Shown here: positions 1 through 40,793 of the stretch, one piece after another
Numbering within the stretch: the stretch's first letter is position 1
Layout of the letters: each line of letters begins with the position of its first letter
NCBI GenBank assembly: GCA_045631025.1
Contig: JAZQTY010000203.1
Span: forward strand, 1 to 40,793
From: Eubacteriales bacterium
Lineage (GTDB): Bacteria; Bacillota; Clostridia; Oscillospirales; CAG-272
Direction: 5' to 3'
Length of the DNA stretch: 40,793 nucleotides
Made by a program: the position numbers and the translations under genes
Notes under the pieces: model-generated
Databases searched by the model: none
What the model was told of the DNA's origin: nothing
The model's input: only the letters and a program-made list of their open reading frames with translations

Positions 1-28
1 TTATGGGGGGCTGTTTTTGTTTATTTTG

Positions 29-886
29 CTATTTGCGCATCTTTTTGGAATATTCCTTGGGAGTTATTCCCGTGCTTTGCTTAAAAAACGAGTAAAAATA
101 CTTCTCGTTTTCAAATCCGCATTGCGTGGATATCTCACGAATATTCATATCATTTTCCACCAACAGAGATTTCGCAAGATTTATTCTCGATTCCATTATA
201 AAGCTTCTTATGCTCATCTGAGCGTACCTTTTAAAGTCACGGTTTAACTTATCACGGCTGACAAAAAATTTTTCAGCGATCTGAGGAGTGGTCAGATGAG
301 AGCTGAGATTGTCTACAATATACATAATAACGTCAGGAATATAATTCTTCCCGGCGGCTACCGTTTCCATCTCTATTCCGTGCTTGAATTGCTTTATCTT
401 ATTTACCAAAACTCCAAAATAAAGCTTTTGCGTAACCGATGCGAGGACAGTCTTTCCCCGTCCGACATTCTCCGCAAGCTCATCAATAATATGCTGCGTC
501 ACAGCCCGCAGCTCTTCCTCATGACCCGTTATATCAAAAATACATGCCTTCTGATCTCCCAATAAGGATTTGAACGGGACAAGATCGTCCTTAAAGCTGT
601 CCAGATAATTCTCACCAATGTAAAAAGCAATATATTTTTTGTCTTTAATGTTTTTGTCCGTATAATAAGTAAAGTGCATACAGTACGGAGACACGACCAT
701 CACCATAGGGCCCTTACCGTGAAATATCTTGCCATCTATAACTGCGCTGTACGGAATAGGATCAAGCACCATAAGGAGCTCATAGCAGGAATGCATATGC
801 GCCATTGTAATATCGGGAGTTCCATATGGGTGAGCATCACTACAATCAAGATACAGTTCTTCGCCGAAATATCTAAAATTCTTCAT
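29..886 (-). CDS. AraC/XylS-family transcriptional regulator (cupin-like N-terminal half)
   Basis: From ORF 29..904. I place the start at ATG 886 (MKNFRYF) because GGAGGG lies just upstream. The C-terminal double HTH (...REISTQCGFENEKYFYSFFKQSTGITPKEYSKK) is typical of AraC/XylS. Confidence 0.85.
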   Translation of the reverse strand: MKNFRYFGEELYLDCSDAHPYGTPDITMAHMHSCYELLMVLDPIPYSAVIDGKIFHGKGPMVMVVSPYCMHFTYYTDKNIKDKKYIAFYIGENYLDSFKDDLVPFKSLLGDQKACIFDITGHEEELRAVTQHIIDELAENVGRGKTVLASVTQKLYFGVLVNKIKQFKHGIEMETVAAGKNYIPDVIMYIVDNLSSHLTTPQIAEKFFVSRDKLNRDFKRYAQMSIRSFIMESRINLAKSLLVENDMNIREISTQCGFENEKYFYSFFKQSTGITPKEYSKKMRK

Positions 887-1031
887 ATTCCCTCCACAAA
901 GCATTGTTACCTAATTATATCATATAAAAAGGCATATTGCAATAAAATTTTCAAATTTGGGACCGTTCGACGCAAACATTCTTCTGGGGTGCATATCATT
1001 CCGTATAGCTCTTTTGATTATTGATTATTTA

Positions 1032-1973
1032 TTATTTATCATTTTTCATCTTTCGTCTATACTCCGCAGGCGGACATCCGTATTTCTTTTTAAAGGCGAT
1101 AGTAAATCCGTTTCTGTGGTCGTAGCCTATCGCTTCCATTATTTCCGTAATGGAAAGTTCTGAATTAACAAGCGAGTTTTTCGCCCACTCCATCTTACAA
1201 TCAGTGATATATTCGGAAGGATTCATGCCCATAGCCTCAGTAAAAACGCTGGAAAAATACTTCCTATTATAATGCTGATCCGCCGCCATATCTGTAACGG
1301 TAACATATTTTAGGTTTTTTCTTACGTATGCTTTGGCATTACGAACTAATTGTGCTACCCTATCTGTGGCGAACGTCTCGGAGAGATTGGACTCTTTGTT
1401 CGGCGCTATATATGAAAGATAAATGCCTATCAATAATTTAAAATAAGAGGTAGAGGTTTCACCGAGATTGGTTTCGTATAGAAGAACTTTCGTCAGCTTC
1501 ATTATATCTGTTCGGCGTTCAATGGGTATGATCTTTTTCTGGCTTTCTTCATTCAATTTACTCACTATATCATATATGTAAGATCCGTCAAGGGATATCC
1601 ACGCTGATACGTAAGGCTCATCCTTATCCGATTCGATAGTATGCCTTTCATACGGAAGAGTATAGTAAAACTGTCCCTCGAAAAAAGGCTCTCCGTTGAT
1701 CTTACCTTTGCCCTTTATAATGAAATTTAAAAACAGTCTTTCACTACACCTATTTTCGATTGTGAATTTTGGCGGCGAAAAATCAACGCCGAGATCCAAG
1801 CTTGTGATCTCAGTACTCTTTCCCGAAACATTTATATATGAAGTGTGGTATTCATAATCAAACTGTATTTGATATCTCCGGGGGGAGGTGATCTTTCTTC
1901 GTATATATATTCCATTGGCAATGTCGGATGACAAAAAATAATAGCACTTGTAATCGTAATGATTGAACTTCAT
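1032..1973 (-). CDS. AraC/XylS-family transcriptional regulator (paralog group with 19640..20635 and 36953..37906)
   Basis: 313-aa ORF with a C-terminal AraC HTH (...CKMEWAKNSLVNSELSITEIMEAIGYDHRNGFTIAFKKKYGCPPAEYRRK). It is transcribed divergently from the GH39-like gene. Confidence 0.85.
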   Translation of the reverse strand: MKFNHYDYKCYYFLSSDIANGIYIRRKITSPRRYQIQFDYEYHTSYINVSGKSTEITSLDLGVDFSPPKFTIENRCSERLFLNFIIKGKGKINGEPFFEGQFYYTLPYERHTIESDKDEPYVSAWISLDGSYIYDIVSKLNEESQKKIIPIERRTDIMKLTKVLLYETNLGETSTSYFKLLIGIYLSYIAPNKESNLSETFATDRVAQLVRNAKAYVRKNLKYVTVTDMAADQHYNRKYFSSVFTEAMGMNPSEYITDCKMEWAKNSLVNSELSITEIMEAIGYDHRNGFTIAFKKKYGCPPAEYRRKMKNDK

Positions 1974-2050
1974 TTTGTATTTCTCCCATTTATTGGATTA
2001 CGTAATTTTGGAGCGATAAAGCTGAATTTTCAATAAATTCACACAAATAA

Positions 2051-2079
2051 ATTATACTACTTTATACTGTATTTGTCAA
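2051..2079 (-). promoter_or_regulatory. Consensus sigma-A promoter for AraC 1032..1973
   Basis: On the minus strand the sequence reads GCTATTGACAAA, a 17-nt spacer, then TATAAT. The same CTATTGACAAA context precedes the two other AraC paralogs. Confidence 0.5.
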
Positions 2080-2174
2080 TAGCAACAGCAATAATGGTGA
2101 ATATTCACAAAAGCACACAAATTTTTTATGCAAGAAAAATGTCTTTTGTTTGTACTTTTTATGTCCTTTATTTG

Positions 2175-2203
2175 TTGAATGCAAATTTAATTTATGATAA
2201 AAT
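2175..2203 (+). promoter_or_regulatory. Putative sigma-A promoter for the GH39-like gene (TTGAAT-N17-TAAAAT, TG-extended)
   Basis: TTGAAT at 2175-2180, a 17-nt spacer, TGATAAAAT ending at 2203. A similar tttgTTGAAT...TGATAGAAT lies upstream of the paralog at 19415..19443. Confidence 0.4.
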
Positions 2204-2274
2204 ATACCCATAAAGCGAAAAGATGCCATTAGGGAGGATGTTCTCCTCAAACATGCATAGGAAAGGAGTTTTAG

Positions 2275-3615
2275 GTGAATTTACAGTTTTATTTCGAGAA
2301 AAAAACGGGTAAAATCAAGCCTATGCACGCTGTTGGACAGCCGCCAACGGACATTGGATTGAATGAGATAGACTCAAGCATGTTGCGTTATCTGAAGGAA
2401 GCCAATATCCCGTATTCACGTATGCACGACGTTGGCGGTACTTTTGGCAGAAACCTGTTTGTTGACGTTCCGAATTTGTTTAGGGATTTTGATGCTGACG
2501 AGAACGATCCGGAGTCCTATGATTTTATATTTACGGATAAACTGTTCGAGGCGCTTATGGAATACGGAGTAGAGCCGTATTTCCGTTTGGGTGTTACTAT
2601 TGAAAACTGTCACGGTATCAAAGCGTATCGCATTTTTCCTCCCAAGGATTTTGCAAAATGGGCGAGGATATGTGAGCATATCGTAAAACACTATAACGAG
2701 GGTTGGGCGAACGGGTATCATTTCAATATCAAGTATTGGGAGATATGGAACGAGCCTGACGGTGATCGCATTGTTGAGAATAATGATATGTGGCGCGGAA
2801 CGGCGGAGCAGTTCTATGACCTTTACGCGGTAACAGCAAAGCACCTAAAGGAAGTCTTTGGCGATTCTATTAAGATAGGCGGTTACGGAAGCAGGGGACT
2901 TTATCTCGGCTTTATGCAATTTGAGGAAAAATACACAAGACCTCACGAATTAGCGAACTGGGAGAAGAACGAGTATTATCATCTTGAATTTTTCAGGGGA
3001 TTTGTTGAGAAAATCAAGAAAGACAACGTTCCGTTCGATTTCTTCTCGCACCACAGTTATTTAGACGTAGGCAGAACCGAGAGAGTTCAAAGATACTGCG
3101 AGGCATTGCTTGAGGAATATGGATTGCGTGACGTTGAGATACATCTCAACGAGTGGAATACCATTAAAAAACGTGAGACGAGAGGCTCGTCTCAGTCGGC
3201 GGCGGAGTCGGCGGCAATGATGATATCTATGCAACGCACCAAGCTGCAGATGATGTGCTATTACGATGCGCGATTTAACACAAGTATGTATGCGGGCCTG
3301 TTCAATCCTTTGACGGCAAAGCCCTTCTGTACGTTTTATTCCTTTTCCGCCTTTGGAGAGCTTTACAGGCTTGGCGCTGAGGTTCAGGTCGAAGGCTGGG
3401 GGGACGGACTTTATGCACTTGCCGCGACGAACGGCGAAGAAAAAGGTATTTTAATTACCAACATTGGAGAGACGAAGTCGGTAACGACCAATCTCGAGAA
3501 CGGCTATACGGTATATAAGATCGATTTTGACAATCATATGACACCCGTAGAGCTGAATTACAATGATTTTGAAATAGCGAAGTTTGCCACGCTATTTTTA
3601 AAAAATAAAAAATGA
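2275..3615 (+). CDS. Clan GH-A glycoside hydrolase, GH39-like; no signal peptide
   Basis: GTG start preceded by AGGAAAGGAG. YWEIWNEPD (acid/base NEP motif) and IHLNEWN (nucleophile-type motif) resemble GH39 beta-xylosidase-type enzymes. Family call by eye only. Confidence 0.65.
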   Translation: MNLQFYFEKKTGKIKPMHAVGQPPTDIGLNEIDSSMLRYLKEANIPYSRMHDVGGTFGRNLFVDVPNLFRDFDADENDPESYDFIFTDKLFEALMEYGVEPYFRLGVTIENCHGIKAYRIFPPKDFAKWARICEHIVKHYNEGWANGYHFNIKYWEIWNEPDGDRIVENNDMWRGTAEQFYDLYAVTAKHLKEVFGDSIKIGGYGSRGLYLGFMQFEEKYTRPHELANWEKNEYYHLEFFRGFVEKIKKDNVPFDFFSHHSYLDVGRTERVQRYCEALLEEYGLRDVEIHLNEWNTIKKRETRGSSQSAAESAAMMISMQRTKLQMMCYYDARFNTSMYAGLFNPLTAKPFCTFYSFSAFGELYRLGAEVQVEGWGDGLYALAATNGEEKGILITNIGETKSVTTNLENGYTVYKIDFDNHMTPVELNYNDFEIAKFATLFLKNKK

Positions 3616-3630
3616 AAAAAGGAGACACTT

Positions 3631-4689
3631 ATGAAAAAACTTTTATCTTTGGCATTAGTTATTATTATGACTGCATCTCTTATGATCGCGGTCGGCGCAA
3701 GTGGGACGGATGAACCCCAGAACGGAGATCTGCTGGGTACGGTAGATTTTAGCGGTTCGAATTTCACCGACGGAAGAGGCAGCCACTGGAACAAGACGAA
3801 TGCTCAGGTTTCTGACAACGGAGATTCCGTTACGGTTGAGTATACGGATGACAAGCGAAACGATGGTGACGAGAACAGAGGCCGCGCAAGATACGGTTCT
3901 GACCAGATGAGCGCGTACAAAACCGCGGGTAATTCTTATACCGTTGAGTTCACTATCGATTCCAAGGCTTACGTGGGCGTTATGCTTGACGGCAACACGG
4001 GATTCATCATCAATCCTGCTTTGAATTCTACCAGCGTTGGTCAGACGAACGTTATGGACAATATGGATTTTGAGACGTATGACGGTACGGGCGCGTCAAA
4101 GCAGACTTATGCTATAGAGATGACGTGTGCGGCGGAGACGTCTAAAAGCTATGACGGCTCGCTTGATGTTTATGCACCGACGGTATACAGACTTTTCGTT
4201 AAGGACGAGGCTAATGATAGCTGGAGACTCGTAAGAGAGATCACCGATATGGCAGAGCTGTCTCGCTTTGAATTTGAATCAGGCGGATTCGATTATTTCT
4301 ATTTTGCAGTAACCCGTTACGGTGACGATGAGTACAATTTTGACTCAGAGAACGATAATGCTCCCGTAAAGTCCACTGTAAGCAACGTAAATATATACAA
4401 GGGAATTGACTTTATTACCAAAGGCGAGTCTGCTATCGTAGTTCCGCCTGAAGACGAAAACAACGCAGGTGATCCTCCTACAACAAATCCTTCCGGTGGC
4501 AACACAAACAACGACAACGACAAGACTACCGACACAGAGAAGCAGGACACTGAGGCTCAGACCGAGGCACAGACTGAGGCTGAGGCGCAAAAGGGATGCG
4601 GTTCCGTAATCGCAGGAGTAGGTGCTGCTTTGGTAAGCGCTTGCGCGGCAGGATTTGTAATCAGTAACAGAAAAAAGGAAGAGGACTGA
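3631..4689 (+). CDS. Secreted protein: signal peptide, one jelly-roll module (type A), acidic T/E/A/Q linker, C-terminal KGCGS-TM-RKKEED tail
   Basis: RBS AAGGAGA and an N-terminal signal peptide. The module aligns with both repeats of 6444..9350 (RARYxS..., YTVEFTIDSKAxVGxMLDGNTGFxINP, KQTYAIE, NxPVKSTVSxVxIYKG). The tail resembles those of 12737..13717 and 30212..31999. Confidence 0.8.
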   Translation: MKKLLSLALVIIMTASLMIAVGASGTDEPQNGDLLGTVDFSGSNFTDGRGSHWNKTNAQVSDNGDSVTVEYTDDKRNDGDENRGRARYGSDQMSAYKTAGNSYTVEFTIDSKAYVGVMLDGNTGFIINPALNSTSVGQTNVMDNMDFETYDGTGASKQTYAIEMTCAAETSKSYDGSLDVYAPTVYRLFVKDEANDSWRLVREITDMAELSRFEFESGGFDYFYFAVTRYGDDEYNFDSENDNAPVKSTVSNVNIYKGIDFITKGESAIVVPPEDENNAGDPPTTNPSGGNTNNDNDKTTDTEKQDTEAQTEAQTEAEAQKGCGSVIAGVGAALVSACAAGFVISNRKKEED

Positions 4690-4933
4690 TAACGGTTTTG
4701 CAGTAAAAGGTTGGGCAAAACCAACTGATATAAAGAAACATTAGAAAACGAAGAGCATATCTGAAAAATTCGAAAATATCATCGGAGGGTTTTGGATATG
4801 CTCGGTTTTCGTTAATTCGTTAAAAATGCGATCGTTGGCGGCGTGATTATACCGTGACGGCGGATGTTCAGTCATTTCGCCGTACGGTGTAAAACGGCAC
4901 ACCGCCACCAAGATAAAAACACGAGGAGAATTT

Positions 4934-6409
4934 ATGAAAAGAACAATTACACTTTTAGTGGTAATTTTAATGCTTTTGCCTATAATGGTGTCTTGTTTAG
5001 ATAATACCGAAGAGGTTGGTGAAACTGAATCTTTGGTAGAAGAAGATGACGGATTGCTGTTGAGCGACAAGGTCAGAGACGTTAAGTTCAACGGAGAGGA
5101 CATCAATATATGGCAGGTCACCATAGCAACTAATGCGGCTGAATATTTTTACGATATGAACGGTGACTTTGAGGGAGATATTATTTCCCAAGAAATATTC
5201 AGAAGAAACGTAGCAGTAAAGGATTATTTAAACGTCAATATAAACTTTATTGACGGAGGCGCGGAATCCAGCAACGCGGCAACCGATTGCCGTCCTCTTT
5301 TGCAATCGGACTCTGGAGAGTTTGACGCATACGAGCTTATTCAGTGGAATGGAATGAGTCTTGTTATCGAGGGGTGGTTCAAAAACCTTGACGATTCGAA
5401 GTATCTTGATTTTGAAGGCGAGTGGTGGTCTGAGGATTTTATGGACGCCGCAAAGATAAACGGTCACAACTACGTAATGGCGGGTGACATCGGCATAGAT
5501 ATGGTAAGCTGCGCAGCCTCAATATTCGTTAACAAGAATATGCTTGCTAAATATCACGGTGAGAACGCCTACGAGGAATTGAGAACGATGGTTCTTGACG
5601 GCAAATGGACTATCGAGGAAATAACCAAGCTCTCTAAAGATACGTACGACGATTTGAACAGAAACGAAGTAGTGGATCTTGAGGATCAGTTTGGATTCCT
5701 TTCGAGTCAGAATCACATCGACGGCTGGTATTTCGGAGCAGGCGGTACTACCATAGTGCGCGACAACGAGGGCAAGGCGGTTCTTTCTATGGGAGACGAG
5801 TACACCGTAGACGTTATGGAGCGTCTGTATCGCGTTATGCACGTGGAAAGCCCCAATGATTACGGAAACAATGCAGGCACGGTACAGATATACAATAACA
5901 AGCATCAGTCAACGCTTGTAGAGAAATTCTCTAAGGGGGAGATGATGTTCTGCATAGGTTATCTGTATACGTCAAGAAATCTCACCAATATGGATGACAA
6001 GTTTGCTCCCCTGCCCTATCCTAAATACAATACCGATCAAGAGGAATACTACTCAATTCTTCACAATATAGTAACGCTGTTTGCAATTCCCACGTCTTGC
6101 GCGAAGTACGATCAGACGAGTGCGTCTTTTGAAGTTATGGCAAGCTTTGGAAAGCAGATGATATTACCTTCTTACTATGAAACGATGCTTAAGATAAGAT
6201 ATCTTGACAACGCAGAGGATGCCGCGCTCGTTGATTTGATCTATAATGCGAGAATGTCGGATATAGGCGTTGTATTCAATTCCAAGGCGTTTTCAATTCC
6301 CCGTAAGATGATACAGGAAAAGAGTATGAATATGTCTCGGTATATTACCACGTACAATAATGAAATTCAAGATGACCTGAACAAGATAAACGGTGTGAAT
6401 TTGTCCTGA
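4934..6409 (+). CDS. Extracellular solute-binding-protein-like lipoprotein (no ABC partner genes in the window)
   Basis: Lipobox (LLPIMVSC). About 490 aa, the usual size of family-1 sugar SBPs. Paralog of 28777..30219 (shared PLPYPxY..Q..YY block). SBP assignment is by overall look only. Confidence 0.55.
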   Translation: MKRTITLLVVILMLLPIMVSCLDNTEEVGETESLVEEDDGLLLSDKVRDVKFNGEDINIWQVTIATNAAEYFYDMNGDFEGDIISQEIFRRNVAVKDYLNVNINFIDGGAESSNAATDCRPLLQSDSGEFDAYELIQWNGMSLVIEGWFKNLDDSKYLDFEGEWWSEDFMDAAKINGHNYVMAGDIGIDMVSCAASIFVNKNMLAKYHGENAYEELRTMVLDGKWTIEEITKLSKDTYDDLNRNEVVDLEDQFGFLSSQNHIDGWYFGAGGTTIVRDNEGKAVLSMGDEYTVDVMERLYRVMHVESPNDYGNNAGTVQIYNNKHQSTLVEKFSKGEMMFCIGYLYTSRNLTNMDDKFAPLPYPKYNTDQEEYYSILHNIVTLFAIPTSCAKYDQTSASFEVMASFGKQMILPSYYETMLKIRYLDNAEDAALVDLIYNARMSDIGVVFNSKAFSIPRKMIQEKSMNMSRYITTYNNEIQDDLNKINGVNLS

Positions 6410-6443
6410 CAGTTTTTTATCTTACTAAAAAAGGAGATTTATT

Positions 6444-9350
6444 ATGAAAGTGAAAACAACAAAAAAAGCGCTGTCACTCTTTCTTGCAGTATTGATGATA
6501 GCGTTGGCGATTCCATTTACACTGCTGACAGTATCCGCAGCATCTTATGATTCCGCAAGCGTCGGAGACGTGCTTTACGAGGTAAACTTCAAGGGTGACG
6601 ACACTTATGCGCCTGTTGACGGAAGAGGTGAGTGGTACAAGACCAATGCTACCCCTTCTAATGACGGAAAATCCGTTACAGTTCAATATACGACAGAAAA
6701 AAGATCCGGCGTGACGGTTACTAAAGAGCGTGCAAGATATTGTTCTAACGCTATGACCGCATTCCCTGTAAACGGTAGAGCCTATACAATTGAATTTACC
6801 ATTGATTCTAAAGCTGACGTAGGCTTTATGCTTGACGGTAACACGGGCTTTGTAATCAACCCAAGTCTCAATAGAACGTCGATAGGTCAAAGCGATTGGA
6901 GAAGTGCTTTAGCTAACTACGAATACTACGACGGCACGGGTAATAGCAAGCAAACCTACGCAATAGAGCTTGAGTGTTCGGATACACTCACCGGCGTTAA
7001 ATATTATCCCACTGTTTATAAGCTTTACGTTCAGCAGGACAACGGTACGTGGAAGCTTATAAGAGAGGTTGGCGGAAACGTAACGGTTGGCGGCGATAAC
7101 AACGGTAAAGAGATGGCAAGCATATTTGAATGGGAATATTACGGCAAAAACGAAAACTATGCTTATTTCTATCTTTCCATAAATCGCTACGGCGCGGACG
7201 AAAAAAATTTTGACGCAGAGGATAACCCCGTAAAGTCCACCGTAAGTGACGTAAAGATAAGAAAAGGTATAAACGTTATAGACGTGTATGTAGAAGAACC
7301 GGAAGAACAGGAAAGAGAGCCTCTTTATACTGTAAACTTCAATGGTGACGACACTTATGATCCTGTTGACGGAAGAGGTGACTGGTACAAGACCAATGCT
7401 CAGACTTCCGATGACGGAAAATCCGTTACAGTTCAATATACAACGGAAAAAAGAGACGGTGCGACGGTCACTACAGAGCGTGCAAGATATTGTTCTAACG
7501 TTATGACCGCATTCCCTGTCAATGGCAGAGCCTATACAATTAAATTTACCATTGATTCTAAAGCTGACGTAGGCTTTATGCTTGACGGTAACACGGGCTT
7601 TGTAATCAATCCGAGTCTTAACAGAACCTCGATAGGTCAGACGGACTGGAGAAGCGCATTAGCTGATTACGAGGTGTACGACGGCACGGGTAACAGCAAA
7701 CAGACCTACGCAATAGAGCTTGAGTGTTCGAATACACTCAAAAATGGCAAATACGATCCTGTCGTTTATAAGCTTTACGTTCAGCAGGAAAACGGAACGT
7801 GGAAGCTTATAAGAGAGTTACCTTACAGCAAGGCAGAAAAGTTTGAATGGGAGGATGGCTATGCTTATTTCTATCTTTCCATAAACCGTTACGGTGCAGA
7901 CGAAAACAATTTTGATGCAGATAATAATCCCGTAAAGTCTACCGTAAGCGACGTAAAAATTTACGACAGTATCGGATTCCTTCCTGCTTTCGGTCTTGTA
8001 AGCGGCGCGTCCGTTCGTATTGACGAGCCTACGGGACTTCGCTTTACCGGTATTCTCGGCAAGCATTACGTTGACGGACTCAGAAAAACTTACGGTGAAG
8101 CGGACGTCACGATAGGAATGCTTATCACTCCTACCGATTATCTTGGCGGTATTGAATTTACCAAGGATGCTCTTGATAATAGCGCGGCTCTTGCGGACTA
8201 TGAATACAAATATCTTGAAATTGACGCTACGACTATATTGACCAAGGGTAACAATTACGAGGTGAATTGTACTATCGTAAATATTCTCAAGGGGAACTAC
8301 AACAGAGCCTTCTCCGCAATCCTTTACATAAAGATCACCGACGGTGATACGGTATCGTATTCTTATTCTTCGTACGACGCAGCGTACAATTCAAGAAGCG
8401 TGGCTTACGTTGCTTCTCTTGCAAATTCTGATATGAAGGAAGAACAGAGCGGAGATTACCAATACCCCGTAGAGGATGTTTACGGAAAAACGATGTATAG
8501 TCCCTACAACGATGACCAGAGAACGTTGCTTGAATCTTTCAGCAGTGCTGTTACTTCCTTTACGGTTATGACTTATAACATTAACATAGAGGCTAATAAC
8601 AGCGAAAATATATTGGACACCGTTAAAAATGCAGCTCCCGATATCGTTGGGTTCCAAGAGGACAGCGAAAATTGGAAGAATATTTTACCCGAGCTTAAGA
8701 ACTCCGGATACAATAACGTAGGCGGAGAGAGCAATAACGATGAGTATCTCGATATTTACTACAACAGCAAAAAATTCACAGAGGTTACAGACGGTGCTTT
8801 GTACTACAAGGACCTTAAAAATACGTATTCGGACGTTCCGCTTAATGGAGCAGATTTGAGCTTGGATCAGGATTCTTTTTCCACCTATAAAGGCAGATAT
8901 TTTCGCTACGTAATTTTGAAGGATGCGTCAGGCACACAAATTCTTGTGGTAAATACTCACTTGCATCGTGGCGAAAACAGTGCTGATGACAGACTCCTTC
9001 GTGAATATCAGGCAAGACTTTTGAAGGCTTGGCTTGACGATATGGCTGCTCAATATCCCAATCAGGTCGTTTTGGGAGATATTAACGACGGTCCGAGTGA
9101 GAATTCTATCATTGAGCTTACAGGCGACGGTGCTTTGAGTCAAGCAAGAAGAACCGCATTTCTCAAGGTAGACGTTGGCGGTACTCTTGCAGACAATGAA
9201 GGCCGTAAAACGTATGCGCTTGACCACGTGATCTACAGGGTTGAAAATATGAAAGCACTTGAATATTCAGTAATAGATAACGCATATAGCGATACGTATC
9301 CGTCAGACCATTTGCCCGTAATGGCAAAGTTTGTCTGCTGCACACAATGA
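6444..9350 (+). CDS. Giant secreted protein: 2 x type-A jelly-roll module + conserved middle domain + C-terminal EEP domain
   Basis: Signal peptide MKVKTTKKALSLFLAVLMIALAIPFT. Middle domain GASVRIDEPTGLRFTG...IGMLITPTDYL. EEP motifs MTYNIN, GFQED, NTHLH, LGDIND, DHVIY, YPSDHLPV. Confidence 0.85.
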   Translation: MKVKTTKKALSLFLAVLMIALAIPFTLLTVSAASYDSASVGDVLYEVNFKGDDTYAPVDGRGEWYKTNATPSNDGKSVTVQYTTEKRSGVTVTKERARYCSNAMTAFPVNGRAYTIEFTIDSKADVGFMLDGNTGFVINPSLNRTSIGQSDWRSALANYEYYDGTGNSKQTYAIELECSDTLTGVKYYPTVYKLYVQQDNGTWKLIREVGGNVTVGGDNNGKEMASIFEWEYYGKNENYAYFYLSINRYGADEKNFDAEDNPVKSTVSDVKIRKGINVIDVYVEEPEEQEREPLYTVNFNGDDTYDPVDGRGDWYKTNAQTSDDGKSVTVQYTTEKRDGATVTTERARYCSNVMTAFPVNGRAYTIKFTIDSKADVGFMLDGNTGFVINPSLNRTSIGQTDWRSALADYEVYDGTGNSKQTYAIELECSNTLKNGKYDPVVYKLYVQQENGTWKLIRELPYSKAEKFEWEDGYAYFYLSINRYGADENNFDADNNPVKSTVSDVKIYDSIGFLPAFGLVSGASVRIDEPTGLRFTGILGKHYVDGLRKTYGEADVTIGMLITPTDYLGGIEFTKDALDNSAALADYEYKYLEIDATTILTKGNNYEVNCTIVNILKGNYNRAFSAILYIKITDGDTVSYSYSSYDAAYNSRSVAYVASLANSDMKEEQSGDYQYPVEDVYGKTMYSPYNDDQRTLLESFSSAVTSFTVMTYNINIEANNSENILDTVKNAAPDIVGFQEDSENWKNILPELKNSGYNNVGGESNNDEYLDIYYNSKKFTEVTDGALYYKDLKNTYSDVPLNGADLSLDQDSFSTYKGRYFRYVILKDASGTQILVVNTHLHRGENSADDRLLREYQARLLKAWLDDMAAQYPNQVVLGDINDGPSENSIIELTGDGALSQARRTAFLKVDVGGTLADNEGRKTYALDHVIYRVENMKALEYSVIDNAYSDTYPSDHLPVMAKFVCCTQ
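6561..7967 (+). repeat. Intragenic tandem duplication (period 750 nt) encoding two type-A modules
   Basis: gtaaacttcaa at 6582 recurs at 7332. Identical runs include 6661-6691 = 7411-7441 (31 nt) and 6801-6859 = 7551-7609 (59 nt). Confidence 0.85.
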
Positions 9351-9366
9351 AAGGGAGGATCGAGTT

Positions 9367-9510
9367 ATGCAAATGATTAAGAAGTACGCTACACCGAATG
9401 TCAGTGTTATATTCGTTGCGACGAGTGATGTGATTACAATTTCTCCCGGCGGTGGATATGATGACAAAGAAAACTGGCAGAACGACGTATTTATTGGTAA
9501 AAACCCGTAA
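9367..9510 (+). CDS. Conserved micro-ORF (47 aa) coupled to the giant EEP gene: MQMIKKYATPNVSVIFVATSDVITISPGGGYDDKENWQNDVFIGKNP
   Basis: Below the cutoff of the ORF track. AAGGGAGG RBS; starts 16 nt after the giant gene stop. Shares the K-Y-x-x-P...T-x-D-[IV]...NW-x-x-D-x-F pattern with the micro-ORFs at 13810..13938 and 32045..32173. Confidence 0.55.
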   Translation: MQMIKKYATPNVSVIFVATSDVITISPGGGYDDKENWQNDVFIGKNP

Positions 9511-9583
9511 TTTTAAATGTGTTAAATATGTCAACCATTTGCGGCGTGTGATCTGCTGTTAGAAAAATAAAAATAACAGAAAG

Positions 9584-9616
9584 CTGCACAAGTCCGTTGT
9601 TGACGGACTTGTGCAG
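9584..9616 (+). terminator. 14-bp-stem hairpin (ctgcacaagtccgt/acggacttgtgcag), probable operon end; weak T-tract
   Basis: Perfect inverted repeat with a 5-nt loop. A related copy lies at 28731..28763 in the same orientation relative to its upstream gene. Confidence 0.4.
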
Positions 9617-9653
9617 TAATGTCGTTAGAGTCATTATAAAATAGGAGAAGTCA

Positions 9654-10931
9654 ATGAAAAAGAAAATCAGATTTTTAAGTGCGTTTTTAGTATCTATTTT
9701 GCTTGTGTCTGCGTTGATGGGATGTAACAAAACTCCAACGGAAACGGAAACACAAACACCGTCCGTAACCTCCCCTTTGACGATAAATGGCGTTGCGTTA
9801 AAGGAATATACTGTGGTCTACAACAAAAGACCTATCAGCGGAGCAGAAGATGCATTCTCGTATTTAAATAAAAAAATCGAAGAGCTTTGCGATACTACGT
9901 TGCAAGGAGACGTGATAAGCGCGGACAGATATGAGATATTGATTGGTCTTGACGGAGACAACGGGGATATTGCTCAAGCGTATGAACAAAACCCTGACGG
10001 ATTGATCGGCGCAACCGAAAAAAAGATAGTATTGCTTGGGGTGAATTATGGTGCTTTGTGTCAAGTAATCGATGCTTTTCTTGATAAAGCAACCGAAGTT
10101 AACGGAATCTTTGAGATATCGATAACAGAATGTGAATTTCCGAATGCTAATAAAGCATCTCTTAATATTATGTCTTATAACATCCTTATGGATTTGAACA
10201 AGACCGGACGTCCGTCTGATCCCCGATCAAAAATGGTCAGTACTATTCTCGCCAACGATACCGACGTATTCGGAACACAGGAGGATAATAACGACAACGG
10301 CAATGTCTTTTTCAAAAAGCTTGGAGCCTACAGTTATTATAAGGGTGCTAATGAAGAAAATAACGGCAACTATATATATTGGAAGACCGATAGGTTCAAT
10401 TTGTTGAAAAAAGGATTTTATTATCTAAGTGACACTCCTGAGATAAGATCGAAATTCTCTGATTCAAAGCATTACCGTACTATGACATACGTGATTCTTG
10501 AGGACAAGGAAACGGGAAAGCAAATTCTCTTCGTTGATACGCACTTGCAAAATAATAACACCGAGGGTAGTAACGATACGACACGTAAAAAGCAGTTGGT
10601 CGTGCTGACCTCACTTATCAAGCAAATAAATGTAAACTCCCTTCCTGTTATCATTATGGGTGACTTTAATACCTCTTCGAATGCCGTCTCCGTCCAAACA
10701 TTTAAAAGAGACAATCCCAACCTTGGAGAGACAATAGACATTGCTGTGACTAAGGGCGATATCGGAAAGACCTTTGCGGATAACTTCAAAGACAGAACTG
10801 ACACTATCGATCATATTTTTGTTTCTACAGATAGAATATACACAAAGTATTTTTCCGTGATAGACAATAAGACGAACGGAAAATATCCGTCTGACCATCT
10901 ACCCCTACTTGCTCAAATCGATATATATTAA
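9654..10931 (+). CDS. Lipoprotein with an N-terminal alpha/beta domain and a C-terminal EEP domain
   Basis: Lipobox LMGC. EEP motifs MSYNIL, GTQED, DTHLQ, MGDFNT, DHIFV, YPSDHLPL. Paralog of 26150..27466 over its full length. Confidence 0.85.
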   Translation: MKKKIRFLSAFLVSILLVSALMGCNKTPTETETQTPSVTSPLTINGVALKEYTVVYNKRPISGAEDAFSYLNKKIEELCDTTLQGDVISADRYEILIGLDGDNGDIAQAYEQNPDGLIGATEKKIVLLGVNYGALCQVIDAFLDKATEVNGIFEISITECEFPNANKASLNIMSYNILMDLNKTGRPSDPRSKMVSTILANDTDVFGTQEDNNDNGNVFFKKLGAYSYYKGANEENNGNYIYWKTDRFNLLKKGFYYLSDTPEIRSKFSDSKHYRTMTYVILEDKETGKQILFVDTHLQNNNTEGSNDTTRKKQLVVLTSLIKQINVNSLPVIIMGDFNTSSNAVSVQTFKRDNPNLGETIDIAVTKGDIGKTFADNFKDRTDTIDHIFVSTDRIYTKYFSVIDNKTNGKYPSDHLPLLAQIDIY

Positions 10932-11005
10932 AGCAAAAGATATCGTTTGACGGTGAATTTTTCGAGCGAATAACTCATAGCATCAATAAAGTATCAAAAA
11001 ATTCA

Positions 11006-11049
11006 GGGCGACTGCAGATTCTTCGTTATCTACAGTCGCCCTTTTATTT
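11006..11049 (+). terminator. Rho-independent terminator
   Basis: gggcgactg(c)ag ... ct(a)cagtcgccc stem followed by TTTTATTTG. Confidence 0.6.
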
Positions 11050-11146
11050 GTTTACTGCGATGCAAATCTTGAGGTGTGATCTGCAATTATAAATTTGGGG
11101 AACATTCTTGATTTACAAAAATGTTCCCCAAGGGATTATTCAATCA

Positions 11147-11722
11147 TTATTTACCATCAGCTTTAAAGGTTCTATAACATTGATTTCTAAGGAAATCCTT
11201 TATTGACTCAGCATCGATATCCTCATAGTATTTTAACAATAGCTGCTTGAATTCGGGAACGATGCTTTCGGGAACGACCATAAGCCCTGCACCGTGAGCA
11301 ACGAGATAATGATTTGCAAAGATGATTGCCGTTCTCTTGTTACCGTCGTTAAATATCTGTGTTTTCATAACGTACAGAGCAAGCTCGATTGCGATATCAA
11401 GCGCAGGAGCATCCAAGACGAGAATTTTATCAATCTGCTCCTTAACATCATATTCCACGGGCAAAGGGGGAATATAGCTTGAGCCGCCAATCTTTACGGG
11501 AACACCTCTGATTCTGCCACCCTCGTGATAGAAGCCCCCGTTAACAAGGCGAGCAATATATTGGCATACGTAATAGCTTGTGGGCGATTGAACTACATCC
11601 TTATCAAGTACGAATTCCCATGCATGCTTTAAGTTCAATATTTTTTGGACGTCCTCTGCGCTTACGTTGTTAACCTTTCCGTTTTCAATAATCAGCATTT
11701 TGAGCGAAGCGAAAAATATCAT
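11147..11722 (-). CDS. Fic/Doc-family protein with a degenerate active-site motif (QIFNDGNKRTAI)
   Basis: GGRIRGVPVKIGGSSYIPP plus the Doc-like motif xIFNDGNKRTA. No convincing RBS at either candidate ATG (11722 or 11698), and an in-frame TGA lies immediately upstream. Confidence 0.6.
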   Translation of the reverse strand: MIFFASLKMLIIENGKVNNVSAEDVQKILNLKHAWEFVLDKDVVQSPTSYYVCQYIARLVNGGFYHEGGRIRGVPVKIGGSSYIPPLPVEYDVKEQIDKILVLDAPALDIAIELALYVMKTQIFNDGNKRTAIIFANHYLVAHGAGLMVVPESIVPEFKQLLLKYYEDIDAESIKDFLRNQCYRTFKADGK

Positions 11723-11765
11723 ATCGCCGTAGGTGATGCTTCATTAAAGATACAAAGCTCTCGCC

Positions 11766-11794
11766 TTGACATGTTTTCGGAACTGTGGTATAAT
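11766..11794 (+). promoter_or_regulatory. Consensus sigma-A promoter (TTGACA-N17-TATAAT, TG-extended)
   Basis: TTGACA at 11766-11771, a 17-nt spacer, TGGTATAAT ending at 11794, about 50 nt upstream of the 11844 start. Confidence 0.55.
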
Positions 11795-11843
11795 ACTTTT
11801 GTATGCTGATCGCATCTTGTAAAACCGCAAAGGAGAATGCAAA

Positions 11844-12356
11844 ATGAAAAACGAATACAAAATTACAAAGGATTTAATCAAATCTTGGGCTAAAGAATAC
11901 CACCTTCACGGAACCGCAAATATCTTTTTGTTTATTCTTTGGTGTGTTGTAGGTGTTATCGGATTCTTTGGACTGATCTTTTCTGTTGCTATGAGCTTGG
12001 ATTGGAAGATTATTTATCTCTATGCTTTGATGCTTATAATCGCTATATTTAAGCTTTTTATTCAGCGTTTTATCGTTTGGTCCAAAAGATACAAATTGTA
12101 TTCAACCACCTACGGTGTTACGGAATGGATGCGTACTACAGAATTTTCAGATGACGAAATTGTGCTTACGGATCACACATCGGTTACTAAATTCAAATAT
12201 AGCAATATTCAAAGAATAAAAGAAAAAGGCAATGTTGTTATGATATTTATGAATAACAATATGGCTTTGAGATTGTATAAGGATGCATTTGTCGAAGGCT
12301 CATGGGAAGAATGCAAAAGAATTCTTTTTGAAAAGAGTAAACAATTAAATAGTTGA
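11844..12356 (+). CDS. Small membrane protein, YcxB-like (two N-terminal TM helices + soluble C-terminal domain)
   Basis: RBS AAGGAGA, two hydrophobic helices, then a C-terminal ~90 aa with a YcxB-like look (..TKFKYSNIQRIKEKGNVVMIFMNNNMALRLYKDAF). Family call tentative. Confidence 0.55.
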   Translation: MKNEYKITKDLIKSWAKEYHLHGTANIFLFILWCVVGVIGFFGLIFSVAMSLDWKIIYLYALMLIIAIFKLFIQRFIVWSKRYKLYSTTYGVTEWMRTTEFSDDEIVLTDHTSVTKFKYSNIQRIKEKGNVVMIFMNNNMALRLYKDAFVEGSWEECKRILFEKSKQLNS

Positions 12357-12409
12357 CCTTTTCTTCAGTTTTACCTCGATTTTTGACCTTTTCACTCGTT
12401 TCAGGCAAG

Positions 12410-12444
12410 AAAAAAGCCTAACGCATAAGCGTTGGGCTTTTTTC
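12410..12444 (+). terminator. Rho-independent terminator (A-tract, gcctaacgc/gcgttgggc stem, T-tract)
   Basis: aaaaaagcctaacgcataagcgttgggctttttt, directly downstream of 11844..12356. Confidence 0.7.
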
Positions 12445-12445
12445 A

Positions 12446-12622
12446 ATGAAATAAATCCCTTTCGGGATTTGTGAAATGCACTTCGTGCGTGAAATTCGCC
12501 TTGCGGCGAGTGAAATGCCCGCGGGCATAAGGGGATTTATTTCATTTCACGTCGAGCGAAGGGAGATATTTCACGATTTCCAAAGGAAATTATTTCACAT
12601 TTTGCGTAGCAAAATATTTCAC
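12446..12622. repeat. Opposed heptamer arrays: (A/G)TGAAAT x4, then ATTTCA(T/C) x5, each next to a small variable hairpin
   Basis: Forward copies start at 12446, 12471, 12489 and 12510. Inverted copies start at 12539, 12544, 12568, 12592 and 12616 (the last four at exact 24-nt phasing). The block lies between two terminators. Confidence 0.75.
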
Positions 12623-12680
12623 TTTCCAATATTTCCGTCTGTTCCAACCTTTCCGTTTGGTACAGCATCAAAAAAGCATC

Positions 12681-12717
12681 AAGGCTACCGCAGTTTTTTA
12701 TCTGCGGTAGCCTTTTT
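12681..12717. terminator. Bidirectional terminator hairpin (aaggctaccgcag/ctgcggtagcctt)
   Basis: 13-bp perfect stem, T-rich on both sides. Lies just downstream of the minus-strand gene ending at 12737. Confidence 0.65.
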
Positions 12718-12736
12718 AATTAGCACAAATTATCAA

Positions 12737-13717
12737 TCAGTCTTTTTTTCTTTTAATTACGAGAGCAGCGCCCGATACGAGAGATATCATAGCAATGCCT
12801 GCGATACCTATGCTTCCGCCGCATCCGCCTTTAGCTGCCTCGGTCTCGGGAGCAGGAGCAGCCTCGGTATTAGCTTCTGTATTTGCATCTGCCTCGGGAG
12901 TCGTGCCGGTATTGTTATCGCCGTTAGCGTTGTTTTCGTTGTTGTTTACATCGTTATTTCCATTGTTCTCGTTTTCTTCGTCTTCTTCATCGACGATAGC
13001 AGTTCCCGTCAGCACTACCTCTGAAATGATTCCTTCGTCGGCACCGGATACGAGCTCGGAAACAGCAACAACGATATACTCGGCAGTTACGCCCTTCATA
13101 TCGATCTCGTGAACGTGTCCACTCTTACCGTTGTATTCACCCTCAACGTAAAATCCGTTAACCGGATACTCGGTATAAACGTTAGAAAACGTCGCGTCCT
13201 CTACGGCAGAGAATGCGCCTCCGTCTTCAGAATAGTATATATCGTAGCCATTGTTAGCCATGTAAGGACGGTCTGCGTTCGAAGTAGAAGCTTGCGCATA
13301 CGATGTCCAAAGGCTCAACGTATCTACTACTGCAGCTTCATTCAGTTCGATTATAAACATTGCGTAATACGACTTGCCATTTGCATCGGGATTCGTTCCG
13401 TTCTCCATATTTCCTTCTGCATCAAAATAGCACATTTCGTAAGGCAAGTTACCAACTTCATCATTATTCAAGATCTGTGCATCAGTCGTTATATCTCCGT
13501 CAAAAGCACAGTCTGCGGGGTACGAGGCATAAAAGTTTAAGCCTATCGGCGCATCTTCTTTAATATGTCTGCCAAACAAGTCAACATACAATATTTCAAG
13601 CTGTGTGGGAGTAGCTTCTTCCGCGCCTACCGTCATAAGAGCGAATGGGGTTGCGAGTGCGAGCATCAGCGTTGCAATAATCAGCGCCATAGCTTTTTTC
13701 AAGGTTTGTTTTTTCAT
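12737..13717 (-). CDS. Secreted protein: signal peptide, one discoidin/CBM32-like module (type B), acidic linker, C-terminal KGGCGGS-TM-KRKKD tail
   Basis: The module aligns with the four modules of 13953..17975 (AFDGDITTDAQ, DTLSLWTSY, RPYMANNGYDIYYSEDG, GKSGHVHEIDM, YIVVAVSEL). The tail has the same pattern as 30212..31999. Confidence 0.8.
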   Translation of the reverse strand: MKKQTLKKAMALIIATLMLALATPFALMTVGAEEATPTQLEILYVDLFGRHIKEDAPIGLNFYASYPADCAFDGDITTDAQILNNDEVGNLPYEMCYFDAEGNMENGTNPDANGKSYYAMFIIELNEAAVVDTLSLWTSYAQASTSNADRPYMANNGYDIYYSEDGGAFSAVEDATFSNVYTEYPVNGFYVEGEYNGKSGHVHEIDMKGVTAEYIVVAVSELVSGADEGIISEVVLTGTAIVDEEDEENENNGNNDVNNNENNANGDNNTGTTPEADANTEANTEAAPAPETEAAKGGCGGSIGIAGIAMISLVSGAALVIKRKKD

Positions 13718-13809
13718 TTTGGTTTTCTCCTTTTAAAAAAAATTTTATTTTCCAGATAACGCGCTATCCGCGCTATCTAAATTACAAGATTAAGTTATGT
13801 TTACTGTGT

Positions 13810-13938
13810 TTAAAACGGATCTTCTGCCCAGTTATCCATTCCGTCGCTTCCGAATATAACGGAAAATACCATAATATCTTTAGTGTCAACGGTTACGATA
13901 CTAATAGAAGGAACCGTATATTTCTTATTCTTTCTCAT
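13810..13938 (-). CDS. Conserved micro-ORF (42 aa) coupled to the giant EEP gene: MRKNKKYTVPSISIVTVDTKDIMVFSVIFGSDGMDNWAEDPF
   Basis: AAGGAGGAA RBS; starts 14 nt after the giant gene stop. 28/42 residues identical to the micro-ORF at 32045..32173. The last 8 codons differ only at synonymous sites. Confidence 0.65.
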   Translation of the reverse strand: MRKNKKYTVPSISIVTVDTKDIMVFSVIFGSDGMDNWAEDPF

Positions 13939-13952
13939 AAATCAATTCCTCC

Positions 13953-16900
13953 TTATTTCGCGATAAACTTGGCGTAAACAGGCAAGTGGTCCGAAGGATA
14001 GAGCGTAGGAGCATCCTCGTCGTAGTTGTCTACTACAACGTATTCAATAGCGTTCAAGCTGTCGCCGTTATAGAATATGTGGTCGTATACGTGCGACTGA
14101 CGAGTGGAGTATCCATCTTCTATCAGCGTTCCGCCGACGTTTACTGCGATAGCAGCATCTTCCGCTGCCTGGTCAAGTGCGCCCGTGCCGGTAAGAAGTC
14201 CCTTGGTGGAGTGTGCATTCTGGTCAGAGTTAAGGTCACCCATAACGATCTGATTTGCGCACGTTTCACTCATATCAAGGAGCCAAAGTCTTATAAGCGT
14301 CGCCTGAGCTCTGCGCAAGTACTTGTTGCAGTCAGCGTTAGTCGCTTCGTCGTCGGTGAGCCACGCCTTGTAGTGCAAGTGAGTGTTAACAACGAGGAAC
14401 CTCTCTCCCGTGGTCTTATCCTCAACGAGAACCCATCTGAAGAATCTTCCTTTTGCGTTGTCGCCCTTTGTGTCGTTATCCCAGTCCACTCTGGAGTCAG
14501 AAACGTCGCTGTTGCTTGAATATTTTGAATTCTTCGCAAGCTCCTTGAAATACTCAACGCCGTCATCGATAACGTTAAACTTTGCGGTATTAACAAGGAT
14601 CTCGTTTCCTTCATTGCCGTTTGCGTTAGAGTTGAAACGGGTGTATGCGGAAAGACCGGAAACCTTACTGTACTCACCGTAAAGGTTACTGTCGTCCTCT
14701 TGGAGGCCCACAACGTCAGGCATCATCTCGATAATCGTTTCAAGAGCGTATACGGGATCTCTTCCGTCCCAGCCCGTCTCATTACCGGTTATTTTATCCC
14801 AGAAGTCACCTTCACCGTATGCCTTAATGTTATAAGTCATAACTGTAATAGAAGAAGCCTTGACGCTAAAAGTCTCAAGCATTGCTCTCTGATTCTCGTC
14901 GTAAGGACTGTACTTCGTTTCACCGTGAACGGTTACTGCGTTCTTGTAAGTCGAGTCTGCCTTATCTCTTACGTCGGCCAACGCAACGGATGCAACGTAA
15001 GATACGCTTCTTGAGTTGCTTGACTTACCGTATCCGGAATAGATATATTCAGTCTCGTCGCCACTTGTAACCTTGATATAAAGTCTTGCGGAGAACTCTC
15101 TTTGTACGTTATCCGTCTTAATATTTACCAAAGCGCAGTTTATTCTGTAACTGTCGTTACCGTCAGCCAAAATCGTGTCCGCGTCGATCTCGATATACTT
15201 CGTTTTTGCGAAGCTCCAATTATCGAACGCTTCCTTGGTAAATTCGTCAACATTTTCAAGATACTCGGTGGGAGTGATGAGCATTCCCAGCTTTACGTTG
15301 TCCTCGCCGTAGTCCTTAACGAGTCTGTCGTAGTAGCTGCGGGCTACTGTACCCGTAAAGCGAATTCCCGTGGGATCGTCCATACGAACCGATGCACCGT
15401 CAACAAGCGTTTTCTTGAGTGCGCCGCCGTTTACCGTAACCTCGGAAATGATCGCCTCGTGCGCGTTGTATACAATATCAGAAACTGCGATTGCTATATA
15501 TCTTGCCTCAACGCCACCCATATCGATATTATGAACGTGGCCGTCCTTGCCGTTGTAGGTACCTTCCACGTAAAGAGCATCAGCAGTGCTCTGTTTAGGA
15601 TAAACGTCCTCGAAGGAAGCCCCACTTACTGCATTATAAGACTTTCCATCTGTAGAATAATAGATATCGTATCCGTTGTTAGCCATGTAAGGACGGTTCG
15701 CAGGATCAGAGTCATTCACATACTGTGTCCAAAGGCTGAGCGTGTCTACTTGAGCATAATCCTCAAGCCTAATTACAAATATCAAGTAATAAGACTTGCC
15801 GTCTGCGTCGGGATTTTCACCGTTAGCCATAACTCCGTCCGCATCAAAGTAGCACATTTCGTAGTCCTTAATGGTTTCTCCATTTCTATTGTGATTCGCA
15901 TTCTGTGCATCAGTTGTAATATCTCCGTCAAACGCATTCGATATTGGGTAATCATTGTAGAAAGAGAAATTTTGCGTTGCTCCGGTTTCGGGTACAAGGT
16001 GTCTACCAAATGCATCCACTTTATCTATCTCAATAGCAGTCGGCGTTCCGTGCACGGCGAACTCGAAGAAGATCATATAGTTGTTTGCATCGCCATACAC
16101 TGCTTCGGAAACTGCAATAACAACGTACTTCGCCTTCACGTCTCTCATATCTATGTCGTGAACGTGACCCTTATCAGAGCCGTACATGCTCTCAACGTAA
16201 TAGCCGTTGTTATCCTTGTCGCTATAAACGTTGTTGAATTCTGCGTCCTTAACGGCGTAGTAGTTCACACCGTCCGCGGAGTAGTATATATCGTAAGCAT
16301 TGTTTGACATGTACTCGCCGTCATACGTTCCGTCGTCAAGCACGTGGTCGTAGTAGGAGGTCCAGAGGCTCAACGAAGATACCTCGGTCTCCTCATAAAG
16401 CTCAACCTCGAACAAGCAGTAATATGACTTTCCTGCCGCATCGGCATTATTTGTGCCGCTCATAAGCTCTACAAAGGATTTGTGAGCGAGATTTGCGTCA
16501 GGCTTTGTTTGAGCTTCCGTCATAATATTTCCGTCAAAAGCTCTTTCAGTATTGTAGCTGCCCAAAAAGCCCACTCCGTTTCCGTAAGGCTTAAAGGTCT
16601 TTATATCTCCCTTGGGGGCATCAGTATACTCGCCCTCTACGACTATCTCGGAAAAGATTATATCGGTCGCGTTGTATACAAGATCAGAAACGGCAATTGC
16701 AATATATCCTGCAGTTACGCCACCCATATCGATATTGTGAACGTGACCGCTCTTACCGTTGTAGGTGCCCTCTACGTAAAGAGCATCATCAGTGCTCTGC
16801 TTCTTATAAACGTCCGTAAAGGATGCGCCGTCTACTGCTGTATAAGACGCGCCGTCAACGGAATAATAGATGTCGTATCCGTTATTAGCCATGTAAGGAC

Positions 16901-17975
16901 GGTTCGCAGGATCAGAGTCATTCACATACGGTGTCCAAAGGCTGAGCGTGTCTATTTTAGCATAATCGTCAAGCTCTACTACGAATATTCCAAAATACGA
17001 GGTGCCGATCTCGGCAGGGCCCTGCTTCATGCCGCCGTTTGCATCGAAATGAGTCATAACGAAGTCATCTCTATCAGCTCCCGGCCAGGTCTGCGCATCG
17101 GATGTAATATCACCGTCATACGCCTTGTCTTCGGTCCATACGCGGCTGGGCGGTTCGTTTCTGAAGCTTATGGGCTCATAGTCTTCAACCCAATTTCCGA
17201 ATACCGAAAGCTTATTGATATCAATATAGGGATTTACTACAGGCGTACCCATTACCTCAACCTCGGTAAGGATCGCTTCTGCGTTCGACGCGAGTCCGTA
17301 AACTCCGATAGCGATATATTTAGCAGTAACGTCGTTCATTTCTATCTTGTGAACGTATCCTGCCTGATCCTCGCCGTCAGCATTTACAAACGTTTCGGCC
17401 TTATAGAGGGTTTCATATTTTCCGCCGGTATAAACATCGTAAAATTTTGCGGACTCAATGCCTGCGTCGGTATACGTGCTTCCGTCTTCCGAATAGAAAA
17501 TTTCGTATCCGTCGTTGCACATATACCATTCGCCGTAATAGCTTTCCGGCGTCCACAGATTCAAGGAATCAACCACTACTGCGTAGTCAGCAAGCTCGAT
17601 TATAAAGAAGAGAAAATAATCGTCGCCGTTGTTTGCGCCGTGCTGCATTTTGCCGTTCTCGTCAAGGTAGCAGTATTTATATCCACCACCTTTTGCCTCG
17701 ATTTGAGCATCACTTTCAAAGTATCCGCCGCCGTCTTTTGGCTTTACACCATTCACGAGATCGCCATCAAAAGCGTTTTCAGCAGGATACGAGCCACGGA
17801 ATGCAACATTATATCCATCTGCATACTTTCCAAAAGCCGAAACCTTATTGATCTCCACCTTTTGGCTTGTAGCCTCCTCTGCCGACGCCGTCATAAACGT
17901 GAACGGTATCGCAAGCGCTATCATCAGCACTGCAAGAAAGAGCGATAACGCTTTTTTTAGATTTCGCGTTTTCAT
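13953..17975 (-). CDS. Giant secreted protein: 4 x discoidin/CBM32-like module + conserved middle domain + C-terminal EEP domain
   Basis: Signal peptide MKTRNLKKALSLFLAVLMIALAIPFT. Middle domain GASVRMDDPTGIRFTG...LGMLITPTEYL. EEP motifs MTYNIK, GLQEDD, NTHLH, MGDLNS, DHIFY, YPSDHLPV. Confidence 0.85.
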   Translation of the reverse strand: MKTRNLKKALSLFLAVLMIALAIPFTFMTASAEEATSQKVEINKVSAFGKYADGYNVAFRGSYPAENAFDGDLVNGVKPKDGGGYFESDAQIEAKGGGYKYCYLDENGKMQHGANNGDDYFLFFIIELADYAVVVDSLNLWTPESYYGEWYMCNDGYEIFYSEDGSTYTDAGIESAKFYDVYTGGKYETLYKAETFVNADGEDQAGYVHKIEMNDVTAKYIAIGVYGLASNAEAILTEVEVMGTPVVNPYIDINKLSVFGNWVEDYEPISFRNEPPSRVWTEDKAYDGDITSDAQTWPGADRDDFVMTHFDANGGMKQGPAEIGTSYFGIFVVELDDYAKIDTLSLWTPYVNDSDPANRPYMANNGYDIYYSVDGASYTAVDGASFTDVYKKQSTDDALYVEGTYNGKSGHVHNIDMGGVTAGYIAIAVSDLVYNATDIIFSEIVVEGEYTDAPKGDIKTFKPYGNGVGFLGSYNTERAFDGNIMTEAQTKPDANLAHKSFVELMSGTNNADAAGKSYYCLFEVELYEETEVSSLSLWTSYYDHVLDDGTYDGEYMSNNAYDIYYSADGVNYYAVKDAEFNNVYSDKDNNGYYVESMYGSDKGHVHDIDMRDVKAKYVVIAVSEAVYGDANNYMIFFEFAVHGTPTAIEIDKVDAFGRHLVPETGATQNFSFYNDYPISNAFDGDITTDAQNANHNRNGETIKDYEMCYFDADGVMANGENPDADGKSYYLIFVIRLEDYAQVDTLSLWTQYVNDSDPANRPYMANNGYDIYYSTDGKSYNAVSGASFEDVYPKQSTADALYVEGTYNGKDGHVHNIDMGGVEARYIAIAVSDIVYNAHEAIISEVTVNGGALKKTLVDGASVRMDDPTGIRFTGTVARSYYDRLVKDYGEDNVKLGMLITPTEYLENVDEFTKEAFDNWSFAKTKYIEIDADTILADGNDSYRINCALVNIKTDNVQREFSARLYIKVTSGDETEYIYSGYGKSSNSRSVSYVASVALADVRDKADSTYKNAVTVHGETKYSPYDENQRAMLETFSVKASSITVMTYNIKAYGEGDFWDKITGNETGWDGRDPVYALETIIEMMPDVVGLQEDDSNLYGEYSKVSGLSAYTRFNSNANGNEGNEILVNTAKFNVIDDGVEYFKELAKNSKYSSNSDVSDSRVDWDNDTKGDNAKGRFFRWVLVEDKTTGERFLVVNTHLHYKAWLTDDEATNADCNKYLRRAQATLIRLWLLDMSETCANQIVMGDLNSDQNAHSTKGLLTGTGALDQAAEDAAIAVNVGGTLIEDGYSTRQSHVYDHIFYNGDSLNAIEYVVVDNYDEDAPTLYPSDHLPVYAKFIAK
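15426..17864 (-). repeat. Four tandem type-B (discoidin-like) modules of about 200 aa; modules 2 and 4 are partly near-identical
   Basis: The (A/Y)(F)DG(D/N)..T(D/E)AQ anchor recurs four times. 15681-15723 is identical to 16887-16929 (43 nt, offset 1206 nt). Confidence 0.75.
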
Positions 17976-17992
17976 AACTTTTTCTCCTTATG

Positions 17993-19336
17993 TTATATTT
18001 GTTTTTTCAAAAACAGCGTGTCGCATTTCGCCATTTCAAAATTGTTGTAATCAAGCTCTACGGGAGTCATATGGTGATCAAAGTCGATCTTGTATACCGT
18101 ATACCCTTCCTCGAGGTTGGTGGTGAGCGTCTTTGGATCGCCCGTGTTAGTGATAAGCACTCCGCGCTCGGAGCCGTTCGTCGCCGCGATGGCGTAAAGC
18201 CTCTCGCCCTCTCCCGTCGTTTCGACCTCCGTGCCCAGTCTGTAAAGCTCACCGAACGCTACGAATGAATAGAGTGTGCAAAACGGATCTGTCGTAAGGG
18301 GATTAAAGAGTCCACCGTAAATGCTCGTACCATAACGCGCATCGTAGTAGCACATCATAGACATCTTGGTACGCTGCATCGCGATCATCATTGCCGCCGC
18401 GTTCGCCGCCGCATGCGACGTTCCTCTCAACGCTCGCGTTCTGTCGGTATTCCATTCGTTAAGATGTATTTCCACGTCGCCAAAGCCGTATTCCTCAAGC
18501 AGCCCTTCTACGTAGGCTTGCACCTGGCAGGTCTCGTTAACTGACATGTAGCTGTGGTGCGAGAAGAAATCAAGAGGTGCGTTTTCCTTTATAACCGCTT
18601 CAAGGAAGCCGCGGAAGAACTTGGTGTGATATATCGCTCTTTCCTCCCAGTGACTTACCTCGTGCTCGCCCGTATACTTTTCCATCGTCTGCATGTAGCC
18701 GAGGTAAAGTCCCGTGCTTGCGTAGCCTCCGACCTTGATTGAGTCGCCAAAGCACGATTTAAGATGCTTCGCAGTCACGGTGTAAAGCTCGTAATACTGC
18801 TCTGCCGTTCCCTTCCACATATCGTTTAGTTCAATGTTTTCCTCGTTGTCGGGCTCGTTCCATATCTCCCAATATTTGATATTGTAGTGATATCCGTCAG
18901 CCCAGCCCTCGTTATAGTGGCGAATAACGTGCTCACATATTCTCGCCCACTTATAAGGGTCATTAGGCGGGAATATGCGGTATGCCTTTACCCTGTGAGC
19001 GTTCTCAATGGTTACTCCCAAGCGGAAATACGGCTCAATTCCGTATTCATACATAACTGCAAACAAATTGTCGGTAAAGGCAAAGTCATAAGATGCGGGA
19101 TCGTTCTCATCTGCGTCGAAATCGCGAAACAGGTTCGGAATGTCAACGAACATATTACCGCCGAAGTATCCTTCTCCAACGTCGTGCATACGGGCGTACG
19201 GAATATTTGCCTCCCGTAAGTACCTCATCATGTCGCCGATGACCCCATTCTCGCCAATGTCCATCGGCGGCTGTCCCACGGCGTGCATCGGCTTTATTTT
19301 GCCGAGCTTCTTTTCAAAATCAAACTGTAAATTCAT
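17993..19336 (-). CDS. Clan GH-A glycoside hydrolase, GH39-like (paralog of 2275..3615)
   Basis: I place the start at ATG 19336 (MNLQFDFEKK) behind GGGAGG. YWEIWNEPD and IHLNEWN are conserved. The stop is 17 nt before the giant gene start. Confidence 0.65.
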   Translation of the reverse strand: MNLQFDFEKKLGKIKPMHAVGQPPMDIGENGVIGDMMRYLREANIPYARMHDVGEGYFGGNMFVDIPNLFRDFDADENDPASYDFAFTDNLFAVMYEYGIEPYFRLGVTIENAHRVKAYRIFPPNDPYKWARICEHVIRHYNEGWADGYHYNIKYWEIWNEPDNEENIELNDMWKGTAEQYYELYTVTAKHLKSCFGDSIKVGGYASTGLYLGYMQTMEKYTGEHEVSHWEERAIYHTKFFRGFLEAVIKENAPLDFFSHHSYMSVNETCQVQAYVEGLLEEYGFGDVEIHLNEWNTDRTRALRGTSHAAANAAAMMIAMQRTKMSMMCYYDARYGTSIYGGLFNPLTTDPFCTLYSFVAFGELYRLGTEVETTGEGERLYAIAATNGSERGVLITNTGDPKTLTTNLEEGYTVYKIDFDHHMTPVELDYNNFEMAKCDTLFLKKQI

Positions 19337-19414
19337 AAAGCCTCCCGTGCGCATGGGGGTAAAAACGCATCAAATCGCGGTTATATCCCTATGGATATAC
19401 TCTTCTGTATATAT

Positions 19415-19443
19415 ATTCTATCACAGCTCCACCCCAAATTCAA
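19415..19443 (-). promoter_or_regulatory. Putative sigma-A promoter for the GH39-like/giant operon (TTGAAT-N17-TAGAAT, TG-extended)
   Basis: The minus strand reads tttgTTGAAT, a 17-nt spacer, then TGATAGAAT. Confidence 0.4.
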
Positions 19444-19537
19444 CAAACAAACGTCATAGAAACACAACAAAAGGTCATTTTGAACGCACAAATGTAATGT
19501 TATTTTTTGTAAATATTGACTATTTTTTCGTTTACTA

Positions 19538-19566
19538 TTGACAAACTACACATAAAGTTATATAAT
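19538..19566 (+). promoter_or_regulatory. Consensus sigma-A promoter for AraC 19640..20635
   Basis: CTATTGACAAA, a 17-nt spacer, then TATAAT. Confidence 0.55.
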
Positions 19567-19639
19567 GCACTTAAAAATATACGCGCAAAACCACTCCAAG
19601 TCGTCAAAAACCGGAAACACAAAAATAGGAGGTATAAAA

Positions 19640-20635
19640 ATGAATCTCGGGAATTACATCTACAAGCATTCTTACTATTTATCGTCCGAGGTTTCACAAG
19701 AAATATACGATTTAAGAGAGATAATCTCACCCAACAGACCCGAGATACAGCCCGATCACGTATATTATACGTCAAGCATAACTATCTCTCAAAAAAACCC
19801 CGAAATCATGAGTATGGGTTTAGGCATATCTTTGTCTCCCCCGGATTCCTATATCAGAAGCAGATGCCGCGAAAAAATGTTTTTGAATTTCATTGTTAAA
19901 GGCAAAGGAACGCTTAACGGAAAGCCCTTTTACGAAGGACAGGCTTACTATACCCTCCCCTATGAAACGCACACCGTCATTTCCGACCCCGTTGATCCTT
20001 ACGTATCCGCATGGCTCTCATTAGAAGGAACTTATGTACAAACCGTATTGGATGAAATCAACAAAAGAGGCTCTCAAAGTATATTACCGATCGAAAACGG
20101 ATCGGATATATTTGAGCTGACTATGACTCTCCTTTATAAAACCAACCTCGGCGAGACCTCGACGTCATATTTGAAATCCCTCATAGATATTTACCTTTTC
20201 TATATAAAGCCGAGCGAAAAGGTCATATCGACGACCGAAGTATTCGCAACCGAGAAAATAGCGCAGATAGTGCGCGAAGCCAAAGCGTATGTCGCTAAAA
20301 ATCTGAAATACGTCACCGTTGCGGATCTGGCAAAGTATCTGCATTACAATAAAAGATACTTTTCCGGCATATTCACCGAGGCTATTGGCATGAATCCATC
20401 TGAATATATCAACGATTGCAAAATGGAATGGGCAAAGAACTCACTTGCCAATTCTGACCTTTCTATTACCGAAATAATGGAAGCGATAGGCTATAATCAC
20501 AGAAACGGATTTACGATAGCCTTTAAAAAGAAATACGGCTTCCCTCCCGCAGAGTATAGAAACAAAATAAAAAATCAAAGCGAGAAATCACCCTCCCTCG
20601 CTTCGGATATGCATACAGACGCAACAGCGCAGTGA
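19640..20635 (+). CDS. AraC/XylS-family transcriptional regulator
   Basis: From ORF 19565..20635. I place the start at ATG 19640 (MNLGNYIYK) behind AGGAGG. The C-terminal HTH is nearly identical to that of 1032..1973. Confidence 0.85.
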   Translation: MNLGNYIYKHSYYLSSEVSQEIYDLREIISPNRPEIQPDHVYYTSSITISQKNPEIMSMGLGISLSPPDSYIRSRCREKMFLNFIVKGKGTLNGKPFYEGQAYYTLPYETHTVISDPVDPYVSAWLSLEGTYVQTVLDEINKRGSQSILPIENGSDIFELTMTLLYKTNLGETSTSYLKSLIDIYLFYIKPSEKVISTTEVFATEKIAQIVREAKAYVAKNLKYVTVADLAKYLHYNKRYFSGIFTEAIGMNPSEYINDCKMEWAKNSLANSDLSITEIMEAIGYNHRNGFTIAFKKKYGFPPAEYRNKIKNQSEKSPSLASDMHTDATAQ

Positions 20636-20656
20636 GCCGTGGCTCACTGCGCTGTT
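20615..20656. repeat. Left 42-bp direct repeat (last AraC codons + terminator hairpin)
   Basis: aca(g)acgcaacagcgcagtgagccgtggctcactgcgctgtt matches 23772..23813 at 41/42 positions. Here it is followed by a T-tract. Confidence 0.9.
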
Positions 20657-20846
20657 TTCTTTTTGGTATTCATTCCACGCCCTCCGCTTGACTTCCAATC
20701 CGAGAGCTCTCCCACAAAAAACAAACTTCCATCATAATCACAAATATAGCTATTATACCAAAAAAGTGCTCATAAAAAGCTTCTTTTATTTTGATATACT
20801 TAATTATACCAATTTGAAAGAGTTTTTTGTAGTTTGATAAGCGACA

Positions 20847-21746
20847 TTAATATCCCAAAAGTGGCTGATCAAAATCCAGCAATATCATATTGATAATATT
20901 CACGTCGTACAGTTGCTCTTTTATACAGTATCCTACTATAATATCAAACTTATTGCTGTTGGAAAGCAAATATCCAAGAGTTCTTAAAAGATGGTTTGTC
21001 TCGTTGATATCCAATTTGAGTGCAATGGCAAAAGCTATTGCCGTTGACTTACTTGGGCGATAATCTTGGTTGCATTTTATTTTTGAAAATATTTTTCTGT
21101 CAACGTTAGCCTGTTTATAGCATTCAACGTCAGTAATACCCTTTTTGTCTATGTAATAAAGCAGTGTATCTGAAAACCCTTTATCCATATTTTTCAAAGC
21201 TTCAATTATAGTATCGCTTTTAATTTGTGGCTGTCCTATATACGGAGCAGCTGCGAAGTCTTTTTTTGGAGGGTCCGATACCTCTCGAGGTGTATTTGAA
21301 GCACTATAAATGCAGCGGCTATATCTTCTATCAATATATCTTCTTATGTTTTCCGAAATATCTTCTGTTGTCTTGCACTTTATAAATTTATGAATCGAAT
21401 TGTATTCATCACTGTTTTCAAAATCGTACTCATAAAGTCCTAAAATACGGTACTTATTTCCGTACTCGTTTTCCTCAAACAAAACAATAATTCGGTATGC
21501 TTTTTCATCACGAAAAAAATCGTAATAAGGCGGTCTTTTGTCTTTGTTGATGTATTCCTCGCTAACGGCATCCTCTGTAATCACTATTTCCCAACCGTTG
21601 TTTTTCTTCAAATCCGAGTTTATAAACCATAACCAAAAGTCGTCAGATAAGCTATATCTGCTTTTTGTAAAGGTCTTGAAATTCGTCTTGAAGGCTTTGT
21701 TTAAGAATTCTGCATGATTTTTTAGATTTACACTATCAATTGCCAT
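20847..21746 (-). CDS. Islet gene 3: unknown N-terminal domain fused to a C-terminal XRE-like HTH module
   Basis: The C-terminal ~110 aa (FSDTLLYYIDKKGITDVECYKQANVDRKIFSKIKCNQDYRPSKSTAIAFAIALKLDINETNHLLRTLGYLLSNSNKFDIIVGYCI) follow a small HTH-regulator pattern common in Firmicutes. Confidence 0.7.
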   Translation of the reverse strand: MAIDSVNLKNHAEFLNKAFKTNFKTFTKSRYSLSDDFWLWFINSDLKKNNGWEIVITEDAVSEEYINKDKRPPYYDFFRDEKAYRIIVLFEENEYGNKYRILGLYEYDFENSDEYNSIHKFIKCKTTEDISENIRRYIDRRYSRCIYSASNTPREVSDPPKKDFAAAPYIGQPQIKSDTIIEALKNMDKGFSDTLLYYIDKKGITDVECYKQANVDRKIFSKIKCNQDYRPSKSTAIAFAIALKLDINETNHLLRTLGYLLSNSNKFDIIVGYCIKEQLYDVNIINMILLDFDQPLLGY

Positions 21747-21774
21747 TTGCTTTCCTCTGACTACAATTTATTTA

Positions 21775-22509
21775 TCAATAATTTGAATATTCCATAGAAA
21801 ATTGCTTGTATATTTTCACTTTTCGAACTTTATTGTTTATTTCTTTCTCCACGATCTCTTGCGGACGGTATATGCCATAAAAGGCATACCCCTCTTTAGT
21901 TTTAATAAATGTTACTCTATCAGACCAATCGTTATGAATGGACCGTGTTTCATTACCAAGCCAAATTTCTTCTATGACATTCCCCTTTACGAAATTAAAC
22001 CAGTGGTAATTTTCATTAAATTTTTCAAAACGGTCATTGTGAGGTATGAACCATACGCTGTATCCCTCCGGGGTACAATTTTTGGCATACATGAGCGTAT
22101 TCATACCAAAATATCCCTTTTTAGAAATTTCCCAATCAAAAAAATTACAAAACTGAACGTATATATCCCTGCTATTTTTCCCATAAGCGGCACCGAACAA
22201 AATCCGTCTTTTTATTTTTTCCGGTTTTTCCCATATTCTGATTGCTTTGCATGAACGCTGATTAATTATATCTATTATTTCAGATTGAATCTTTTTATCA
22301 ACCGCTTCAAGGTGAAATCTGAATTGATCGGGGAAATAAAAATACTTTTCCTCTCCGGTGTCATAAAATTTTACTTTTATGTAGTAATGATTAAATCCCC
22401 CCTCAAATTTGGTCGTATATCCGCAGGTCTTTCCTTTTCTGTCTTTGTCAACGGTTACATCGAATTCTTTATTAAGAAATTCGTTTAATCTTTCATACTT
22501 GGCGAGCAT
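21775..22509 (-). CDS. Islet gene 2: hypothetical protein
   Basis: GGAGGA RBS; starts 18 nt after the gene 1 stop. No family recognised. The C-terminal half loosely resembles the N-terminal domain of gene 3. Confidence 0.65.
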   Translation of the reverse strand: MLAKYERLNEFLNKEFDVTVDKDRKGKTCGYTTKFEGGFNHYYIKVKFYDTGEEKYFYFPDQFRFHLEAVDKKIQSEIIDIINQRSCKAIRIWEKPEKIKRRILFGAAYGKNSRDIYVQFCNFFDWEISKKGYFGMNTLMYAKNCTPEGYSVWFIPHNDRFEKFNENYHWFNFVKGNVIEEIWLGNETRSIHNDWSDRVTFIKTKEGYAFYGIYRPQEIVEKEINNKVRKVKIYKQFSMEYSNY

Positions 22510-22527
22510 TTTCTTCCTCCACTCGTT

Positions 22528-23565
22528 TTAATTGCTGATTTTTACTATATTGTATCCTAATGATTCTGCTCTTTTTATAAACCCATGAATATTCCCTTGA
22601 CCCCATTGCGTACAAACCCAAATAGGCGTATCCAACAAGTATATTGGTGAACCCGAATAGTATCTTTTTTCATAATCTTCCCGACGACTTCTTGCCTCGT
22701 CAGGTTTAGCAACAACACCGCATGACCCTTGCAATCTGTCATAAAAAACAGCCTTTAATTCTCCATATTTGATAGTAGGATTATCTCGAACGTATGATTT
22801 AACTACAGCCTCAACCAATCTTGCCTTGCCGTATATCATTCCCTCGAAACAATATTTCGAATAATCCATGCCCTTCCCTTTTGTAGGCTTATCTACAATT
22901 GGAGGATTAACAATTATAGTTGTTTTAGGCTTTACCTCTATTGAAACATCCTGCAGTGCCGTGTCGATTTCCTTTTCAGAATAAGTACCTTCAAGATAAA
23001 GCTTTATCAATTCTAAAATGGTTTCCGTTGTAAGCTCATCTTTAATCTTTTGAATGTTATTGGAGAAATTATTTTTCGAATCTATAAATTCTTCTATCCG
23101 CTCTGCCGAAAAATTTCCCTTTCGAAGTAGCTCAATGAGCTTTATTCCCTCAGGATTGTTTTCAACAAAGGGTATCTCCCGCCTTTTGATTGTATCATTC
23201 TGGTAGTTATATACGCAAACATATATTTTTTGGCATACCAATATACCGACAGAAATACGCAATTGCCTTAAATAGCTTATCAATTGCTTTTGCATTTCTT
23301 GAGAAAAAGGCATATTATATTGCTTTAATTCAACATCAAACAGATCTTGCCCATTCGTATTTATAATAATATCGGGAATTCCTCTTTCACTTGTGCCAAA
23401 ATTAACTGTTCTCTGCGAATCAACTTCTTTAAGCATTCGACTATACCCGAATATTTCTAAATCTAAAAAATAATCTTCCCATTCCCGTTGTATATTGCTT
23501 TCCCTTAAATTATATAATTCTCGATATCTTGATACTATATAATTCCAATTTTCTGCGTATCCCAT
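22528..23565 (-). CDS. Islet gene 1: PD-(D/E)xK nuclease-fold protein (HsdR-N-like) with an unknown C-terminal domain
   Basis: I place the start at ATG 23565 (MGYAENW) behind AAGGAGA. Core motif GIPDIIINTNGQDLFDVELKQ (PD ... ExK), then QLISYLRQL...GILV, as in type I R-subunit N-terminal-like nucleases. Confidence 0.65.
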   Translation of the reverse strand: MGYAENWNYIVSRYRELYNLRESNIQREWEDYFLDLEIFGYSRMLKEVDSQRTVNFGTSERGIPDIIINTNGQDLFDVELKQYNMPFSQEMQKQLISYLRQLRISVGILVCQKIYVCVYNYQNDTIKRREIPFVENNPEGIKLIELLRKGNFSAERIEEFIDSKNNFSNNIQKIKDELTTETILELIKLYLEGTYSEKEIDTALQDVSIEVKPKTTIIVNPPIVDKPTKGKGMDYSKYCFEGMIYGKARLVEAVVKSYVRDNPTIKYGELKAVFYDRLQGSCGVVAKPDEARSRREDYEKRYYSGSPIYLLDTPIWVCTQWGQGNIHGFIKRAESLGYNIVKISN

Positions 23566-23771
23566 TTTAAAATTCTCCTTATTGTGTTTTGAGTATTCAT
23601 ATATAATATACGCAAAAAATCCCAAAAATACTTTTTATTTTCTAAAATTTTACATGAATTTTTTCACGACTTTATTTTACTATATTTTTTGACTTTTTTG
23701 GTCGTTTTAAAAGCGACATATTGCAATATTTTTTGTCTTTCAGGTTGCTCATGTTTCTTACGTGGCTTCCC

Positions 23772-23813
23772 ACAAACGCAACAGCGCAGTGAGCCGTGGC
23801 TCACTGCGCTGTT
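23772..23813. repeat. Right 42-bp direct repeat; here part of a perfect 20-bp-stem palindrome (23776..23817)
   Basis: acgcaacagcgcagtgagcc gt ggctcactgcgctgttgcgt. Lies 26 nt past the MFS gene stop (23843). Confidence 0.9.
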
Positions 23814-23842
23814 GCGTATATTAAACTAACTAAATTCGTATT

Positions 23843-25060
23843 TTATATTTCTCTACTCTGATTATCAGCCTTTTTCTTTCTTACTACGAGAGCTGCCACA
23901 AGTCCAACTGCGGCAATTCCGCACCAAACGAGTACGACTCCGTTCCAATCAAGCCCCAGAAGCTTCGCGAACACGGCGTTAGCCACTGACGCAGAAAGAT
24001 AACCCGTGCAATTTATCACTCCGTTTATACTTGATACCTTTCCCGTGCTTCCCATTCCGGGTATATAAATACTCCACAAAACGGCAGAGCAGCACGAAAG
24101 GCTGAGTCTTGCTATGATAAGAAATGCTACCTTTGCCCATATGGCGGGTACGAATATCATACACAAAAACGCAACCACCGCAATGGAAAATCCGCATCGC
24201 ATCATTGCTATATCTCTTTCCTTCGTGAGCTTAAAAATGAACAGAGATACAAACGGAGCAATCGCGCTCGTCAGCGATATTACAGAAAACAAAGTATTCG
24301 TCGTAACGCTGTCGAGCTTGAGCGCATCCGAAAGATACGTAGGTATCCAAAAGCCGATTGCCGATGCCGCTATCTCAACGACTCCGCCAACGACCATATA
24401 AAACACGAAGTTTTCAATTTTAAACAGCTGCAAATAGTCACGCAAGCCTGGTTTTTTATTGCTATGAAAGTTAAAATATCCCTTGCGCTCTAATACGGTC
24501 AGCGAAACGAACGCTATTACGGCAATTAAAATTGCAGCTCCTCCAGCCACTACAAACATAGTATTCCATTTAAACACCATGGCAAAGCAGCTTGCAACGA
24601 GCGGACCTGCAAACGATGCAGCCGATAGACACGTACATATTACTCTCGAGTAATCCTTATTCACGTTTTCAGAAACCATTTTCATTATAGGTCCGCGCAG
24701 CATTGAAAGACCGACGCCCATAAGCGCAAAGCAAGCCACCTGCATCCATGCAAACGGCAGACTCGGAAAAAGCGCAATTACACTTCCGGTAACCGTAAGA
24801 CCTACGGATATCATGTATTTCGGGTTGATCGCGTCTCCAACGAGTCCGTTTACAAGCTGCCCCGAAGCATATACGACAAAATAAACGGAAGAAAGAAGTC
24901 CAATAAATTCAGCGGTATATTCTCCGGACTCCAGCATGCTTGGAGTCGCCACGCTTAAAAGATTTCTTAAATAGTAGTTTGCAATGTAAGCAAATATACC
25001 TATAAATCCAAGTCCTACGGCTCTTTTTAGCATAGAGCACTTGGAGTTTTGCGTTTCCAT
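23843..25060 (-). CDS. MFS transporter (N-terminal signature reminiscent of organophosphate:Pi antiporters)
   Basis: 405 aa, about 12 hydrophobic helices, RBS AAGGAGA. LSVATPSMLESGEYTAEFIGLLSSVYFVVYASGQLVNGLVGDAINPKYM resembles the GlpT/UhpC-type helix 1-2 region. Subfamily call tentative. Confidence 0.8.
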   Translation of the reverse strand: METQNSKCSMLKRAVGLGFIGIFAYIANYYLRNLLSVATPSMLESGEYTAEFIGLLSSVYFVVYASGQLVNGLVGDAINPKYMISVGLTVTGSVIALFPSLPFAWMQVACFALMGVGLSMLRGPIMKMVSENVNKDYSRVICTCLSAASFAGPLVASCFAMVFKWNTMFVVAGGAAILIAVIAFVSLTVLERKGYFNFHSNKKPGLRDYLQLFKIENFVFYMVVGGVVEIAASAIGFWIPTYLSDALKLDSVTTNTLFSVISLTSAIAPFVSLFIFKLTKERDIAMMRCGFSIAVVAFLCMIFVPAIWAKVAFLIIARLSLSCCSAVLWSIYIPGMGSTGKVSSINGVINCTGYLSASVANAVFAKLLGLDWNGVVLVWCGIAAVGLVAALVVRKKKADNQSREI

Positions 25061-25301
25061 TTCAGTTTCTCCTTGATACGGCGCACTTTATAGCTCGCCA
25101 ACGTAGTAGTTAGTCTCGATAATTTTGGAAAGTTTGTAAAATTTATCCGGGGGTATCATGCCCCCGCCGTACACGCGAACAGCGAAATGAGGCACGTGAG
25201 AGCCAAAATCAAGGCAAAAATTTTTTTCATAAATATCCTTTCAGCAAAAGCGCAGGGGTAGCAAAAGCCACCCCCACCTCAAAACGCCACTTGGGTTAAA
25301 T

Positions 25302-26036
25302 TTATTCGTTTGTTAAAATCGTATAGCTTCTGCTTTTCAATACTCTAACGAGATCATCGTTATTTCTTATGCGTTCTCCAACTGCAATTCCGGCTCTCCC
25401 CGCTGTTCCAACCTTGTGTGCATCGGAGCCCGCAACGCAAGCAAGCCCGTTTTCATCCGCTAAATTCTGCGCGCTTTCATTCCACGCGGACTCATTCCCC
25501 GCATTATATACCTCTATACCGTCAAGCATATCCAGGCATTCAAGCGGAAAAGGATTTTTTACGTACTCTCTTGCGCGGAAAGGATGCGCCTGGTAAACGA
25601 GTCCTCCTTCGGCATGAATAACCTCGGCGTATTTTTCCGCTGATGCTTTTTTCAGCTCGGGATGCGCCGCTATCATATCCGGAGTAATTCCATACAAAAG
25701 GATCTCCTGACCGTTTCTGACGCCTTCCTCAAGTCCGAACAAAAGGTCAAAATCAACCTCCTTGGCATATTCAAGCCCATAAAGATAATCCTGACGGTAA
25801 GCGTCAACGAATTCCTCCCAAGGCAGCGTTCTATCCAACCTGTTGTCGCCAACGTAAAAATGGTTGGTAACGACCATGCCACTAAAGCCCTTGCTTATCA
25901 AATCATCGATATGTTCTCTTATATCTCCGCCGCCACCGCTGCACGGGCGGGTATGCACGTGCATTTCGTACTTATATACTTTATCTTCTTTCGCCTCGTT
26001 TGCAAAAGAACTTCCGTTTTCAACGCCAATATTCAT
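25302..26036 (-). CDS. PHP-domain metal-dependent phosphoesterase
   Basis: I place the start at ATG 26036 (MNIGVENG) behind GGAGAG. Has YEMHVHT near the N-terminus and AGSDAHKVG near the C-terminus. Confidence 0.8.
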   Translation of the reverse strand: MNIGVENGSSFANEAKEDKVYKYEMHVHTRPCSGGGGDIREHIDDLISKGFSGMVVTNHFYVGDNRLDRTLPWEEFVDAYRQDYLYGLEYAKEVDFDLLFGLEEGVRNGQEILLYGITPDMIAAHPELKKASAEKYAEVIHAEGGLVYQAHPFRAREYVKNPFPLECLDMLDGIEVYNAGNESAWNESAQNLADENGLACVAGSDAHKVGTAGRAGIAVGERIRNNDDLVRVLKSRSYTILTNE

Positions 26037-26149
26037 ATATCTCTCCAAAATTTCATTAAACTCAACGCAGCGTAAGCTACGATACTATTATACACTATGT
26101 TTCGTCCAATATCAAGAGCTTTGGCAAAAAACGTTAACGTATATTTGTT

Positions 26150-27466
26150 TTAGTATATTACGATCTCCGCAATTACCGGCATATGGTCGGAAAGATATCT
26201 TCCGTTTACCTTGCTCTCCTCGTTAAGAGTAGTAAAATATTCGGTCTCGATTCTGTCGCTCGTTACGAAGATATGGTCGAAAATGTAATTTTGACGTTTA
26301 GTTCCTTGCGTACCGTTGATCGTTCCGCCCACGTCTCCCTTCTTTTTCGTAACCGTTGCAGTTCTGTCGAAGCGCTCAAGATTTTCAATGGATCTCAAGG
26401 TTTTACTCGTGGGCACGGAGTTAAAGTCACCAACGAGAATGACGGGCAACCCCTCACACTTTTTACCCTCAAGGAACTTATTAAGATACTGTACCTGCTT
26501 GTATCTTGCGTTATCGTCGTTATTCTCTCCCTGCGCATTTCTGTACGTTACGTGCACGTTAACGAACACAAACTGATTATGCGTAGCAAGGCTTTCAAGA
26601 ACTACGTAAGAAAAACCTCTGTAAGAATTCGACTCCTCGATCTTGGACTCAACGAACGGAGTATTCGTCAAATACTGGAAGCCGGAGGAAACCTTCGTAT
26701 ATTTATCGGCGTTCCAGAATATCATATTAGATACTCCGCTTCCCTTCAATACGATGCCCTCGTAGCAATCGTAATTAGGCATTGCCGCGAGTATTTTTTC
26801 CTTATGAGGACTCATAGTCTCCTGCGTTCCGAAAACGTCGGGAGCCTGCTCCTTTATAAAGTTCGCAAGCGCCGTAATATCTCGCGGAAGCTGTTGGGCA
26901 TCGTCGTAATACATATCGTAAAGAACGTTATACGACATAACCTTAAGGCTATCCTTGGCAAAAGCAACCTTCTCGTTTTTGTCAACCGTAATTACGGTAT
27001 CCGCCCCGTCGGTAGTAACCTTATCAAAGAAAGAGTCTATTACGTTGCAAAGTCCAACGTTATCTTTAGCCAATATATATACGTTCTTTCCGTCGTATCC
27101 GATCATTCCCTCGTCGCAGGTGTCAAAGAACGTAGAAATACTTGCGTCGCTACCCTTTTTGTCTATAAATATCTGATAGCCGTCGCCTGCAAGCTTTTCG
27201 GACTCAAGCTCTATTTCGTATATCTCATTCAATTTAGAATTAAAATACTCAACCGCATGTTCACTCGTTTTTCCACTGTAAACTATGGTATAATCCGTCA
27301 TTTTAACGCCGTTAAGCCTAAAAGTCGGCTCACCGGGCTGCGTCGTCTGCGCTTCGGTATCGCTCGTTTGCACGTCGCCGCCTTGAATTCTGTCGCAAGC
27401 AAACAGCGCCGGAACCAGCATAAGAAGCGCCAATAACAAGCTTAAAAATCTAATTTTACGTTTCAT
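26150..27466 (-). CDS. Lipoprotein with an N-terminal alpha/beta domain and a C-terminal EEP domain (paralog of 9654..10931)
   Basis: Lipobox ALFAC. EEP motifs MSYNVL, GTQET, NVHVT, VGDFNS, DHIFV, LSDHMPV. Confidence 0.85.
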   Translation of the reverse strand: MKRKIRFLSLLLALLMLVPALFACDRIQGGDVQTSDTEAQTTQPGEPTFRLNGVKMTDYTIVYSGKTSEHAVEYFNSKLNEIYEIELESEKLAGDGYQIFIDKKGSDASISTFFDTCDEGMIGYDGKNVYILAKDNVGLCNVIDSFFDKVTTDGADTVITVDKNEKVAFAKDSLKVMSYNVLYDMYYDDAQQLPRDITALANFIKEQAPDVFGTQETMSPHKEKILAAMPNYDCYEGIVLKGSGVSNMIFWNADKYTKVSSGFQYLTNTPFVESKIEESNSYRGFSYVVLESLATHNQFVFVNVHVTYRNAQGENNDDNARYKQVQYLNKFLEGKKCEGLPVILVGDFNSVPTSKTLRSIENLERFDRTATVTKKKGDVGGTINGTQGTKRQNYIFDHIFVTSDRIETEYFTTLNEESKVNGRYLSDHMPVIAEIVIY

Positions 27467-27544
27467 TTAATTTTTCCTCTTTTTGATTTAAAGATAATAT
27501 GATAATCGGTCGCCGCTTTCCGTGCGGCCGATGAATTTTCAATT

Positions 27545-28630
27545 TTATTCCTCGTAGCCAAATCTCTTAACTATGAAATTTTCAGCTCCCAATACCGGAA
27601 ACTCCTTCTTGCCCCAAGGCTTATGCCAATAGAGCGAGCCGCGAAGTCGGTTTTCCGTGTCGCGAACACCGTACTGAAGCTGGGAAATAGCAGGCTTGAA
27701 GCCCACTCCGCATTCAAAATTCAAGGTGCCTACGAATACGTTGCACTTCCCCTTCTTGTTTCCGTAAAGCTCAACGTCGGTAGTTGACATAATTACGGTA
27801 TTGTGCTGGGCTACTATATGATTTATGGTTGATACGTGAGAGCAATCGTGGAAGGTCATTCCCTCTTCGCAGTTGTGGATATAAAGATAATCCGCAACGA
27901 CGTGCTCACCCATAACCAAGCCGTACTTAAAGCCTTGTACGGCTACGTTACGCAAAACGTTATTGTCGTTTTGGTCTTGCGAGGTAATAAGTCCCGCAAC
28001 GTGACAAGGGTTTTTCTGAAGCTCCTTACCAAGGAACGTGTCTCCGATCTCTTCATTCAGACAAAACTGCGAATCGCACACGTTAATTCTTGATACGTTA
28101 CCAAGATTAACCGCTCCCTGCGTCGGATACATTTTTTCCTTATCAAGCGCGACGGCAAATTCAAGATTGCGTATAGAAAAGGATCTTACGCTGAATTTTC
28201 CCGCGCACGAATCTCCTATCGGAGCGGACAGTATAGACCACGGACGAGCCGTGGGATCGTGCTCCTCGGGGGGATTCCAGTCAGAGAATATTCTCGTATT
28301 GACACTGTTTCTGCCAAAGCTAGTCGGAGAGTAATTTCCGTCGTCAGGTCTGACCTGATAGGGATAGAGCATCATGCAGGGCATTTCGCCCTCAAGTATG
28401 ATGTTGTGTCTACCGCGAGGTATGTATAGTTGGGAGCGCAACGGCTGACCGTCAAGCTCCTCAATTCCCGGAGATGCTATCCTATATCCACCTTTTGTAA
28501 ACGGAAAAAACAGCTTGCCGCCTCCACGCTCCGCAAGAAAATTTATTCCCTTTTGAATAGCGGCAGTATCGTCGGTAACACCGTCACCAACCGCTCCGAA
28601 ATCTAACACAGAATAACCGAATATAGACAT
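27545..28630 (-). CDS. Right-handed beta-helix protein (pectate-lyase-superfamily / GH28-55-like); no signal peptide
   Basis: N-terminus VLDFGAVGDGVTDDTAAIQKGINFLAERGGGKLFFP is the hallmark of the Pectate_lyase_3-type beta-helix. Confidence 0.7.
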   Translation of the reverse strand: MSIFGYSVLDFGAVGDGVTDDTAAIQKGINFLAERGGGKLFFPFTKGGYRIASPGIEELDGQPLRSQLYIPRGRHNIILEGEMPCMMLYPYQVRPDDGNYSPTSFGRNSVNTRIFSDWNPPEEHDPTARPWSILSAPIGDSCAGKFSVRSFSIRNLEFAVALDKEKMYPTQGAVNLGNVSRINVCDSQFCLNEEIGDTFLGKELQKNPCHVAGLITSQDQNDNNVLRNVAVQGFKYGLVMGEHVVADYLYIHNCEEGMTFHDCSHVSTINHIVAQHNTVIMSTTDVELYGNKKGKCNVFVGTLNFECGVGFKPAISQLQYGVRDTENRLRGSLYWHKPWGKKEFPVLGAENFIVKRFGYEE

Positions 28631-28730
28631 AGCTCCTCCATTTTAGCCATTTTTTAGGCCGTTAATAAACTTTGCCAAACGAATTTTAAACGATAATCGC
28701 CGCAAGCGCTTGGCATTTTTAACGACGATA

Positions 28731-28763
28731 CTGCACAAGCCCATCATTGACGGACTTGTGCAG
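28731..28763 (-). terminator. Hairpin related to 9584..9616, downstream of the SBP-like gene
   Basis: ctgcacaag...cttgtgcag arms. The flanking tatcgtcgtta resembles taatgtcgtta after the first copy. Confidence 0.35.
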
Positions 28764-28776
28764 TTCTATAAATAAA

Positions 28777-30219
28777 TCAGTCTAACGCTTCAATAGAATT
28801 AAACAGATTTTCAATCTTGTTTTCGGTAGACGTCTTAACGCCGCCGTACAATCCGGAGATATCTTTAGTGGTGTTAATGCTCTCAAGCAAAATCTTTGTC
28901 TTAAGATTTATCTGGCTTCCGTATACAAGACCGAAATCGAACACGAGGCTATCAACAACGACGTCTACCATTTCAGCGCAAACCTCGTCGTAGCTGCTCT
29001 TAACCTTACAAACGGTGTTGTAGTAGGTAGTGAGCGTAGTGTCCGAGGACTTCCACGACAGAACCTCTACCATGAACGCGGAGAAATCAGCGTCTGCCGC
29101 GCAGATCGGAATTCCGTAGGTTGCACCGTAGGTGTTGTCGTTAGTCGTGTAATAGCGTCCCTGCTCTACGTCGTACATAGGATAAGGCAAGGGAGTATAA
29201 GAGAACTGTGCGTTCTCTCCCAAGCTTTCAATGGACGACAGCGAGGAAGCGTAGAAGAACGCTCTGCCGTCAAGGAAGGTATCGTGCGGGTCGTCGTAAG
29301 TACCGAACTTATTTCCGCAGAAGGAAAGGTCCTCGCTAAAGAGCTTGCGGAGTTCTGCGATGCTGTTCATCGAATGCTCGTTAGCAACCTCAACGCTCCA
29401 ATTATCCTCTGCATCAAAAGCAACGATCTTATTGTTAAGTCCGCTCCAGAAGGAAACGGGGAATTCCTTACCTGCCGCAACGAGTCCCCAGCTATCGTCA
29501 AGATCCATCTTGCCGTCTCCGCCGGGATCGCTCTTGGTATAAATGAGCATCTGCTCTATCGTCCACTGCTTGTCGCGAACCATCTGAACGATATCGGCGT
29601 GCTGGTTTTCAGCTCCGAGATCACGGTTGTAGTACAAGGTGTTGATTCGAGCCTTGTCAACGAGCGAGAAGTCGCTTACCATGTGGAACAGTCTGCCTCC
29701 GACTCTCATGGTGTCAAGAGTTTCGGAGTTGTACCACTCGTTTGTGAAGTCTATATACGACACAGCGTCAAGGTCGTTCATATATCCTGCCAAGATTGCA
29801 GACGACATATAGTTACGCGCCAAGAACGCCAAATCGTAGTCGTAATCTTCAGCGAGTATAACGTTTTTAAGAGCCTCAAGACCGTCGGCATCCTCCGTGT
29901 AGTTATCATCAACCGTAATAGTTACGTTGTAGTACTCCTCTATCCAGTTGTTTCTGTGATAAACCGTATCTGCCATTATATCTCCGCCGAGCTCACCTAC
30001 AAGCTCAAAATTGGGCTCGTGGGCGTTGTTCAAAGCGAGTATATTAAAGTTTCTTCCGCCCCAGTCGTAGTGAGGAACGGGATCGGTAGCTGCCTCTTCG
30101 ACGATTCCCTGGGTTTCAGTTTCCTCCGGTACGTCAACGTCGCAGGCAACGAAGGTCATAAGCAAAAGCAACAATGCAAGAAGCAAGCTGCCTGCTTTTA
30201 AAAATTTTGATTTAGTCAT
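28777..30219 (-). CDS. Extracellular solute-binding-protein-like lipoprotein (paralog of 4934..6409)
   Basis: Lipobox TFVAC. The start ATGACTAA overlaps the stop of 30212..31999 by 8 nt, with RBS AAGGAGA inside the upstream gene. Confidence 0.55.
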   Translation of the reverse strand: MTKSKFLKAGSLLLALLLLLMTFVACDVDVPEETETQGIVEEAATDPVPHYDWGGRNFNILALNNAHEPNFELVGELGGDIMADTVYHRNNWIEEYYNVTITVDDNYTEDADGLEALKNVILAEDYDYDLAFLARNYMSSAILAGYMNDLDAVSYIDFTNEWYNSETLDTMRVGGRLFHMVSDFSLVDKARINTLYYNRDLGAENQHADIVQMVRDKQWTIEQMLIYTKSDPGGDGKMDLDDSWGLVAAGKEFPVSFWSGLNNKIVAFDAEDNWSVEVANEHSMNSIAELRKLFSEDLSFCGNKFGTYDDPHDTFLDGRAFFYASSLSSIESLGENAQFSYTPLPYPMYDVEQGRYYTTNDNTYGATYGIPICAADADFSAFMVEVLSWKSSDTTLTTYYNTVCKVKSSYDEVCAEMVDVVVDSLVFDFGLVYGSQINLKTKILLESINTTKDISGLYGGVKTSTENKIENLFNSIEALD

Positions 30220-31999
30220 CTTTTCTTCTCCTTGAGGTTAAACCAACAACGCCTATTGCAGAAGCCATAACAACAGCCGCACCGCAGAAGCCGATAGAGC
30301 TGCCGCAGCCGCCCTTGGCTGCCTCGGTCTCGGGAGCAGGAGCAGCCTCGGTGTCCTTGTTATCCTCAACCAATACGGGAGGCTTGTTTTCGGGTTTGCT
30401 GGATTCGCCCTTTTCCTCTTCTTCCTCTCCCTCTTCCTCTTCGGGAATGTCCATAGGAGGAGCTGCTTCATTTTCAGCAGCTATGAGAGCAACACCCTTG
30501 TATACGTTAAGGTCACTTACGGTTACTTCGGTCACGAAATACGAGTAGAAGTAAATTCCAAGATAATCTCTCATGAATACGGAGGGATCCTCAACAGGGC
30601 TGTACTGCTCGATAAGAAGCCATCTGCCCTCGGAGTCCTTTACGTACAAAGCGATCGTGGTATTATCGCCGTTGATCTCCATAGCGTACTCCTGAACGGA
30701 AGGATAGTTCTCCGTTCCGCCGTCGTATCCGGCAACGTAGTCGGTGGTAAGTTCAGAGTAATCGATATAAGAGTATCCGCTTACCGCATTACCGTTTCTT
30801 TGAGGTCTGCCCCTGTTAGCGTAGAAGTAACCGCCGTAGGTTCCGTCGATAAGCAAGCCTATCGGAACGTTGCTCGTACGGCTCACGGTAAACTTAACGG
30901 TGTAGGAATATCCTTCGCCGAGAGGAAGTCCTTCGATGTCTGCGCCCCAAGCGGCGTTCTTCTTTTCGGTAACGCCTTCCTCGCCCGTAGGTCTTTCGGT
31001 AACCTTAATAGTTACCTTGCCTGCGTCCTCGGAATCAACGTTTGCGGTGATGTTATCGCAAGGCCACTCCCAACCTGCGTTTGCAGCAGCGGCTGCGTTG
31101 CTGGGCTTGAAGCAGTCGTCAGCTCCGCTGAAGTCAGCAGAGTAAAGGAGACCGCCCTCTTCAACTCCGTCCCACAAAGCCGTGGAAATAACGGGCTCTT
31201 CGCCTTCACCCTCGCCTTCGCCTTCGCCTTCACCCTCGCCACCTGCGGGAGGAGTAACGGCAGCATTTTCATTAGCTACAACCGATATGCCCTTGTATAC
31301 GCATACGTCGCTAACGGTTACTTCAGTTACGTAATACGAATAGAAATATAATCCAAGACGGTCTCTGAAAAATGCGGGCGGATCCTCCTTGGGAGTACCA
31401 TCGTCTATCTTGCTCCATTTGCCGTCCTCGCCCTTTACGTACAAAGCAAACGTCGTATCGTCACCGTTTATCTCAATAACGTACTCCTGCTCCAACTTTT
31501 CGGTATAATTACCCCAGCTATGTCCGGTCAATGCGCTACCGTTTCTTTGAATTCGAGCCTTGTGTGCGTAGAAATAACCACCGTGAGTGCCGTCAAACAG
31601 CAATCCGATAGGGTTTTCGTTATCTGCGCAGGAAACCTTGAACTTAATCGTATAGGAATATCCCTCGCCAAGAGGAAGATTGTCTACATCCGCGCCCCAA
31701 GCAGTATTGTTCTGCGGTGTAACCTTAATAGTCACTTTGCCGGAGTCCTCAGGATCAACCGTTGCGGTTATATTATCGCAAGCCCAGTTGTAACCTGCGT
31801 TTGCAGCAGCAGTTTCGTTGCTGGGCTTGTAGCAGTCATCAGCGCCGCTAAAGTCAGCCTCGTAGAGAAGCGCTCCGTCCGCAGCGGCAGCGTAAATATC
31901 GTTCGTAGCCGCATCTGCGAATGTCGCGATTGCCATGAAGGGTACGGTCATCATCAAGACCAATACCAATGCCAAAATTTTTTTCATCGTGTTTTTCAT
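30212..31999 (-). CDS. Secreted protein: signal peptide, 2 x jelly-roll module (type C) joined by a (GE)n linker, acidic linker, C-terminal KGGCGSS-TM-RRRKDD tail
   Basis: Two repeats (GALLYEADFSGADDCYKPSN... / GGLLYSADFSGADDCFKPSN... through ...VTEVTVSD(V/L)xVYKG). GGEGEGEGEGEGEGEE is encoded at 31196..31243. Confidence 0.8.
   Translation of the reverse strand: MKNTMKKILALVLVLMMTVPFMAIATFADAATNDIYAAAADGALLYEADFSGADDCYKPSNETAAANAGYNWACDNITATVDPEDSGKVTIKVTPQNNTAWGADVDNLPLGEGYSYTIKFKVSCADNENPIGLLFDGTHGGYFYAHKARIQRNGSALTGHSWGNYTEKLEQEYVIEINGDDTTFALYVKGEDGKWSKIDDGTPKEDPPAFFRDRLGLYFYSYYVTEVTVSDVCVYKGISVVANENAAVTPPAGGEGEGEGEGEGEGEEPVISTALWDGVEEGGLLYSADFSGADDCFKPSNAAAAANAGWEWPCDNITANVDSEDAGKVTIKVTERPTGEEGVTEKKNAAWGADIEGLPLGEGYSYTVKFTVSRTSNVPIGLLIDGTYGGYFYANRGRPQRNGNAVSGYSYIDYSELTTDYVAGYDGGTENYPSVQEYAMEINGDNTTIALYVKDSEGRWLLIEQYSPVEDPSVFMRDYLGIYFYSYFVTEVTVSDLNVYKGVALIAAENEAAPPMDIPEEEEGEEEEEKGESSKPENKPPVLVEDNKDTEAAPAPETEAAKGGCGSSIGFCGAAVVMASAIGVVGLTSRRRKDD
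30494..31888 (-). repeat. Two tandem type-C modules with a (GE)n spacer
   Basis: Protein-level repeat of about 200-230 aa seen directly in the translation. Confidence 0.7.
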
Positions 32000-32044
32000 A
32001 AAAAACCTCCTTATATTTTTTTTGAAAAAAATTTTTAATGTTTT

Positions 32045-32173
32045 TTAGAATGGGTCCTCCGCCCAGTTATCAAGATTGTCGTTTCCGAATATAACGGAAA
32101 ATACCATGATGTCCTTCGTATCGATATCTACTACTCTCATTTCGGGAGAAACGTATTCCTTTTTCATTTTCAT
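32045..32173 (-). CDS. Conserved micro-ORF (42 aa) coupled to the giant EEP gene: MKMKKEYVSPEMRVVDIDTKDIMVFSVIFGNDNLDNWAEDPF
   Basis: AAGGAGGGG RBS; starts 18 nt after the giant gene stop. 32083-32107 is identical to 13848-13872 (25 nt). Confidence 0.65.
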   Translation of the reverse strand: MKMKKEYVSPEMRVVDIDTKDIMVFSVIFGNDNLDNWAEDPF

Positions 32174-32191
32174 AATACAACCCCTCCTTAA

Positions 32192-35100
32192 TTAATATGC
32201 GAACGTTGCGTATACGGGAATGTGGTCAGAGGGATATCTCATAACATCCTTGACTACTTCCTCGCCCGTCTCTTCATCGGTCTCGGTTACAGTACCGGGG
32301 TCGTTCATAACGTTAACTACGGTGTAGGTGAGAGCCTCGGTGTTTCTGAAGAGAATGTGGTCAAATACATATTCATCACGTCCAACGTAATTACTTGAGC
32401 TTGCTAGCGTACCGCCGGTGTCACCGGTAATGCAAGCCTCATCTCTTGCGAAGGAGAGTCCGCTCTCGGAGTAGCCGTTAAGAACCGCCTTACCATTGTT
32501 GGAGTTTATGTGAGCGTTCATATCTCCGGTAAGTATCTGCGTAGGATACTGTGCTTCCTGATCCTTCATCCATGCTGCGAGAAGTCTTGACTGATACTCA
32601 CGAAGAACGTGGTCGTCAGCGCACTTCTCGTCGGAGGAGCTTGTGCCGTCACCGTAGTGGAGGTGAGTATTAACGAAGAGAATTACCTCGCCGGTCGTAT
32701 TGTCTTTGAGAACTGCGTAGCTAAAGGTTCTTCCGATGTCCTCGCTAGAGAACCAGCCCTCTGCGTCACCCTGAGAGTCGATGGACATATCAGTTCCCTC
32801 ATAGCCCTCAATAGTGTAGGTCTTGGCAAGATTCTTGAAGGAATCCCAACCGGAAGTCACAAGAGTGAACTTCTCGGTCTTGTAGTAGATGTCGTTAAAC
32901 GCCCAGCCGTTACCAAACTTGTTGGACCACTTGTACTCTCTGTCTCCTGCAATATTTGCGTATCCTTTGTTCTCAAGAACAGCGAGATAATCGTTCCAGT
33001 CCTCGGTATCCTCCTGGAGTCCGACAACATCAGGGTTAACGTCAAGAATAATCTGAACTGCGTTTGCGGGGTTTCTTCCCTCCCAAGCGTCATCTCTCTT
33101 GTACTCAAGGTTGTAGGTGAGCACGGAAATGGTGGAGTTCTTGTTTGTTCCCTCGCCGTCAGGCTGATTGAAGAAGCTCGTGAGCGTCTTCATCTCGTCT
33201 GCATCGTAGGGGCTGTATACGGTAACGCCTGCAATGGTTATCGCGTTTACGTAATCTCCGCCCATCTCGGTCTTGGTGTCACCATATGCCTTTCTTGCTA
33301 CCTCTGCGACGGATCTGGAGTTATACTCCACGTCAAAATCAGAGTACTTGTAAATTTCGCCGTTAATTTCAATAAACGCTCTTGCAGAGAACTCGCGCGT
33401 GTAGTTAGCAGCCTTTACGTTAACGAGCGCGCAGTTAATAGTGTAGAACAGGCCGTCATCGTCTACGTGTACCGTAGTCGCATCAATCTTTACGTACTTA
33501 ACGCCCGTGATAGCATCGCATGCATCAAGCGCTTCCATAGTAAAGTCGACGCCGTTCTCGGTGAGGTAATCGGTAGGAGTGATTATCATACCGAGCTTTA
33601 CATTCTCCTCGCCGTATTCCTTCTTCAAGGAATCAAGCGTGTACTTTCTGAACTCACTCTCGAAGCGAATACCCGTGGGACTGCTGAGACGAACAGCCGC
33701 GCCCGTTTCGCTCTGAATCTCACCTGCCATAAGTCCCTTGTATATCTTCATGTCAGAAATCTCGGTCCAGGAATTTGCGTCCGAAGTACCGCTGAGCTTT
33801 CTTGTGTAAATTCTGGGGTTAAGGTTATTGCCAAGCTTTGCGCCGTCATAGGTAAGCGTTCTTACTGCGTTGAACGCGCCGTTAGCATCCGCAACGTAAA
33901 GAGTCATAGTGTTATTTTCGGGATCGACCTCAACTGCGAACGTATGCTTCTCGGACTTTTCTACGTCGGTCGAGTAGTTCCACTTATCCTCTCCCGCGTC
34001 AGACTTTCCGACCTTTTCGGTGTTCCACTTATAACAGCGGTTACAGCCAAATCCGTCGATAACGATCGAATGGTCGCCGTCGGCCATGACGCCAAGTCCG
34101 TACTTGTTGTATGCGGTGTTTCCGAATTCGAGGTCAAATATGATGGTGTACTTATACTGCTTGTCGCCGTATACGTAGGTAGTCTCTTCATCAGAACCTT
34201 CCTCCGGCTCTATCACTTCAACAACGTCTCTGAGAGGATAAGAGGTATCGATTCCACCCCAAATAGCGCGGTTATACGACTTACCGTCAATAAGGGTAAG
34301 TCTTGCCATGCTTCCGTCCTCGGAAATAACGGCATCCGCACCGTAGTTGCTATCGCTATAGAAGCCCTGACGCCAATTGAAGCGGTCAGCGAAGTTGACA
34401 GTATAAAGAAGATCGCCGTCCTTTGCGTTATCATACTCGGCAACTCTGTCTTCCTCGGTAGATACAGGCAATCCCTTGTATATCAACAAGTTAGAAAGTT
34501 TAGCCCAAGAATTGGCATTAACTGCGCCTCTTATGACAATCCTGCAGCTCAAATAATCGCCAAAGTCTACATCACCGTACGTAGCTACCTCATTGAACGA
34601 GCCGTCAAGGTCCACAATATAGAGGGACATTGTTTTTGCTTCGGGGTCAACCTCAACAGCAAAGGTCTGTGTACCGGACTTAGGACTCCACAAGCCATCA
34701 TAGTCCCACTGCTCGACGGGATAGTTTGCTCCAACCTCCGTATCCGCGGACATGTCGTTATTCCAGTCCCAGAGTCTGGAGTTTCCGTTTCCGTCGACGG
34801 TAATAGCATAGTTCCCGTCAACCTGAATACCTACCAACGTTCTACCGCCGGTTTCGTTACCGAAATCTACGTCGAACATAACGGTATATTTTCTGTAATT
34901 GCCGTTTGCGTCTGCGGTAAGAGGATATGTGTATTCTCCCCTGTATCCTGCCCACATAGCGCGCTTCGAGCTATAGTTTGCAACGGAAAGCGTTGCGGAG
35001 CTTCCGTCCTTGGAAGCAGTGATATACGCACCTCTGTTGGAGTCAGATGCAAAATTGCCTGCCCAGCCAAGAGAGTTGAAGTTGACGGTGTTAAGAAGAT

Positions 35101-36589
35101 CGCCAACCTTCGCACTATCATACTCAGCAGCTCTGTCTATTGCTTCTGCCTTAATATCGCTGACAGCGCCCTTGTATATCAGAACATCTGCAATTTCATT
35201 CCAGTAATTGCCGTCTACCGTTCCGGACGTATATCTTGTATAGATTCTGCAGTCTAATTTTTTATTGAACTTTACGCCTGTAAACGTTTCTACCTTTACG
35301 TATTCGCCTTCAGTATTCTTTACGTAAAGAGTCATCGTTCCGTTTGCAGTATCAACCTCGACTGCAAACGAATGCAAATCACCATATTTGTCGGCGGCGA
35401 ATCCGCCCGCGGTCAACCAGTTTACTGTTCCCGTGGTGGCTTTAGTGTTCCACTTATACAGATAGGTGTCACCGGATCCGGTAACAAGAATATCCGTGTC
35501 ATTATCTGTACAATCTACCATGATGCCTACTCCGGTTTTTGTATTTCCGAATCTTGCATCATACGTGATTGTGTATTTTTCGCCGCCCTCGGTGGAGAAG
35601 CTATCTGCAGCAGAAAATCCGCCCCAAATTGAGCGCTTATTATTATAGTCGGCAAGTATAGCCTTCGAATGTATCAATTGCTTCAGCGATCTTCCGTTTG
35701 CGGAAGTCATAACATAGGCATGCCAGTTGTTGTGATCTGCAAAATCGTTGCGCCAGGACATGTCGTTAAAGTCGACAACCTTAAGAAGGTCGCCGTTGCC
35801 GGCAGCTGCATATATCTCTGCGGGAGTCTTTTCGACATTGAGCGTATCTACCGTTCCGTTTACGGTAACCTCACCGATATCGATGCATCCGTCCTTACTG
35901 GGAGCTGTTACGGCAACTGCAACGTACTTTGCCGAAACTCCGTTACCCTCACCATCACGAAGATCTATCTTGTGACCAACTCTGAGGTAGCCGTCAACAG
36001 TTTTAGACGCGTATGCGGCATCGCCCTCAACAGGGAACTTCGCTCCGGGATCAGTTCCATCTCCGCACATTCCGCTGAACTCCTTCAAAAAAGTCCAGGT
36101 CTCGCCGTCAGTGCTCACAAGGATTTCATATCCATCGTTAATACCCCAGCTTGATGTGGGATCGCTCCAGGCTACTGCCTTATCTGCAGCGTATCCGTTA
36201 CCCGTAAGCCAAATAGTTACGTCGTCAAGAGTGCTCAAGCCGTTGAGCTCGAATACTGCATATCCGTAATACAGACTCATTGTTGAGCCCACCATAAGAG
36301 GCGTATAGGGGGAAGATATGGACTCGGACTCGTAGTACGGACGTTTACTTCTTCCATCCGCGGACGTATCGTAGGGATCTCCGTCGATCATTCCTGCAAC
36401 GGAGCCATACGAAGTGTGAAGGTCGTATCCGTCACTTCTCTTCGCAAAGATTTTCGCATGCGTAATGGTTGTAGCTATGGTCTCACTTTCCTCTGCCGCT
36501 ATAGGCAACATCGTAAGAGGAAGCGCCAGCGCTATCATCAGCACTGCGAGAAATAATGACAACGCTTTTTTCAGAGTTCTCTTTTTCAT
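32192..36589 (-). CDS. Giant secreted protein: 1 x discoidin-like module + 3 x jelly-roll module (type A-like) + conserved middle domain + C-terminal EEP domain
   Basis: Signal peptide MKKRTLKKALSLFLAVLMIALALPLT. Middle domain GAAVRLSSPTGIRFESEF...LGMIITPTDYL. EEP motifs LTYNLE, GLQED, NTHLH, TGDMNA, DHILF, YPSDHIPV. Confidence 0.85.
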   Translation of the reverse strand: MKKRTLKKALSLFLAVLMIALALPLTMLPIAAEESETIATTITHAKIFAKRSDGYDLHTSYGSVAGMIDGDPYDTSADGRSKRPYYESESISSPYTPLMVGSTMSLYYGYAVFELNGLSTLDDVTIWLTGNGYAADKAVAWSDPTSSWGINDGYEILVSTDGETWTFLKEFSGMCGDGTDPGAKFPVEGDAAYASKTVDGYLRVGHKIDLRDGEGNGVSAKYVAVAVTAPSKDGCIDIGEVTVNGTVDTLNVEKTPAEIYAAAGNGDLLKVVDFNDMSWRNDFADHNNWHAYVMTSANGRSLKQLIHSKAILADYNNKRSIWGGFSAADSFSTEGGEKYTITYDARFGNTKTGVGIMVDCTDNDTDILVTGSGDTYLYKWNTKATTGTVNWLTAGGFAADKYGDLHSFAVEVDTANGTMTLYVKNTEGEYVKVETFTGVKFNKKLDCRIYTRYTSGTVDGNYWNEIADVLIYKGAVSDIKAEAIDRAAEYDSAKVGDLLNTVNFNSLGWAGNFASDSNRGAYITASKDGSSATLSVANYSSKRAMWAGYRGEYTYPLTADANGNYRKYTVMFDVDFGNETGGRTLVGIQVDGNYAITVDGNGNSRLWDWNNDMSADTEVGANYPVEQWDYDGLWSPKSGTQTFAVEVDPEAKTMSLYIVDLDGSFNEVATYGDVDFGDYLSCRIVIRGAVNANSWAKLSNLLIYKGLPVSTEEDRVAEYDNAKDGDLLYTVNFADRFNWRQGFYSDSNYGADAVISEDGSMARLTLIDGKSYNRAIWGGIDTSYPLRDVVEVIEPEEGSDEETTYVYGDKQYKYTIIFDLEFGNTAYNKYGLGVMADGDHSIVIDGFGCNRCYKWNTEKVGKSDAGEDKWNYSTDVEKSEKHTFAVEVDPENNTMTLYVADANGAFNAVRTLTYDGAKLGNNLNPRIYTRKLSGTSDANSWTEISDMKIYKGLMAGEIQSETGAAVRLSSPTGIRFESEFRKYTLDSLKKEYGEENVKLGMIITPTDYLTENGVDFTMEALDACDAITGVKYVKIDATTVHVDDDGLFYTINCALVNVKAANYTREFSARAFIEINGEIYKYSDFDVEYNSRSVAEVARKAYGDTKTEMGGDYVNAITIAGVTVYSPYDADEMKTLTSFFNQPDGEGTNKNSTISVLTYNLEYKRDDAWEGRNPANAVQIILDVNPDVVGLQEDTEDWNDYLAVLENKGYANIAGDREYKWSNKFGNGWAFNDIYYKTEKFTLVTSGWDSFKNLAKTYTIEGYEGTDMSIDSQGDAEGWFSSEDIGRTFSYAVLKDNTTGEVILFVNTHLHYGDGTSSSDEKCADDHVLREYQSRLLAAWMKDQEAQYPTQILTGDMNAHINSNNGKAVLNGYSESGLSFARDEACITGDTGGTLASSSNYVGRDEYVFDHILFRNTEALTYTVVNVMNDPGTVTETDEETGEEVVKDVMRYPSDHIPVYATFAY
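33731..35818 (-). repeat. Three tandem ~220-240-aa modules (GDLLxxV(D/N)F ... FAVEVD...MTLY(V/I) ... (L/K)IYKG)
   Basis: Counted from the translation: approximately aa 258-474, 488-705 and 715-953. Confidence 0.7.
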
Positions 36590-36857
36590 AACTTTTCTCC
36601 TGTAGTTTTTTTATCTTAATAGCTTACTTTTTGCTATTTAAGTCAAGGTAAGAAGCAGGGCGAAGCTCCCAAATACTTACTTGTATACACACATTTTTTC
36701 AGTCCAAGGGCTTCGACGCCATTTTCACAATAACATTTTACCACAAATCTCGTTTCCTTTCAATAAACTAAAGTTAAATATAAGCAACAAAAAGTTATAT
36801 TCGATATAGAATTTGTTTCCTTCTATTTGTTTATTTTCACCATTTTGCACTATGCTA

Positions 36858-36886
36858 TTGACAAATAGCAGATGGGGTTGTATAAT
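36858..36886 (+). promoter_or_regulatory. Consensus sigma-A promoter for AraC 36953..37906
   Basis: CTATTGACAAA, a 17-nt spacer, then TATAAT. Confidence 0.55.
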
Positions 36887-36952
36887 TAACTGTGACATTA
36901 TAGTACAAATTACCAAAAAATCACATTTTCAAAAAAGCGGAGACGATGCAAA

Positions 36953-37906
36953 ATGAAGTTTACTCATTGCGATTATAAGTATAAAAGCTCATCGGTAATC
37001 CCATCTACGGGCTCTATACAGTCCCGAAAAATGCAAGTTGCAAGCAGCCGCGCCGACTTAAAGCGCGATACCGAATACTACGCGTCCTGGATATGCATTT
37101 ACGCAACGGACAAGGATATAACCGAGTTTACCCTCGGAATTGACTATTCTTATCCCTCTCAAACGATAAGGGACAGATGCGAGGGTAGACTTTTTCTTAA
37201 TTTTATAGTAAAGGGCAAAGGAACGATTAACGGCGAGCCATTCTCCGCAGGTCAATTCTTTTATACCCGCCCCCTTCAAATGCATACTATACAGTCCGAT
37301 CCCGACGATCCTTACGTCTCCGTTTGGATATATGTTCAGGGTGAGTACGCCAATTACATAGAAAATGAATTGGTCAAAAAAAGCAGCAGCGGCATCATGA
37401 CCCTGAACAATTATGCCGACGTATTGGAGCTTACTAAAACCTTTCTTTTCACCGTCAACCTCGCAGAAACCTCAACCTCTTATCTCAAGCACCTCATAGG
37501 TATTTATCTCTCGTATATATCTCCAAGCAACGACCTGAATTATCCCGAGATATTCGCCACCCAAAAAATAACACGACTCGTTTACGTCGCAAAAACCTAT
37601 ATCAGCAAAAACCTCAAGACCGTTACCGTCGCTGATCTCGCGGCTAATCAGCGCTATAACGTAAAATATTTTTCGAGGCTCTTCGCCTCTGCCACGGGCA
37701 TGAAGCCCGCCGAGTATATCACCGATTGCCGAATAGAGTGGGCTAAAAACTCGCTTGAGCACTCCGATCTCTCCGTCTCGGAAATATCCGAGGCGATCGG
37801 CTACGAGCACAGAAACGGATTTGCTACCGCATTTAAAAAGAAGTACGGCTGCTCCCCATCCGAGTACAGAAAGAAAATGAGAGCCCTTAACAAGGAAACC
37901 GAATAA
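36953..37906 (+). CDS. AraC/XylS-family transcriptional regulator
   Basis: C-terminal HTH (...CRIEWAKNSLEHSDLSVSEISEAIGYEHRNGFATAFKKKYGCSPSEYRKK). Third member of the paralog group, divergent from the giant gene at 36589. Confidence 0.85.
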   Translation: MKFTHCDYKYKSSSVIPSTGSIQSRKMQVASSRADLKRDTEYYASWICIYATDKDITEFTLGIDYSYPSQTIRDRCEGRLFLNFIVKGKGTINGEPFSAGQFFYTRPLQMHTIQSDPDDPYVSVWIYVQGEYANYIENELVKKSSSGIMTLNNYADVLELTKTFLFTVNLAETSTSYLKHLIGIYLSYISPSNDLNYPEIFATQKITRLVYVAKTYISKNLKTVTVADLAANQRYNVKYFSRLFASATGMKPAEYITDCRIEWAKNSLEHSDLSVSEISEAIGYEHRNGFATAFKKKYGCSPSEYRKKMRALNKETE

Positions 37907-38020
37907 TTCCCTCTCAAAAAACGCGACGTTAGTTTTTTAAAAGCACTTGAAAAAGCACGTGCTTTGTGGTATGATATTGTTATAATATCGTTATTATATT
38001 CTCTCGAAAGGAGCTAAAAA

Positions 38021-38830
38021 ATGAGTAACCAACCTACAAACGCAAAAATTGATTCCTTGAAGATAATGTCCTACAACGTCTTGCTCGACTTTTACAAGGA
38101 GGGGCGCGATCCAAGCTTTATCGTAGAGCTCCCCGCTAGCGTAAGAGAGCATGCGCCCGATATCCTCGGCACGCAGGAGACTATTACCGATATGCACGAC
38201 CAATGCTTGGGGCTCTTGGAGGAATACACCTGCTTTAAGGGCGAGGCGTACACGGAAAATAACATGCGAGGCAATTATATTTACTGGCGTGCAGACAAGT
38301 TTAAGGCGCTTGAAGCGGGACACCGCTACATGAGCGACACGCCGACGGTACGCTCAAAGTATGAAAAGTCAAGAGAGTACCGAGGCTTTAACTACCTTTA
38401 CTTGGAAAGCTGTGAAACGGGTAACCGTTTTCTGTTCCTCAACCTTCACGCAGACTACCGCGCTGACGAGGACACCCGAGTTCTTCAGCTTAAGACCGTA
38501 AACGCCTTTTTGAATGAAGAAAGATGGCAGGGGCTCCCGGCAATTATCGTGGGAGATTTCAACTCTACCGCGCATCAGGCAAGTATTTCCACCTTCCTAT
38601 CTGACAATTCTCGCCTTGCCATGACATCGGAGGTCGCAGAGGTAGTCGGAGACACCGGCGCTACCCTCGTAAGCGGCTTTGCCAACAAGCTTCCCTACGT
38701 GTTCGATTATATTTTCGTTACCAAGGATAAGATCAACACAAAGTATTATTCCGATATCGACAATATAAAGAACGGAAAATACCCCTCTGATCATCTCCCG
38801 GTGGTTGCTGAAATAGAATTATTTAACTGA
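38021..38830 (+). CDS. Leaderless (cytoplasmic) stand-alone EEP-domain protein
   Basis: No signal peptide. Motifs MSYNVL, GTQET, NLHAD, VGDFNS, DYIFV, YPSDHLPV. Closest by eye to the EEP domains of the two lipoproteins. Confidence 0.8.
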   Translation: MSNQPTNAKIDSLKIMSYNVLLDFYKEGRDPSFIVELPASVREHAPDILGTQETITDMHDQCLGLLEEYTCFKGEAYTENNMRGNYIYWRADKFKALEAGHRYMSDTPTVRSKYEKSREYRGFNYLYLESCETGNRFLFLNLHADYRADEDTRVLQLKTVNAFLNEERWQGLPAIIVGDFNSTAHQASISTFLSDNSRLAMTSEVAEVVGDTGATLVSGFANKLPYVFDYIFVTKDKINTKYYSDIDNIKNGKYPSDHLPVVAEIELFN

Positions 38831-38844
38831 TCAAATGATAAAAC

Positions 38845-38886
38845 AAAAATCCATCGGGGCGCTATGCGCCCGATGGATTTTTTTTA
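38845..38886. terminator. Bidirectional rho-independent terminator
   Basis: aaaaatccatcggggcgc tat gcgcccgatggattttttttt, between convergent genes. Confidence 0.7.
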
Positions 38887-38915
38887 TTGGATTTTGGAAA
38901 TAATACCGCAGGTTA

Positions 38916-39395
38916 TTACCTTTGTGTCTTGCGAGAATTGTTTTTCAATCCGGAAATGAACTTCATTACGACGGAAACCACCACCGTCCCGCAAACTATT
39001 CCCAACGCTATATAGCAAGTACTCTTAAATGAAGCCGCGAAATTCCCATAATCTCGCAACAACAAATATCGCACGCTGTAATATAGGGCGCTTCCCGGAA
39101 CGATAGGCACGACACCGGGGAGAGTAAATATTACGGTCGGCGTTTTTAACGCTCTTGCCAATATTTCCGCCATCACGGCTACGAACGTCGTGGCGACCGT
39201 TGCCGCCCAAAATTCCGACAAATTAAAAAATATGGCTACCATATATATGGCGTAATTAAAAAGTCCGCAAATGGATATGTATACCAAGTATTTCCCCTTG
39301 AGCTTAAAAATTATTGCAAAGCCAAGAGTTCCGAAAAATGCAGCTATCAGCGCAGGCAACAAGTCAAGAAGATATAACGCAAGCTCCTTCATCAT
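38916..39395 (-). CDS. Threonine/serine exporter family, small subunit (ThrE_2 / YjjB-like)
   Basis: 159-aa polytopic membrane protein. Its start overlaps the stop of the upstream ThrE-like gene by 4 nt (ATGA), the usual two-gene arrangement. Confidence 0.7.
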   Translation of the reverse strand: MMKELALYLLDLLPALIAAFFGTLGFAIIFKLKGKYLVYISICGLFNYAIYMVAIFFNLSEFWAATVATTFVAVMAEILARALKTPTVIFTLPGVVPIVPGSALYYSVRYLLLRDYGNFAASFKSTCYIALGIVCGTVVVSVVMKFISGLKNNSRKTQR

Positions 39396-40186
39396 AGCAG
39401 TACCCCCGCAGTAAATATTGCAAGTCCAAAGGCAACGGCTATAAGAACTGCTTTAATAAGCGATTGCACTAATCTTGATACACCCGCTAAAATATCACCG
39501 TATACGAGATCCGACAACGAGTTACCAAATGCGATTCCCGGTATCAGCAGCATTATCGTTCCAATCATTATTATATTTTGATCGTGTCCGATGCCAAAAT
39601 TAACGCAAACACAAGCTAATAATCCGCATATAAAGGACGTTATAACGCATTTGACCGTAGAATCTATATTCTTTATCGGCAGATTATCAATAAAAGTAAC
39701 CAATACGCCCATAAACGCAGCTACCAGCGCATCTAAAAAGCTTCCGCCAAACAATATAGCAAAGCTCCCTGCTACAAGCACTCCGCCAAGGTATTGCCAT
39801 ATCCAATGACACTGCGTTTGTTGCTTGACGTTTAATATCATTTTCTCAAACTCGTCGAGCGACGGCAGATTTTTACAAACGGTTCTTGAAATATCGTTTA
39901 ATTTTTCTACTCTCATCAGATTGTTCGACGAATTATACACGCGTCGCATTTGCAAAGACATATCCCCGTTGGATAGTCTTACGGACGCAACTATGAGCGA
40001 GGTTATTGCGAAAACCTCAACGTGAGCTACTCCGTAAGCCAAGCAAATTTTGCGAATACACTCCTCAACTCTGTGTATTTCCGCGCCACTCTTCAGCATT
40101 CCTTCTCCCATATCCAACGAGAGGCGCAAAAGCCTGTCTGAATCTATGTGCTTTAATTCATCAGCTGCTTCCATGGTATTATTCAT
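39392..40186 (-). CDS. Threonine/serine exporter family, large subunit (ThrE / YjjP-like)
   Basis: N-terminal soluble region LRLSLDMGEGMLKSGAEIHRVEECIRKICLAYG, followed by TM helices. Confidence 0.7.
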   Translation of the reverse strand: MNNTMEAADELKHIDSDRLLRLSLDMGEGMLKSGAEIHRVEECIRKICLAYGVAHVEVFAITSLIVASVRLSNGDMSLQMRRVYNSSNNLMRVEKLNDISRTVCKNLPSLDEFEKMILNVKQQTQCHWIWQYLGGVLVAGSFAILFGGSFLDALVAAFMGVLVTFIDNLPIKNIDSTVKCVITSFICGLLACVCVNFGIGHDQNIIMIGTIMLLIPGIAFGNSLSDLVYGDILAGVSRLVQSLIKAVLIAVAFGLAIFTAGVLL

Positions 40187-40349
40187 AGCTATTCGCTCCC
40201 CAAACTTTTAGAAATCCCTTGAATTTCTTTCTTGAAAAATGTTTTTTCTGTTAAAAAGCCACATTAGACATTGACGAAAAAATCTTCACCAATGTCTAAT
40301 GCTACGTTGATATCAAATCATGTTCAGTGATACGATATCTATATTTAAT

Positions 40350-40793
40350 TTATCTCATCTGCTGGAGATCGTAGTGGATATCGTAAGCCTTTTCCTCATC
40401 GGTGAACTTATGACGGGTATCGATAACGTTGCCGTCGTTGACCTTTCTGTCCTCAACTGCCTCGGTGGTTCCCATAACCGTTACGTTTACCTGTCTGCGG
40501 CGAGCGATAACGTGGTCCCAGTCGATGAAGTAGATGTGAGCGAAAAGACCAAGGTCGAGCTTGCCGTCCTTGATGGTAAGAGTCTCGCTTCTGCCGAAGA
40601 AGCAGGAACGAAGGTGACCGTCGGTGTTCATGCTGGAGTAGTCTCCGGGCTCATCAACGTATCTGCCGTACTGAGCGTGAACAGGACCGGGGTGACGGTA
40701 CTGATGCTCCTCAGCAAAGTCGGGGATCATCTTTCTCATAATGTCGAGAAGGTCGTGCTGAAGGTACTCAAGGTCGAAGGAGTCGATATCGTG
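40350..40793 (-). CDS. YjbQ/UPF0047-family protein (secondary thiamine-phosphate synthase-like); 5' end probably outside the window
   Basis: NTDGHLRSCFFGRSETLTIKDGKLDLGLFAHIYFIDWDH...RRRQVNVTVMG fits the YjbQ pattern. The frame stays open upstream of Met-40739 to the window edge (HDIDSFDLEYLQHDLLDIM...). Confidence 0.6.
   Translation of the reverse strand, partial: HDIDSFDLEYLQHDLLDIMRKMIPDFAEEHQYRHPGPVHAQYGRYVDEPGDYSSMNTDGHLRSCFFGRSETLTIKDGKLDLGLFAHIYFIDWDHVIARRRQVNVTVMGTTEAVEDRKVNDGNVIDTRHKFTDEEKAYDIHYDLQQMR

Follow-up and report, generated by a model that had tools for sequence, protein, structure and literature searches.

Sequence analysis of three paralogous AraC-flanked cassettes with giant EEP-domain proteins from an uncultured member of the Clostridia

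Described relatives and layout of the cassettes

BT3783 is a mannose-6-phosphatase, a sugar phosphatase of the yeast-mannan polysaccharide utilisation locus of Bacteroides (PMC4978465), and sugar-specific EEP phosphodiesterases were characterised from gut Clostridia (PMC10704324). The DNA analysed here (the window, 40,793 nucleotides in full) stems from an uncultured, Oscillospiraceae-like member of the Clostridia from gut or rumen and carries three cassettes with EEP proteins (Table 1). No characterised locus of such composition was found in the searchable literature, which agrees with the first-pass annotation of this DNA, where the cassettes could not be mapped to any characterised utilisation locus. 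The same annotation had regarded the three cassettes as paralogous, each facing a divergently transcribed AraC gene. Judged by the blastp identities across the shared gene types and a common promoter core, we concluded that the cassettes are true paralogs. The genes listed earlier were all present where they had been placed, except for the start of GH39_II: its longest open reading frame begins at 19354 and not at 19336, which corresponds to the start of the GH39_I paralog and is the probable start.

The identity between paralogs was 71% for the two GH39-like proteins, 34% for the EEP lipoproteins I and III and 24% over the full length for SBP_I and SBP_III. The three AraC proteins opposite the cassettes all have Pfam HTH domains and are 51-62% identical to each other (AraC1 shares 62% with AraC2 and 54% with AraC3; blastp); an ortholog of AraC3 with 90% identity is present in the related locus L005. 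A fourth AraC protein with a Pfam AraC HTH is encoded at 29-904 and is more distant. In a three-way alignment, a core of about 150 nt was common to all three divergent intergenic regions and contained both promoters. The region of cassette I harbors a perfect TTGACA-17-TATAAT on the minus strand (2079-2051) and TTGAAT-17-TAAAAT with a TG on the plus strand (2175-2203). TTGACA-17-TATAAT is also present on the plus strand in the regions of cassette II (19538-19566) and cassette III (36858-36886), the latter together with TTGAAA-17-TAAAAT with a TG on the minus strand (36763-36735).

The borders of cassette III were revised on both sides. The MFS gene, the sole transporter gene in the window, had been counted as a member. 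This is doubtful because a terminator-like hairpin (25277-25252) lies between the PHP and MFS genes and an MFS homolog is absent from all related loci; it is probably a separate unit. Its NCBIfam matches (PgtP, UhpC, GlpT, D-galactonate transporter) were all below the cut-off. EEPsmall, just outside the range of 2275-36589 considered earlier, is part of the system, since it is paired with AraC3 here and with an AraC counterpart in two other genomes (L005 and L011). It is 39-41% identical to the catalytic domains of the EEP lipoproteins (blastp).

Table 1. Coordinates of the cassettes, their genes and flanking features.
Feature	Position	Strand	Description	Evidence
Cassette I	2275-10931	+		
Cassette II	19354-12737	-		
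Cassette III	36589-25302	-		
AraC1	1032..1973	-	Regulator, divergent from cassette I	Pfam HTH_18, HTH_AraC
Regulatory region I	1974..2274	divergent	araC and cassette promoters	Conserved core
GH39_I	2275..3615	+	GH39-like clan-A glycosidase, cytoplasmic, no signal peptide	Pfam Glyco_hydro_39
GCGS_I	3631..4689	+	Signal peptide, beta-sandwich-type module, E/T/A-rich linker, KGCGS+TM+RKKEED	
SBP_I	4934..6409	+	Lipoprotein, MalE-type (cluster-B-type) solute-binding fold	Lipobox MVSC
EEPbig_I	6444..9350	+	968 aa: signal peptide, two modules, mid-domain, EEP	Pfam Exo_endo_phos; alignments A1/A9
micro_I	9367..9510	+	47 aa, 16 nt 3' of EEPbig_I	RBS AAAGGGAGG; alignments A4/A8
EEPlipo_I	9654..10931	+	Lipoprotein: N-terminal domain, EEP	Pfam Exo_endo_phos, 57.5 bits; lipobox LMGC
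GCGS_II	12737..13717	-	Signal peptide, discoidin-like module, linker, GGCGGS+TM+KRKKD	
micro_II	13810..13938	-	42 aa, 14 nt 3' of EEPbig_II	RBS AAGGAGG
EEPbig_II	13953..17975	-	1340 aa: signal peptide, five discoidin-like modules, mid-domain, EEP	Pfam Exo_endo_phos, 39 bits
GH39_II	17993..19354	-	GH39-like glycosidase, cytoplasmic	Pfam Glyco_hydro_39, 55.8 bits
Regulatory region II	19355..19564	divergent		Conserved core
AraC2	19565..20635	+	Regulator	Pfam HTH_18, HTH_AraC, AraC_binding
MFS	23843..25060	-	Anion transporter (OPA/ACS-like), doubtful member	PDB SLC37A4
PHP	25302..26048	-	PHP-family phosphoesterase	Pfam PHP_C, PHP
EEPlipo_III	26150..27466	-	Lipoprotein	Pfam Exo_endo_phos, 68.9 bits
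Beta-helix	27545..28630	-	Cytoplasmic, pectate-lyase-3 / GH28-like type	Pfam PF12708
SBP_III	28777..30219	-	Lipoprotein, SBP_I paralog	Family alignments A2, A3
GCGS_III	30212..31999	-	Signal peptide, two modules, linker, GGCGSS+TM+RRRKDD; overlaps SBP_III by 8 nt	
micro_III	32045..32173	-	42 aa, 18 nt 3' of EEPbig_III	RBS AAGGAGGGG
EEPbig_III	32192..36589	-	1465 aa: signal peptide, discoidin-like module, three cassette-I-type modules, mid-domain, EEP	Pfam Exo_endo_phos
Regulatory region III	36590..36952	divergent		Conserved core
AraC3	36953..37906	+	Regulator	Pfam AraC HTH
EEPsmall	38021..38830	+	Cytoplasmic single-domain EEP, 114 nt 3' of AraC3	Pfam Exo_endo_phos, 50.9 bits

EEP domains and their candidate substrates

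Six proteins of the window scored above the Pfam gathering cut-off for Exo_endo_phos. When the six domains were aligned, YN, QE, H, GDxN, D[HY] and SDHxP were invariant, so that the catalytic motif set is kept as claimed earlier, and by these residues the domains look catalytically competent. The C-terminal ~480 aa of the three giant proteins are 31-42% identical (blastp), and EEPbig_II carries internal repeats. The mid-domain is a conserved, unannotated feature of the giant proteins.

By sequence and fold, the EEP domains were nearest to BT3783 (3mpr, 4c1r), 3g6s and 3l1w. BT3783 was the best Foldseek match of the AF2 model of EEPbig_I, and its two structures (mannosyl-6-phosphatase) were the PDB sequence matches of EEPlipo_III. 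After these Bacteroides proteins came CNOT6L, nocturnin and PDE12, whereas the SpnA nuclease, ExoIII and sphingomyelinase were far weaker matches (E-values of 0.012, 0.42 and 2.5, respectively). The domains thus resemble BT3783 and CCR4/nocturnin-type enzymes more than DNase or sphingomyelinase.

The cassette parts, whose absence from other genomes had been named as a refutation of the earlier reading, are found together beyond this contig, in ruminant-gut MAGs of uncultured Clostridia/Oscillospiraceae. More than 10 loci, which come from different MAGs, share the cassette composition, and that refutation is therefore avoided. Two of the related loci (L012 and L017) add two GDPD (GlpQ-type) glycerophosphodiesterases, a GH4 protein, an MBL hydrolase, a heparinase II/III-like lyase and GDSL and CE4 esterases. 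Two others (L009 and L011) add a KDPG aldolase, a PfkB kinase and an enolase-superfamily dehydratase, a KDG-type sugar-acid pathway, and in L011 this block begins 20 nt 3' of the GH39-like gene. The GDPD and sugar-acid genes are limited to some of the related loci, and none is present in the window. A recurrent 490-aa protein was considered as ceramidase-like, and no support was found.

From these sequence comparisons, we consider it about an even chance that the cassettes are inducible loci for the catabolism of an anionic glycopolymer or glycoconjugate that contains phosphate esters. The earlier guess at a glycopolymer that bears phosphodiester or phosphate groups receives indirect support from BT3783 as the nearest match, from the precedent of Clostridia EEP enzymes (PMC10704324) and from the GDPD, GH4, esterase, lyase and sugar-acid genes of the relatives, while DNA and the head groups of lipids are less favoured as targets. 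Enzymes that act on RNA and DNA are also among the fold neighbours of the EEP domains, which counts against the glycopolymer reading.

Scavenging of extracellular nucleic acids, with the giant proteins as secreted nucleases, nucleotidase/phosphatase-type EEP lipoproteins and SBP-mediated import of oligo- or dinucleotides, appears unlikely. The EEP superfamily is rich in nucleases, CNOT6L, PDE12, TDP2 and ANGEL2 are among the fold neighbours, the dinucleotide-binding protein 7c14 is a fold neighbour of the SBP, and nucleic acids are often targets of PHP domains. However, the Bacteroides sugar phosphatase group matched best, and the NCBIfam matches to ExoIII and ExeM/NucH reached 15-29 bits against cut-offs of 99-300. 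Nucleoside transporters or nucleotidases were not found, and the glycosidases, esterases, lyase and sugar-acid genes in every cassette or in relatives have no nucleic-acid role.

We gave a low probability to the idea that head groups of phospholipids or sphingolipids, for instance those of plant or fungal glycosyl-inositol-phosphoceramides, are attacked by a sphingomyelinase/phospholipase C-like EEP and that the glycosyl-phospho head group is catabolised after its release. EEP proteins include sphingomyelinases, and human nSMase2 was a fold match (8j2f, rank 23). The GH39 family also contains iduronidases; the uronic/sugar-acid genes and the GH39-like enzyme would suit GlcA-inositol-phosphate, and the source is a herbivore gut. 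Against this, sphingomyelinase matched much more weakly than BT3783 or CCR4-type enzymes, genes for inositol catabolism, ceramidase or lipase were not found, and the modules gave no sign of lipid binding.

Micro-ORFs and GCGS-tailed partners of the giant proteins

Each giant gene is followed by a micro-ORF whose ATG is preceded, at a distance of 7-8 nt, by a strong ribosome-binding site of the AAGGAGG type. The paralogs are 36-64% identical (blastp) with 9-13 synonymous codon differences and a conserved C-terminal half, and the family HMM recovered micro_I and micro_III with E-values of 1e-20 and 8e-20. The peptide of L003 equals micro_II except for a GTG start in L003, while identity among the proteins encoded nearby is only 70-83%. 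Where the DNA downstream of a giant EEP gene could be read (11 genes), a micro-ORF followed within about 25 nt in every case, and eight of these loci also carried a GCGS-tailed protein. The wider family, missed in the first-pass annotation, comprises 609 clusters, has a RiPP- or lasso-leader-like N-terminus and is unannotated.

A small acidic ORF directly 3' of the gene for a large, secreted protein that ends in an EEP domain would also be expected if the giant protein delivered a nuclease toxin and the micro-ORF encoded its inhibitor (immunity). We regard such a polymorphic toxin as hardly credible: the pattern is the reverse of that in such toxins, with conservation at the C-terminus and variation among the N-terminal modules. 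Furthermore, related micro-ORFs accompany large secreted or mid-domain proteins without EEP (L018, L022, L026), the smaller EEP paralogs have no micro-ORF partner, and the surrounding genes are catabolic.

Remodelling or recycling of the cell's own envelope, e.g., teichoic-acid turnover, instead of foraging on foreign polymers was judged improbable. GlpQ and PhoD-type teichoicases are known in self-recycling, the anchored partners and lipoproteins put the machinery on the cell's own surface, and a distant micro-ORF relative adjoins MBOAT and AlgX-like wall-modifying genes. However, a set of three paralogous AraC-type units that appear to be induced by substrate is typical of catabolic systems. 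Genes for cytoplasmic glycosidases and for a pathway of central metabolism are linked to them, and cassette content differs between strains of one species, as expected of accessory nutrient loci.

The module type of each GCGS-tailed protein is the N-terminal type of the giant protein of its own cassette, with identities of 40-51% in cassette I and 41-51% in cassette II; in cassette III, the match is weaker, at 29% over 86 aa (blastp). The earlier label of carbohydrate-binding-type modules was weakly backed for cassette II by F5_F8_type_C in EEPbig_II (25.1 bits, below the Pfam cut-off), whereas the modules of cassettes I and III matched nothing in Pfam or PDB; no curated CBM family was matched by the binding modules. 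The tail of GCGS_I matched no Pfam or NCBIfam model. The predicted Cys-containing C-terminal anchor signal of the GCGS-tailed proteins is unannotated.

Accessory proteins and proposed route of breakdown

Glyco_hydro_39 matched GH39_I with 56.6 bits (cut-off 26), and the best PDB match was the GH39 beta-glucosidase 5z3k (3.9e-24), followed by GH39 xylosidases; WNEP and NEW motifs are present. The SBP-like label was confirmed by a MalE/UgpB-type fold: the AF2 model of SBP_I (pLDDT 85.4) matched 1eu8, 6dtq and 4mfi (UgpB) with a Foldseek probability of 1.0, and distant homologs contain SBP_bac_1/8. Pfam also bore out the PHP, MFS (MFS_1) and pectate-lyase-type beta-helix labels. The PF12708 match is limited to the N-terminal 48 residues of the beta-helix protein, which showed weak NCBIfam matches to rhamnogalacturonidase and alpha-galacturonidase and has a 95% identical ortholog in L005. 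The PHP protein showed weak NCBIfam matches to CehA/McbA metallohydrolase and HisJ-like proteins, and homologs recur in L001, L004 and L005.

For the glycopolymer reading, we propose that each AraC paralog would sense a breakdown product and activate the divergent operon. Signal peptides and lipoboxes were read from the sequence, and the giant enzyme, with which the micro-peptide would be translated together, would be exported by Sec. Its N-terminal beta-sandwich or discoidin-like modules would bind the polymer and its Mg-dependent EEP domain would cleave phosphodiester or phosphomonoester bonds, while the GCGS-tailed protein, anchored C-terminally on the cell surface, would retain the same polymer through its matching module. 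The membrane-tethered EEP lipoprotein may trim phosphate off released fragments, and the MalE-type lipoprotein may capture them for uptake by a transporter encoded elsewhere. This uptake step is unsupported because no ABC permease adjoins the SBP-like genes in the window or in about 15 related loci with such a gene. Inside the cell, breakdown would be completed by the cytoplasmic GH39-like glycosidase, beta-helix hydrolase, PHP phosphoesterase and EEPsmall, and in relatives the products would enter a keto-deoxy-sugar-acid pathway.

The best explanation is that the three loci are duplicated, independently regulated and a Gram-positive counterpart of polysaccharide utilisation loci. The cassettes differ chiefly in their binding modules, and they therefore probably address related but distinct substrates.

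Cassette layout, paralogy and occurrence in other genomes

An ORF map and Pfam scans reproduced the parts list that the first-pass annotation had given for cassettes I-III (see table). Opposite to each cassette lies a divergent AraC gene. The MFS gene of cassette III is doubtful, since it is preceded by a terminator-like hairpin and has no counterpart in the related loci. That the cassettes are paralogous was confirmed by all-against-all blastp, with identities of 51-62% for the AraC proteins, 71% for the GH39-like proteins, 31-42% for the C-termini of the giant secreted EEP proteins, 36-64% for the peptides encoded by the micro-ORFs 3' of the giant EEP genes, 34% for the EEP lipoproteins and 24% for the SBP-like lipoproteins. 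As seen in an alignment, a core of about 150 nt with both promoters was common to all three divergent intergenic regions. From the paralogous genes and this shared promoter core we concluded that whole units of regulator, promoter and operon were duplicated. A cytoplasmic EEP gene is linked to AraC3 in the window and to the AraC counterpart in the related loci L005 and L011, and we therefore consider it a part of the system.

Positions of the cassette genes and of further features in the window
Unit	Strand	Feature	Positions
Cassette I	+	GH39-like protein	2275-3615
Cassette I	+	GCGS-tailed protein	3631-4689
Cassette I	+	SBP-like lipoprotein	4934-6409
Cassette I	+	968-aa EEP protein	6444-9350
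Cassette I	+	47-aa micro-ORF	9367-9510
Cassette I	+	EEP lipoprotein	9654-10931
Cassette II	-	GH39-like protein	17993-19354
Cassette II	-	1340-aa EEP protein	13953-17975
Cassette II	-	42-aa micro-ORF	13810-13938
Cassette II	-	GCGS-tailed protein	12737-13717
Cassette III	-	1465-aa EEP protein	32192-36589
Cassette III	-	42-aa micro-ORF	32045-32173
Cassette III	-	GCGS-tailed protein	30212-31999
Cassette III		12-nt tandem repeat	31200-31240
Cassette III	-	SBP-like lipoprotein	28777-30219
Cassette III	-	Beta-helix protein	27545-28630
Cassette III	-	EEP lipoprotein	26150-27466
Cassette III	-	PHP protein	25302-26048
Cassette III (doubtful)		MFS transporter	23843-25060
Regulator of cassette I		AraC1	1032-1973
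Regulator of cassette II		AraC2	19565-20635
Regulator of cassette III		AraC3	36953-37906
Linked to AraC3		Cytoplasmic EEP protein	38021-38830
Contig edge	-	Fourth AraC-family gene	29-904
Between cassettes I and II		Fic/DOC-domain and YcxB-like genes	11147-12356
Between cassettes I and II	+	Gut-1 RNA motif	12444-12521
Between cassettes I and II		Bidirectional terminator	12681-12714
Between AraC2 and MFS gene	-	Low-GC island	20847-23625

The window corresponds to a complete NCBI contig of 40,793 bp. With 30 clusters among 5.8 billion proteins, the giant EEP proteins form a rare family. When one genome per species was scanned with patterns taken only from the mid-domain, which lies between the modules and the EEP domain, 18 loci resulted. 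Except for one short contig binned as Elusimicrobiaceae, all of them belong to MAGs of uncultured Clostridia, Eubacteriales, Oscillospiraceae, Ruminococcus or Christensenella, mostly from the ruminant gut. The Oscillospiraceae MAG SIG616 showed about 90% identity over cassette III and its flank, and the 68-kb contig in question also harbored a unit resembling cassette I. Whether the cassette parts occur together outside this genome had been set as a point on which the annotation would stand or fall, and they do: local HMMs detected a micro-ORF within about 25 nt 3' of all 11 giant genes for mid-domain and EEP domain that have readable downstream DNA, and a GCGS-tailed protein was also present in 8 of these loci. 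Genes for SBP-like proteins, EEP lipoproteins, GH39-like proteins, PHP proteins and AraC regulators were recurrent in related loci as well. Protein P0035, which is identical to the SBP-like lipoprotein of cassette I, gave access to the context of this cassette in other strains. These strains carry cassette I next to different neighbors (GH94, GH31), indicating that the cassettes behave as accessory, reshuffled units. Homology, paralogy, synteny and the localization signals of the encoded proteins are directly apparent, and the cassettes are a real, conserved and lineage-restricted system.

Several further features lie around the cassettes. Between the YcxB-like gene and the 3' end of cassette II, the orphan Gut-1 RNA motif was matched over its full length (RF01706; 75.8 bits, gathering score 50, E-value 1.3e-13), shortly before the bidirectional terminator. 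The neighboring Fic/DOC gene is probably truncated, as it encodes 191 aa compared to 317 aa in strains L027 and L028. In these strains, GH94 and GH31 genes rather than cassette II come after the Fic gene. None of the three genes in the low-GC island (35-36%, versus 42-50% in the cassettes) has a Pfam family, and the island resembles an inserted element with a possible role in defense. Its last gene showed a weak PADLOC match to PDC-S57 and a weak match to HSDR_N_2, and PADLOC gave only weak matches for the island and the Fic gene. The fourth AraC-family gene has 25-33% identity to the other AraC genes. Upstream of cassette I in L027, an AraC gene is divergent from genes for a 669-aa mid-domain protein, a 45-aa ORF similar in appearance to the micro-ORFs, though below significance in the micro-ORF HMM, and an SBP_bac_1 protein. 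This unit could represent a fourth type of cassette that the window has lost where the contig ends.

EEP domains and architecture of the secreted proteins

Six proteins of the window matched Exo_endo_phos (PF03372) with 33-69 bits (Pfam cut-off 24.5). In agreement with the claim that the EEP motifs are kept, the N, E, H, D-x-N, D and D-H columns were invariant in the alignment of the six domains, and the same catalytic and metal-binding columns were invariant among seven giant proteins. The best solved sequence relatives were 3mpr/4c1r (BT3783, a mannose-6-phosphatase of Bacteroides), 3g6s, 3l1w and the CCR4/nocturnin group, while SpnA, ExoIII and sphingomyelinase gave marginal matches. The PDB entries 9sf8 and 9sf9 both represent the SpnA nuclease and matched weakly. 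The AF2 model of the C-terminus of the giant EEP protein of cassette I (pLDDT 84) had a four-layer alpha/beta sandwich fold and matched 3mpr in Foldseek with an E-value of 8.5e-19 and a target-normalized TM-score of 0.71-0.75; the fold ranking followed the same order as the sequence ranking. With about 20% identity to the EEP domains of the window, the BT3783-type sugar phosphatases are the nearest structural neighbor.

The mid-domain preceding the EEP domain comprises about 185 aa (GASVRxxxPTGIRF...GMLITPTDYL...NCALVNI...FSAR.YI) and gave no database match. The PDB search returned nothing before profile position 182, and the Foldseek search of the cassette I model was dominated by the EEP domain. 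The modules of cassette II are discoidin-like repeats of the F5/8 type C, below the Pfam cut-off, and cassettes I and III share one unannotated module of about 220 aa (A9 type) without a PDB relative in the sequence search. According to blastp, the GCGS-tailed proteins of cassettes I and II carry the module of their own cassette's enzyme (40-51% identity); the match in cassette III was weak. The two modules of the GCGS-tailed protein of cassette III are separated by a (GE)n linker, which is encoded by the tandem repeat (3.4 copies) and may be a spacer of variable length.

The giant paralogs and many of their relatives share a nearly identical Sec signal peptide (KKALSLFLAVLMIALAIPFT). Its pattern, MKxxxxKKALSLFLAVLMIALAIPFT, was found at the N-termini of all three giant proteins of the window and also in P0011, P0014, P0022, P0023 and P0028. 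That unrelated mature modules carry such a signal peptide points to recombination among the paralogs or to selective pressure for a specialized step of export or targeting.

The C-terminal GCGS tail consists of a low-complexity linker, the motif K-G-G-C-G-S, a hydrophobic stretch of about 20 residues and KKKKDE; eight of the related loci have it, as do relatives including P0011. Like the Cys-type sorting signals (MYXO-CTERM, Synerg-CTERM) and LPXTG anchors, it is tripartite (motif, helix, basic cluster), follows a linker and occurs only in certain surface proteins. It differs from them by its lineage, the Clostridia, and by the lack of a candidate sorting enzyme in the window. No sorting-domain model of Pfam or NCBIfam reached its cut-off in a search with an E-value limit of 10. 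The LPXTG motif was absent from the tails, TIGR01167 and PF00746 stayed below cut-off and matched only the TM and basic part, and the sole MYXO-CTERM-related match (cassette II tail to the MXAN_5453 family) had 15.7 bits at a cut-off of 500.

In the related loci L009 (10540-10555) and L011 (8408-8416), a run of seven T residues is located exactly at the mid-domain/EEP junction. The frame is shifted there, which splits the giant gene into a binding part and an EEP ORF of 278-311 aa. The unrelated proteins P0014 and P0022 both end with '..FFQ' at this junction. The tract, which is absent from the genes of the window, could reflect phase variation, slippage or an assembly error.

The micro-ORF peptides

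Residues Y7, P10, D21, S26, G30, D32, N36, W37, D40 and F42 of the micro-ORFs are invariant, a strong ribosome-binding site precedes every copy, and the copies often differ by synonymous changes. Read-through from the EEP stop codon was ruled out, as the EEP gene and the micro-ORF are in different frames in cassettes I and II and no micro-ORF lacks a ribosome-binding site of its own. The micro-ORFs had no match in Pfam or NCBIfam at an E-value limit of 10. Their family comprises about 45 close clusters and, at E ≤ 1e-3, 609 clusters in 1.84 billion representatives, nearly all of 33-57 aa and none of them named. Distant relatives show the pattern MKKxYxxPEIEIIxFExEDVITTS followed by an acidic tail. 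Two long matches of the profile search, P0134 and P0135, were repetitive sequences, and a 42-aa ORF at the end of L029 was the truncated start of a membrane protein.

One distant relative is located in a conserved housekeeping neighborhood of a widespread Bacillota lineage (L022-L025, L030 and L031, about 6001-6156; index matches in 160 collection blocks). The gene order there is holB, PSP1, MBOAT, DHHW/AlgX-like, a 583-aa secreted protein, the micro-ORF and a 261-aa C-terminally anchored Ser/Ala-rich protein.

The N-terminal half of the micro-ORF (KKYxxPEIxVVxLxxxD[IV][IM]xxS) is leader-like and resembles what we take to be the leader of Firmicutes lasso peptides and RiPPs, YxxPxL...T of the paeninodin type. 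The length of 35-50 aa, the acidic aromatic tail and the lack of a signal peptide are also shared with such precursors. Furthermore, the remote relative P0114 (L033) lies within a cluster with PqqD, ABC-exporter and HPr-kinase-like genes, an arrangement typical of Firmicute lasso peptides. Unlike in these precursors, the micro-ORF 'core' G-x-D-x-x-[DE]-N-W-x-x-D-x-F has no consistent position for a 7-9-residue ring, and the partner gene encodes a large secreted enzyme. Neither the window nor the related EEP cassettes contained an RRE (PqqD), protease, cyclase or exporter; RRE and maturase genes were present only beside P0114. A polymorphic toxin with its immunity gene does not fit either: the giant EEP proteins have a conserved C-terminus and a variable N-terminus, and related micro-ORFs, expected to be toxin-specific as immunity genes, also occur beside proteins without an EEP domain, including large secreted proteins located 5' of them in L022/L030 and L026.

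Known systems, candidate substrate and significance

Polysaccharide utilization loci (PULs) of Gram-positive bacteria combine a regulator, CAZymes and a transporter, to which an SBP lipoprotein and surface enzymes bearing CBMs are often added. The cassettes probably work like such a locus: the regulator is divergent and of a sugar type, the secreted enzymes have several modules, an SBP lipoprotein and putative cytoplasmic glycosidases are encoded, and the units are likewise strain-variable and duplicated. Glycan-foraging loci are normally centered on glycoside hydrolases and lyases, whereas the module-rich, outward-facing enzymes of the window are predicted phosphoesterases. The binding modules are also carried by a separate anchored protein, and the SBP lacks an ABC permease and ATPase. 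The PUL components of the window are a regulator and a GH39-like enzyme, with transport represented only by an orphan SBP and the doubtful MFS protein of cassette III. The full set of features of an ABC uptake system, LPXTG anchoring, a RiPP cluster or a toxin-immunity pair is not present in the cassettes.

The SBP-like lipoproteins had no Pfam or PDB sequence match, and distant homologs carry SBP_bac_1/8. The AF2 model (pLDDT 85) predicted a two-lobed periplasmic-binding-protein fold matching MalE, trehalose/maltose-binding protein, UgpB and a dinucleotide-binding protein, and Cys21 of the lipobox is almost invariant. No ABC permease or ATPase gene was found by the SBP-like genes in the window or in L001, L003, L004, L009, L011, L012, L017 and L027-L029. 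The GH39-like proteins have no signal peptide, and the structures that they match are those of GH39 beta-glucosidase and xylosidase. Their Pfam match (56 bits) is above cut-off, covering only profile positions 63-293 of 472; the PDB matches span residues 35-209, and WNEP and NEW motifs were recognized by eye. The MFS protein is OPA/ACS-like, with SLC37A4 as PDB match and the PgtP, UhpC and DgoT-type models all below cut-off.

The catalytic domains resemble the BT3783-type sugar phosphatases. BT3783 is a Mg-dependent phosphatase acting on phosphorylated yeast mannan within a PUL of Bacteroides (Cuskin et al. 2015, PMC4978465). In B. thetaiotaomicron, the mannose-6-phosphatases BT3783 and BT2630 belong to regulated yeast-mannan loci with adjoining glycosidases and a phosphorylated glycan as substrate (PMC4978465), and they share with the window the EEP fold and its Mg site, being the top match in sequence and structure. 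The Bacteroides enzymes are periplasmic single-domain proteins of about 290 aa encoded in SusC/D-type loci, whereas the EEP domain of the window forms the C-terminal end of 968-1465-aa secreted multi-module proteins, accompanied by lipoprotein and cytoplasmic EEP paralogs, AraC-type regulators, the micro-ORF and the anchored partner.

Gut Clostridia also secrete EEP enzymes which split phosphocholine or phosphoethanolamine off GlcNAc and are strictly specific for the sugar (Fossa et al. 2023, PMC10704324). Compared by description, these GlcNAc-PDases (including MBE6669927 and HCG67795) are, like the window proteins, secreted EEP enzymes of gut and rumen Clostridia, and they cleave a sugar-linked phosphodiester. 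One of them stems from an Oscillospiraceae/Ruminococcaceae bacterium, and the target is neither nucleic acid nor lipid (PMC10704324). By analogy, this family shows that EEP chemistry of the proposed kind exists in this lineage. In contrast to the giant proteins, its members are single-domain proteins of 219-357 aa that cluster near sphingomyelinases (PMC10704324). They come without a described cassette, micro-ORF or module architecture. A literature search for EEP proteins with PULs or teichoic acid found nothing relevant.

Related loci contain additional genes. L012 and L017 encode a YitT membrane protein, GH4 and GDPD with DUF4996, and L017 further encodes a second GDPD, an MBL hydrolase, a heparinase II/III-like lyase, a GDSL esterase and a CE4 deacetylase. 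In L009 and L011 the GH39-like gene is followed, after only 20 nt in L011, by a sugar-acid block of KDPG aldolase, PfkB kinase, PHP-like protein and enolase-superfamily dehydratase. L003 and L004 carry a GDE_C/(alpha/alpha)6 glycosidase-like protein, L004 also a GDSL esterase. A ceramidase-like role for a recurrent 490-aa protein lost its support, as the PDB sequence search gave no match. This gene content points to the breakdown of a decorated anionic polymer with phosphodiester or phosphate groups and with sugar acids as end products. The chemistry proposed for the cassettes is plausible, and our most economical guess at the substrate is a phosphoglycan, either teichoic-acid-like or capsular. 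Binding of the substrate by the modules is inferred, and so are the type of bond that is split, the way of uptake and the inducing compound.

In a broader and rather unlikely reading, the mid-domain secreted protein, the co-translated peptide of about 40 aa with its lasso- or RiPP-leader-like N-terminus and the GCGS-anchored surface protein would form an undescribed extracytoplasmic module of Clostridia, with the peptide as a processed or exported factor and the GCGS tail as the signal of a new sorting pathway. The peptide would then be no by-product and would control how the enzyme folds, acts, docks at the surface or is induced, and the EEP cassettes would be the first example of phosphoesterase-led glycopolymer utilization built on this module.

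The analysis exposes three unannotated families, namely the peptide of about 40 aa with its 609 clusters, the mid-domain and the Cys-type C-terminal anchor signal. The enzymes of the window could serve as glyco-analytical tools, as the GlcNAc-PDase family does already. Phosphate-bearing glycopolymers are a large pool of carbon and phosphorus to which, to our knowledge, almost no degraders are assigned. If our reading is true, gut and rumen Clostridia hold dedicated, diversifying systems for phosphate-linked or phosphate-decorated glycopolymers, with teichoic acids, capsular phosphoglycans, phosphomannans and phosphocholine- or phosphoethanolamine-modified glycans as candidates.

Follow-up and report, generated by a model that had tools for sequence, protein, structure and literature searches.

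The 47-codon ORF at positions 9367-9510 (+) of the window is a real, conserved gene, and it most likely encodes an orphan precursor of a linear polyphosphorylated peptide (LPP)-type RiPP, a family of small processed and phosphorylated peptides first described in 2026 (Popov et al., Nat Commun 2026, PMC13381572). In this view, the precursor would be matured in trans. The window analysed here is the whole 40,793-nt stretch of DNA, corresponding to contig C203 of a 1.9-Mb, 68%-complete MAG (genome G000). In this genome, 15 such precursor genes are scattered, nearly all of them attached to the 3' end of a gene for a large, mostly signal-peptide-bearing protein.

The micro-ORF and its conservation

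The ATG of the ORF is located at 9367 and the TAA at 9508-9510. The TGA of the upstream 968-aa gene is located at 9348-9350, 16 nt before the ATG, and the Shine-Dalgarno sequence AAGGGAGG is located at 9351-9358 (+), directly after the TGA and 8 nt before the ATG. The 968-aa protein (6444-9350, +) has an N-terminal signal-peptide-like sequence and a C-terminal EEP domain (PF03372, residues 709-956). Two 42-aa relatives are present in the window. One is at 13810-13938 (-) behind the 1340-aa EEP gene (13953-17975), and the other is at 32045-32173 (-) behind the 1465-aa EEP gene (32192-36589), each 14-18 nt after the EEP gene. According to BLASTP, the 47-mer is aligned with either 42-mer without gaps over 42 residues, with 36-38% identity (E=8e-10 per comparison), and the two 42-mers are 64% identical to each other. 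None of the three peptides matches a Pfam or NCBIfam model up to E=10.

The original prediction, that a diverged third member of a micro-ORF family follows the 968-aa EEP gene, is confirmed. It was to be abandoned if the motif match lost its support in a proper profile search, and such searches were performed against all 49,630 six-frame segments of the genome. Fifteen micro-ORFs were detected at E<=1.9e-8, and the next hit scores 0.3. The pattern [DE]N[WY]xxDxF (the DNW core) occurs in five of these micro-ORFs and nowhere else in the six-frame translation of the genome. A profile built only from 10 peptides of other taxonomic families, each encoded beside the putative maturation genes described below, retrieves nine family members as its nine best hits. 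The 47-mer ranks 8th, with a marginal E value of 0.03. Among the positions proposed as conserved, Y7, P10, D21, N36, W37, D40 and F42 are invariant in 22 sequences of the subfamily, and S26 is also invariant, whereas T19 is not.

Seven metagenome contigs carry orthologues of the 47-mer in the same gene order: a GH39-like gene, genes of 352 aa and 491 aa, an EEP gene of 845-973 aa, the 47-aa ORF, and a 425-aa EEP gene. The Shine-Dalgarno hexanucleotide and the 16-nt gap are identical in all seven contigs, and no stop or frameshift is observed in the ORF. Against the most distant orthologue, 7 synonymous and 4 non-synonymous changes are present (pN/pS 0.14). Against the nearest group, 5 non-synonymous changes and no synonymous change are present. 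These numbers are small and give no clear sign of purifying selection at that distance. Stronger evidence of constraint comes from the 22 diverged subfamily members.

The overlapping 123-aa antisense ORF (9163-9534) is rejected as the conserved gene, because it is broken by stops in two of the orthologous contigs. Read-through or frameshift extension of the EEP gene is also rejected. The 47-aa ORF and one 42-aa ORF are out of frame with their giant genes. Only the third micro-ORF (32045-32194, -) is in frame with the TAA stop of the 1465-aa gene, so that read-through of the TAA would fuse the two (AY*LRRGCIMKMKK...). As the other two copies are out of frame, this is probably coincidence.

A perfect 14-16-bp hairpin (9584-9616, z = -4.6) lies between the micro-ORF and the next gene, and it is conserved in the orthologues. 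No T-run follows it on the + strand, and it may be an attenuator or a stabiliser rather than a terminator. The next gene (9654-10931, +) encodes a 425-aa EEP lipoprotein-like protein. It is syntenic in the orthologues and has no micro-ORF of its own.

The peptide family

A profile of the 15 paralogues was searched against 1.84 billion proteins, and at least 2268 representative clusters were found at E<=1e-3. All of the 150 representatives listed are 32-97 aa in length. Their consensus is MKKxYxxPE(M/I)EI(I/V)xFxxEDIITTS(G), followed by 8-73 variable residues rich in G, D, N and E and often containing W or F. The pattern Y..P-x10-[DE]-x4-S is present in 145 of the 150, with Y in 98%, P in 100%, D in 96% and S in 98% at fixed spacing. 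A conserved head with a hypervariable tail is the anatomy of a RiPP precursor. A literature search for the leader strings EDIITTS and EDVITTS gave no hit.

In the 47-mer, the leader-like half (9367-9444, residues 1-26) contains K-K-Y7-x-x-P10, a β-strand segment, D21 and S26, the putative phospho-acceptor or junction Ser. The core-like half (9445-9507, residues 27-47) is PGGGYDDKENWQNDVFIGKNP, with the subfamily motif G-x-D-x-x-[DE]-N-W-x-x-D-x-F. The features which were described in the original prediction as a family skeleton are a RiPP leader of putative RRE-binding type (YxxP ... D ... S) joined to a variable core.

The putative maturation module

The genome encodes one operon on contig C211 (kinase, RRE and peptidase genes at 3862-5360) that has no precursor gene of its own. 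In order, it encodes a 219-aa membrane protein, a 243-aa HprK/ScmC-like P-loop protein (3862-4593), an 87-aa discrete PqqD-type RRE (4616-4879) and a 162-aa S24/S26 peptidase (4872-5360). The putative kinase has a Walker A motif (GTGKST) and sub-threshold hits to ScmC, HprK_rel_A and HprK_rel_B. It always accompanies the RRE, as the same 19 of 41 genomes hold both. The RRE scores 68 bits against PF05402 and gives sub-threshold lasso_PqqD hits in NCBIfam. It matches the lasso B1 protein TbiB1 (5v1u, E=1.2e-6) and, less well, LppB (9x8z_B, E=0.002). In the latter alignment, the equivalents of LppB N33, L32, Y60, D70 and F74, which are reported to hold the leader Tyr and Pro, are conserved. The peptidase carries GTSMxP, LHR and GDN, the Ser/His/Asp set of SipW/archaeal-type signal peptidases. 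These motifs are conserved in eight homologues, and sub-threshold hits to sigpep_I_arch and SipW were obtained. A second, weaker PqqD-like match of 30.5 bits (contig C71:3834-3998, -) has no kinase or peptidase beside it.

The peptides and the module co-occur. In the window's genus, 11 genomes hold both, 1 holds peptides only, 2 hold the module only and 10 hold neither. In 300 genomes of the order at >=90% completeness, the corresponding counts are 63, 4, 33 and 200 (odds ratio 95). The association repeats within five of the six families tested separately (f1 8/8, f8 8/8, f14 6/7, f5 3/4 and f15 3/3), and in the sixth, f20, it is 2/2 with P=0.13. Related genomes are not independent and the P-values overstate the case, but the patchy pattern within families argues against a single-clade artefact.

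In at least ten genomes of other families, a peptide with this leader is encoded directly beside the module. The order large surface protein, peptide, (SLH protein), kinase, RRE, peptidase, and then an ABC exporter (G060, G177) or NTP_transf_5 (G049) is seen in genomes G049, G304, G239, G253, G060, G043, G254 and G177. In G254 (contig C45, 3395-4453) and G177 (contig C25, 3530-4561), an SLH-domain (cell-wall binding) protein is located between the precursor and the kinase. The gene upstream of the precursor encodes a giant surface protein with InlB-B-repeat, Big or SdrD domains. These features hint at a role for these peptides in the cell envelope. In G038 (contig C52, 5385-7218) and G034 (contig C23, 3295-6275), a radical SAM enzyme is added and the precursors have the same leader but Cys-containing cores. 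In G034, the kinase and the RRE are fused into one 392-aa protein.

Relation to the EEP genes

Nine of the 15 paralogues abut an EEP ORF. Eight are located immediately 3' of it and one immediately 5'. The genome contains 30 PF03372 domain matches, which is an unusual expansion for a 1.9-Mb, 68%-complete genome, and only the giant or split EEP subfamily has such a peptide. In two paralogous cassettes of this genome (C101:2602-6980 and C138:5572-9878), the EEP domain is a separate ORF of 279-284 aa, which starts 5-32 nt after the stop of the giant N-terminal protein (1177 or 1139 aa). In the window the two parts are fused. The split form also occurs in one metagenome contig, L057 (646 aa + 293 aa).

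The EEP domains of the five DNW-type pairs in this genome are only 39-51% identical to each other. The four 42-aa peptides (13810-13938 and 32045-32173 of the window, C101:6994-7122 and C138:5429-5551) are 64-88% identical over their whole length, while their partner EEP domains are 39-48% identical. This suggests unusually strong constraint or gene conversion acting on the peptide genes. Peptide similarity and EEP similarity correlate (Spearman 0.75, on non-independent pairs). A search for DNW-type peptides in 200 representatives of the family found full-length matches only in the window's own genome, and the contexts were therefore taken from metagenome contigs. All 8 distinct DNW-type peptides examined outside this genome (P0006, P0008, P0009, P0021, P0162, P0169, P0170 and locus L081 of the congener G020) are located 13-18 nt behind an EEP C-terminus (YPSDHLPV..). 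The interpretation in the original prediction, that the pairing of giant EEP gene and micro-ORF is older than the duplications in the locus, is supported by these results. The original prediction undercounted the copies, however, and did not identify the family.

The rule is wider than EEP. In G020, 20 of 21 peptides are located 1-52 nt (one at 187 nt) behind a large ORF, and for 17 of the 21 that ORF has no EEP domain. One peptide has no large upstream ORF. In related genomes the pairing is with large, probably secreted proteins in general. One pair is conserved between species, as the core GDPDPAENDLAWALE lies behind orthologous proteins in G000 and G020. An atypical 33-aa member (C228:2926-3027 of G000, E=1.9e-8) is located at the 5' end of an operon, next to a divergent AraC gene, and not behind a large secreted protein. 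A similar peptide in G020 is located 187 nt after an EEP gene.

The catalytic residues of EEP are invariant in an alignment of 33 domains. The EEP domain model (pTM 0.81) is closest to EEP proteins of gut Bacteroides (4c1r, 3mpr, 3g6s), including the mannosyl-6-phosphatase BT3783, and the locus also holds GH39-like genes and AraC regulators. The partner proteins here are multi-module secreted proteins of 968-1465 aa, and no micro-ORF partner is known for the Bacteroides enzymes. AlphaFold2 was run, using 33 EEP rows, on the natural TAA read-through fusion of the paralogous EEP domain with its 42-aa peptide. The domain was predicted with confidence, but the peptide stayed disordered (pLDDT 36-46) without docking. 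The model is uninformative and neither supports nor excludes a partnership.

Comparison with known systems

LPPs were defined in Bacillota by precursors of 35-200 aa with the leader YxxPxVLxHQxIxFETxxS and variable C-termini, an HprK-like kinase (LppK) that polyphosphorylates Ser3 of the core, a discrete RRE (LppB) that binds YxxP, and a SipW-like leader peptidase (LppS, with catalytic S29, H68 and D93) that needs the RRE. An MsbA-like exporter (LppD) and an NTP-transferase (LppN) are usually present, no cyclase is present, and the function is unknown (PMC13381572). The system here has the kinase, RRE and peptidase genes side by side. Its leader agrees in part with the LppA motif YxxP...E-T-x-x-S, at Y7, P10, a hydrophobic residue at Y+5 (V12), an acidic residue at Y+14 (D21) and a nearby Ser. 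The Ser (S26) lies at Y+19 rather than Y+18, the H-Q and F-E-T positions are not conserved, and the leader consensus (MKKxYxxPEhEIhxFxxEDIITTS) differs accordingly from the published logo. The cores are short, 8-25 residues, against 45 in LppA. The peptidase clearly resembles a Ruminococcus entry (SCH01704.1) in the list of LppS homologues in the supplement of that paper, which belongs to a minor cluster (#9) of the similarity network and not to the studied cluster #1.

In this genus the precursors are not in the cluster, and the 47-aa ORF lies on a different contig (C203) from the module (C211). Up to 15-23 copies are dispersed, nearly all of them 1-52 nt behind the gene of a large, mostly signal-peptide-bearing protein. 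PF14907 (LppN) was not found in the 68%-complete genome. Neither LppN nor LppD was found beside the module, which in this genus is flanked by the 219-aa membrane protein and housekeeping genes. Both genes are present in clusters of other families of the order (G049; G060 and G177).

Paeninodin-type phosphorylated lasso peptides (PadeA, K, B1, B2, C, D) share a [Y/W]xxP leader bound by a discrete PqqD-type B1 protein, an HprK-like tailoring kinase and acidic cores. They differ in the cyclase and B2 protease, neither of which was found here, whereas the leader peptidase here is a serine signal-peptidase homologue and no conserved C-terminal Ser is present. Only short PP-loop fragments matched the lasso cyclase model PF00733, and no B2 transglutaminase (PF13471) scored above threshold, in this genome and in five peptide-bearing relatives at >=90% completeness. 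Radical-SAM RiPPs with PqqD-type RREs (sactipeptide and ranthipeptide clusters) are approached by the clusters of G034 and G038 and by representative P0157, which has a Cys-rich core. However, the 47-mer has no Cys, and no radical SAM gene is located in the window or beside the module in this genus.

Interpretation

The analysis itself establishes a conserved small gene tightly coupled to the 3' end of the EEP gene, a leader of the LPP/lasso YxxP type with the family's Y-x2-P-x10-D-x4-S signature, and a cognate-looking kinase, RRE and peptidase module, in trans here and in cis elsewhere. The biochemistry is inferred from sequence alone: translation into a precursor, binding of Y7/P10 by the RRE, (poly)phosphorylation of S26 by the kinase, and cleavage two to four residues upstream of S26 by the peptidase. 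S26 is presumed to be the acceptor because it is the only invariant hydroxyl residue, as the DNW cores have no conserved Ser or Thr. Removal of roughly the first 22-23 residues would release an acidic, Trp-containing peptide of about 24 residues, T/I-I-S(P)-PGGGYDDKENWQNDVFIGKNP.

We hold this reading with moderate confidence. The differences from the LPP logo, the marginal match of the 47-mer to the cis-encoded profile, the Pro that follows Ser26 in this copy, the better score of the RRE against a lasso B1 protein than against LppB, the four peptide-positive genomes without the module, and the absence of LppN and of an adjacent exporter in the incomplete genome, which leaves export unexplained, all count against it. 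As the DNW-type core is found only behind one EEP subfamily, whose predicted fold is nearest to a gut-bacterial glycan phosphatase, the mature phosphopeptide may act together with that secreted phosphoesterase, as a ligand, inhibitor, substrate mimic or anchor. This last step is speculative and has no direct evidence.

A bolder reading, which seems unlikely on present evidence but is not excluded, is that in this group of Clostridia-like gut bacteria one trans-acting kinase/RRE/peptidase module matures a whole repertoire of dispersed precursors, each genetically tied to one large secreted enzyme. Each phosphopeptide would then be a dedicated extracellular partner of that enzyme, for example a cognate inhibitor, substrate mimic, cofactor or wall anchor, and for the DNW type the partner would be an EEP glycan phosphoesterase. 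If true, this would give the first functional role for LPP-type RiPPs and a new principle of RiPPs paired one-to-one with secreted enzymes.

Among the alternatives, an unprocessed 47-residue micro-protein acting directly on the EEP enzyme (inhibitor, plug, chaperone or small subunit) survives best, although it is unlikely. Its leader-like N-terminus would be a relic or a binding strand, and the operon would play no part. The strict 3' coupling, the specificity of the core type for one EEP subfamily, the high conservation of the 42-mers over their whole length and the lack of an exporter next to the module in this genus favour it. On the other hand, the most conserved part is exactly the YxxP/D/S leader shared with peptides encoded next to the RRE, kinase and peptidase in other families, and peptides are almost never found without the module (63 of 67 have it). 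The G020 peptides behind proteins without EEP domains show that EEP-specific inhibition cannot explain the family. The absence of docking in the fusion model is only weak evidence against this alternative.

A coding-neutral or regulatory element, kept for translational coupling or mRNA 3'-end effects on the EEP operon, or a decaying orphan precursor without function, is still less likely. The position at the operon's 3' end upstream of a strong hairpin, the 5 non-synonymous and 0 synonymous differences, and the greater divergence of this copy than of its paralogues are in its favour. However, eight residues are invariant across 22 diverged members, including forms intermediate to the 47-aa type (P0098, P0160, P0169), pN/pS is 0.14 at the larger distance, the frame is intact in every copy, and a strong RBS is conserved. 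A lasso-peptide precursor is very unlikely and is rejected, because neither cyclase nor B2 protease was found in this genome or in five peptide-bearing relatives at >=90% completeness and the peptidase beside the RRE is of the SipW type, although the leader weakly resembles the TfuA leader (6jx3_A, E=0.52), the RRE is most similar to TbiB1, and the acidic core could supply a ring-closing Asp or Glu.

LPPs were described from Bacilli, and the main text of that paper mentions neither Clostridia nor orphan or dispersed precursors. The ORF belongs to a very large branch (more than 2000 clusters) that appears to be undescribed apart from the one peptidase entry in the supplement. In this branch the precursors have left the biosynthetic cluster and multiplied, with 15 copies in this genome and 23 in a congener. 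Nearly all are joined to the 3' end of a gene for a large protein, and core types are specific to the partner, as with DNW and EEP. This genetic pairing is a concrete, testable clue to what phosphorylated linear RiPPs do. It also shows that cluster-based genome mining misses most precursors of this kind, and it flags thousands of unannotated 30-60-aa genes in gut and rumen metagenomes.

A Fic/DOC-domain gene (11147-11722, -) follows the cassette in the window. Downstream of it, the orthologous contigs (L027-L029) differ, carrying HEPN_Toprim_N or RNase_T genes, which suggests a variable island next to the cassette.

Follow-up and report, generated by a model that had tools for sequence, protein, structure and literature searches.

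The small gene analysed here has its closest described counterparts in systems of Firmicutes and Proteobacteria that make phosphorylated or phosphoglycosylated lasso peptides, namely paeninodin (PadeA/K/B1/B2/C/D), pseudomycoidin (PsmK/PsmN) and the Bsf cluster. In lasso systems, a homologue of HPr kinase phosphorylates the leader-bearing precursor with the aid of B1, and a PF14907-type transferase puts a hexose on the kinase-added phosphate (PMC8498205, PMC10368454, PMC5067487). The leader motif of lasso peptides is YxxPxL together with a penultimate Thr, Ile or Val (PMC10368454). Other known systems share individual features with the gene and its relatives. The prochlorosins comprise many scattered precursors with a conserved leader and hypervariable cores, all served by the one enzyme ProcM, and SodX, the maturation protease of NiSOD, is soluble and cleaves a short propeptide from the N-terminus of its substrate.

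The window, i.e. the whole 40.8-kb stretch of clostridial DNA that was analysed, encodes three giant proteins, each with a signal peptide and a C-terminal EEP domain (PF03372), and directly behind each of their genes lies a short open reading frame, here named pepA, pepB and pepC. The features concerned are as follows.

13953..17975, minus strand: gene for the 1340-aa secreted EEP protein, with a signal peptide, discoidin-like repeats (PF00754) and a C-terminal EEP domain (PF03372)
13953..13955, minus strand: TAA stop codon of the 1340-aa EEP gene, from the sequence
13948..13954, minus strand: ribosome-binding site of pepA, AAGGAGG, read from the sequence
13810..13938 (stop codon included), minus strand: pepA, a 42-codon open reading frame encoding MRKNKKYTVPSISIVTVDTKDIMVFSVIFGSDGMDNWAEDPF (family HMM E = 4e-18)
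13861..13938, minus strand: predicted leader of pepA, residues 1-26, MRKNKKYTVPSISIVTVDTKDIMVFS, with Y7-x-x-P10-x-I12 and the invariant D21 and S26
13813..13860, minus strand: predicted core of pepA, residues 27-42, VIFGSDGMDNWAEDPF, with the subfamily motif G-x-D-x-x-D-N-W-x-x-D-x-F
13751..13781, minus strand: hairpin of 13 bp followed by an A/U-rich stretch and a U run, 3' of pepA and before a 326-aa gene
32192..36589, minus strand: 1465-aa EEP gene upstream of pepB, with a signal peptide and a C-terminal PF03372 domain
32045..32173, minus strand: pepB, 42 aa, 64% identical to pepA, 18 nt past the stop of the 1465-aa EEP gene
6444..9350, plus strand: 968-aa EEP gene upstream of pepC, with a signal peptide and a C-terminal PF03372 domain
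9367..9510, plus strand: pepC, 47 aa, core PGGGYDDKENWQNDVFIGKNP, 16 nt past the stop of the 968-aa EEP gene

By its position and ribosome-binding site, pepA shows translational coupling to the end of the 1340-aa EEP gene before it: the gap from the stop of that gene to the pepA ATG at 13938 is 14 nt, and the AAGGAGG, 9 nt before the ATG, overlaps the TAA. The initial annotation had described this junction, and had stated that the same arrangement follows the other two giant genes and not the smaller EEP genes; both statements were borne out. The family HMM recognised pepA, pepB and pepC as the only copies in the window (E 1e-18 to 1e-20, the next match having E ~1), a motif regex over all six frames returned the same three open reading frames and no others, and with both methods there was no such open reading frame behind the small EEP genes of the window (425, 438 and 269 aa). 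The description of pepA as unannotated did not survive, since public assemblies call it as a gene: an identical protein is present on 21 public contigs, always directly after a large EEP gene, and the pepC orthologue P0008 is likewise always found behind a 973-aa EEP gene. The pepA peptide is free of Cys and has no signal peptide, as had been noted. Searches of Pfam and NCBIfam with pepA, pepB and pepC gave zero matches at E up to 10, and none for canonical family members, and no Rfam family overlaps the three open reading frames. When pepA was modelled alone, AF2 returned a largely coiled, low-confidence structure (pLDDT 64), as would be expected of a precursor peptide and proving nothing. 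The hairpin 3' of pepA has a predicted folding energy of -19.9 kcal/mol (z = -3.5), which 0 of 200 shuffled sequences reached, and is possibly a terminator or attenuator ahead of the 326-aa gene. Extension of the giant protein by read-through or frameshifting was considered and rejected, because only pepB is in frame with its EEP gene, pepA and pepC being out of frame, and because many relatives have overlapping TAATG/TGATG junctions.

Codon-by-codon comparison of pepA and pepB established pepA as a real gene under purifying selection. Of the 23.3 synonymous sites, 17.2 differ, as do 21.8 of the 102.7 non-synonymous sites, giving pS = 0.74, pN = 0.21 and dN/dS ~0.08 over the whole open reading frame; this ratio and the lack of any Rfam overlap agree with the earlier proposal that selection acts on the peptide. 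That proposal had rested on five synonymous differences at the C-terminal end, which are as described: codons 38-42 contain five differences, every one of them synonymous. Codons 23-30 (24 nt) are nucleotide-identical in the two genes, with no synonymous change, and the flanking synonymous sites are saturated.

The two peptides are 64% identical, yet the EEP domains of their enzymes are only 37% identical, and the pepB enzyme is nearer to the EEP enzyme of another locus, L008 (63%), the peptide of which is only 45% identical to pepB. Strict co-evolution of each peptide with its own enzyme fails to account for this pattern of identities and for the identical codons 23-30. Instead, the pattern suggests that the peptides have been homogenised within the genome, either through gene conversion or because they have adapted jointly to a partner that they have in common, for example a processing machinery. 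Across 12 pairs, peptide identity and EEP identity were correlated (Mantel r = 0.61, p = 0.0002), partly due to near-identical pairs.

pepA, pepB and pepC belong to a large family. A profile search of 1.84 billion representative proteins gave 115 clusters at E up to 1e-3, nearly all of 34-67 aa; most relatives came from this exhaustive search, a word-indexed search having given nine close relatives of 42-75 aa. Two long matches, P0013 (5774 aa) and P0070 (1797 aa, with RTX-like GGxGxD repeats), were dismissed as compositional. Alignment of 217 members revealed a conserved N-terminal block, K-K-Y-x-x-P-E-Φ-x-Φ-Φ-x-Φ-x-x-x-D-[VI]-I-T-T-S, in which the Tyr is present in 209 members, the Pro in 216 and a Thr at -2 in 152, with Φ at +5 and near-invariant Asp and Ser. 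Column entropy across the same members is 0.04-2.8 bits in this leader and 3.4-3.8 bits in the core, which is hypervariable, has a median length of 17 residues (the shortest having 6), is rich in Gly, Asp, Asn, Glu and Pro and is nearly free of Lys, Arg and Cys. Only 56 of the 217 members have a core that opens with Gly, and the cores of pepA and pepB begin with Val. Within the family, a subfamily of ~44 clusters that includes pepA, pepB and pepC shares the C-terminal motif G-x-D-x-x-D-N-W-x-x-D-x-F and is hereafter termed the DNW subfamily. It is conserved over its entire length, core included, and keeps the leader Tyr and Pro and the penultimate Thr or Val; its alignments contain indels between Ser26 and the conserved core Asp residues. 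In pepA, residues Y7, P10 and I12 and the V24-F25-S26 end match the recognition motif of PqqD/B1-type proteins. Residues 1-26 accordingly read as a lasso-type leader and residues 27-42 as a short, acidic, Trp-containing core, with a predicted boundary after S26. On these features, the pepA family looks like a large group of processed-peptide (RiPP) precursors from gut and rumen Clostridia, one that is apparently undescribed; the literature search, thin on subscription-journal papers, found nothing on the family or on cyclase-less kinase clusters, and an earlier description is possible.

To place these peptides in their genomic setting, two sets of loci were assembled. Contexts of the DNW subfamily were taken from contigs of subfamily members and from a DNA-pattern scan of metagenome contigs (76 stretches, 10 of them true members). 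The wider family was scanned in one genome per species with the PEMEIIEF...DVITTS type, yielding 319 confirmed sites; the 79 loci retained from these are the best tblastn matches to one sub-alignment and not a random sample. Their hosts are Ruminococcus, Oscillospiraceae, Lachnospiraceae, Eubacterium, Agathobacter and Blautia, and a single genome often carries several of the sites. A GGAGG and coupling over 10-30 nt are seen across the family, and at the 79 loci the junction with the upstream gene ranges from -8 to +30 nt or is an overlapping TAATG/TGATG stop-start. The upstream genes at these loci encode large proteins with a signal peptide, never EEP proteins, and their domains include Flg_new, Flg_new_2, BspA-type LRR (LRR_5), DUF285, GLUG and transglutaminase-like domains. 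Family peptides are thus found behind many kinds of large secreted proteins, and the DNW core is nearly confined to EEP genes. A DNW-type peptide lies behind an EEP-ending gene in 18 of the 19 variants with a readable upstream gene, the sole exception (L007) having its peptide flanked by a HAD hydrolase gene and the gene for an 1847-aa DUF4838 protein, whereas an EEP gene is upstream of peptides with other core types in 0 of 53 cases and there is no EEP match anywhere in the 79 loci. Core type is therefore linked to the class of the upstream protein (Fisher p ~5e-16, or ~6e-13 with near-duplicates collapsed). Homologous small genes do follow EEP genes in other genomes, in keeping with the initial annotation; its view that the arrangement marks giant EEP genes applies to the DNW subfamily and does not extend to the wider family. 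Another idea considered was that the DNW core may mimic a calcium-binding repeat.

Genes with a likely role in peptide maturation accompany a subset of these loci. Among the 79 wider-family loci, one or more of the genes for PqqD, HprK-like, S26 and PF14907 proteins were detected at 25, and two or more at 19, with home-made gene calls and with home-made HMMs built from few seeds. All 56 machinery matches are on the strand of the peptide and 53 are downstream of it, at a median distance of 661 nt, and 66 unrelated control loci (399 kb) searched with the same HMMs gave 0 machinery matches. A recurrent order begins with the gene for the giant protein and one to three peptide genes, and continues with the genes for the HprK-like protein, PqqD protein, S26 peptidase, ABC exporter and PF14907 nucleotidyltransferase. 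Genes for the HprK-type kinase, the PF14907 transferase, B1 and the exporter are present together at master loci such as L025, L034, L059 and L078. The linkage also holds in the DNW subfamily, where machinery is found near the peptide at four or five loci. At L015-L018, genes for a ScmC/HprK-related P-loop protein (236 aa), a PqqD protein (88 aa) and an S26-like peptidase (161 aa) come directly after that of the DNW-subfamily peptide P0136; at L009, the trio of PqqD, HprK-like and S26-like genes is likewise downstream of a DNW-subfamily peptide; and at L149 and L171 an HprK-like gene is located behind one. Only kinase-like, B1 (PqqD) and S26 genes were seen at the DNW-type loci.

The individual components resemble those of lasso systems in part. 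The PqqD proteins of the clusters score best on models of the lasso peptide biosynthesis PqqD family chaperone (B1), below the cut-off. The S26-like proteins, of ~145-170 aa, have a G-D-S-M-x-P-L box and no transmembrane helix, and give weak matches, far below the cut-offs, to the sigpep_I_arch, SipW and sod_Ni_protease models. The ABC exporter has transmembrane and ATPase domains and no C39 domain. No asparagine-synthetase-like lasso cyclase was found in the machinery clusters by Pfam scans or in the window, nor was any transglutaminase-like B2 leader protease found in the clusters or the window, the S26-like peptidase occupying its place; Transglut_core matches, at 2 of 38 loci, are confined to giant secreted proteins of >1000 aa. 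The cores that adjoin machinery show no consistent C-terminal Ser.

In the window itself, tblastn and HMM searches detected no machinery, and there was none within 10 kb of the pepA or pepC orthologues, so that pepA, pepB and pepC look like satellites. This is a common state in the family: machinery is present at only 12 of the 49 genome loci that have at least 5 kb of downstream sequence, and four genomes combine one machinery locus with further peptide loci that have none, namely RGIG6695 (machinery at L058; none at L024, L027 and L055), R83 (machinery at L056; none at L030), UBA2806 (machinery at L086; none at L060) and EHIM01_bin.006 (machinery at L059; none at L066). In most of its copies the family occurs in this satellite form, the peptide gene being coupled to the 3' end of a gene for a large secreted protein.

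Set against the systems introduced above, the pepA family shares with paeninodin, pseudomycoidin and Bsf the leader motif YxxPxL with a penultimate Thr or Ile (PMC10368454), as well as a stand-alone PqqD-type B1, an HPr-kinase homologue, a PF14907-type nucleotidyltransferase and an ABC exporter (PMC5067487, PMC8498205). Unlike those systems, it lacks the cyclase and the B2 cysteine protease, whose place is taken by a soluble S26 serine peptidase, its cores are not lasso-like in length or acceptor position, and many of its precursor genes lie dispersed, each coupled to the gene of a giant surface protein, with the machinery missing from the window. The conserved leader, the hypervariable core and the presence of several copies per genome, mostly away from a single machinery locus, are reminiscent of the prochlorosins; however, there is no lanthionine synthetase and almost no Cys, each satellite is coupled to a gene for a large secreted protein, and the class of the core tracks the class of that protein. 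The cluster S26-like protein shares its Ser-containing G-D-S-M-x-P-L box with the SodX/SipW-type S26 peptidases, though with weak model scores, and like SodX it would be a soluble protease that trims a short stretch from the N-terminus; unlike the propeptide removed by SodX, its putative substrate is predicted to be a leader of ~26 residues bound to an RRE. As with barstar, NuiA and the immunity proteins of polymorphic toxins, a short gene is directly downstream of, and presumably co-expressed with, a gene that ends in a domain of nuclease/phosphatase fold, and for the DNW core the pairing is nearly strict; in contrast to those proteins, there is no sequence relationship, pepA alone is predicted to be unstructured, the same leader occurs behind non-enzymatic surface proteins, and genes for an RRE, a peptidase and an exporter accompany the relatives.

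Taken together, these observations are best accommodated if pepA, pepB and pepC are, as seems reasonably probable, RiPP-type precursors that are processed in trans and have a core functionally tied to the EEP enzyme. By homology with the other loci, a PqqD-family recognition protein (RRE) would bind the leader at about residues 5-15 and hand the peptide to the HPr-kinase-like protein and the soluble S26 protease. The S26 enzyme would then cut after the invariant Ser26, a site at which the Thr or Val at -3 and the Ser at -1 fit the signal-peptidase rule, and the cores so released, VIFGSDGMDNWAEDPF from pepA, VIFGNDNLDNWAEDPF from pepB and PGGGYDDKENWQNDVFIGKNP from pepC, would be exported. In many relatives, the ABC exporter and the PF14907 nucleotidyltransferase would complete the set, and for pepA, pepB and pepC the processing would fall to another locus of the genome, acting in trans. 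Because the pepB core is devoid of Ser, Thr and Tyr, the phosphorylation of Ser, the only known chemistry of HprK-type lasso kinases, is inapplicable to it. Once freed, the peptide of 16-21 residues may act outside the cell with the EEP enzyme, as a modulator, a cofactor-like ligand or a locus-specific signal. Such joint extracellular action of the core and the enzyme is the most likely role, offered here as a guess, because the D-N-W-x-x-D-x-F core is found nearly only behind EEP genes; the translational coupling and the class-specific cores similarly point to a partnership between peptide and surface enzyme. Among the three roles put forward in the initial annotation (an inhibitor or chaperone of the enzyme, a leaderless or RiPP-like precursor, and a subunit of the surface enzyme), the RiPP-like option is the best supported in modified form: its RiPP-like part is upheld by relatives with PqqD, HprK-like, S26, ABC exporter and PF14907 genes, and its leaderless part is contradicted by the leader in residues 1-26.

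The main rival to this interpretation is that the full-length peptide, without any processing, is a stoichiometric partner of the EEP protein, acting as an inhibitor or immunity factor, as a helper in folding or secretion, or as a small subunit, and that its likeness to a RiPP leader is ancestral and disused. This seems unlikely. In its favour, coupling across gaps of 14-18 nt would give matched expression, 18 of 19 DNW-type peptides have an EEP gene as their partner, the window and most subfamily contigs are without machinery, the pepB core has no hydroxyl residue to modify, and the entire peptide, core included, is conserved within the subfamily. An inhibitory or immunity function is nevertheless weakened because the same leader occurs behind adhesin-like proteins (LRR_5, Flg_new, GLUG) that offer no enzyme to inhibit, and because the Sec signal peptides of the EEP giants indicate that these leave the cytoplasm unfolded, while the peptide has no signal peptide; the near-exclusive pairing of the DNW core with EEP genes is what keeps such a function in contention. 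Disuse of the leader is also hard to reconcile with the continued conservation of its RRE-binding residues (Tyr, Pro and penultimate Thr or Val) in the DNW subfamily and with the PqqD, HprK-like and S26 genes that adjoin subfamily members at L009, L015-18, L149 and L171. Moreover, tight co-evolution of peptide and enzyme would predict something other than 64% identity between pepA and pepB against 37% between the EEP domains, and the peptide matches no known inhibitor family in Pfam or NCBIfam.

The leader could alternatively denote a genuine lasso peptide, the core of which is cyclised to a lariat knot by a cyclase encoded elsewhere. The YxxPxΦ motif with its penultimate Thr or Val, the best scores of the associated PqqD proteins on lasso B1 models, the status of the HprK-like and PF14907 genes as known lasso tailoring genes (PMC8498205) and the Asp residues at core positions 6 and 9 of both pepA and pepB are all compatible with this. 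Yet neither a cyclase nor a B2 protease is present in the examined clusters or the window, an S26 peptidase being found instead of the latter, the length before the first conserved core Asp varies by indels, cores are as short as 6 residues and the majority do not begin with Gly, Ala, Ser or Cys. As the cyclase, the B2 protease and the core geometry (a Gly, Ala, Ser or Cys start with Asp or Glu at 7-9) are all wanting, pepA is taken not to be a lasso peptide, and the opposite is very improbable. More improbable still, to the point of being nearly negligible, is that the conserved segment is a non-coding RNA or DNA element at the 3' end of the EEP operon (a terminator, attenuator or mRNA stabiliser), or that the open reading frame arose by chance. 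The 24 nt of codons 23-30 that pepA and pepB share without synonymous change, and the stable hairpin behind pepA, would suit such an element, but synonymous sites that approach saturation around a conserved protein (dN/dS ~0.08) would not, and neither would the retention of frame, start codon and ribosome-binding site in >200 divergent homologues across families of Clostridia, the lack of an Rfam match or the occurrence of the open reading frame behind 3 of 3 giant EEP genes.

Beyond this genome, it is conceivable, as a tentative generalisation, that gut and rumen Clostridia harbour a system with dozens of peptides with lasso-type leaders per clade, each translationally coupled to the gene of a giant surface enzyme or adhesin and matured without a cyclase by PqqD, HprK-like and S26 proteins, with or without the PF14907 transferase and the ABC exporter. 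In such a system each core would serve as a dedicated extracellular ligand, regulator or locus-specific signal for its class of surface protein, the DNW core doing so for enzymes of the EEP phosphodiesterase fold. For annotation, the findings make a case for calling open reading frames of 35-60 codons that immediately follow the gene of a large secreted protein in such genomes. If the proposed explanation is true, the dominant fibre-degrading Clostridia of the gut and rumen (Ruminococcus, Oscillospiraceae, Lachnospiraceae and Eubacterium) would contain a large class of ribosomal peptides that Pfam and NCBIfam do not cover, and the lasso tailoring genes for B1, the HprK-type kinase and the PF14907 protein would also form a stand-alone pathway in which a serine peptidase replaces the cyclase/protease pair. 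The pairing of core class with surface protein class could then explain how enzymes and adhesins that are poorly understood are regulated, or how they take part in signalling.

At relatives whose peptides lack the D-N-W-x-x-D-x-F core (non-DNW peptides), the C-termini of the upstream proteins were taken from loci L025, L030, L031, L042, L043, L053, L056, L060, L063, L080, L081, L085, L086, L091, L095 and L097 in other genomes or contigs. Many of these large surface proteins have in common a C-terminal helix-like motif, L-x-N-V-V-K-A-L-Y-x-Y-x-x-A-A-x-x-Y, and a second group ends in S-S-D-I-S-A-D-L-T-C-x-Φ-x-F-E. Each C-terminal group is paired with its own peptide core type, examples being ...D-L-P-P-M-G-I and ...N-G-G-x-x-G-D-x-x-G-x-G-D-I-Q-I-P. 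At a further locus, L078, an AbiEi/AbiEii-like antitoxin and nucleotidyltransferase pair (9947..11436) lies within the peptide-maturation cluster, inserted between the HprK-like and PqqD genes.

Among the DNW-type peptides, a single gene has no EEP gene before it:

L007 8001..8129, P0068, DNW-type peptide gene (...DNWENDPYGNFGA)

The GH115/GH127/GH2 locus that holds this gene includes an AraC regulator, and the gene lies 11 nt before that for a 1847-aa DUF4838 protein, rather than behind an EEP gene; coupling of the peptide to a giant gene can therefore run downstream too.

Within the window, codons 23-30 (MVFSVIFG) of the peptide genes pepA and pepB are identical over all 24 nt (13849..13872 and 32084..32107, both on the minus strand), a stretch that spans approximately five synonymous sites. 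As approximately 74% of synonymous sites differ across the rest of the ORF, this identity suggests local gene conversion or an added constraint at the nucleotide level.

A near-identical signal peptide, M-K-x-x-x-L-K-K-A-L-S-L-F-L-A-V-L-M-I-A-L-A-I-P-F-T, is common to all four of the following proteins, listed by N-terminus:

6444, 968-aa giant EEP protein
17975, 1340-aa giant EEP protein
36589, 1465-aa giant EEP protein
13717, 326-aa discoidin-like protein

The 425- and 438-aa small EEP proteins instead carry lipoprotein-like signals (...LMGC and ...LFAC), and the N-terminus of the 269-aa small EEP protein is without a signal. The 326-aa gene and a YcxB-like gene flank an RNA element:

12444..12521, plus strand, Gut-1 RNA motif (RF01706), full-length Rfam match

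This match scores 75.8 bits (E = 1.3e-13; Rfam gathering score 50) and overlaps the start of ORF 12476..13024, which is thus probably not a gene.

Behind pepC and the 425-aa EEP gene, the content of 9511..11722 differs among relatives, the regions downstream of the pepC orthologues at L174, L175 and L177 having also been examined. The genes there include Fic/DOC, HEPN-Toprim, an MmeI-type methyltransferase and other defence-like genes, and this variability and content suggest that the conserved enzyme genes adjoin a hotspot where mobile or defence cargo collects.

Six EEP genes, the three giant ones carrying discoidin-like repeats, are accompanied in the window by two GH39-like genes, a pectate-lyase-like gene, a GDE_C/GH94-like gene (assigned through synteny with locus L001), a PHP phosphoesterase, an MFS transporter and four AraC-type regulators. 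Judged over its full length, the window resembles a region for the utilisation of glycans or phosphoglycans.

Follow-up and report, generated by a model that had tools for sequence, protein, structure and literature searches.

Between the convergent genes of an AraC-family regulator and an MFS transporter of an uncultured gut Oscillospiraceae-type Clostridia species lies a single-locus perfect palindrome, and an islet of 3157 bp with a low GC content has been inserted there in a strain-specific manner. The occupied allele has two directly oriented copies of a 42-bp sequence at the islet ends, and conspecific empty contigs have exactly one palindrome. The reading that we favor, with a probability of roughly 45%, is that of a CIME-like islet with att-like repeats that a trans-acting recombinase has either moved or left behind. 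The window is the whole contig analysed (40,793 nt); the features of the site are:

19640 to 20635, + strand: AraC-family regulator gene, 331 aa from the ATG at 19640 (Pfam HTH_18 and HTH_AraC)
20615 to 20656, no strand: left copy (attL-like) of the 42-bp repeat, holding the 16-bp-stem hairpin 20623-20656
20657 to 23771, - strand: islet-specific DNA, 3115 bp, about 33% GC (by GC profile; missing from the empty-site alleles)
23772 to 23813, no strand: right copy (attR-like) of the 42-bp repeat, part of a 20-bp-stem palindrome
23843 to 25060, - strand: MFS transporter gene (Pfam MFS_1; convergent with AraC in the empty allele)

Empty sites in other strains

The first-pass annotation had proposed an insert of roughly 3.16 kb between AraC and MFS and had set the search for an empty site beforehand as a test. 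Such sites were found in three contigs (L074, L075 and L103) from three other metagenome samples, each of which carries AraC, a single hairpin and MFS without the insert. Their alignments to the window jump from 20656/20657 to 23772, with an overlap of precisely the 42 bp. L103 matches both flanks at about 99% identity (98–99% for the flanks of occupied versus empty strains), its hairpin is the 20-bp-stem palindrome that the first-pass annotation had described, and its MFS protein (P0261) shares 98.7% identity with that of the window, while the AraC protein of the empty-site contigs (P0054) shares 99%. SNPs in the flanks are uninformative on which state, empty or occupied, is ancestral. Between the repeats the GC content is 30–39% as compared to 41–52% in the flanks (averages of about 33% and about 44%), so this DNA is foreign by composition.

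No synteny at the AraC/MFS site was found in 40–72 genus genomes by DNA and protein searches. Several candidates for further alleles were rejected: the closest MFS orthologue (G046, 91%) sits in a different, co-directional sugar operon, the AraC orthologues at 79% are followed by ABC transporters, and P0111, considered as a fourth allele, is a less closely related AraC that has a normal stop and a different 3' flank.

The occupied allele is known from one 40.8-kb contig of a MAG that is 68% complete, and each of the three cargo proteins is a singleton in clustering at 90% identity, as might be expected if a separate small circular or foreign molecule with the same 38-mer had been threaded into the chromosome path during assembly. 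We regard such an artefact as very improbable: the copies are set apart by one base and by their outer flanks, common assemblers would presumably need both junctions as read-supported words longer than the repeat, and the foreign molecule would still have to carry the species-specific 38-mer, which implies the same biology.

The repeat pair and its hairpins

The two direct repeats (20615-20656 and 23772-23813) are 41/42 identical, exactly as first annotated, with a start-to-start spacing of 3157. They are the sole long, near-perfect, non-coding direct repeat within the 40.8-kb contig, and their 34-nt core gave no match in 100 shuffles. The hairpins described for both copies were also recovered: the 16-bp stem of the left copy is directly followed by a T-run (20657-20666) that is supplied by the islet, and the right copy together with 23814-23817 makes a perfect 20-bp-stem palindrome (23776-23817) ending 26 nt from the MFS stop (23843), with a predicted RNA hairpin of -38.9 to -40.8 kcal/mol (z about -8). 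In each repeat unit a slightly asymmetric centre (CCGTGG) is flanked by perfect inverted arms, and the two copies have the same orientation. The limits of the repeat hug the palindrome, yet the repeat is offset by 4 nt from the palindrome symmetry. The sole mismatch is at position 4 (G in the left copy, A in the right one), and the G is the base found in all three empty-site contigs.

Two earlier statements about this pair need to be narrowed. That a bidirectional terminator was the target is right insofar as a single palindrome was the target, but the hairpin of the empty allele gets no canonical terminator score on either strand. Neither does the right copy, and we rejected an intrinsic bidirectional terminator since only the left copy scores as canonical, on the + strand, thanks to the islet T-run. 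That the left copy holds the true AraC end is right in that the stop TGA (20633-20635) lies inside it, but the last 17 codons of AraC (whose longest ORF begins at 19565) form a read-through tail whose end falls within the hairpin. The stop codon of the sister-species AraC aligns with a sense codon in the present AraC; the tail thus arose by loss of the ancestral stop, and the duplication of AraC codons is therefore incidental.

REP elements are typically located between convergent genes and dispersed in many copies, and a GC-rich perfect palindrome between convergent genes would suit a REP-type repeat marking a variable gene slot irrespective of insertions, an alternative that the first-pass annotation had named. 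We give it next to no credence: the MAG has two hairpin copies, both at the present locus, no copy within 3 mismatches was found in 400 family genomes and no exact match in two public DNA collections (genome contigs and metagenome contigs), sets that contain no other strain of the present species, so that, within the reach of these data, dispersal is excluded. Capture by homology through a repeated palindromic element, suggested earlier as a route of entry, has no support either, as the palindrome is single-locus. We also rejected an integron cassette with attC (the palindrome is perfect, with only two copies and no array) and an IS200/IS605-type element or PATE (the hairpin is part of the target and not of the islet family). 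Searches of the MAG gave no match to PF01797 (Y1 HUH transposase) and no IS110-type transposase.

Cargo genes

Inside the islet lie three genes and two copies of a short motif:

20823 to 20847, - strand: palindrome-containing motif of about 25 nt, downstream copy (inner edge of the module conserved with the relative L049)
20847 to 21746, - strand: ORF1, 299 aa, with an N-terminal beta-rich AbaSI/PvuRts1I-like domain and a C-terminal XRE/C-protein-type HTH
21775 to 22509, - strand: ORF2, 244 aa, no assigned function, with a C-terminal domain of about 140 aa
22528 to 23565, - strand: ORF3, 345 aa, with an N-terminal PD-(D/E)xK nuclease domain and a C-terminal domain in common with PDC-S57
23695 to 23719, - strand: the same motif of about 25 nt, upstream copy (homology with L049, L050 and L051 begins here)

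ORF3, with 53 homologues, forms the core that is conserved across the islet family. Its residues D65, E79 and K81 are invariant, its model (pLDDT 87) matches the folds of Cas4, restriction-endonuclease-like proteins and the HsdR N-terminal domain, and it hits the PADLOC candidate system PDC-S57 at 4e-10. The AlphaFold model of ORF1 (pLDDT 81) matches 4par and 4oq2 (Foldseek E-values of 4e-6 to 1e-5), with C.Esp1396I-type matches for the HTH; AbaSI and PvuRts1I are 5hmC-dependent restriction enzymes. Many Clostridia proteins are fusions of this HTH domain with macro domains. The C-terminal domain of ORF2 is widespread in multidomain proteins (293 representative relatives), ORF2 has no match in Pfam, NCBIfam or PADLOC, and a different gene takes its position in L049. 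In another relative, L092, HSDR_N_2 and SRA are fused in one protein. Judged by these models and matches, the three-gene cargo looks like modification-dependent (type IV-like) restriction, that is, a candidate anti-phage module. The claim that the islet has neither integrase nor transposase was borne out: no recombinase, integrase or transposase is recognisable in the cargo, at the family level for all three proteins and also at the fold level for ORF1 and ORF3.

Related islets and the search for a parent element

Homology with L049, L050 and L051, the closest relatives of the islet, starts about 50 bp inside the right repeat, and the hairpin is not present in these three. The upstream motif copy is followed by a genus-typical promoter, and the same segment is found upstream of housekeeping genes in other genus genomes; we thus rejected this promoter-proximal segment as an islet signature. 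The 174-bp islet end gave only short promoter-like matches in the genus, and a unique 24-mer from the islet end had no match in metagenome contigs. Rfam gave no match over the islet. Downstream of ORF1 there is an outward promoter, which drives a vWA gene in L049 and nothing here; such a promoter without a target gene suggests that the islet was once part of a larger context, from which it was cut.

Most islet-family members examined have no bracketing repeat of at least 15 bp. In L083 two tandem integrase-less blocks are bracketed by repeats (full copies of 76–78 bp) that begin at the 3' end of a tRNA-Ile gene, and the repeats of L092, 33 bp long and locus-specific, lie next to a tRNA cluster. 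The whole islet had no match in phage and plasmid collections, and the ORF3 family was not found in viral contigs.

An integrase-bearing element with the same 42-bp site was found neither in the MAG (68% complete) nor in the 400 family genomes or the two collections. Genes for three tyrosine and two serine recombinases are present elsewhere in the host genome, and none of its three PF00589 matches is on the present contig. On C180 the contig breaks off about 400 bp from an integrase gene, so the element of this gene runs off the contig and is unassembled; no bounding repeats are visible in the resident recombinase neighborhoods on contigs C180 and C249.

Origin of the islet

In the reading that we favor, the layout would be attL-island-attR, comparable to a floxed cassette, and the islet would have entered by conservative site-specific recombination at the palindrome, catalysed in trans by a tyrosine-type recombinase; an equivalent history would be the decay of a larger integrating element that lost its integrase and kept both att sites. 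Recombination between the two copies would then release a circle and leave an empty site as seen in the other strains. A CIME is a cis-mobilizable element as defined in PMC5704250, and of its hallmarks we find attL/attR direct repeats (41/42) with a one-copy empty site (three contigs) and the absence of integration and transfer genes (ORF2 at the family level only). The one-copy empty sites, the foreign composition, the recombinase-less cargo and the possible resident helper recombinases support this reading, as do the tRNA-Ile repeats of L083, the repeats of L092 and the truncated promoter edge. The mismatch at position 4 marks the islet-proximal edge of the right copy, which is the expected place of an attP/attB difference outside the crossover region. 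Against it stand the lack of a cognate element, the many family members without bracketing repeats and the single contig with the occupied allele; and because L049–L051 have no hairpin, an attP identical to the species-specific intergenic palindrome must be postulated. Descent of the islet from a larger element is thus an inference.

Since the palindrome is absent from the nearest relatives, the simplest source of the second copy is the target itself: a linear or circular islet joined at staggered breaks flanking the palindrome, with gap filling that copied 38–42 bp. The breaks could come from a ruler-type integrase, in the way that Cas1-Cas2 duplicates a CRISPR repeat, or arise when an extruded cruciform is processed, with end joining afterwards. 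A locus-specific palindrome that already exists in the empty alleles, repeat limits that hug it and the failure to find a cognate element with the same site all fit. Even so, we consider such target-site duplication unlikely. To our knowledge no enzyme yields a 38–42-bp duplication around a kilobase insert, and Cas1 is the only class that we know to duplicate a whole repeat; no Cas1 was found in the MAG (68% complete), nor a Y1 or IS110-type transposase, and the repeat search gave no terminal inverted-repeat pair at the islet ends. The 4-nt offset from the palindrome symmetry, the att-like look of the tRNA-Ile relative and the mismatch at the islet-proximal edge, where a random later mutation would fall only about 1 time in 10, also count against it. 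A bolder version, which we think quite unlikely, is that ORF3-family islets insert by an undescribed palindrome-directed reaction in which cuts flank a local hairpin or cruciform and the entire palindrome is duplicated, with the enzyme provided in trans or by host repair; if true, it would explain why the locus-specific repeat is missing from the relatives of the islet.

Host recombination may also have acted without a dedicated recombinase, through a Campbell-type single crossover of a 42-bp-bearing circle or the spread of the occupied allele by flank homology, and the empty alleles could reflect deletions between the 42-bp repeats, with or without RecA. The islet neither contains nor adjoins a recombinase gene, and flanks of 98–99% identity make allele exchange feasible. 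We rate this as rather unlikely: it leaves the first origin of the second copy unexplained, needs, just like the site-specific model, an unobserved circle that bears the 42 bp, and has to work with 42 bp, which is close to the lower limit of efficient RecA-mediated crossover. A precedent in its favor is E. coli K12, in which a recombinase-less island was excised by RecA-independent recombination between short direct repeats (PMC5426353).

The islet is a clean, allele-resolved case of a small putative defence module entering an uncultured gut Clostridia genome without mobility genes of its own, at a docking site that is a species-specific palindrome between convergent genes and not a tRNA. Its cargo adds to the candidate modification-dependent restriction systems of a lineage that is poorly studied. 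Should a recombinase that acts in trans on such sites come to light, the circulation of the many integrase-less defence islets would be easier to explain. The general phenomenon is already known, however; the islet is a fairly ordinary enzyme-less one, and its practical value is modest.

Comparison with known systems

REP/BIME elements resemble the present site in the GC-rich palindrome, the convergent genes and the strain-variable slot, and differ in that the present palindrome is found at a single locus. In Cas1-Cas2 spacer integration and in casposons, an insert comes to lie between two copies of a once-single palindromic unit of some 30–40 bp. The likeness would be by analogy only; in the present case no Cas1 was found, the insert measures 3.1 kb and terminal inverted repeats are absent.

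In lox/dif-type, Xer-dependent modules (IMEX elements and the pdif modules of Acinetobacter plasmids), recombinase-less cargo is moved by a host tyrosine recombinase at short sites with inverted arms around a small asymmetric centre. By analogy, the islet may be likened to them in its recombinase-less cargo and inverted-arm sites; here the arms are 16–20 bp with an asymmetric centre of only 2 nt, and the copies have the same orientation, whereas the sites that bound pdif modules typically face in opposite directions.

The microcin H47 island of E. coli (PMC5426353) is likewise small, flanked by short direct repeats and without a site-specific recombinase of its own, and the host supplies the recombination, as may be the case here. 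Its repeats and cargo are unrelated to those of the present islet, and its excision was shown experimentally, with no tested recombinase, RecET or RecA-pathway function needed (PMC5426353), whereas the present islet is known from sequence.

CIMEs and tandem accretion (of the ICESt1/ICESt3 type in Firmicutes) differ from the islet in two respects: no cognate ICE, IME or prophage with its site is known, and the site is a species-specific intergenic palindrome instead of the end of a conserved gene or tRNA. They share with it a small island without integration or transfer genes and direct attL/attR-like repeats that include a 3' gene end, and the tandem arrangement typical of accretion at att sites is seen in the relative L083.

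A palindromic direct repeat brackets the islet

A repeat search of the window bears out the 41/42-identical direct repeats that the first-pass annotation had placed around the islet, the low-GC DNA between an AraC gene (plus strand) and an MFS gene (minus strand). The two 42-bp units lie 3157 bp apart (start to start) and are the sole long, near-perfect, non-coding direct repeat within the contig:

20615-20656, left repeat unit: contains the stop codon of AraC and a stem of 16 bp, after which comes a T-run
23772-23813, right repeat unit: extended by four bases, it makes up a perfect 20-bp stem (23776-23817) that ends 26 nt short of the MFS stop

The 34-nt core of the repeat had no match in 100 shuffles and is not expected by chance. 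Predicted folding gives hairpin stabilities of -30 to -41 kcal/mol (z from -5 to -9), and the GC content is 30-39% between the units as compared to 41-52% outside.

Conspecific strains carry the empty site

Using near-identical flank proteins, we located three conspecific contigs (L074, L075 and L103) from other ENA metagenome assemblies, and all three have the arrangement AraC, one hairpin, MFS, with an intergenic gap of 51 bp; this is the one-copy allele that had been proposed as a check on the insertion. In L074 and L075 the AraC protein is 99% identical to that of the window, and the alignments cover window positions 19153-20657 and then 23772-24086, overlapping by exactly one repeat unit. 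In L103 the MFS protein is 98.7% identical, and the DNA aligns at 98.9% over 25107-23772 and at 99.0% over 20656-20456. The L103 hairpin is the 20-bp-stem variant also seen at the right copy of the window, and the L103 site is therefore the one that the first-pass annotation had reconstructed. The lone mismatch between the two units falls in the right copy, at the edge nearest to the islet; here the left copy agrees with every empty site. As the occupied allele is seen in one contig and the empty allele in three, from three samples, the insertion polymorphism is real at the level of assemblies; we consider an assembly artefact very unlikely.

In the hairpin of L074 and L075 one stem pair is changed compensatorily (C:G to A:T) and the stem remains fully paired, a hint that the hairpin structure is under selection. 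The changed pair is the fourth of the stem (L074 1466-1507 versus window 23776-23817), whose length of 20 bp is kept. Comparison of flank SNPs between empty and occupied alleles gave no polarity for the ancestral state, and a search of species-level relatives for AraC/MFS synteny found none. L074 (~200-500) and the window (~19350-19650) share 62-73% identity over ~300 bp around the start of AraC and the intergenic region between it and GH39, as compared to 97-100% elsewhere; this is a putative recombination or replacement patch.

The docking site is a single-locus palindrome

The first-pass annotation had asked whether the hairpin belongs to a dispersed REP-like family, and no further copies were found. 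The 30-nt hairpin core occurs at only two sites in the source MAG (1.9 Mb, 68% complete; the window is one whole contig of it), both at this locus. Going by protein names in related records, the MAG falls among uncultured gut Clostridia of the Oscillospiraceae/Ruminococcaceae type. The core has no match within 3 mismatches in 400 family genomes and no exact match in the genome_contigs and metagenome_contigs collections, all sets that evidently hold no other strains of this species, because the empty sites were not returned from them either.

The left copy does contain the stop codon that ends AraC, as had been noted, but the duplication of AraC codons is incidental: homology to the AraC of a sister species (79% identical) reaches the stop codon of the latter, where the aligned window codon is a sense codon, and the 17-codon tail up to the in-hairpin stop is read-through. 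In the sister species AraC is followed by ABC transporter genes, a conspecific-level but more diverged AraC has a normal stop and a different flank, and in the species type of G046 (the genome of the closest MFS species) the MFS gene lies within a sugar operon; thus the AraC 3' junction is a general breakpoint. The MFS DNA is 85% identical to that of the closest species (window 23865-25075; 12073-13283 of L047, a locus in G046:C48; also L093-L102), with homology ending at the gene borders, and its neighbors in L047 form a co-directional melibiase/AP-endonuclease/GH94 operon. From such comparisons, single genes appear to have been relocated between species.

The proposal that the target was a bidirectional terminator did not hold. 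In the empty allele and in the right copy, the palindrome lacks a U-run on both strands, and no terminator is scored there; only the left copy scores as one, relying on the T-run of the islet. A canonical terminator in the MFS direction is found separately from the palindrome, at 20605-20576 on the minus strand within the AraC 3' region. It falls in the read-through tail region (window 20576-20635) and would serve MFS in the empty allele.

Islet cargo

The islet encodes three genes:

22528-23565, minus strand: ORF3 (most upstream), invariant D...ExK motif
21775-22509, minus strand: ORF2, no function assigned
20847-21746, minus strand: ORF1 (most downstream), N-terminal domain AbaSI/PvuRts1I-like (5hmC-dependent enzymes), C-terminal XRE/C-protein-type HTH

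A confident model of ORF3 shows fold matches to Cas4, to restriction-endonuclease-like proteins and to the HsdR N-terminus, and the C-terminal part of the protein hits PDC-S57, a PADLOC candidate system. Hundreds of Clostridia proteins carry the HTH domain of the ORF1 type in fusion with macro domains. In L092, a locus with a related islet (CANQOX010000057, 1659-3071), one 470-aa protein combines an HSDR_N_2-type nuclease domain with an SRA domain, so the two functions are linked. The most plausible reading is that the cargo forms a candidate modification-dependent restriction module. None of the islet proteins matched the tyrosine recombinase, serine recombinase, DDE or HUH families, in agreement with the earlier observation that the islet has no integrase or transposase.

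A ~25-nt palindromic motif marks both inner edges of the conserved module in the window and in the nearest islets (L049-L051), and possibly serves as a C-box-like operator to which the C-protein-type HTH of ORF1 would bind. The motif has an internal palindrome (GTCGC TTT..AAA GCGAC type) and is found at window 20823-20847 and 23695-23719 and at L049 148-175 and ~2972-2998. Downstream of ORF1 are two outward promoter-like sites with an extended -10 (TGGTATAAT; window ~20745-20810, minus strand), which point across the left hairpin to the antisense strand of AraC and have just a 21-codon ORF behind them.

Related islets in other genomes

The 53 relatives of ORF3 all belong to uncultured Clostridia of animal guts. 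The nearest islets, L049-L051, share 74-78% DNA identity over a module spanning window 23722 to 20772 that starts at the ~25-nt motif; the homology ends short of the 42-bp repeats, by ~50 bp on one side and ~115 bp on the other, and no hairpin is present in these islets. The islet promoter region is a generic promoter of the genus. The first outward site after ORF1 drives a vWA-domain gene in L049 and nothing in the window, and with this idle promoter the window islet looks as if cut from a larger context.

Among 18 related loci scanned, most have a sharp GC dip and no bracketing repeat of at least 15 bp; two, L083 and L092, have such repeats. L083 (CAKVLQ010000010, 156-7560) carries four copies after a tRNA-Ile, starting at its 3' end (full copies 76-78 bp), each repeat consisting of the last ~17 nt of the tRNA-Ile, a terminator hairpin and 45 bp, and being locus-specific in that genome. 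Of the two blocks that they enclose in tandem, one is a phage-like remnant (terminase small subunit, ParB-like, radical SAM) and the other a defence block that ends in the ORF3 homologue (after metallophosphatase and ADP-ribosylglycohydrolase). No integrase domain was found in the tested genes of these blocks. In L092 a perfect, locus-specific 33-bp repeat surrounds the HSDR_N_2-SRA gene just downstream of a four-tRNA cluster.

Elsewhere in the window, similar terminator-like hairpins (10987-11053 and 12661-12715) flank a 1.6-kb segment with two small genes (Fic/YcxB), which could likewise be an insert bounded by hairpins; both hairpins resemble the 3' end of L049 (3930-3994).

Possible origins of the islet

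The empty state has one palindrome, the occupied state has two direct copies around foreign DNA, and the cargo is without a recombinase. We favor, at a probability of about 0.45, a history like that of a cis-mobilizable element (CIME, as defined in PMC5704250), because of the tRNA-Ile tandem array in a relative, the truncated outward promoter and the position of the mismatch. The layout equals that of an island between attL and attR: a trans-acting recombinase would have integrated the islet at the palindrome, or a larger element would have decayed with its att sites retained. If attP and attB differed outside the crossover region, the difference would be expected where the mismatch lies, on the islet side of the right copy; a random later mutation would fall in that edge only about 1 time in 10. 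Candidate helpers encoded in the MAG are three tyrosine and two serine recombinases, with one integrase at a contig end. The main argument against the CIME-like history is that the palindrome is specific to the species and locus and absent from the relatives of the islet, so an attP identical to it must be postulated.

That same specificity speaks for a reaction in which the target palindrome itself becomes duplicated, a reading that we hold to be rather improbable: no Cas1, Y1 or IS110 gene was found in the 68% complete MAG, and except for the Cas1 analogy we know of no enzymology for duplication of a whole palindrome. Host recombination at or around the repeats is unlikely too, and has a precedent in the H47 island, which lacks a recombinase and is excised independently of RecA (PMC5426353).

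Comparison with known systems

The repeat unit resembles a lox/dif-type core in its perfect inverted arms, slightly asymmetric center and equal orientation in both copies. Integrase-less islets between att-like direct repeats, with relatives that have the empty site, are a type already known. It is somewhat unusual that the islet docks at a perfect palindrome, present at a single locus between convergent genes, and also that this palindrome makes up essentially the whole repeat unit; these features leave room for a palindrome-directed duplication mechanism, a long shot that would be interesting if true.

Follow-up and report, generated by a model that had tools for sequence, protein, structure and literature searches.

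The stretch of DNA analysed here, referred to below as the window (40,793 nt), carries an AT-rich island with three genes, g1, g2 and g3:

20657..23771, minus strand: AT-rich island, 3115 bp, 33.5% GC, between two repeat copies
22528..23565, minus strand: g1, 345 aa, predicted PD-(D/E)xK endonuclease with a PDC-S57-type C-terminal domain
21775..22509, minus strand: g2, 244 aa, Tudor-like barrel joined by a linker helix to a predicted SRA-like domain
20847..21746, minus strand: g3, 299 aa, predicted SRA-like reader domain, linker and C-terminal XRE-like HTH module

The first-pass annotation described three tightly stacked minus-strand genes with good ribosome binding sites. The gaps of 18 and 28 nt were confirmed, and a purine-rich ribosome binding site precedes each start (AAGGAG, GGAGG and GAGGAAA). 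The proposed g1 start, the ATG at 23565, was retained because all 30 homologs (30/30) begin at this position. The description of composition and codon usage as foreign to the flanks also holds. The island has a GC content of 33.5% compared with 44.2% for the remaining window, where the lowest value among 313 equal-sized segments is 38.2%, and the GC3 values of g1, g2 and g3 (0.30-0.35) are lower than those of the flanking genes (0.44-0.62). The island was most likely acquired horizontally and is foreign to the contig. As stated before, there is no methyltransferase, ATPase or helicase partner in the island according to profile scans of the three proteins, and no methyltransferase was found among these and nine scanned flanking genes of the window. 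The cassette does not lie in a defence island but is a solitary insertion between carbohydrate-use genes, with AraC, MFS, GH39 and PHP genes as its neighbours.

The first gene of the operon, g1, is composed of two parts:

22921..23565, minus strand: g1 nuclease module, aa 1-215, containing the invariant residues D65, E79 and K81
22540..22890, minus strand: g1 C-terminal 'QWG' domain, aa 226-342, matching PADLOC PDC-S57

A PD...ExK core in an HsdR-N-like context had been noticed in g1, and residues P64-D65 and E79-L80-K81 are indeed invariant in 30 family members. All of these (30/30) match the Pfam model HSDR_N_2, with a best E-value of 3.3e-7, whereas g1 itself reaches 17.6 bits, which is under the curated cut-off of 25. 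Only PD-(D/E)xK-type models are matched by g1, which has no GIY-YIG nuclease domain and, over its 345 aa, no match to an ATPase. Searched against the PDB, the g1-family profile retrieved no chain at E <= 10, AbaSI included. These comparisons identify g1 as a predicted PD-(D/E)xK nuclease with an intact catalytic triad.

The C-terminal domain of g1, which had been left unassigned, can now be linked to a known candidate, as it covers positions 129-243 of the 245-position PADLOC model PDC-S57 (E = 4.2e-10, and down to 1e-16 in relatives). Across the g1 family, PDC-S57 is matched by 16/30 members and PD-T4-3 by 6/30 members. The C-terminal ~100 aa of P0030 and P0026 match residues ~143-258 of CMoRE (9u75, 9u7u) with E-values of 8e-8 and 1.5e-7, respectively, and this domain of CMoRE has been shown experimentally to be a 5hmC/5ghmC sensor (PMC12923530). 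The CMoRE sensor is only present in paralogous members such as P0026 and P0030, and g1 matches PDC-S57 and not PD-T4-3; the QWG domain nevertheless sits in the slot that holds modified-base sensors in these paralogs. In another relative, P0184, a g1-type nuclease (E = 3e-58) is fused directly to a domain of the type found at the C-terminus of g2, with the nuclease first. Judged by these alignments, the g1 family appears to combine one constant nuclease module with C-terminal domains that are swapped.

For g2, two domains can be distinguished:

22300..22461, minus strand: g2 N-terminal Tudor/SH3-like barrel, aa 17-70
21778..22227, minus strand: g2 C-terminal domain (g2-C), predicted SRA-like, aa 95-244

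The first-pass annotation found that g2 matched nothing it recognised, and Pfam, NCBIfam and PADLOC likewise returned nothing for g2 and g3, while PHROGs gave weak or functionless matches only; PDB profile searches with shallow alignments of g1, g2 and g3 yielded nothing useful. This picture was revised by an AlphaFold2 (AF2) model, Foldseek and a deep profile. An earlier g2 model built from 5 sequences had a pLDDT below 50 in the C-terminal domain, whereas the AF2 model reached a pLDDT of 91.7. Its top Foldseek matches in the PDB are the SRA-DNA complexes of SUVH5, UHRF1 and UHRF2 (probability ~1, TM(target) ~0.49, with modest E-values of about 6e-3), and a ScoMcrA-like SRA protein ranks second in BFVD. 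With a deep g2-C profile, the best sequence match in the PDB is residues 230-309 of AbaSI (E = 0.0065). The domain is widespread and mobile, with 344 representative matches (clusters), and its relatives include fusions with Mrr_cat, DUF4268 or NA-iREase1 domains as well as proteins that match the PADLOC models mREase_IV and PDC-S11. Pfam SRA matches in these relatives overlap the domain but stay sub-threshold, and relatives of both g2-C and the N-terminal domain of g3 (g3-N) approach the Pfam model PF18491, which represents a bacterial SRA type. We assign g2-C as an SRA-like domain based on the predicted structure and these profiles; every SRA assignment made here, for g2-C and for g3-N, falls under the curated cut-off of Pfam. 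The fold does not fix the ligand: one SRA-containing enzyme is reported to be m6A-dependent (PMC10101028). The N-terminal barrel of g2 resembles the C-terminal domain of UvrD/PcrA and the RNA polymerase-interacting domain of CarD/Mfd, with marginal E-values of 0.04-0.1.

The third protein, g3, likewise contains two parts joined by a linker:

21372..21737, minus strand: g3-N, predicted SRA-like domain, aa 4-125
20850..21224, minus strand: g3 C-terminal module (g3-C), aa 175-299, with an XRE-like HTH core at about aa 191-249

A likeness between g2-C and g3-N had been seen by eye, and deep profiles bear it out, though simple tests were negative: BLASTP of g2 against g3 gave E = 2.7 and hhalign with shallow profiles a probability of 0.2%. 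When g3-N was aligned by hhalign with a 152-sequence g2-C alignment, the probability rose to 69% (E = 4.4e-5). The g3-N HMM also matches members of the g2-C family within the g2-C region (E = 5e-7 to 5e-3) and P0096 at positions 156-273 (E = 5e-15), the same segment as the Pfam SRA match of this protein. Linked in this way through P0096 and the g2-C family, g3-N can be classified as a predicted SRA-like domain. Thus, of the earlier description of g3 as an unknown N-terminal domain fused to an XRE-like HTH, the first half has been replaced, and the second finds moderate support. An hhalign comparison of the HTH with four XRE sequences entered by hand gave a probability of 64% (E = 6.7e-5), and a phage relative of g3-C matches HTH_3 with E = 0.19; the HTH has no Pfam match in g3 and no PDB match by profile search. 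The g3-C module also occurs fused to a Macro domain in gut phages (42 phage contigs).

Co-occurrence of the three genes could be traced to four metagenome loci, L001-L004, where the triad shows 66-72% identity and occupies a genomic site different from that of the window. An apparent g1 pseudogene in L002 was rejected, as it coincides with a scaffold gap. The sister loci have a fourth, vWA-like gene after g3, which is absent from the window. Homologs of g1 with the same C-terminal domain and 51-60% identity stand alone at L005, L013-15 and L062, so g1 does not require g2 or g3 as partners. One might thus consider g1 a single-gene PDC-S57-like type IV nuclease, in which case g2 and g3 would be separate modified-DNA readers or regulators that travel along, for example for a methylation-sensitive control of transcription of island or host genes. 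PADLOC lists PDC-S57 as a single-gene candidate, g3-C is a portable regulator module that is found on other sensors such as the phage Macro domain, and PUA-like ASCH-HTH fusions are known, though uncharacterised (PMC7641849), all of which fit such an independence of the genes. On the other hand, close relatives of g2 and g3 were found solely beside g1, in the window with the short gaps given above and one promoter, a distant, 47%-identical g1 at L063 again adjoins a g2-like gene, and P0184 joins both domain types in one chain. The distant g2-like genes at L016 and L017 have no nuclease neighbour, and the neighbours of L016, L017 and L063 have no informative domains. We regard a g1 that acts alone as rather unlikely and favour a cassette in which the three proteins work together.

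Two elements that might control such a cassette were found at its ends:

23674..23719, minus strand: operator-like palindrome and -10, putative g1-g2-g3 promoter; ATGTCGCTTTTAAAACGAC at 23701-23719
20803..20847, minus strand: second palindrome and extended -10 box; ATGTCGCTTATCAAACTAC at 20829-20847; TGGTATAAT, hexamer at 20803-20808

The palindrome ATGTCGCTTTTAAAACGAC consists of the half-sites GTCGCTT and AAACGAC with an N3 spacer and lies over the -35 region, and a -10-like TAAAAT follows about 21 nt downstream (23674-23679). The stop codon of g3 marks the beginning of the second copy, which precedes the vWA-like gene in L001 and L003 but is an orphan in the window. Three independent loci, the window, L001 and L003, have this 17-bp (7-N3-7) palindrome with its -10 box at both positions, ahead of g1 and shortly behind g3, and in the window the combination occurs exactly 2 times compared with 0.01 expected. 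The palindrome is probably an operator for g3 at its own operon promoter. A compact, promoter-proximal cassette that looks autoregulated, with an HTH protein and a conserved operator-like site, inserted alone among housekeeping genes, would also suit a toxin-antitoxin or addiction module that stabilises the island, with g1 as the toxic nuclease, g3 as an HTH autorepressor that, alone or with g2, neutralises or regulates it, and any anti-phage effect exerted through abortive infection and not through direct restriction of modified DNA; for EVE/ASCH systems, antitoxins that carry an HTH and have PUA-like partners have been predicted (PMC7641849). However, type II toxin-antitoxin pairs do not typically have the nuclease first and the HTH last, nor proteins of 345, 244 and 299 aa, the lone g1 homologs persist with an intact catalytic triad, and a proven modified-DNA sensor occupies the C-terminal slot in the family. 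We consider an addiction module improbable and prefer to read g3 as the regulator of a restriction cassette.

The island is bracketed by a 42-nt direct repeat, an att-like feature that had gone unmentioned in the first-pass annotation:

20615..20656, plus strand: left repeat copy, perfect 16-bp-stem hairpin followed by a T-run, terminator-like
23772..23813, plus strand: right repeat copy, perfect hairpin with a 20-bp stem, downstream of the MFS transporter gene

The copies are identical at 41/42 positions and each forms a perfect hairpin. Due to its 16-bp stem followed by a T-run, the left copy resembles a terminator; it contains the final 21 nt of the AraC-family gene. The single mismatch between the copies and the conservation of the triad at other loci led to the rejection of an assembly artefact. 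No recombinase or transposase was detected in the island, in which all three ORFs are assigned, or among the adjoining AraC, MFS, GH39 and PHP genes, and a search for relatives of the MFS gene found none. One might speculate that g1 is a homing-type or selfish endonuclease that serves the mobility of the island, and that the duplicated hairpin is the footprint of a nuclease-initiated insertion and not a side effect of the transfer of defence genes. The duplication around an island devoid of a recombinase or transposase could be explained in this way, as could the many unrelated sites at which g1-family genes sit singly amid housekeeping genes. Yet the sister loci L001 and L003 have no comparable flanking repeats, a search for an empty site to compare with gave none (0 matches to the hairpin pattern in the genome contigs and metagenome contigs), modified-base readers would have no obvious role in homing, and some other family members are carried by mobile elements of a conventional kind, which encode an integrase and MobL. 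Such a selfish role of g1 seems highly improbable to us.

Taken together, the earlier proposal that a PD-(D/E)xK nuclease forms the core of a candidate system with a defence or accessory role is borne out by the known sensors in the C-terminal slot of the g1 family, the SRA-like domains of both g2 and g3 and the recurrence of the triad. As a nuclease is encoded together with two proteins that are predicted to read modified bases, the cassette is most likely a three-gene version of the enzymes that destroy modified phage DNA. We propose, with a probability of roughly 55%, that the island encodes a modification-dependent restriction cassette of a type IV-like kind, whose three genes share out the parts that are usually combined in a single enzyme. 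A modular design of sensor and nuclease is a documented rule among such enzymes (PMC6765204, PMC12923530, PMC12191111). In this cassette, g1 would act as a Mg2+-dependent PD-(D/E)xK endonuclease with the PDC-S57-type domain in its specificity slot, and the SRA-like domain of g2 would inspect a modified base, in all likelihood a cytosine with a modification, by flipping it out of the helix. Through its Tudor-like barrel, g2 probably contacts another protein as an adaptor, be it g1 or, as is the case for UvrD, PcrA and CarD, RNA polymerase. Finally, the probable targets of g3 are both copies of the 17-bp palindrome, the one over the -35 region of the operon promoter and the one after g3, and its binding there would hold the nuclease under control. 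A further step is tempting but unlikely: g3 might be a switch that responds to modified DNA, with modified phage DNA titrating its SRA-like domain and thereby lifting repression by the HTH at both operators, so that restriction would be inducible and not constitutive, while the barrel of g2 would dock the second reader on g1 or RNA polymerase and couple base inspection to cleavage.

Few anti-phage genes are as transferable as those of modification-dependent nucleases, which are also useful as tools for 5mC/5hmC mapping. The small gut-Firmicutes PD-(D/E)xK family described here appears to be a sensor-swapping chassis, which connects the as yet uncharacterised PDC-S57 domain with SRA-like domains and with the sensor of CMoRE, whose structure was solved recently. 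There is also a divergent SRA-like family of 344 representative clusters that escapes Pfam at threshold. In addition, the predicted readers are separate subunits, one of which is fused to a putative regulator with a conserved putative operator. If g3 indeed couples the sensing of modified DNA to transcription, this would be a new principle of restriction control and possibly a part for biosensors; with the full switch, a regulator gated by a reader would be described for the first time in a restriction system, and with it a three-subunit MDRE.

With regard to known systems, the first-pass annotation had stated that the layout is not that of classical R-M, Gabija, Hachiman or Shedu. The latter three were rejected, as PADLOC gave no matches to them, and the cassette does lie outside the classical layouts, but it is still classifiable as a split type IV variant. 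A type I HsdR fragment was rejected as well: only the HSDR_N_2-like nuclease fold is common to both, g1 has no SF2 motor and no HsdM or HsdS genes lie nearby. PDC-S57, matched by g1 in the C-terminal half of the model only, and PDC-S11, matched by g2-C relatives, are bioinformatic candidates, the triad itself is not a PADLOC system, and a literature search found no paper mentioning the name PDC-S57.

The members of the PvuRts1I/AbaSI family are 5hmC/g5hmC-dependent type IV enzymes in which an SRA-like domain lies C-terminal to a PD-(D/E)xK nuclease. They share with the cassette the combination of a PD-(D/E)xK cutter with an SRA-like reader and no methyltransferase, the g2-C family profile finds its best PDB sequence match in the SRA-like region of AbaSI, and in P0184 the nuclease likewise precedes the SRA-like domain within a single chain. 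In contrast, the cassette has two readers, which reside on separate polypeptides and are fused to an HTH (g3) or a Tudor-like barrel (g2), and the g1 nuclease has no detectable similarity to AbaSI and carries an extra C-terminal domain of its own. The reader-nuclease fusion that is the norm for type IV SRA and PD-(D/E)xK enzymes is thus absent here and seen only in P0184. As known from C proteins of type II R-M systems, small HTH regulators can delay or limit the expression of a nuclease. Similarly, the cassette encodes a small XRE-like HTH and has a palindromic operator-like site over its own promoter, but the HTH of g3 is fused to an SRA-like reader and encoded last in the operon, and the putative operator occurs twice; fusions of PUA-like readers with an HTH have been noted previously (PMC7641849). 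In MspJI, AspBHI and LpnPI and in SRA-HNH enzymes (TagI, ScoMcrA/ScoA3IV), a base-flipping reader of the SRA type guides the nuclease to a modified cytosine (PMC6765204, PMC6212794). PF18491, which relatives of g2-C and g3-N approach with matches below the cut-off, represents their SRA type, whereas these single-chain enzymes use other nuclease types and domain orders. CMoRE/PD-T4-3 combines a GIY-YIG nuclease with a C-terminal 5hmC/5ghmC sensor (PMC12923530, PMC12366544). It differs from g1 in its nuclease, GIY-YIG as opposed to PD-(D/E)xK, in being a single-gene system and in its sensor, which g1 itself lacks; however, both follow the logic of a sensor joined to a nuclease without a methyltransferase, and the CMoRE sensor is found in g1 paralogs at the very position of the QWG domain of g1.

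We read the three genes g1, g2 and g3 (the triad) as a split, type IV-like restriction cassette, at a rough probability of 0.55. As the first-pass annotation had proposed, they are tightly stacked minus-strand ORFs, with gaps of 18 and 28 nt and a purine-rich ribosome-binding site before every start. Their foreign composition was likewise borne out, as the island (20657-23771) has a GC content of 33.5% vs 44.2% in the rest of the contig, the lowest equal-sized window outside it has 38.2%, and GC3 is 0.30-0.35 in the three genes vs 0.44-0.62 in their neighbours. Absent from that annotation was a 42-nt direct repeat bracketing the cassette, whose copies are 41/42 identical, both perfect hairpins and 3157 bp apart; a shuffled-sequence control gave no comparable match.

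Features of the island and its borders
20615-20656, left copy of the 42-nt direct repeat, overlapping the 3' end (21 nt) of a convergent AraC-family gene
20847-21746, minus strand, g3
21775-22509, minus strand, g2
22528-23565, minus strand, g1
23772-23813, right copy of the repeat, past the stop codon of an MFS transporter gene

The repeat-bracketed layout suggests that the genes occupy an inserted segment of 3115 bp, with a shared terminator hairpin duplicated in the process. No recombinase or transposase is encoded within the island, and a hairpin-pattern search of genome and metagenome contigs found no empty site; we give very little credence to g1 being a mobility nuclease. The flanks (GH39, AraC, MFS and PHP) are carbohydrate-use genes, not a defence island. 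A Fic/DOC family protein (11147-11722, minus strand, E = 9e-8) is encoded amid otherwise metabolic genes, and two Exo_endo_phos proteins (13953-17975 and 26150-27466, both minus strand), one of 1340 aa, flank the glycoside-hydrolase/AraC/MFS region and probably act as secreted enzymes on carbohydrates or phosphoesters.

The PD...ExK core claimed for g1 is confirmed by its homologs (~30 clusters in a word-indexed search), in which P64-D65 and E79-L80-K81 are invariant and 30/30 match HSDR_N_2 (best E = 3.3e-7); g1 itself matches HSDR_N_2 and PDDEXK_3 in Pfam, both sub-threshold. The family alignment comprises one conserved nuclease module of ~215 aa followed by varying C-terminal domains. PADLOC candidate PDC-S57 is matched by the g1 C-terminal (QWG) domain (aa 226-342) and by 16/30 members, and six members match PD-T4-3 in its place. 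PD-T4-3 has since been characterised as CMoRE (PMC12923530; also PMC12366544), a type IV enzyme in which a GIY-YIG nuclease is combined with a 5hmC/5ghmC sensor at the C-terminus. Two homologs, P0030 and P0026, align through their C-terminal ~100 residues with residues ~143-258 of CMoRE (chains 9u75 and 9u7u), a stretch that is the sensor of CMoRE and not its nuclease, and a further protein, P0184, joins a g1-type nuclease (E = 3e-58) to a domain of the type found at the g2 C-terminus. These members indicate that the C-terminal slot of the family is a modified-base sensor slot, and by its position in this slot the QWG domain is probably a specificity domain.

Close relatives of g2 form only five clusters among 5.8 billion proteins. 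Their profile retrieved 344 representatives in an exhaustive HMMER search, most aligned only over residues ~95-238, which marks this region as a mobile domain. Of 40 relatives sampled, nine matched Pfam SRA (PF18491), on the region corresponding to the g2 C-terminal domain itself and, like all SRA matches of g2, g3 and their relatives, under the curated Pfam thresholds; others bear DUF4268, Mrr_cat, NA-iREase1, RQC or GreA/B-C domains, and the PADLOC matches include PDC-S11, PDC-S02 and mREase_IV. An AlphaFold2 model of g2 from a 40-sequence alignment reached a pLDDT of 91.7, with the C-terminal domain dependent on alignment depth (none usable from five sequences). The top Foldseek matches of this model in the PDB were the SRA domains of SUVH5, UHRF1 and UHRF2 on 5mC or 5hmC DNA (probability ~1, TM(target) ~0.49, E ~6e-3), and a ScoMcrA-like SRA protein ranked second in BFVD. 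The best PDB match of a trimmed 30-sequence C-domain profile was AbaSI residues 230-309 (E = 0.0065), part of the SRA-like domain in this PvuRts1I-family enzyme, which depends on 5hmC. In the five- and 40-sequence models alike, the N-terminal barrel (aa ~17-70) is confident; it resembles the RNAP-interacting domains of CarD and Mfd (Foldseek; rmsd 1.8-2.9 A over ~50 residues) and matches the C-terminal Tudor domains of UvrD and PcrA by profile (E = 0.04-0.06), marginal but consistent evidence for a Tudor-like fold.

The N-terminal domain of g3 is common to only four clusters. Its HMM matches P0096 at 156-273 (E = 5e-15), where Pfam SRA also matches sub-threshold (160-272, E = 4.6e-6), as well as g2-family members inside their C-terminal region; hhalign against the deep g2 C-domain alignment gave a probability of 69% (E = 4.4e-5), and in an hmmsearch control the observed score was reached by 7/2000 shuffles. 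Jointly, the P0096, g2-family and hhalign matches uphold the likeness to g2 seen by eye and support a second, predicted SRA-like domain in g3. The C-terminal module of g3 is a portable unit, joined in P0094 to a g2-type C-terminal domain and found at 50-57% identity in 42 gut-phage loci (L020-L061), in ORFs of similar length (mostly ~315-350 aa) without SRA-like domains. In the single phage copy scanned (L018, 4587-5621, from phage PV036457.1), a Macro (ADP-ribose-binding) domain precedes the module; the phage proteins look like a Macro-HTH regulator family. The HTH claimed for g3 is moderately supported: hhalign against four manually entered classical XRE domains gave 64% (E = 6.7e-5; 59 in-register columns) and a phage relative matched HTH_3 at E = 0.19, but a PDB profile search found no match.

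This putative HTH is a natural candidate to bind a 7-N3-7 palindrome, which is followed ~20 nt downstream by a -10 box and is present both before g1 and right after the g3 stop, in the window and in two related loci, L001 and L003. The palindrome is GTCGCTT-N3-AAGCGAC in L001 and L003, and the second half-site is AAACGAC or AAACTAC in the window, where the extended motif occurs exactly twice in 40.8 kb vs 0.01 expected; a further TGGTATAAT lies at 20752-20760. In L001 (7853-8494) and L003 (8763-9404), a vWA-like gene encoding 213 aa (VWA E = 0.005, DxSGS MIDAS-like motif) comes after the second copy. This gene is missing from the window, so that the second promoter there (in 20657-20846) is an orphan. 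We consider it improbable that the operon is a toxin-antitoxin or addiction module.

L001-L003 carry the triad in the same order at 66-72% identity, and L004 carries part of it, at a different site adjoining TrkAH and GDSL-lipase genes. (A split g1 in L002, 5160-6177, with ORFs of 190 and 113 aa, was rejected as a frameshift; it is a scaffold gap, NNNN.) L063 has a g1 of 47% identity and, ~740 bp away and transcribed divergently from it, a g2-like gene (Tudor-like plus SRA-like), both between housekeeping genes; no nuclease neighbours the distant g2-like genes of L016 and L017. By sequence, g2 thus recurs with g1 at two levels of divergence, and g3 is restricted to the narrow triad clade. Lone g1 homologs with the same C-terminal domain (51-60% identity; L005, L013-15, L062) imply that g1 can work alone; that it does so here, with g2 and g3 doing something separate, is the main rival to a split cassette and in our view unlikely. 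More distant g1 homologs, with other C-terminal variants (L007-L009 have a CMoRE-type sensor), are found in mobile islands together with Dcm methylases, reverse transcriptase, a UvrD-like helicase, MobL and an integrase. In L007-L012, L065 and L066 (for example L010, 6553-6978 and 7001-8002), whose islands contain these same genes and, with the helicase, DUF6119, the g1-family nuclease gene is preceded at a distance of 23 nt by a peptide deformylase gene. Between MAGs of Clostridia and Bacilli the deformylase keeps 90-100% identity, and the pair is carried by a widely spread mobile element. Directly after the 60%-identical g1 homolog of L062, a 162-aa ORF (5632-6120) contains a segment of ~65 aa that matches the N-terminus of the g2-like protein in L063 (4363-5244, E = 2.5e-4), and by eye this ORF also resembles the C-terminal tail of P0041, hinting that small barrel-like modules recur beside g1-type nucleases.

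In a split cassette, g1 would do the cutting and bring its own specificity domain, g2 would be a reader attached to an adaptor barrel, and g3 a reader fused to the regulator of the operon. The SRA fold does not fix the ligand, because one SRA-containing enzyme is reported to be m6A-dependent (PMC10101028). Modification-dependent restriction enzymes combine sensor and nuclease domains without a methyltransferase (PMC6765204, PMC12923530, PMC12191111). This rule fits every part of the cassette, whereas here the parts are spread over three genes, and we therefore favour a split, type IV-like system.

Follow-up and report, generated by a model that had tools for sequence, protein, structure and literature searches.

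Three secreted, sugar-binding-type proteins encoded in a 40,793-nucleotide stretch of Eubacteriales DNA (the window) end in the same short tail. This tail, for which the working name GCGS-CTERM is used, is a portable C-terminal domain carried by many unrelated extracellular proteins, with several copies per genome or contig. Because it is found on at least 133 otherwise unrelated protein families and no curated model matched it, the tail very likely represents a new, uncatalogued Cys-containing surface-anchoring signal. On balance, it appears to be a tripartite C-terminal sorting/anchoring signal of uncultured spore-forming gut Clostridia, in which the Cys would be lipidated and the helix cleaved off.

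Translation of three ORFs of the window (T1, T2 and T3) gives C-termini in which K-(G)-G-C-G-[SG] is followed by about 20 uncharged residues, three to four Lys/Arg residues and one to three acidic residues, and the tails run up to the stop codon. All three proteins start with an N-terminal signal peptide. An earlier reading made from the DNA alone (the sequence-only reading) had claimed that three secreted proteins end alike, and the translations bear this out. The genes, as given by ORF translation, and the parts of their tails, as read from the sequence, are as follows.

30212..31999, minus strand: T1, a secreted protein of 595 aa in which the signal peptide is followed by two ConA/LamG-like beta-sandwich modules, an acidic/TEAP linker and the GCGS tail
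30299..30316, minus strand: T1 signature K562-G-G-C565-G-S567, with the Cys codon at 30305..30307
30233..30298, minus strand: T1 hydrophobic span SIGFCGAAVVMASAIGVVGLTS, residues 568-589, best 19-mer mean Kyte-Doolittle value 2.19
30215..30232, minus strand: T1 charged end RRRKDD
12737..13717, minus strand: T2, a secreted protein of 326 aa in which the signal peptide is followed by a single F5/8-type-C-like module, a linker and the GCGS tail
12740..12832, minus strand: T2 tail, with the signature K296-GGCGG (Cys299 at 12821..12823), the hydrophobic span at 12755..12814 and KRKKD at 12740..12754
3631..4689, plus strand: T3, a secreted protein of 352 aa in which the signal peptide is followed by a single module, a TEAQ linker and the GCGS tail
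4591..4686, plus strand: T3 tail, with the signature K321-GCGS (Cys323 at 4597..4599), the hydrophobic span at 4606..4668 and RKKEED at 4669..4686

The C-terminus of T1 (30212..30352, minus strand) is translated as TEAAPAPETEAAKGGCGSSIGFCGAAVVMASAIGVVGLTSRRRKDD and that of T2 (12737..12868, minus strand) as TEAAPAPETEAAKGGCGGSIGIAGIAMISLVSGAALVIKRKKD, each closed by a stop codon. The C-terminal region of T3 (4531..4710, plus strand) ends in TEAQTEAQTEAEAQKGCGSVIAGVGAALVSACAAGFVISNRKKEED, followed by two stop codons. The interval 4591..4686, previously assigned to the end of T3, holds the 32 residues from the signature Lys onward, but the TEAQ linker that had been quoted with it lies outside. 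The best 19-mers of the three tails have mean Kyte-Doolittle values of 2.2-2.4, and the tail HMM scores 39.4 bits on T2 and 47.0 bits on T3. A six-frame scan of the window for ORFs of at least 100 aa found no fourth protein in which a G-C-G motif goes together with a hydrophobic span at the C-terminus and a basic cluster.

The AF2 model of T1 consists of two beta-sandwiches, a disordered linker (residues 506-571) and a helix predicted with low confidence (residues 572-594); its Foldseek matches are lectin, LamG and SGBP-B folds. T1 has 11 full-length homologues with 40-54% identity, and G564 and C565 are invariant across the alignment of its orthologues (A8). The F5/8-type-C-like module of T2 is also present in a giant EEP protein (13953..17975), and the module of T3 in another EEP protein (6444..9350). 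Database protein P0147 is 97% identical to T2, and P0022 is nearly identical to T3. The AGG AGA AGA codons of the T1 charged end also serve as Shine-Dalgarno sequence for the SBP gene that overlaps T1 downstream and has its start codon at 30217..30219.

A profile of 37 positions, built from 11 tails, matched 133 of 1.84 billion representative proteins at E<=1e-3. These matches are clusters at 50% identity or less and comprise 131 distinct tails. In all 133 proteins the match is situated at the extreme C-terminus, stopping at most about 5 residues short of the last one. The recurrence of the tail motif is far beyond chance. When the tail-only profile was run against a database of size 5.8e9, nine word-sharing candidates and none at E<=10 were obtained, the query being too short for such a search.

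The tail begins after a T/E/A/P-rich linker and is composed of K-[KGS]-G-C-G-S, an uncharged span rich in Ala, Val and Gly, and a [KR]KK[ED]D end, about 33 residues altogether. The Gly at position -1 and the Cys are present in 133/133 matches, the Gly at +1 in 127/133, the Ser at +2 in 109/133 and the Lys at -3 in 83/133. The Cys had been singled out as invariant and placed at the membrane boundary from three proteins, and it has kept this standing in the whole family. The Cys is separated from the first Lys or Arg by 21-24 uncharged residues. Every tail has a cluster of three to four basic residues, mostly Lys, and then one to three acidic ones (consensus KKKED). Replacing the Cys by Ser in the distinct tails costs a mean of 8.7 bits and leaves 71 of the 131 above the threshold, yet no match lacking the Cys was found. 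The invariance of the Cys is therefore not merely a matter of ascertainment.

Among 29 distinct tail DNAs, the G, C, G and S of the motif are encoded by synonymous codons, including both Ser codon families. The motif is thus under selection at the protein level, and the same codon diversity rules out a repeated DNA element. When orthologues and tail-bearing homologues of T1 and T2 were retrieved by their ectodomains rather than by their tails, the G-C pair was found to be kept and the helix to have diverged.

The tail and its linker have also been spread by recombination. The linkers of T1 and T2 have 35 identical nucleotides immediately before the motif, so that these two tails are not independent, and in the hybrid proteins P0100 and P0161-P0167 only the linker and the tail are common to T2, at 70-87% identity. 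Part of the similarity between tails is therefore due to shared descent. One might go further and regard the tail as a single recombining linker-plus-helix cassette of no specific function, passed among the paralogues of a narrow lineage, with the motif preserved by recent descent. Such an account is disfavoured and most improbable. It has to contend with 133 clusters of no more than 50% identity, in which the helix varies freely around a conserved G-C-G-S, with the codon diversity at the motif and with tail DNAs that are not nearly identical at synonymous sites. Moreover, the matches come from several lineages of Clostridia (Oscillospiraceae, Lachnospiraceae and unclassified Clostridia/Eubacteriales).

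The hosts, where named, are Clostridia MAGs of these groups, some of them from the ruminant gut, and all named matches derive from MAGs or metagenomes. The only two members with a name in the databases are recorded under 'Clostridia bacterium', both as 'hypothetical protein' in NCBI nr, and one tail-bearing member is adjoined by a SpoIIIA operon. Alignments of the sub-motifs [EA][EAR][KE][KGS]GCGSSI and GCGSV[IV]Gx[SGA]A found 7 genome loci and 15 metagenome loci, respectively, counts that give no estimate of prevalence because such narrow alignments sample sub-motifs only. The tail is present in three copies in the 40.8-kb window, in three consecutive genes on a 9-kb contig (L013), in two adjacent genes of a MAG locus (L009), and on two contigs each in the MAGs SIG709 and RGIG9444.

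The criteria set out by Haft for tripartite signals include a hydrophobic, transmembrane-like middle and 2-5 basic residues, typically Arg, at the end. They further include an N-terminal signal peptide in most members, many pairs of proteins that are dissimilar outside the signal, and homologues in which the signal is absent or replaced by another. Seven of the eight criteria describe the GCGS tail and the last of those named here, which is the eighth, describes it in part, in agreement with the tripartite sorting/anchoring layout that the sequence-only reading had recognised. After removal of the last 70 residues, 3074 of 3321 cargo pairs (93%) have no similarity by BLASTP (E<1e-5 over at least 50 aa) and 247 of 3321 do. 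The Pfam domains of the cargo are FIVAR, F5/8-C, GDSL lipase, RicinB, CBM9, Big_2, LamG and Flg_new. Signal peptides, called by a heuristic, are present in 61 of the 82 proteins of at least 200 aa, and many of the others look 5'-truncated. In the full set of 133, 72 N-termini are signal-peptide-like (59 SPI-like and 13 with a lipobox-like match), and the remaining 61 either are shorter than 60 aa or do not pass the heuristic, many again looking 5'-truncated. Homologues without the tail exist (P0009, P0156, P0158 and P0160), and the EEP giants of the window carry the modules of T2 and T3 without it. No homologue bearing another sorting signal was seen.

The tail is not described by any model in NCBIfam (June 2026) or Pfam; the weak matches are scattered and mostly concern the helix-plus-basic part of other CTERM models. 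A scan with the NCBIfam C-terminal models had been proposed together with the initial observation, and the tails of T1-T3 stay below the cut-off of every NCBIfam and Pfam model. No description of a Cys-type CTERM signal in Firmicutes was found in the literature.

The closest parallel is drawn with MYXO-CTERM (TIGR03901; TIGR03382, 'GC_trans_RRR'). Its generic GCGC motif is cleaved in a Cys-dependent manner by MrtX (myxosortase), an intramembrane protease of the CPBP/Rce1 family, which is not encoded beside its substrates (10.1101/2023.06.07.544157; PMC11980579). Both signals are tripartite and begin with an invariant Gly-Cys, in GCGC there and GCGS here; both have a charge-free helix and a short basic end, and both are found on many unrelated secreted proteins per genome. 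Here, too, no candidate enzyme gene accompanies the substrates. The two differ in that MYXO-CTERM belongs to Myxococcota with T2SS-dependent delivery to the surface, whereas the GCGS tail belongs to monoderm Clostridia with no outer membrane or T2SS step, and its basic cluster is rich in Lys and followed by acidic residues. With TIGR03901.2 (cut-off 20 bits), the tails of T1-T3 give no match at E<=10 and 3 of the 131 distinct tails match at E<=1, the best score inspected being 14.6 bits. With TIGR03382, 10 of 131 match at E<=1 and one Arg-rich tail exceeds the cut-off (17.8 vs 15.85 bits).

In Synerg-CTERM (TIGR04564, with the predicted protease MrtS), too, a cluster rich in Ser and Gly, with one invariant Cys, lies right against the helix. 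That helix is Leu-rich with an invariant Pro, and the signal is confined to diderm Synergistales with a dedicated T2SS, whereas the helix of the GCGS tail is rich in Ala, Val and Gly and contains 0.4% Pro. TIGR04564 (cut-off 22.5 bits) matches 13 of 131 tails at E<=1 and not the other 118, nor those of T1-T3 at E<=10; P0129, which has a Pro in its helix, just passes with 23.7 bits. PGF-CTERM, processed by archaeosortase A in monoderm archaea, is a precedent for exchanging a C-terminal helix for a lipid anchor without an outer membrane. Its PGF signature has no Cys and its enzyme is of another family; TIGR04126 gives weak matches in 3 of 131 tails. GlyGly-CTERM with its rhombosortase was considered for the GG that precedes the Cys in T1 and T2, and was rejected: Gly occupies position -2 in only 40 of the 133 matches, and the 25 models that most tails match do not include TIGR03501.

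The tail also resembles the LPXTG and NPXTG signals (TIGR01167, NF033846) in its Gram-positive hosts, low-complexity wall-spanning linker, helix and KRK-acidic end. Its Lys-rich cluster and acidic end are closer to these Firmicute signals than to the Arg-rich Cys-type ones, a feature that speaks against a Cys-type reading. It is conceivable that K-x-G-C-G-S takes the place of LPXTG and that a divergent clostridial sortase links the protein to peptidoglycan, and weak matches are indeed given by 54 of 131 tails to Rumino_NPXTG and by 53 of 131 to LPXTG_anchor, two individually scanned tails exceeding the low cut-off of the latter (17.0 and 16.6 vs 15.9 bits). However, the matches inspected individually align to model positions of about 5-34, i.e. 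to the helix and basic end and never to the pentapeptide; for TIGR01167 the aligned positions are about 8-34. The signature had been judged not to be LPXTG, and no tail has an LPXTG-like pentapeptide upstream of the helix. An invariant Cys stands instead of Thr-Gly, no other sortase-type scissile motif is present, and the spacer that usually separates motif and helix is missing. Neither the window nor the Pfam-annotated neighbours, which cover about a third of the related loci, revealed a sortase gene. Anchoring to the wall by a sortase is thus improbable.

The window had been said to contain no processing enzyme, and indeed none of its ORFs is assigned by Pfam to a sortase, CPBP or rhomboid family. 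Its two multi-pass proteins (38916..40186) are exporters of the ThrE family rather than CPBP proteins. Neighbours were searched by a crude transmembrane and CPBP-motif scan of all ORFs, by all-against-all clustering across loci and, for seven members, by Pfam neighbour tables. Across 38 related loci these showed no recurring family of multi-pass membrane proteins or proteases; the only recurring neighbours are SBP lipoproteins, AraC regulators, EEP/module proteins and Gfo/Idh/MocA-like oxidoreductases. Four lipobox proteins are encoded in the window, and the host therefore has lipoprotein machinery of the Lgt/Lsp type.

By combining these observations, a possible route of a tail-bearing protein to the cell surface can be described. 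The protein would be exported by Sec until the helix stops the transfer. The topology suggests that it would remain in the cytoplasmic membrane, where the invariant Cys would lie at the outer membrane-water interface and the basic cluster would face the interior of the cell. For the steps that follow, cleavage of the tail and lipidation of the Cys, we infer the course of events from other systems. The Cys thiol may be modified with a lipid, as proposed by analogy with MYXO-CTERM/myxosortase and other Cys-type CTERM signals; for MYXO-CTERM, the leading candidate transferase is Lgt, which would act in an inverted topology. The helix would then be removed together with the charged end by an intramembrane protease, a housekeeping enzyme encoded elsewhere and most plausibly a member of the CPBP/Rce1 family. 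The lectin-like cargo might thus be left tethered to the outer leaflet via its C-terminal lipidated Cys, with the long linker spanning the wall.

A plain transmembrane helix is enough to anchor a protein in a monoderm; retention can thus be explained without cleavage, and there is no need to replace the helix. The tail could accordingly be a permanent single-pass type I transmembrane anchor that is never cleaved, and K-x-G-C-G-S could serve another purpose: S-acylation without cleavage, a thiol that binds a metal or a partner, an intermolecular disulfide or thioether, or a flexible hinge, with helix-helix packing via small residues. The length of the hydrophobic span and its topology are adequate for a stable helix, AF2 predicts one, and no enzyme was found in the window or the related loci. 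Small residues recur in the helix at +5, +8, +10, +13 and +16 and could form a packing interface rather than a recognition surface for a protease. Eight mini-proteins that consist of a lipoprotein signal, a linker and the tail, and nothing else, hint at a role for the helix itself. A generic anchor, however, leaves the invariant G-C-G-S on unrelated cargo unexplained. Nor does it explain why the cytoplasmic part is always a few charged residues at the extreme C-terminus, with never a cytoplasmic domain beyond them. The helix is composed of 30% Ala, 19% Val, 13% Gly, 10% Leu, 9% Ile and 2.5% Phe, with no Trp. Such an Ala/Gly-rich, Phe-poor composition is more like that of cleavable signal-type segments than that of stable Leu/Phe-rich anchors. 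The whole pattern also fits Haft's criteria for processed signals. A retained anchor is hence the less likely explanation, and a sorting signal with a lipidated Cys and a cleaved helix is preferred.

C-terminal sorting signals determine surface display, and each newly recognised one has yielded a new processing enzyme. In uncultured Clostridia associated with herbivores and the gut, the GCGS tail singles out a large number of surface proteins that have no annotation, among them lectin-like glycan binders, lipases and adhesin-repeat proteins. A curated HMM of the tail would name these proteins and would prevent their occasional mis-calling as LPXTG, MYXO-CTERM or Synerg-CTERM, as four individually scanned tails exceed those low cut-offs. 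It would also be the query profile for phylogenetic profiling of the cognate enzyme. It can be proposed, tentatively, that gut Clostridia have a dedicated, hitherto unrecognised Cys-dependent C-terminal sorting pathway, in which a lipid is placed on the Cys of K-x-G-C-G-S, a specific CPBP-type or other intramembrane 'sortase' removes the helix, and the products are surface proteins lipidated at the C-terminus. Among monoderm Firmicutes this pathway would be the first Cys-type CTERM system, and beside Lgt/Lsp it would provide a second, mirror-image lipoprotein route. Should the Cys carry a lipid and the helix be cleaved off, the myxosortase paradigm would reach beyond diderms and archaea to Gram-positive bacteria, and this would bear on which transferase lipidates a Cys in the inverted topology.

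Three secreted proteins of the window, T1, T2 and T3, end in the same kind of tail, in which a K-x-G-C-G-S signature is followed by a hydrophobic helix and a charged end with the consensus [KR]KK[ED]D. This tail is called here the GCGS tail (GCGS-CTERM). Retranslation gives C-termini identical to those quoted in the sequence-only reading, and all three open reading frames begin with a signal peptide:

30212..31999, minus strand: T1 open reading frame, 595 aa, N-terminal signal peptide
12737..13717, minus strand: T2 open reading frame, 326 aa, N-terminal signal peptide
3631..4689, plus strand: T3 open reading frame, 352 aa, N-terminal signal peptide
30212..30352, minus strand: T1 C-terminus, translated as TEAAPAPETEAAKGGCGSSIGFCGAAVVMASAIGVVGLTSRRRKDD, then stop
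12737..12868, minus strand: T2 C-terminus, translated as TEAAPAPETEAAKGGCGGSIGIAGIAMISLVSGAALVIKRKKD, then stop
4531..4710, plus strand: T3 C-terminus, translation ending in TEAEAQKGCGSVIAGVGAALVSACAAGFVISNRKKEED, then stop

As a six-frame scan of the window showed, no further open reading frame of at least 100 aa joins a G-C-G motif to a hydrophobic span at the C-terminus and a cluster of basic residues. T1 and the downstream solute-binding lipoprotein gene (28777..30219) overlap by 8 nt, at the stop of the one and the start of the other, and the Shine-Dalgarno sequence AGGAGA of that gene, ~8 nt upstream of its ATG, is formed by the T1 Arg codons AGG AGA AGA (window 30212..30240). This dual use may be the reason why T1 ends in RRRKDD instead of the family consensus KKKED.

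Only 12 relatives of full-length T1 are present in the database. Ten of the 11 that share its ectodomain, and also P0012, end in G-C-[GA]-x-x-[IL], a helix and [KR]3-4[DE]2-3, the helix sequence being variable among the relatives that keep the tail; P0009 is an ectodomain relative without it. A profile of 37 positions, built from 11 tails and searched against 1.84e9 representative proteins (E<=1e-3), matched 133 proteins, always at the extreme C-terminus. Residue counts in these matches, anchored on the Cys, are:

position -3: K, 83/133
position -1: G, 133/133
position 0: C, 133/133
position +1: G, 127/133
position +2: S, 109/133
position +4: I/V/L, 129/133
position +5: G/A, 112/133

The invariant Cys noticed at the membrane boundary is a property of the family, G-C standing at the start of the hydrophobic span in every match. 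The uncharged span from the Cys to the first K/R measures 21-24 residues in 131 of the 133 tails, and the helix is composed of 30% Ala, 19% Val, 13% Gly, 10% Leu and 2.5% Phe. P0147, which is 97% identical to T2, carries a rare departure from G-C-G, with Val in place of G(+1) (KGGCVGSIG). As the profile itself rewards G-C, the 131 distinct tails were rescored after substitution to control for ascertainment. Although 71 of them would still pass the threshold with C changed to S (mean cost 8.7 bits), and 28 with GC changed to AA, none of the 133 matches lacks the Cys.

The proteins that carry the tail are diverse. With the last 70 residues removed, only 247 of 3321 pairs among the 82 members of at least 200 aa are similar. 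A signal-peptide-like N-terminus is present in 61 of these 82, many of the others being apparently 5'-truncated. The cargo includes FIVAR, F5/8-type-C, GDSL lipase, Flg_new, RicinB, CBM9, Big_2, LamG, beta-helix and other Pfam domains, while a Pfam scan of the family finds no domain in the majority of members. The tail is a portable domain, conserved in the family and strictly C-terminal, on proteins that bear a signal peptide: an invariant G-C opens its one hydrophobic span, and a short charged stretch closes it. Seven of Haft's eight generic bioinformatic criteria for tripartite C-terminal sorting signals apply to it, and the eighth applies in part; the tripartite layout recognized earlier extends to the whole family.

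The three copies in the window are not fully independent, because T1 (30318..30352) and T2 (12834..12868) have 35 identical nt coding for the linker TEAAPAPETEAA; the T3 copy is clearly diverged. Once tail and linker are set aside, T2 is unrelated to T1 or T3, and T1 and T3 share only 24-28% identity. The T2 and T3 modules reappear tail-less in giant Exo_endo_phos (EEP) proteins (13953..17975 and 6444..9350). In the database, 22 of 26 matches to T2 retain the G-C tail, the remaining P0156, P0158, P0159 and P0160 having a different end or being fragments or fusions; the similarity of P0100 and P0161-P0167 to T2 is confined to linker and tail. These hybrids, together with the 35-nt identity between proteins with unrelated ectodomains, indicate that the linker-plus-tail cassette has been moved by shuffling, through recombination or gene conversion. 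P0100 and P0161 combine a T1-like signal peptide with a T2-like tail. Mere descent of such a cassette is a highly improbable explanation of the conserved tail. Over 29 distinct tail DNAs, G, C, G and S are each written with differing synonymous codons, Ser with both TCN and AGC; the constraint therefore acts on the peptide, and a DNA repeat is ruled out as the source of the motif.

The topology predicted from the signal peptide and the positive-inside rule would place the cargo outside, the helix across the cytoplasmic membrane, the Cys at its outer interface and KKKED inside. By analogy with MYXO-CTERM, the Cys would be lipidated and the helix removed by an unlinked intramembrane protease. 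The product would be a C-terminally lipid-anchored protein, with a T/E/A/P linker of 30-60 residues spanning the wall. In MYXO-CTERM (generic GCGC), the Cys is needed for cleavage by the CPBP protease MrtX, and prior lipidation, possibly by Lgt, has been proposed (Haft 2023 preprint 10.1101/2023.06.07.544157; PMC11980579). MrtX was co-expressed in E. coli with a reporter carrying its tail (PMC11980579). In PGF-CTERM/ArtA, the exchange of helix for lipid occurs in cells without an outer membrane. Taken as a whole, a lipidated Cys with removal of the helix is, on these analogies, somewhat probable. The main rival, a retained helix with some other role for the Cys, is a distinctly weaker but serious candidate.

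The search for a processing enzyme found none. Neither a sortase nor a CPBP (PF02517), rhomboid or exosortase-like protein appears in the Pfam annotation of the window's open reading frames, as the sequence had already suggested, and the multi-pass proteins are one MFS transporter and a ThrE-family pair. No recurrent membrane enzyme emerged in 38 related loci from transmembrane/motif scanning and neighbour clustering, or from the Pfam neighbour tables of 14 of them. The missing neighbour is no argument against a one-to-many system, because myxosortase is likewise never encoded next to its substrates and took a decade to be identified (Haft 2023 preprint 10.1101/2023.06.07.544157; Guo, Haft & Wall 2025, PMC11980579).

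Eight complete mini-proteins of 65-108 aa (P0036, P0084, P0088, P0102, P0118, P0120, P0145 and P0146) consist of a lipoprotein signal peptide with its lipobox Cys, a P/T/E/A-rich linker and the GCGS tail, and nothing else. If processed at both ends, they would become short peptides with a lipid anchor on each terminus.

T1 was modelled with AF2 at a mean pLDDT of 69.6. Two beta-sandwiches are well predicted; residues 506-571 form a disordered linker, and residues 572-594 a helix at the end of the chain. Foldseek relates the model to the folds of ConA-like lectins, with matches to BoNT Hc, Bacteroides SGBP-B, laminin LG and legume lectins. Judged from the model, glycan binding is most likely the role of the cargo here, in agreement with the conserved operon around the T1 homologue P0010 and with the neighbouring GH39-like, solute-binding-lipoprotein, pectate-lyase-like and AraC genes. 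Each of three paralogous clusters contains an AraC-type regulator and a lectin-like protein with the GCGS tail, and adds some of a GH39-like enzyme, a solute-binding lipoprotein, a pectate-lyase-like protein and EEP proteins, which are surface enzymes; six of their genes lie within 40.8 kb:

1032..10931: paralogous cluster
12737..20635: paralogous cluster
26150..38830: paralogous cluster
6444..9350: EEP gene
9654..10931: EEP gene
13953..17975: EEP gene
26150..27466: EEP gene
32192..36589: EEP gene
38021..38830: EEP gene

The genes between these glycan-related clusters (11147..12356 and 20847..23625) may form a small island of inserted or defence type: one belongs to the Fic/DOC family, one is YcxB-like, and for three further open reading frames Pfam gives either nothing or a weak HSDR_N_2-like match.

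Whether a curated model already covers the tail had been left as a question. In a scan of NCBIfam release 20.0 (June 2026) and Pfam, neither the full T1-T3 proteins nor their isolated tails reach a curated cut-off, and the only matches are weak and fall on the part of LPXTG-type models that covers the helix and the basic residues. Among the 131 family tails, Rumino_NPXTG is matched weakly by 54, LPXTG_anchor by 53, Synerg-CTERM by 13, TIGR03382 (GC_trans_RRR, the older MYXO-CTERM model) by 10 and TIGR03901 by 3; no single model serves the family, coverage being at most 41% among the 25 most-matched models listed. Four tails (P0129, P0094, P0023/P0024 and P0108) exceed the low cut-offs of other sorting models. 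Two score 17.0 and 16.6 against 15.9 bits for LPXTG_anchor; their alignments are confined to the helix part, at 11-34 and 14-33 of the model, and in the second no single stretch passes alone. One scores 17.8 against 15.85 bits for TIGR03382, and one (P0129) 23.7 against 22.5 bits for Synerg-CTERM. Such scores represent resemblance and a risk of mis-annotation, not membership, and some members are open to mislabelling by automated annotation.

With Firmicute LPXTG signals the tail has no more in common than the helix and the charged end; the pentapeptide that defines them is absent, as had been stated from the sequence. A sortase-type signal is improbable. The mode of action of the tail would be that of the Cys-type CTERM signals (MYXO-, Synerg-, JDVT- and CGP-CTERM), but it is not one of them by HMM cut-off, by host lineage, or by the Arg-rich cluster and the features of the helix. 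Full-text literature searches found no description of such a signal in Firmicutes. The named hosts are all uncultured Clostridia: one MAG each of Oscillospiraceae, Lachnospiraceae and Eubacteriales, and MAGs of Clostridia sampled from the colon of roe deer and the caecum of yak. MAGs with the tail include GCA_017464565.1, GCA_965332345.1, GCA_965349575.1, GCA_045659245.1, SVUA01, JAGBTY01, JAFTXE01 and JAZOON01. Confinement to MAGs plausibly accounts for the absence of a curated model. Besides the three copies in the window, the tail occurs in three consecutive genes on one 9-kb contig, in two adjacent genes of one MAG and on two contigs each in two MAGs; a spoIIIA operon adjoins one member. 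What is new here is a distinct signature in a monoderm lineage that is not among the known hosts of Cys-type CTERM signals. Genuine, substantial and so far without annotation, the family is a direct lead to a new sorting enzyme, its processing being predicted.
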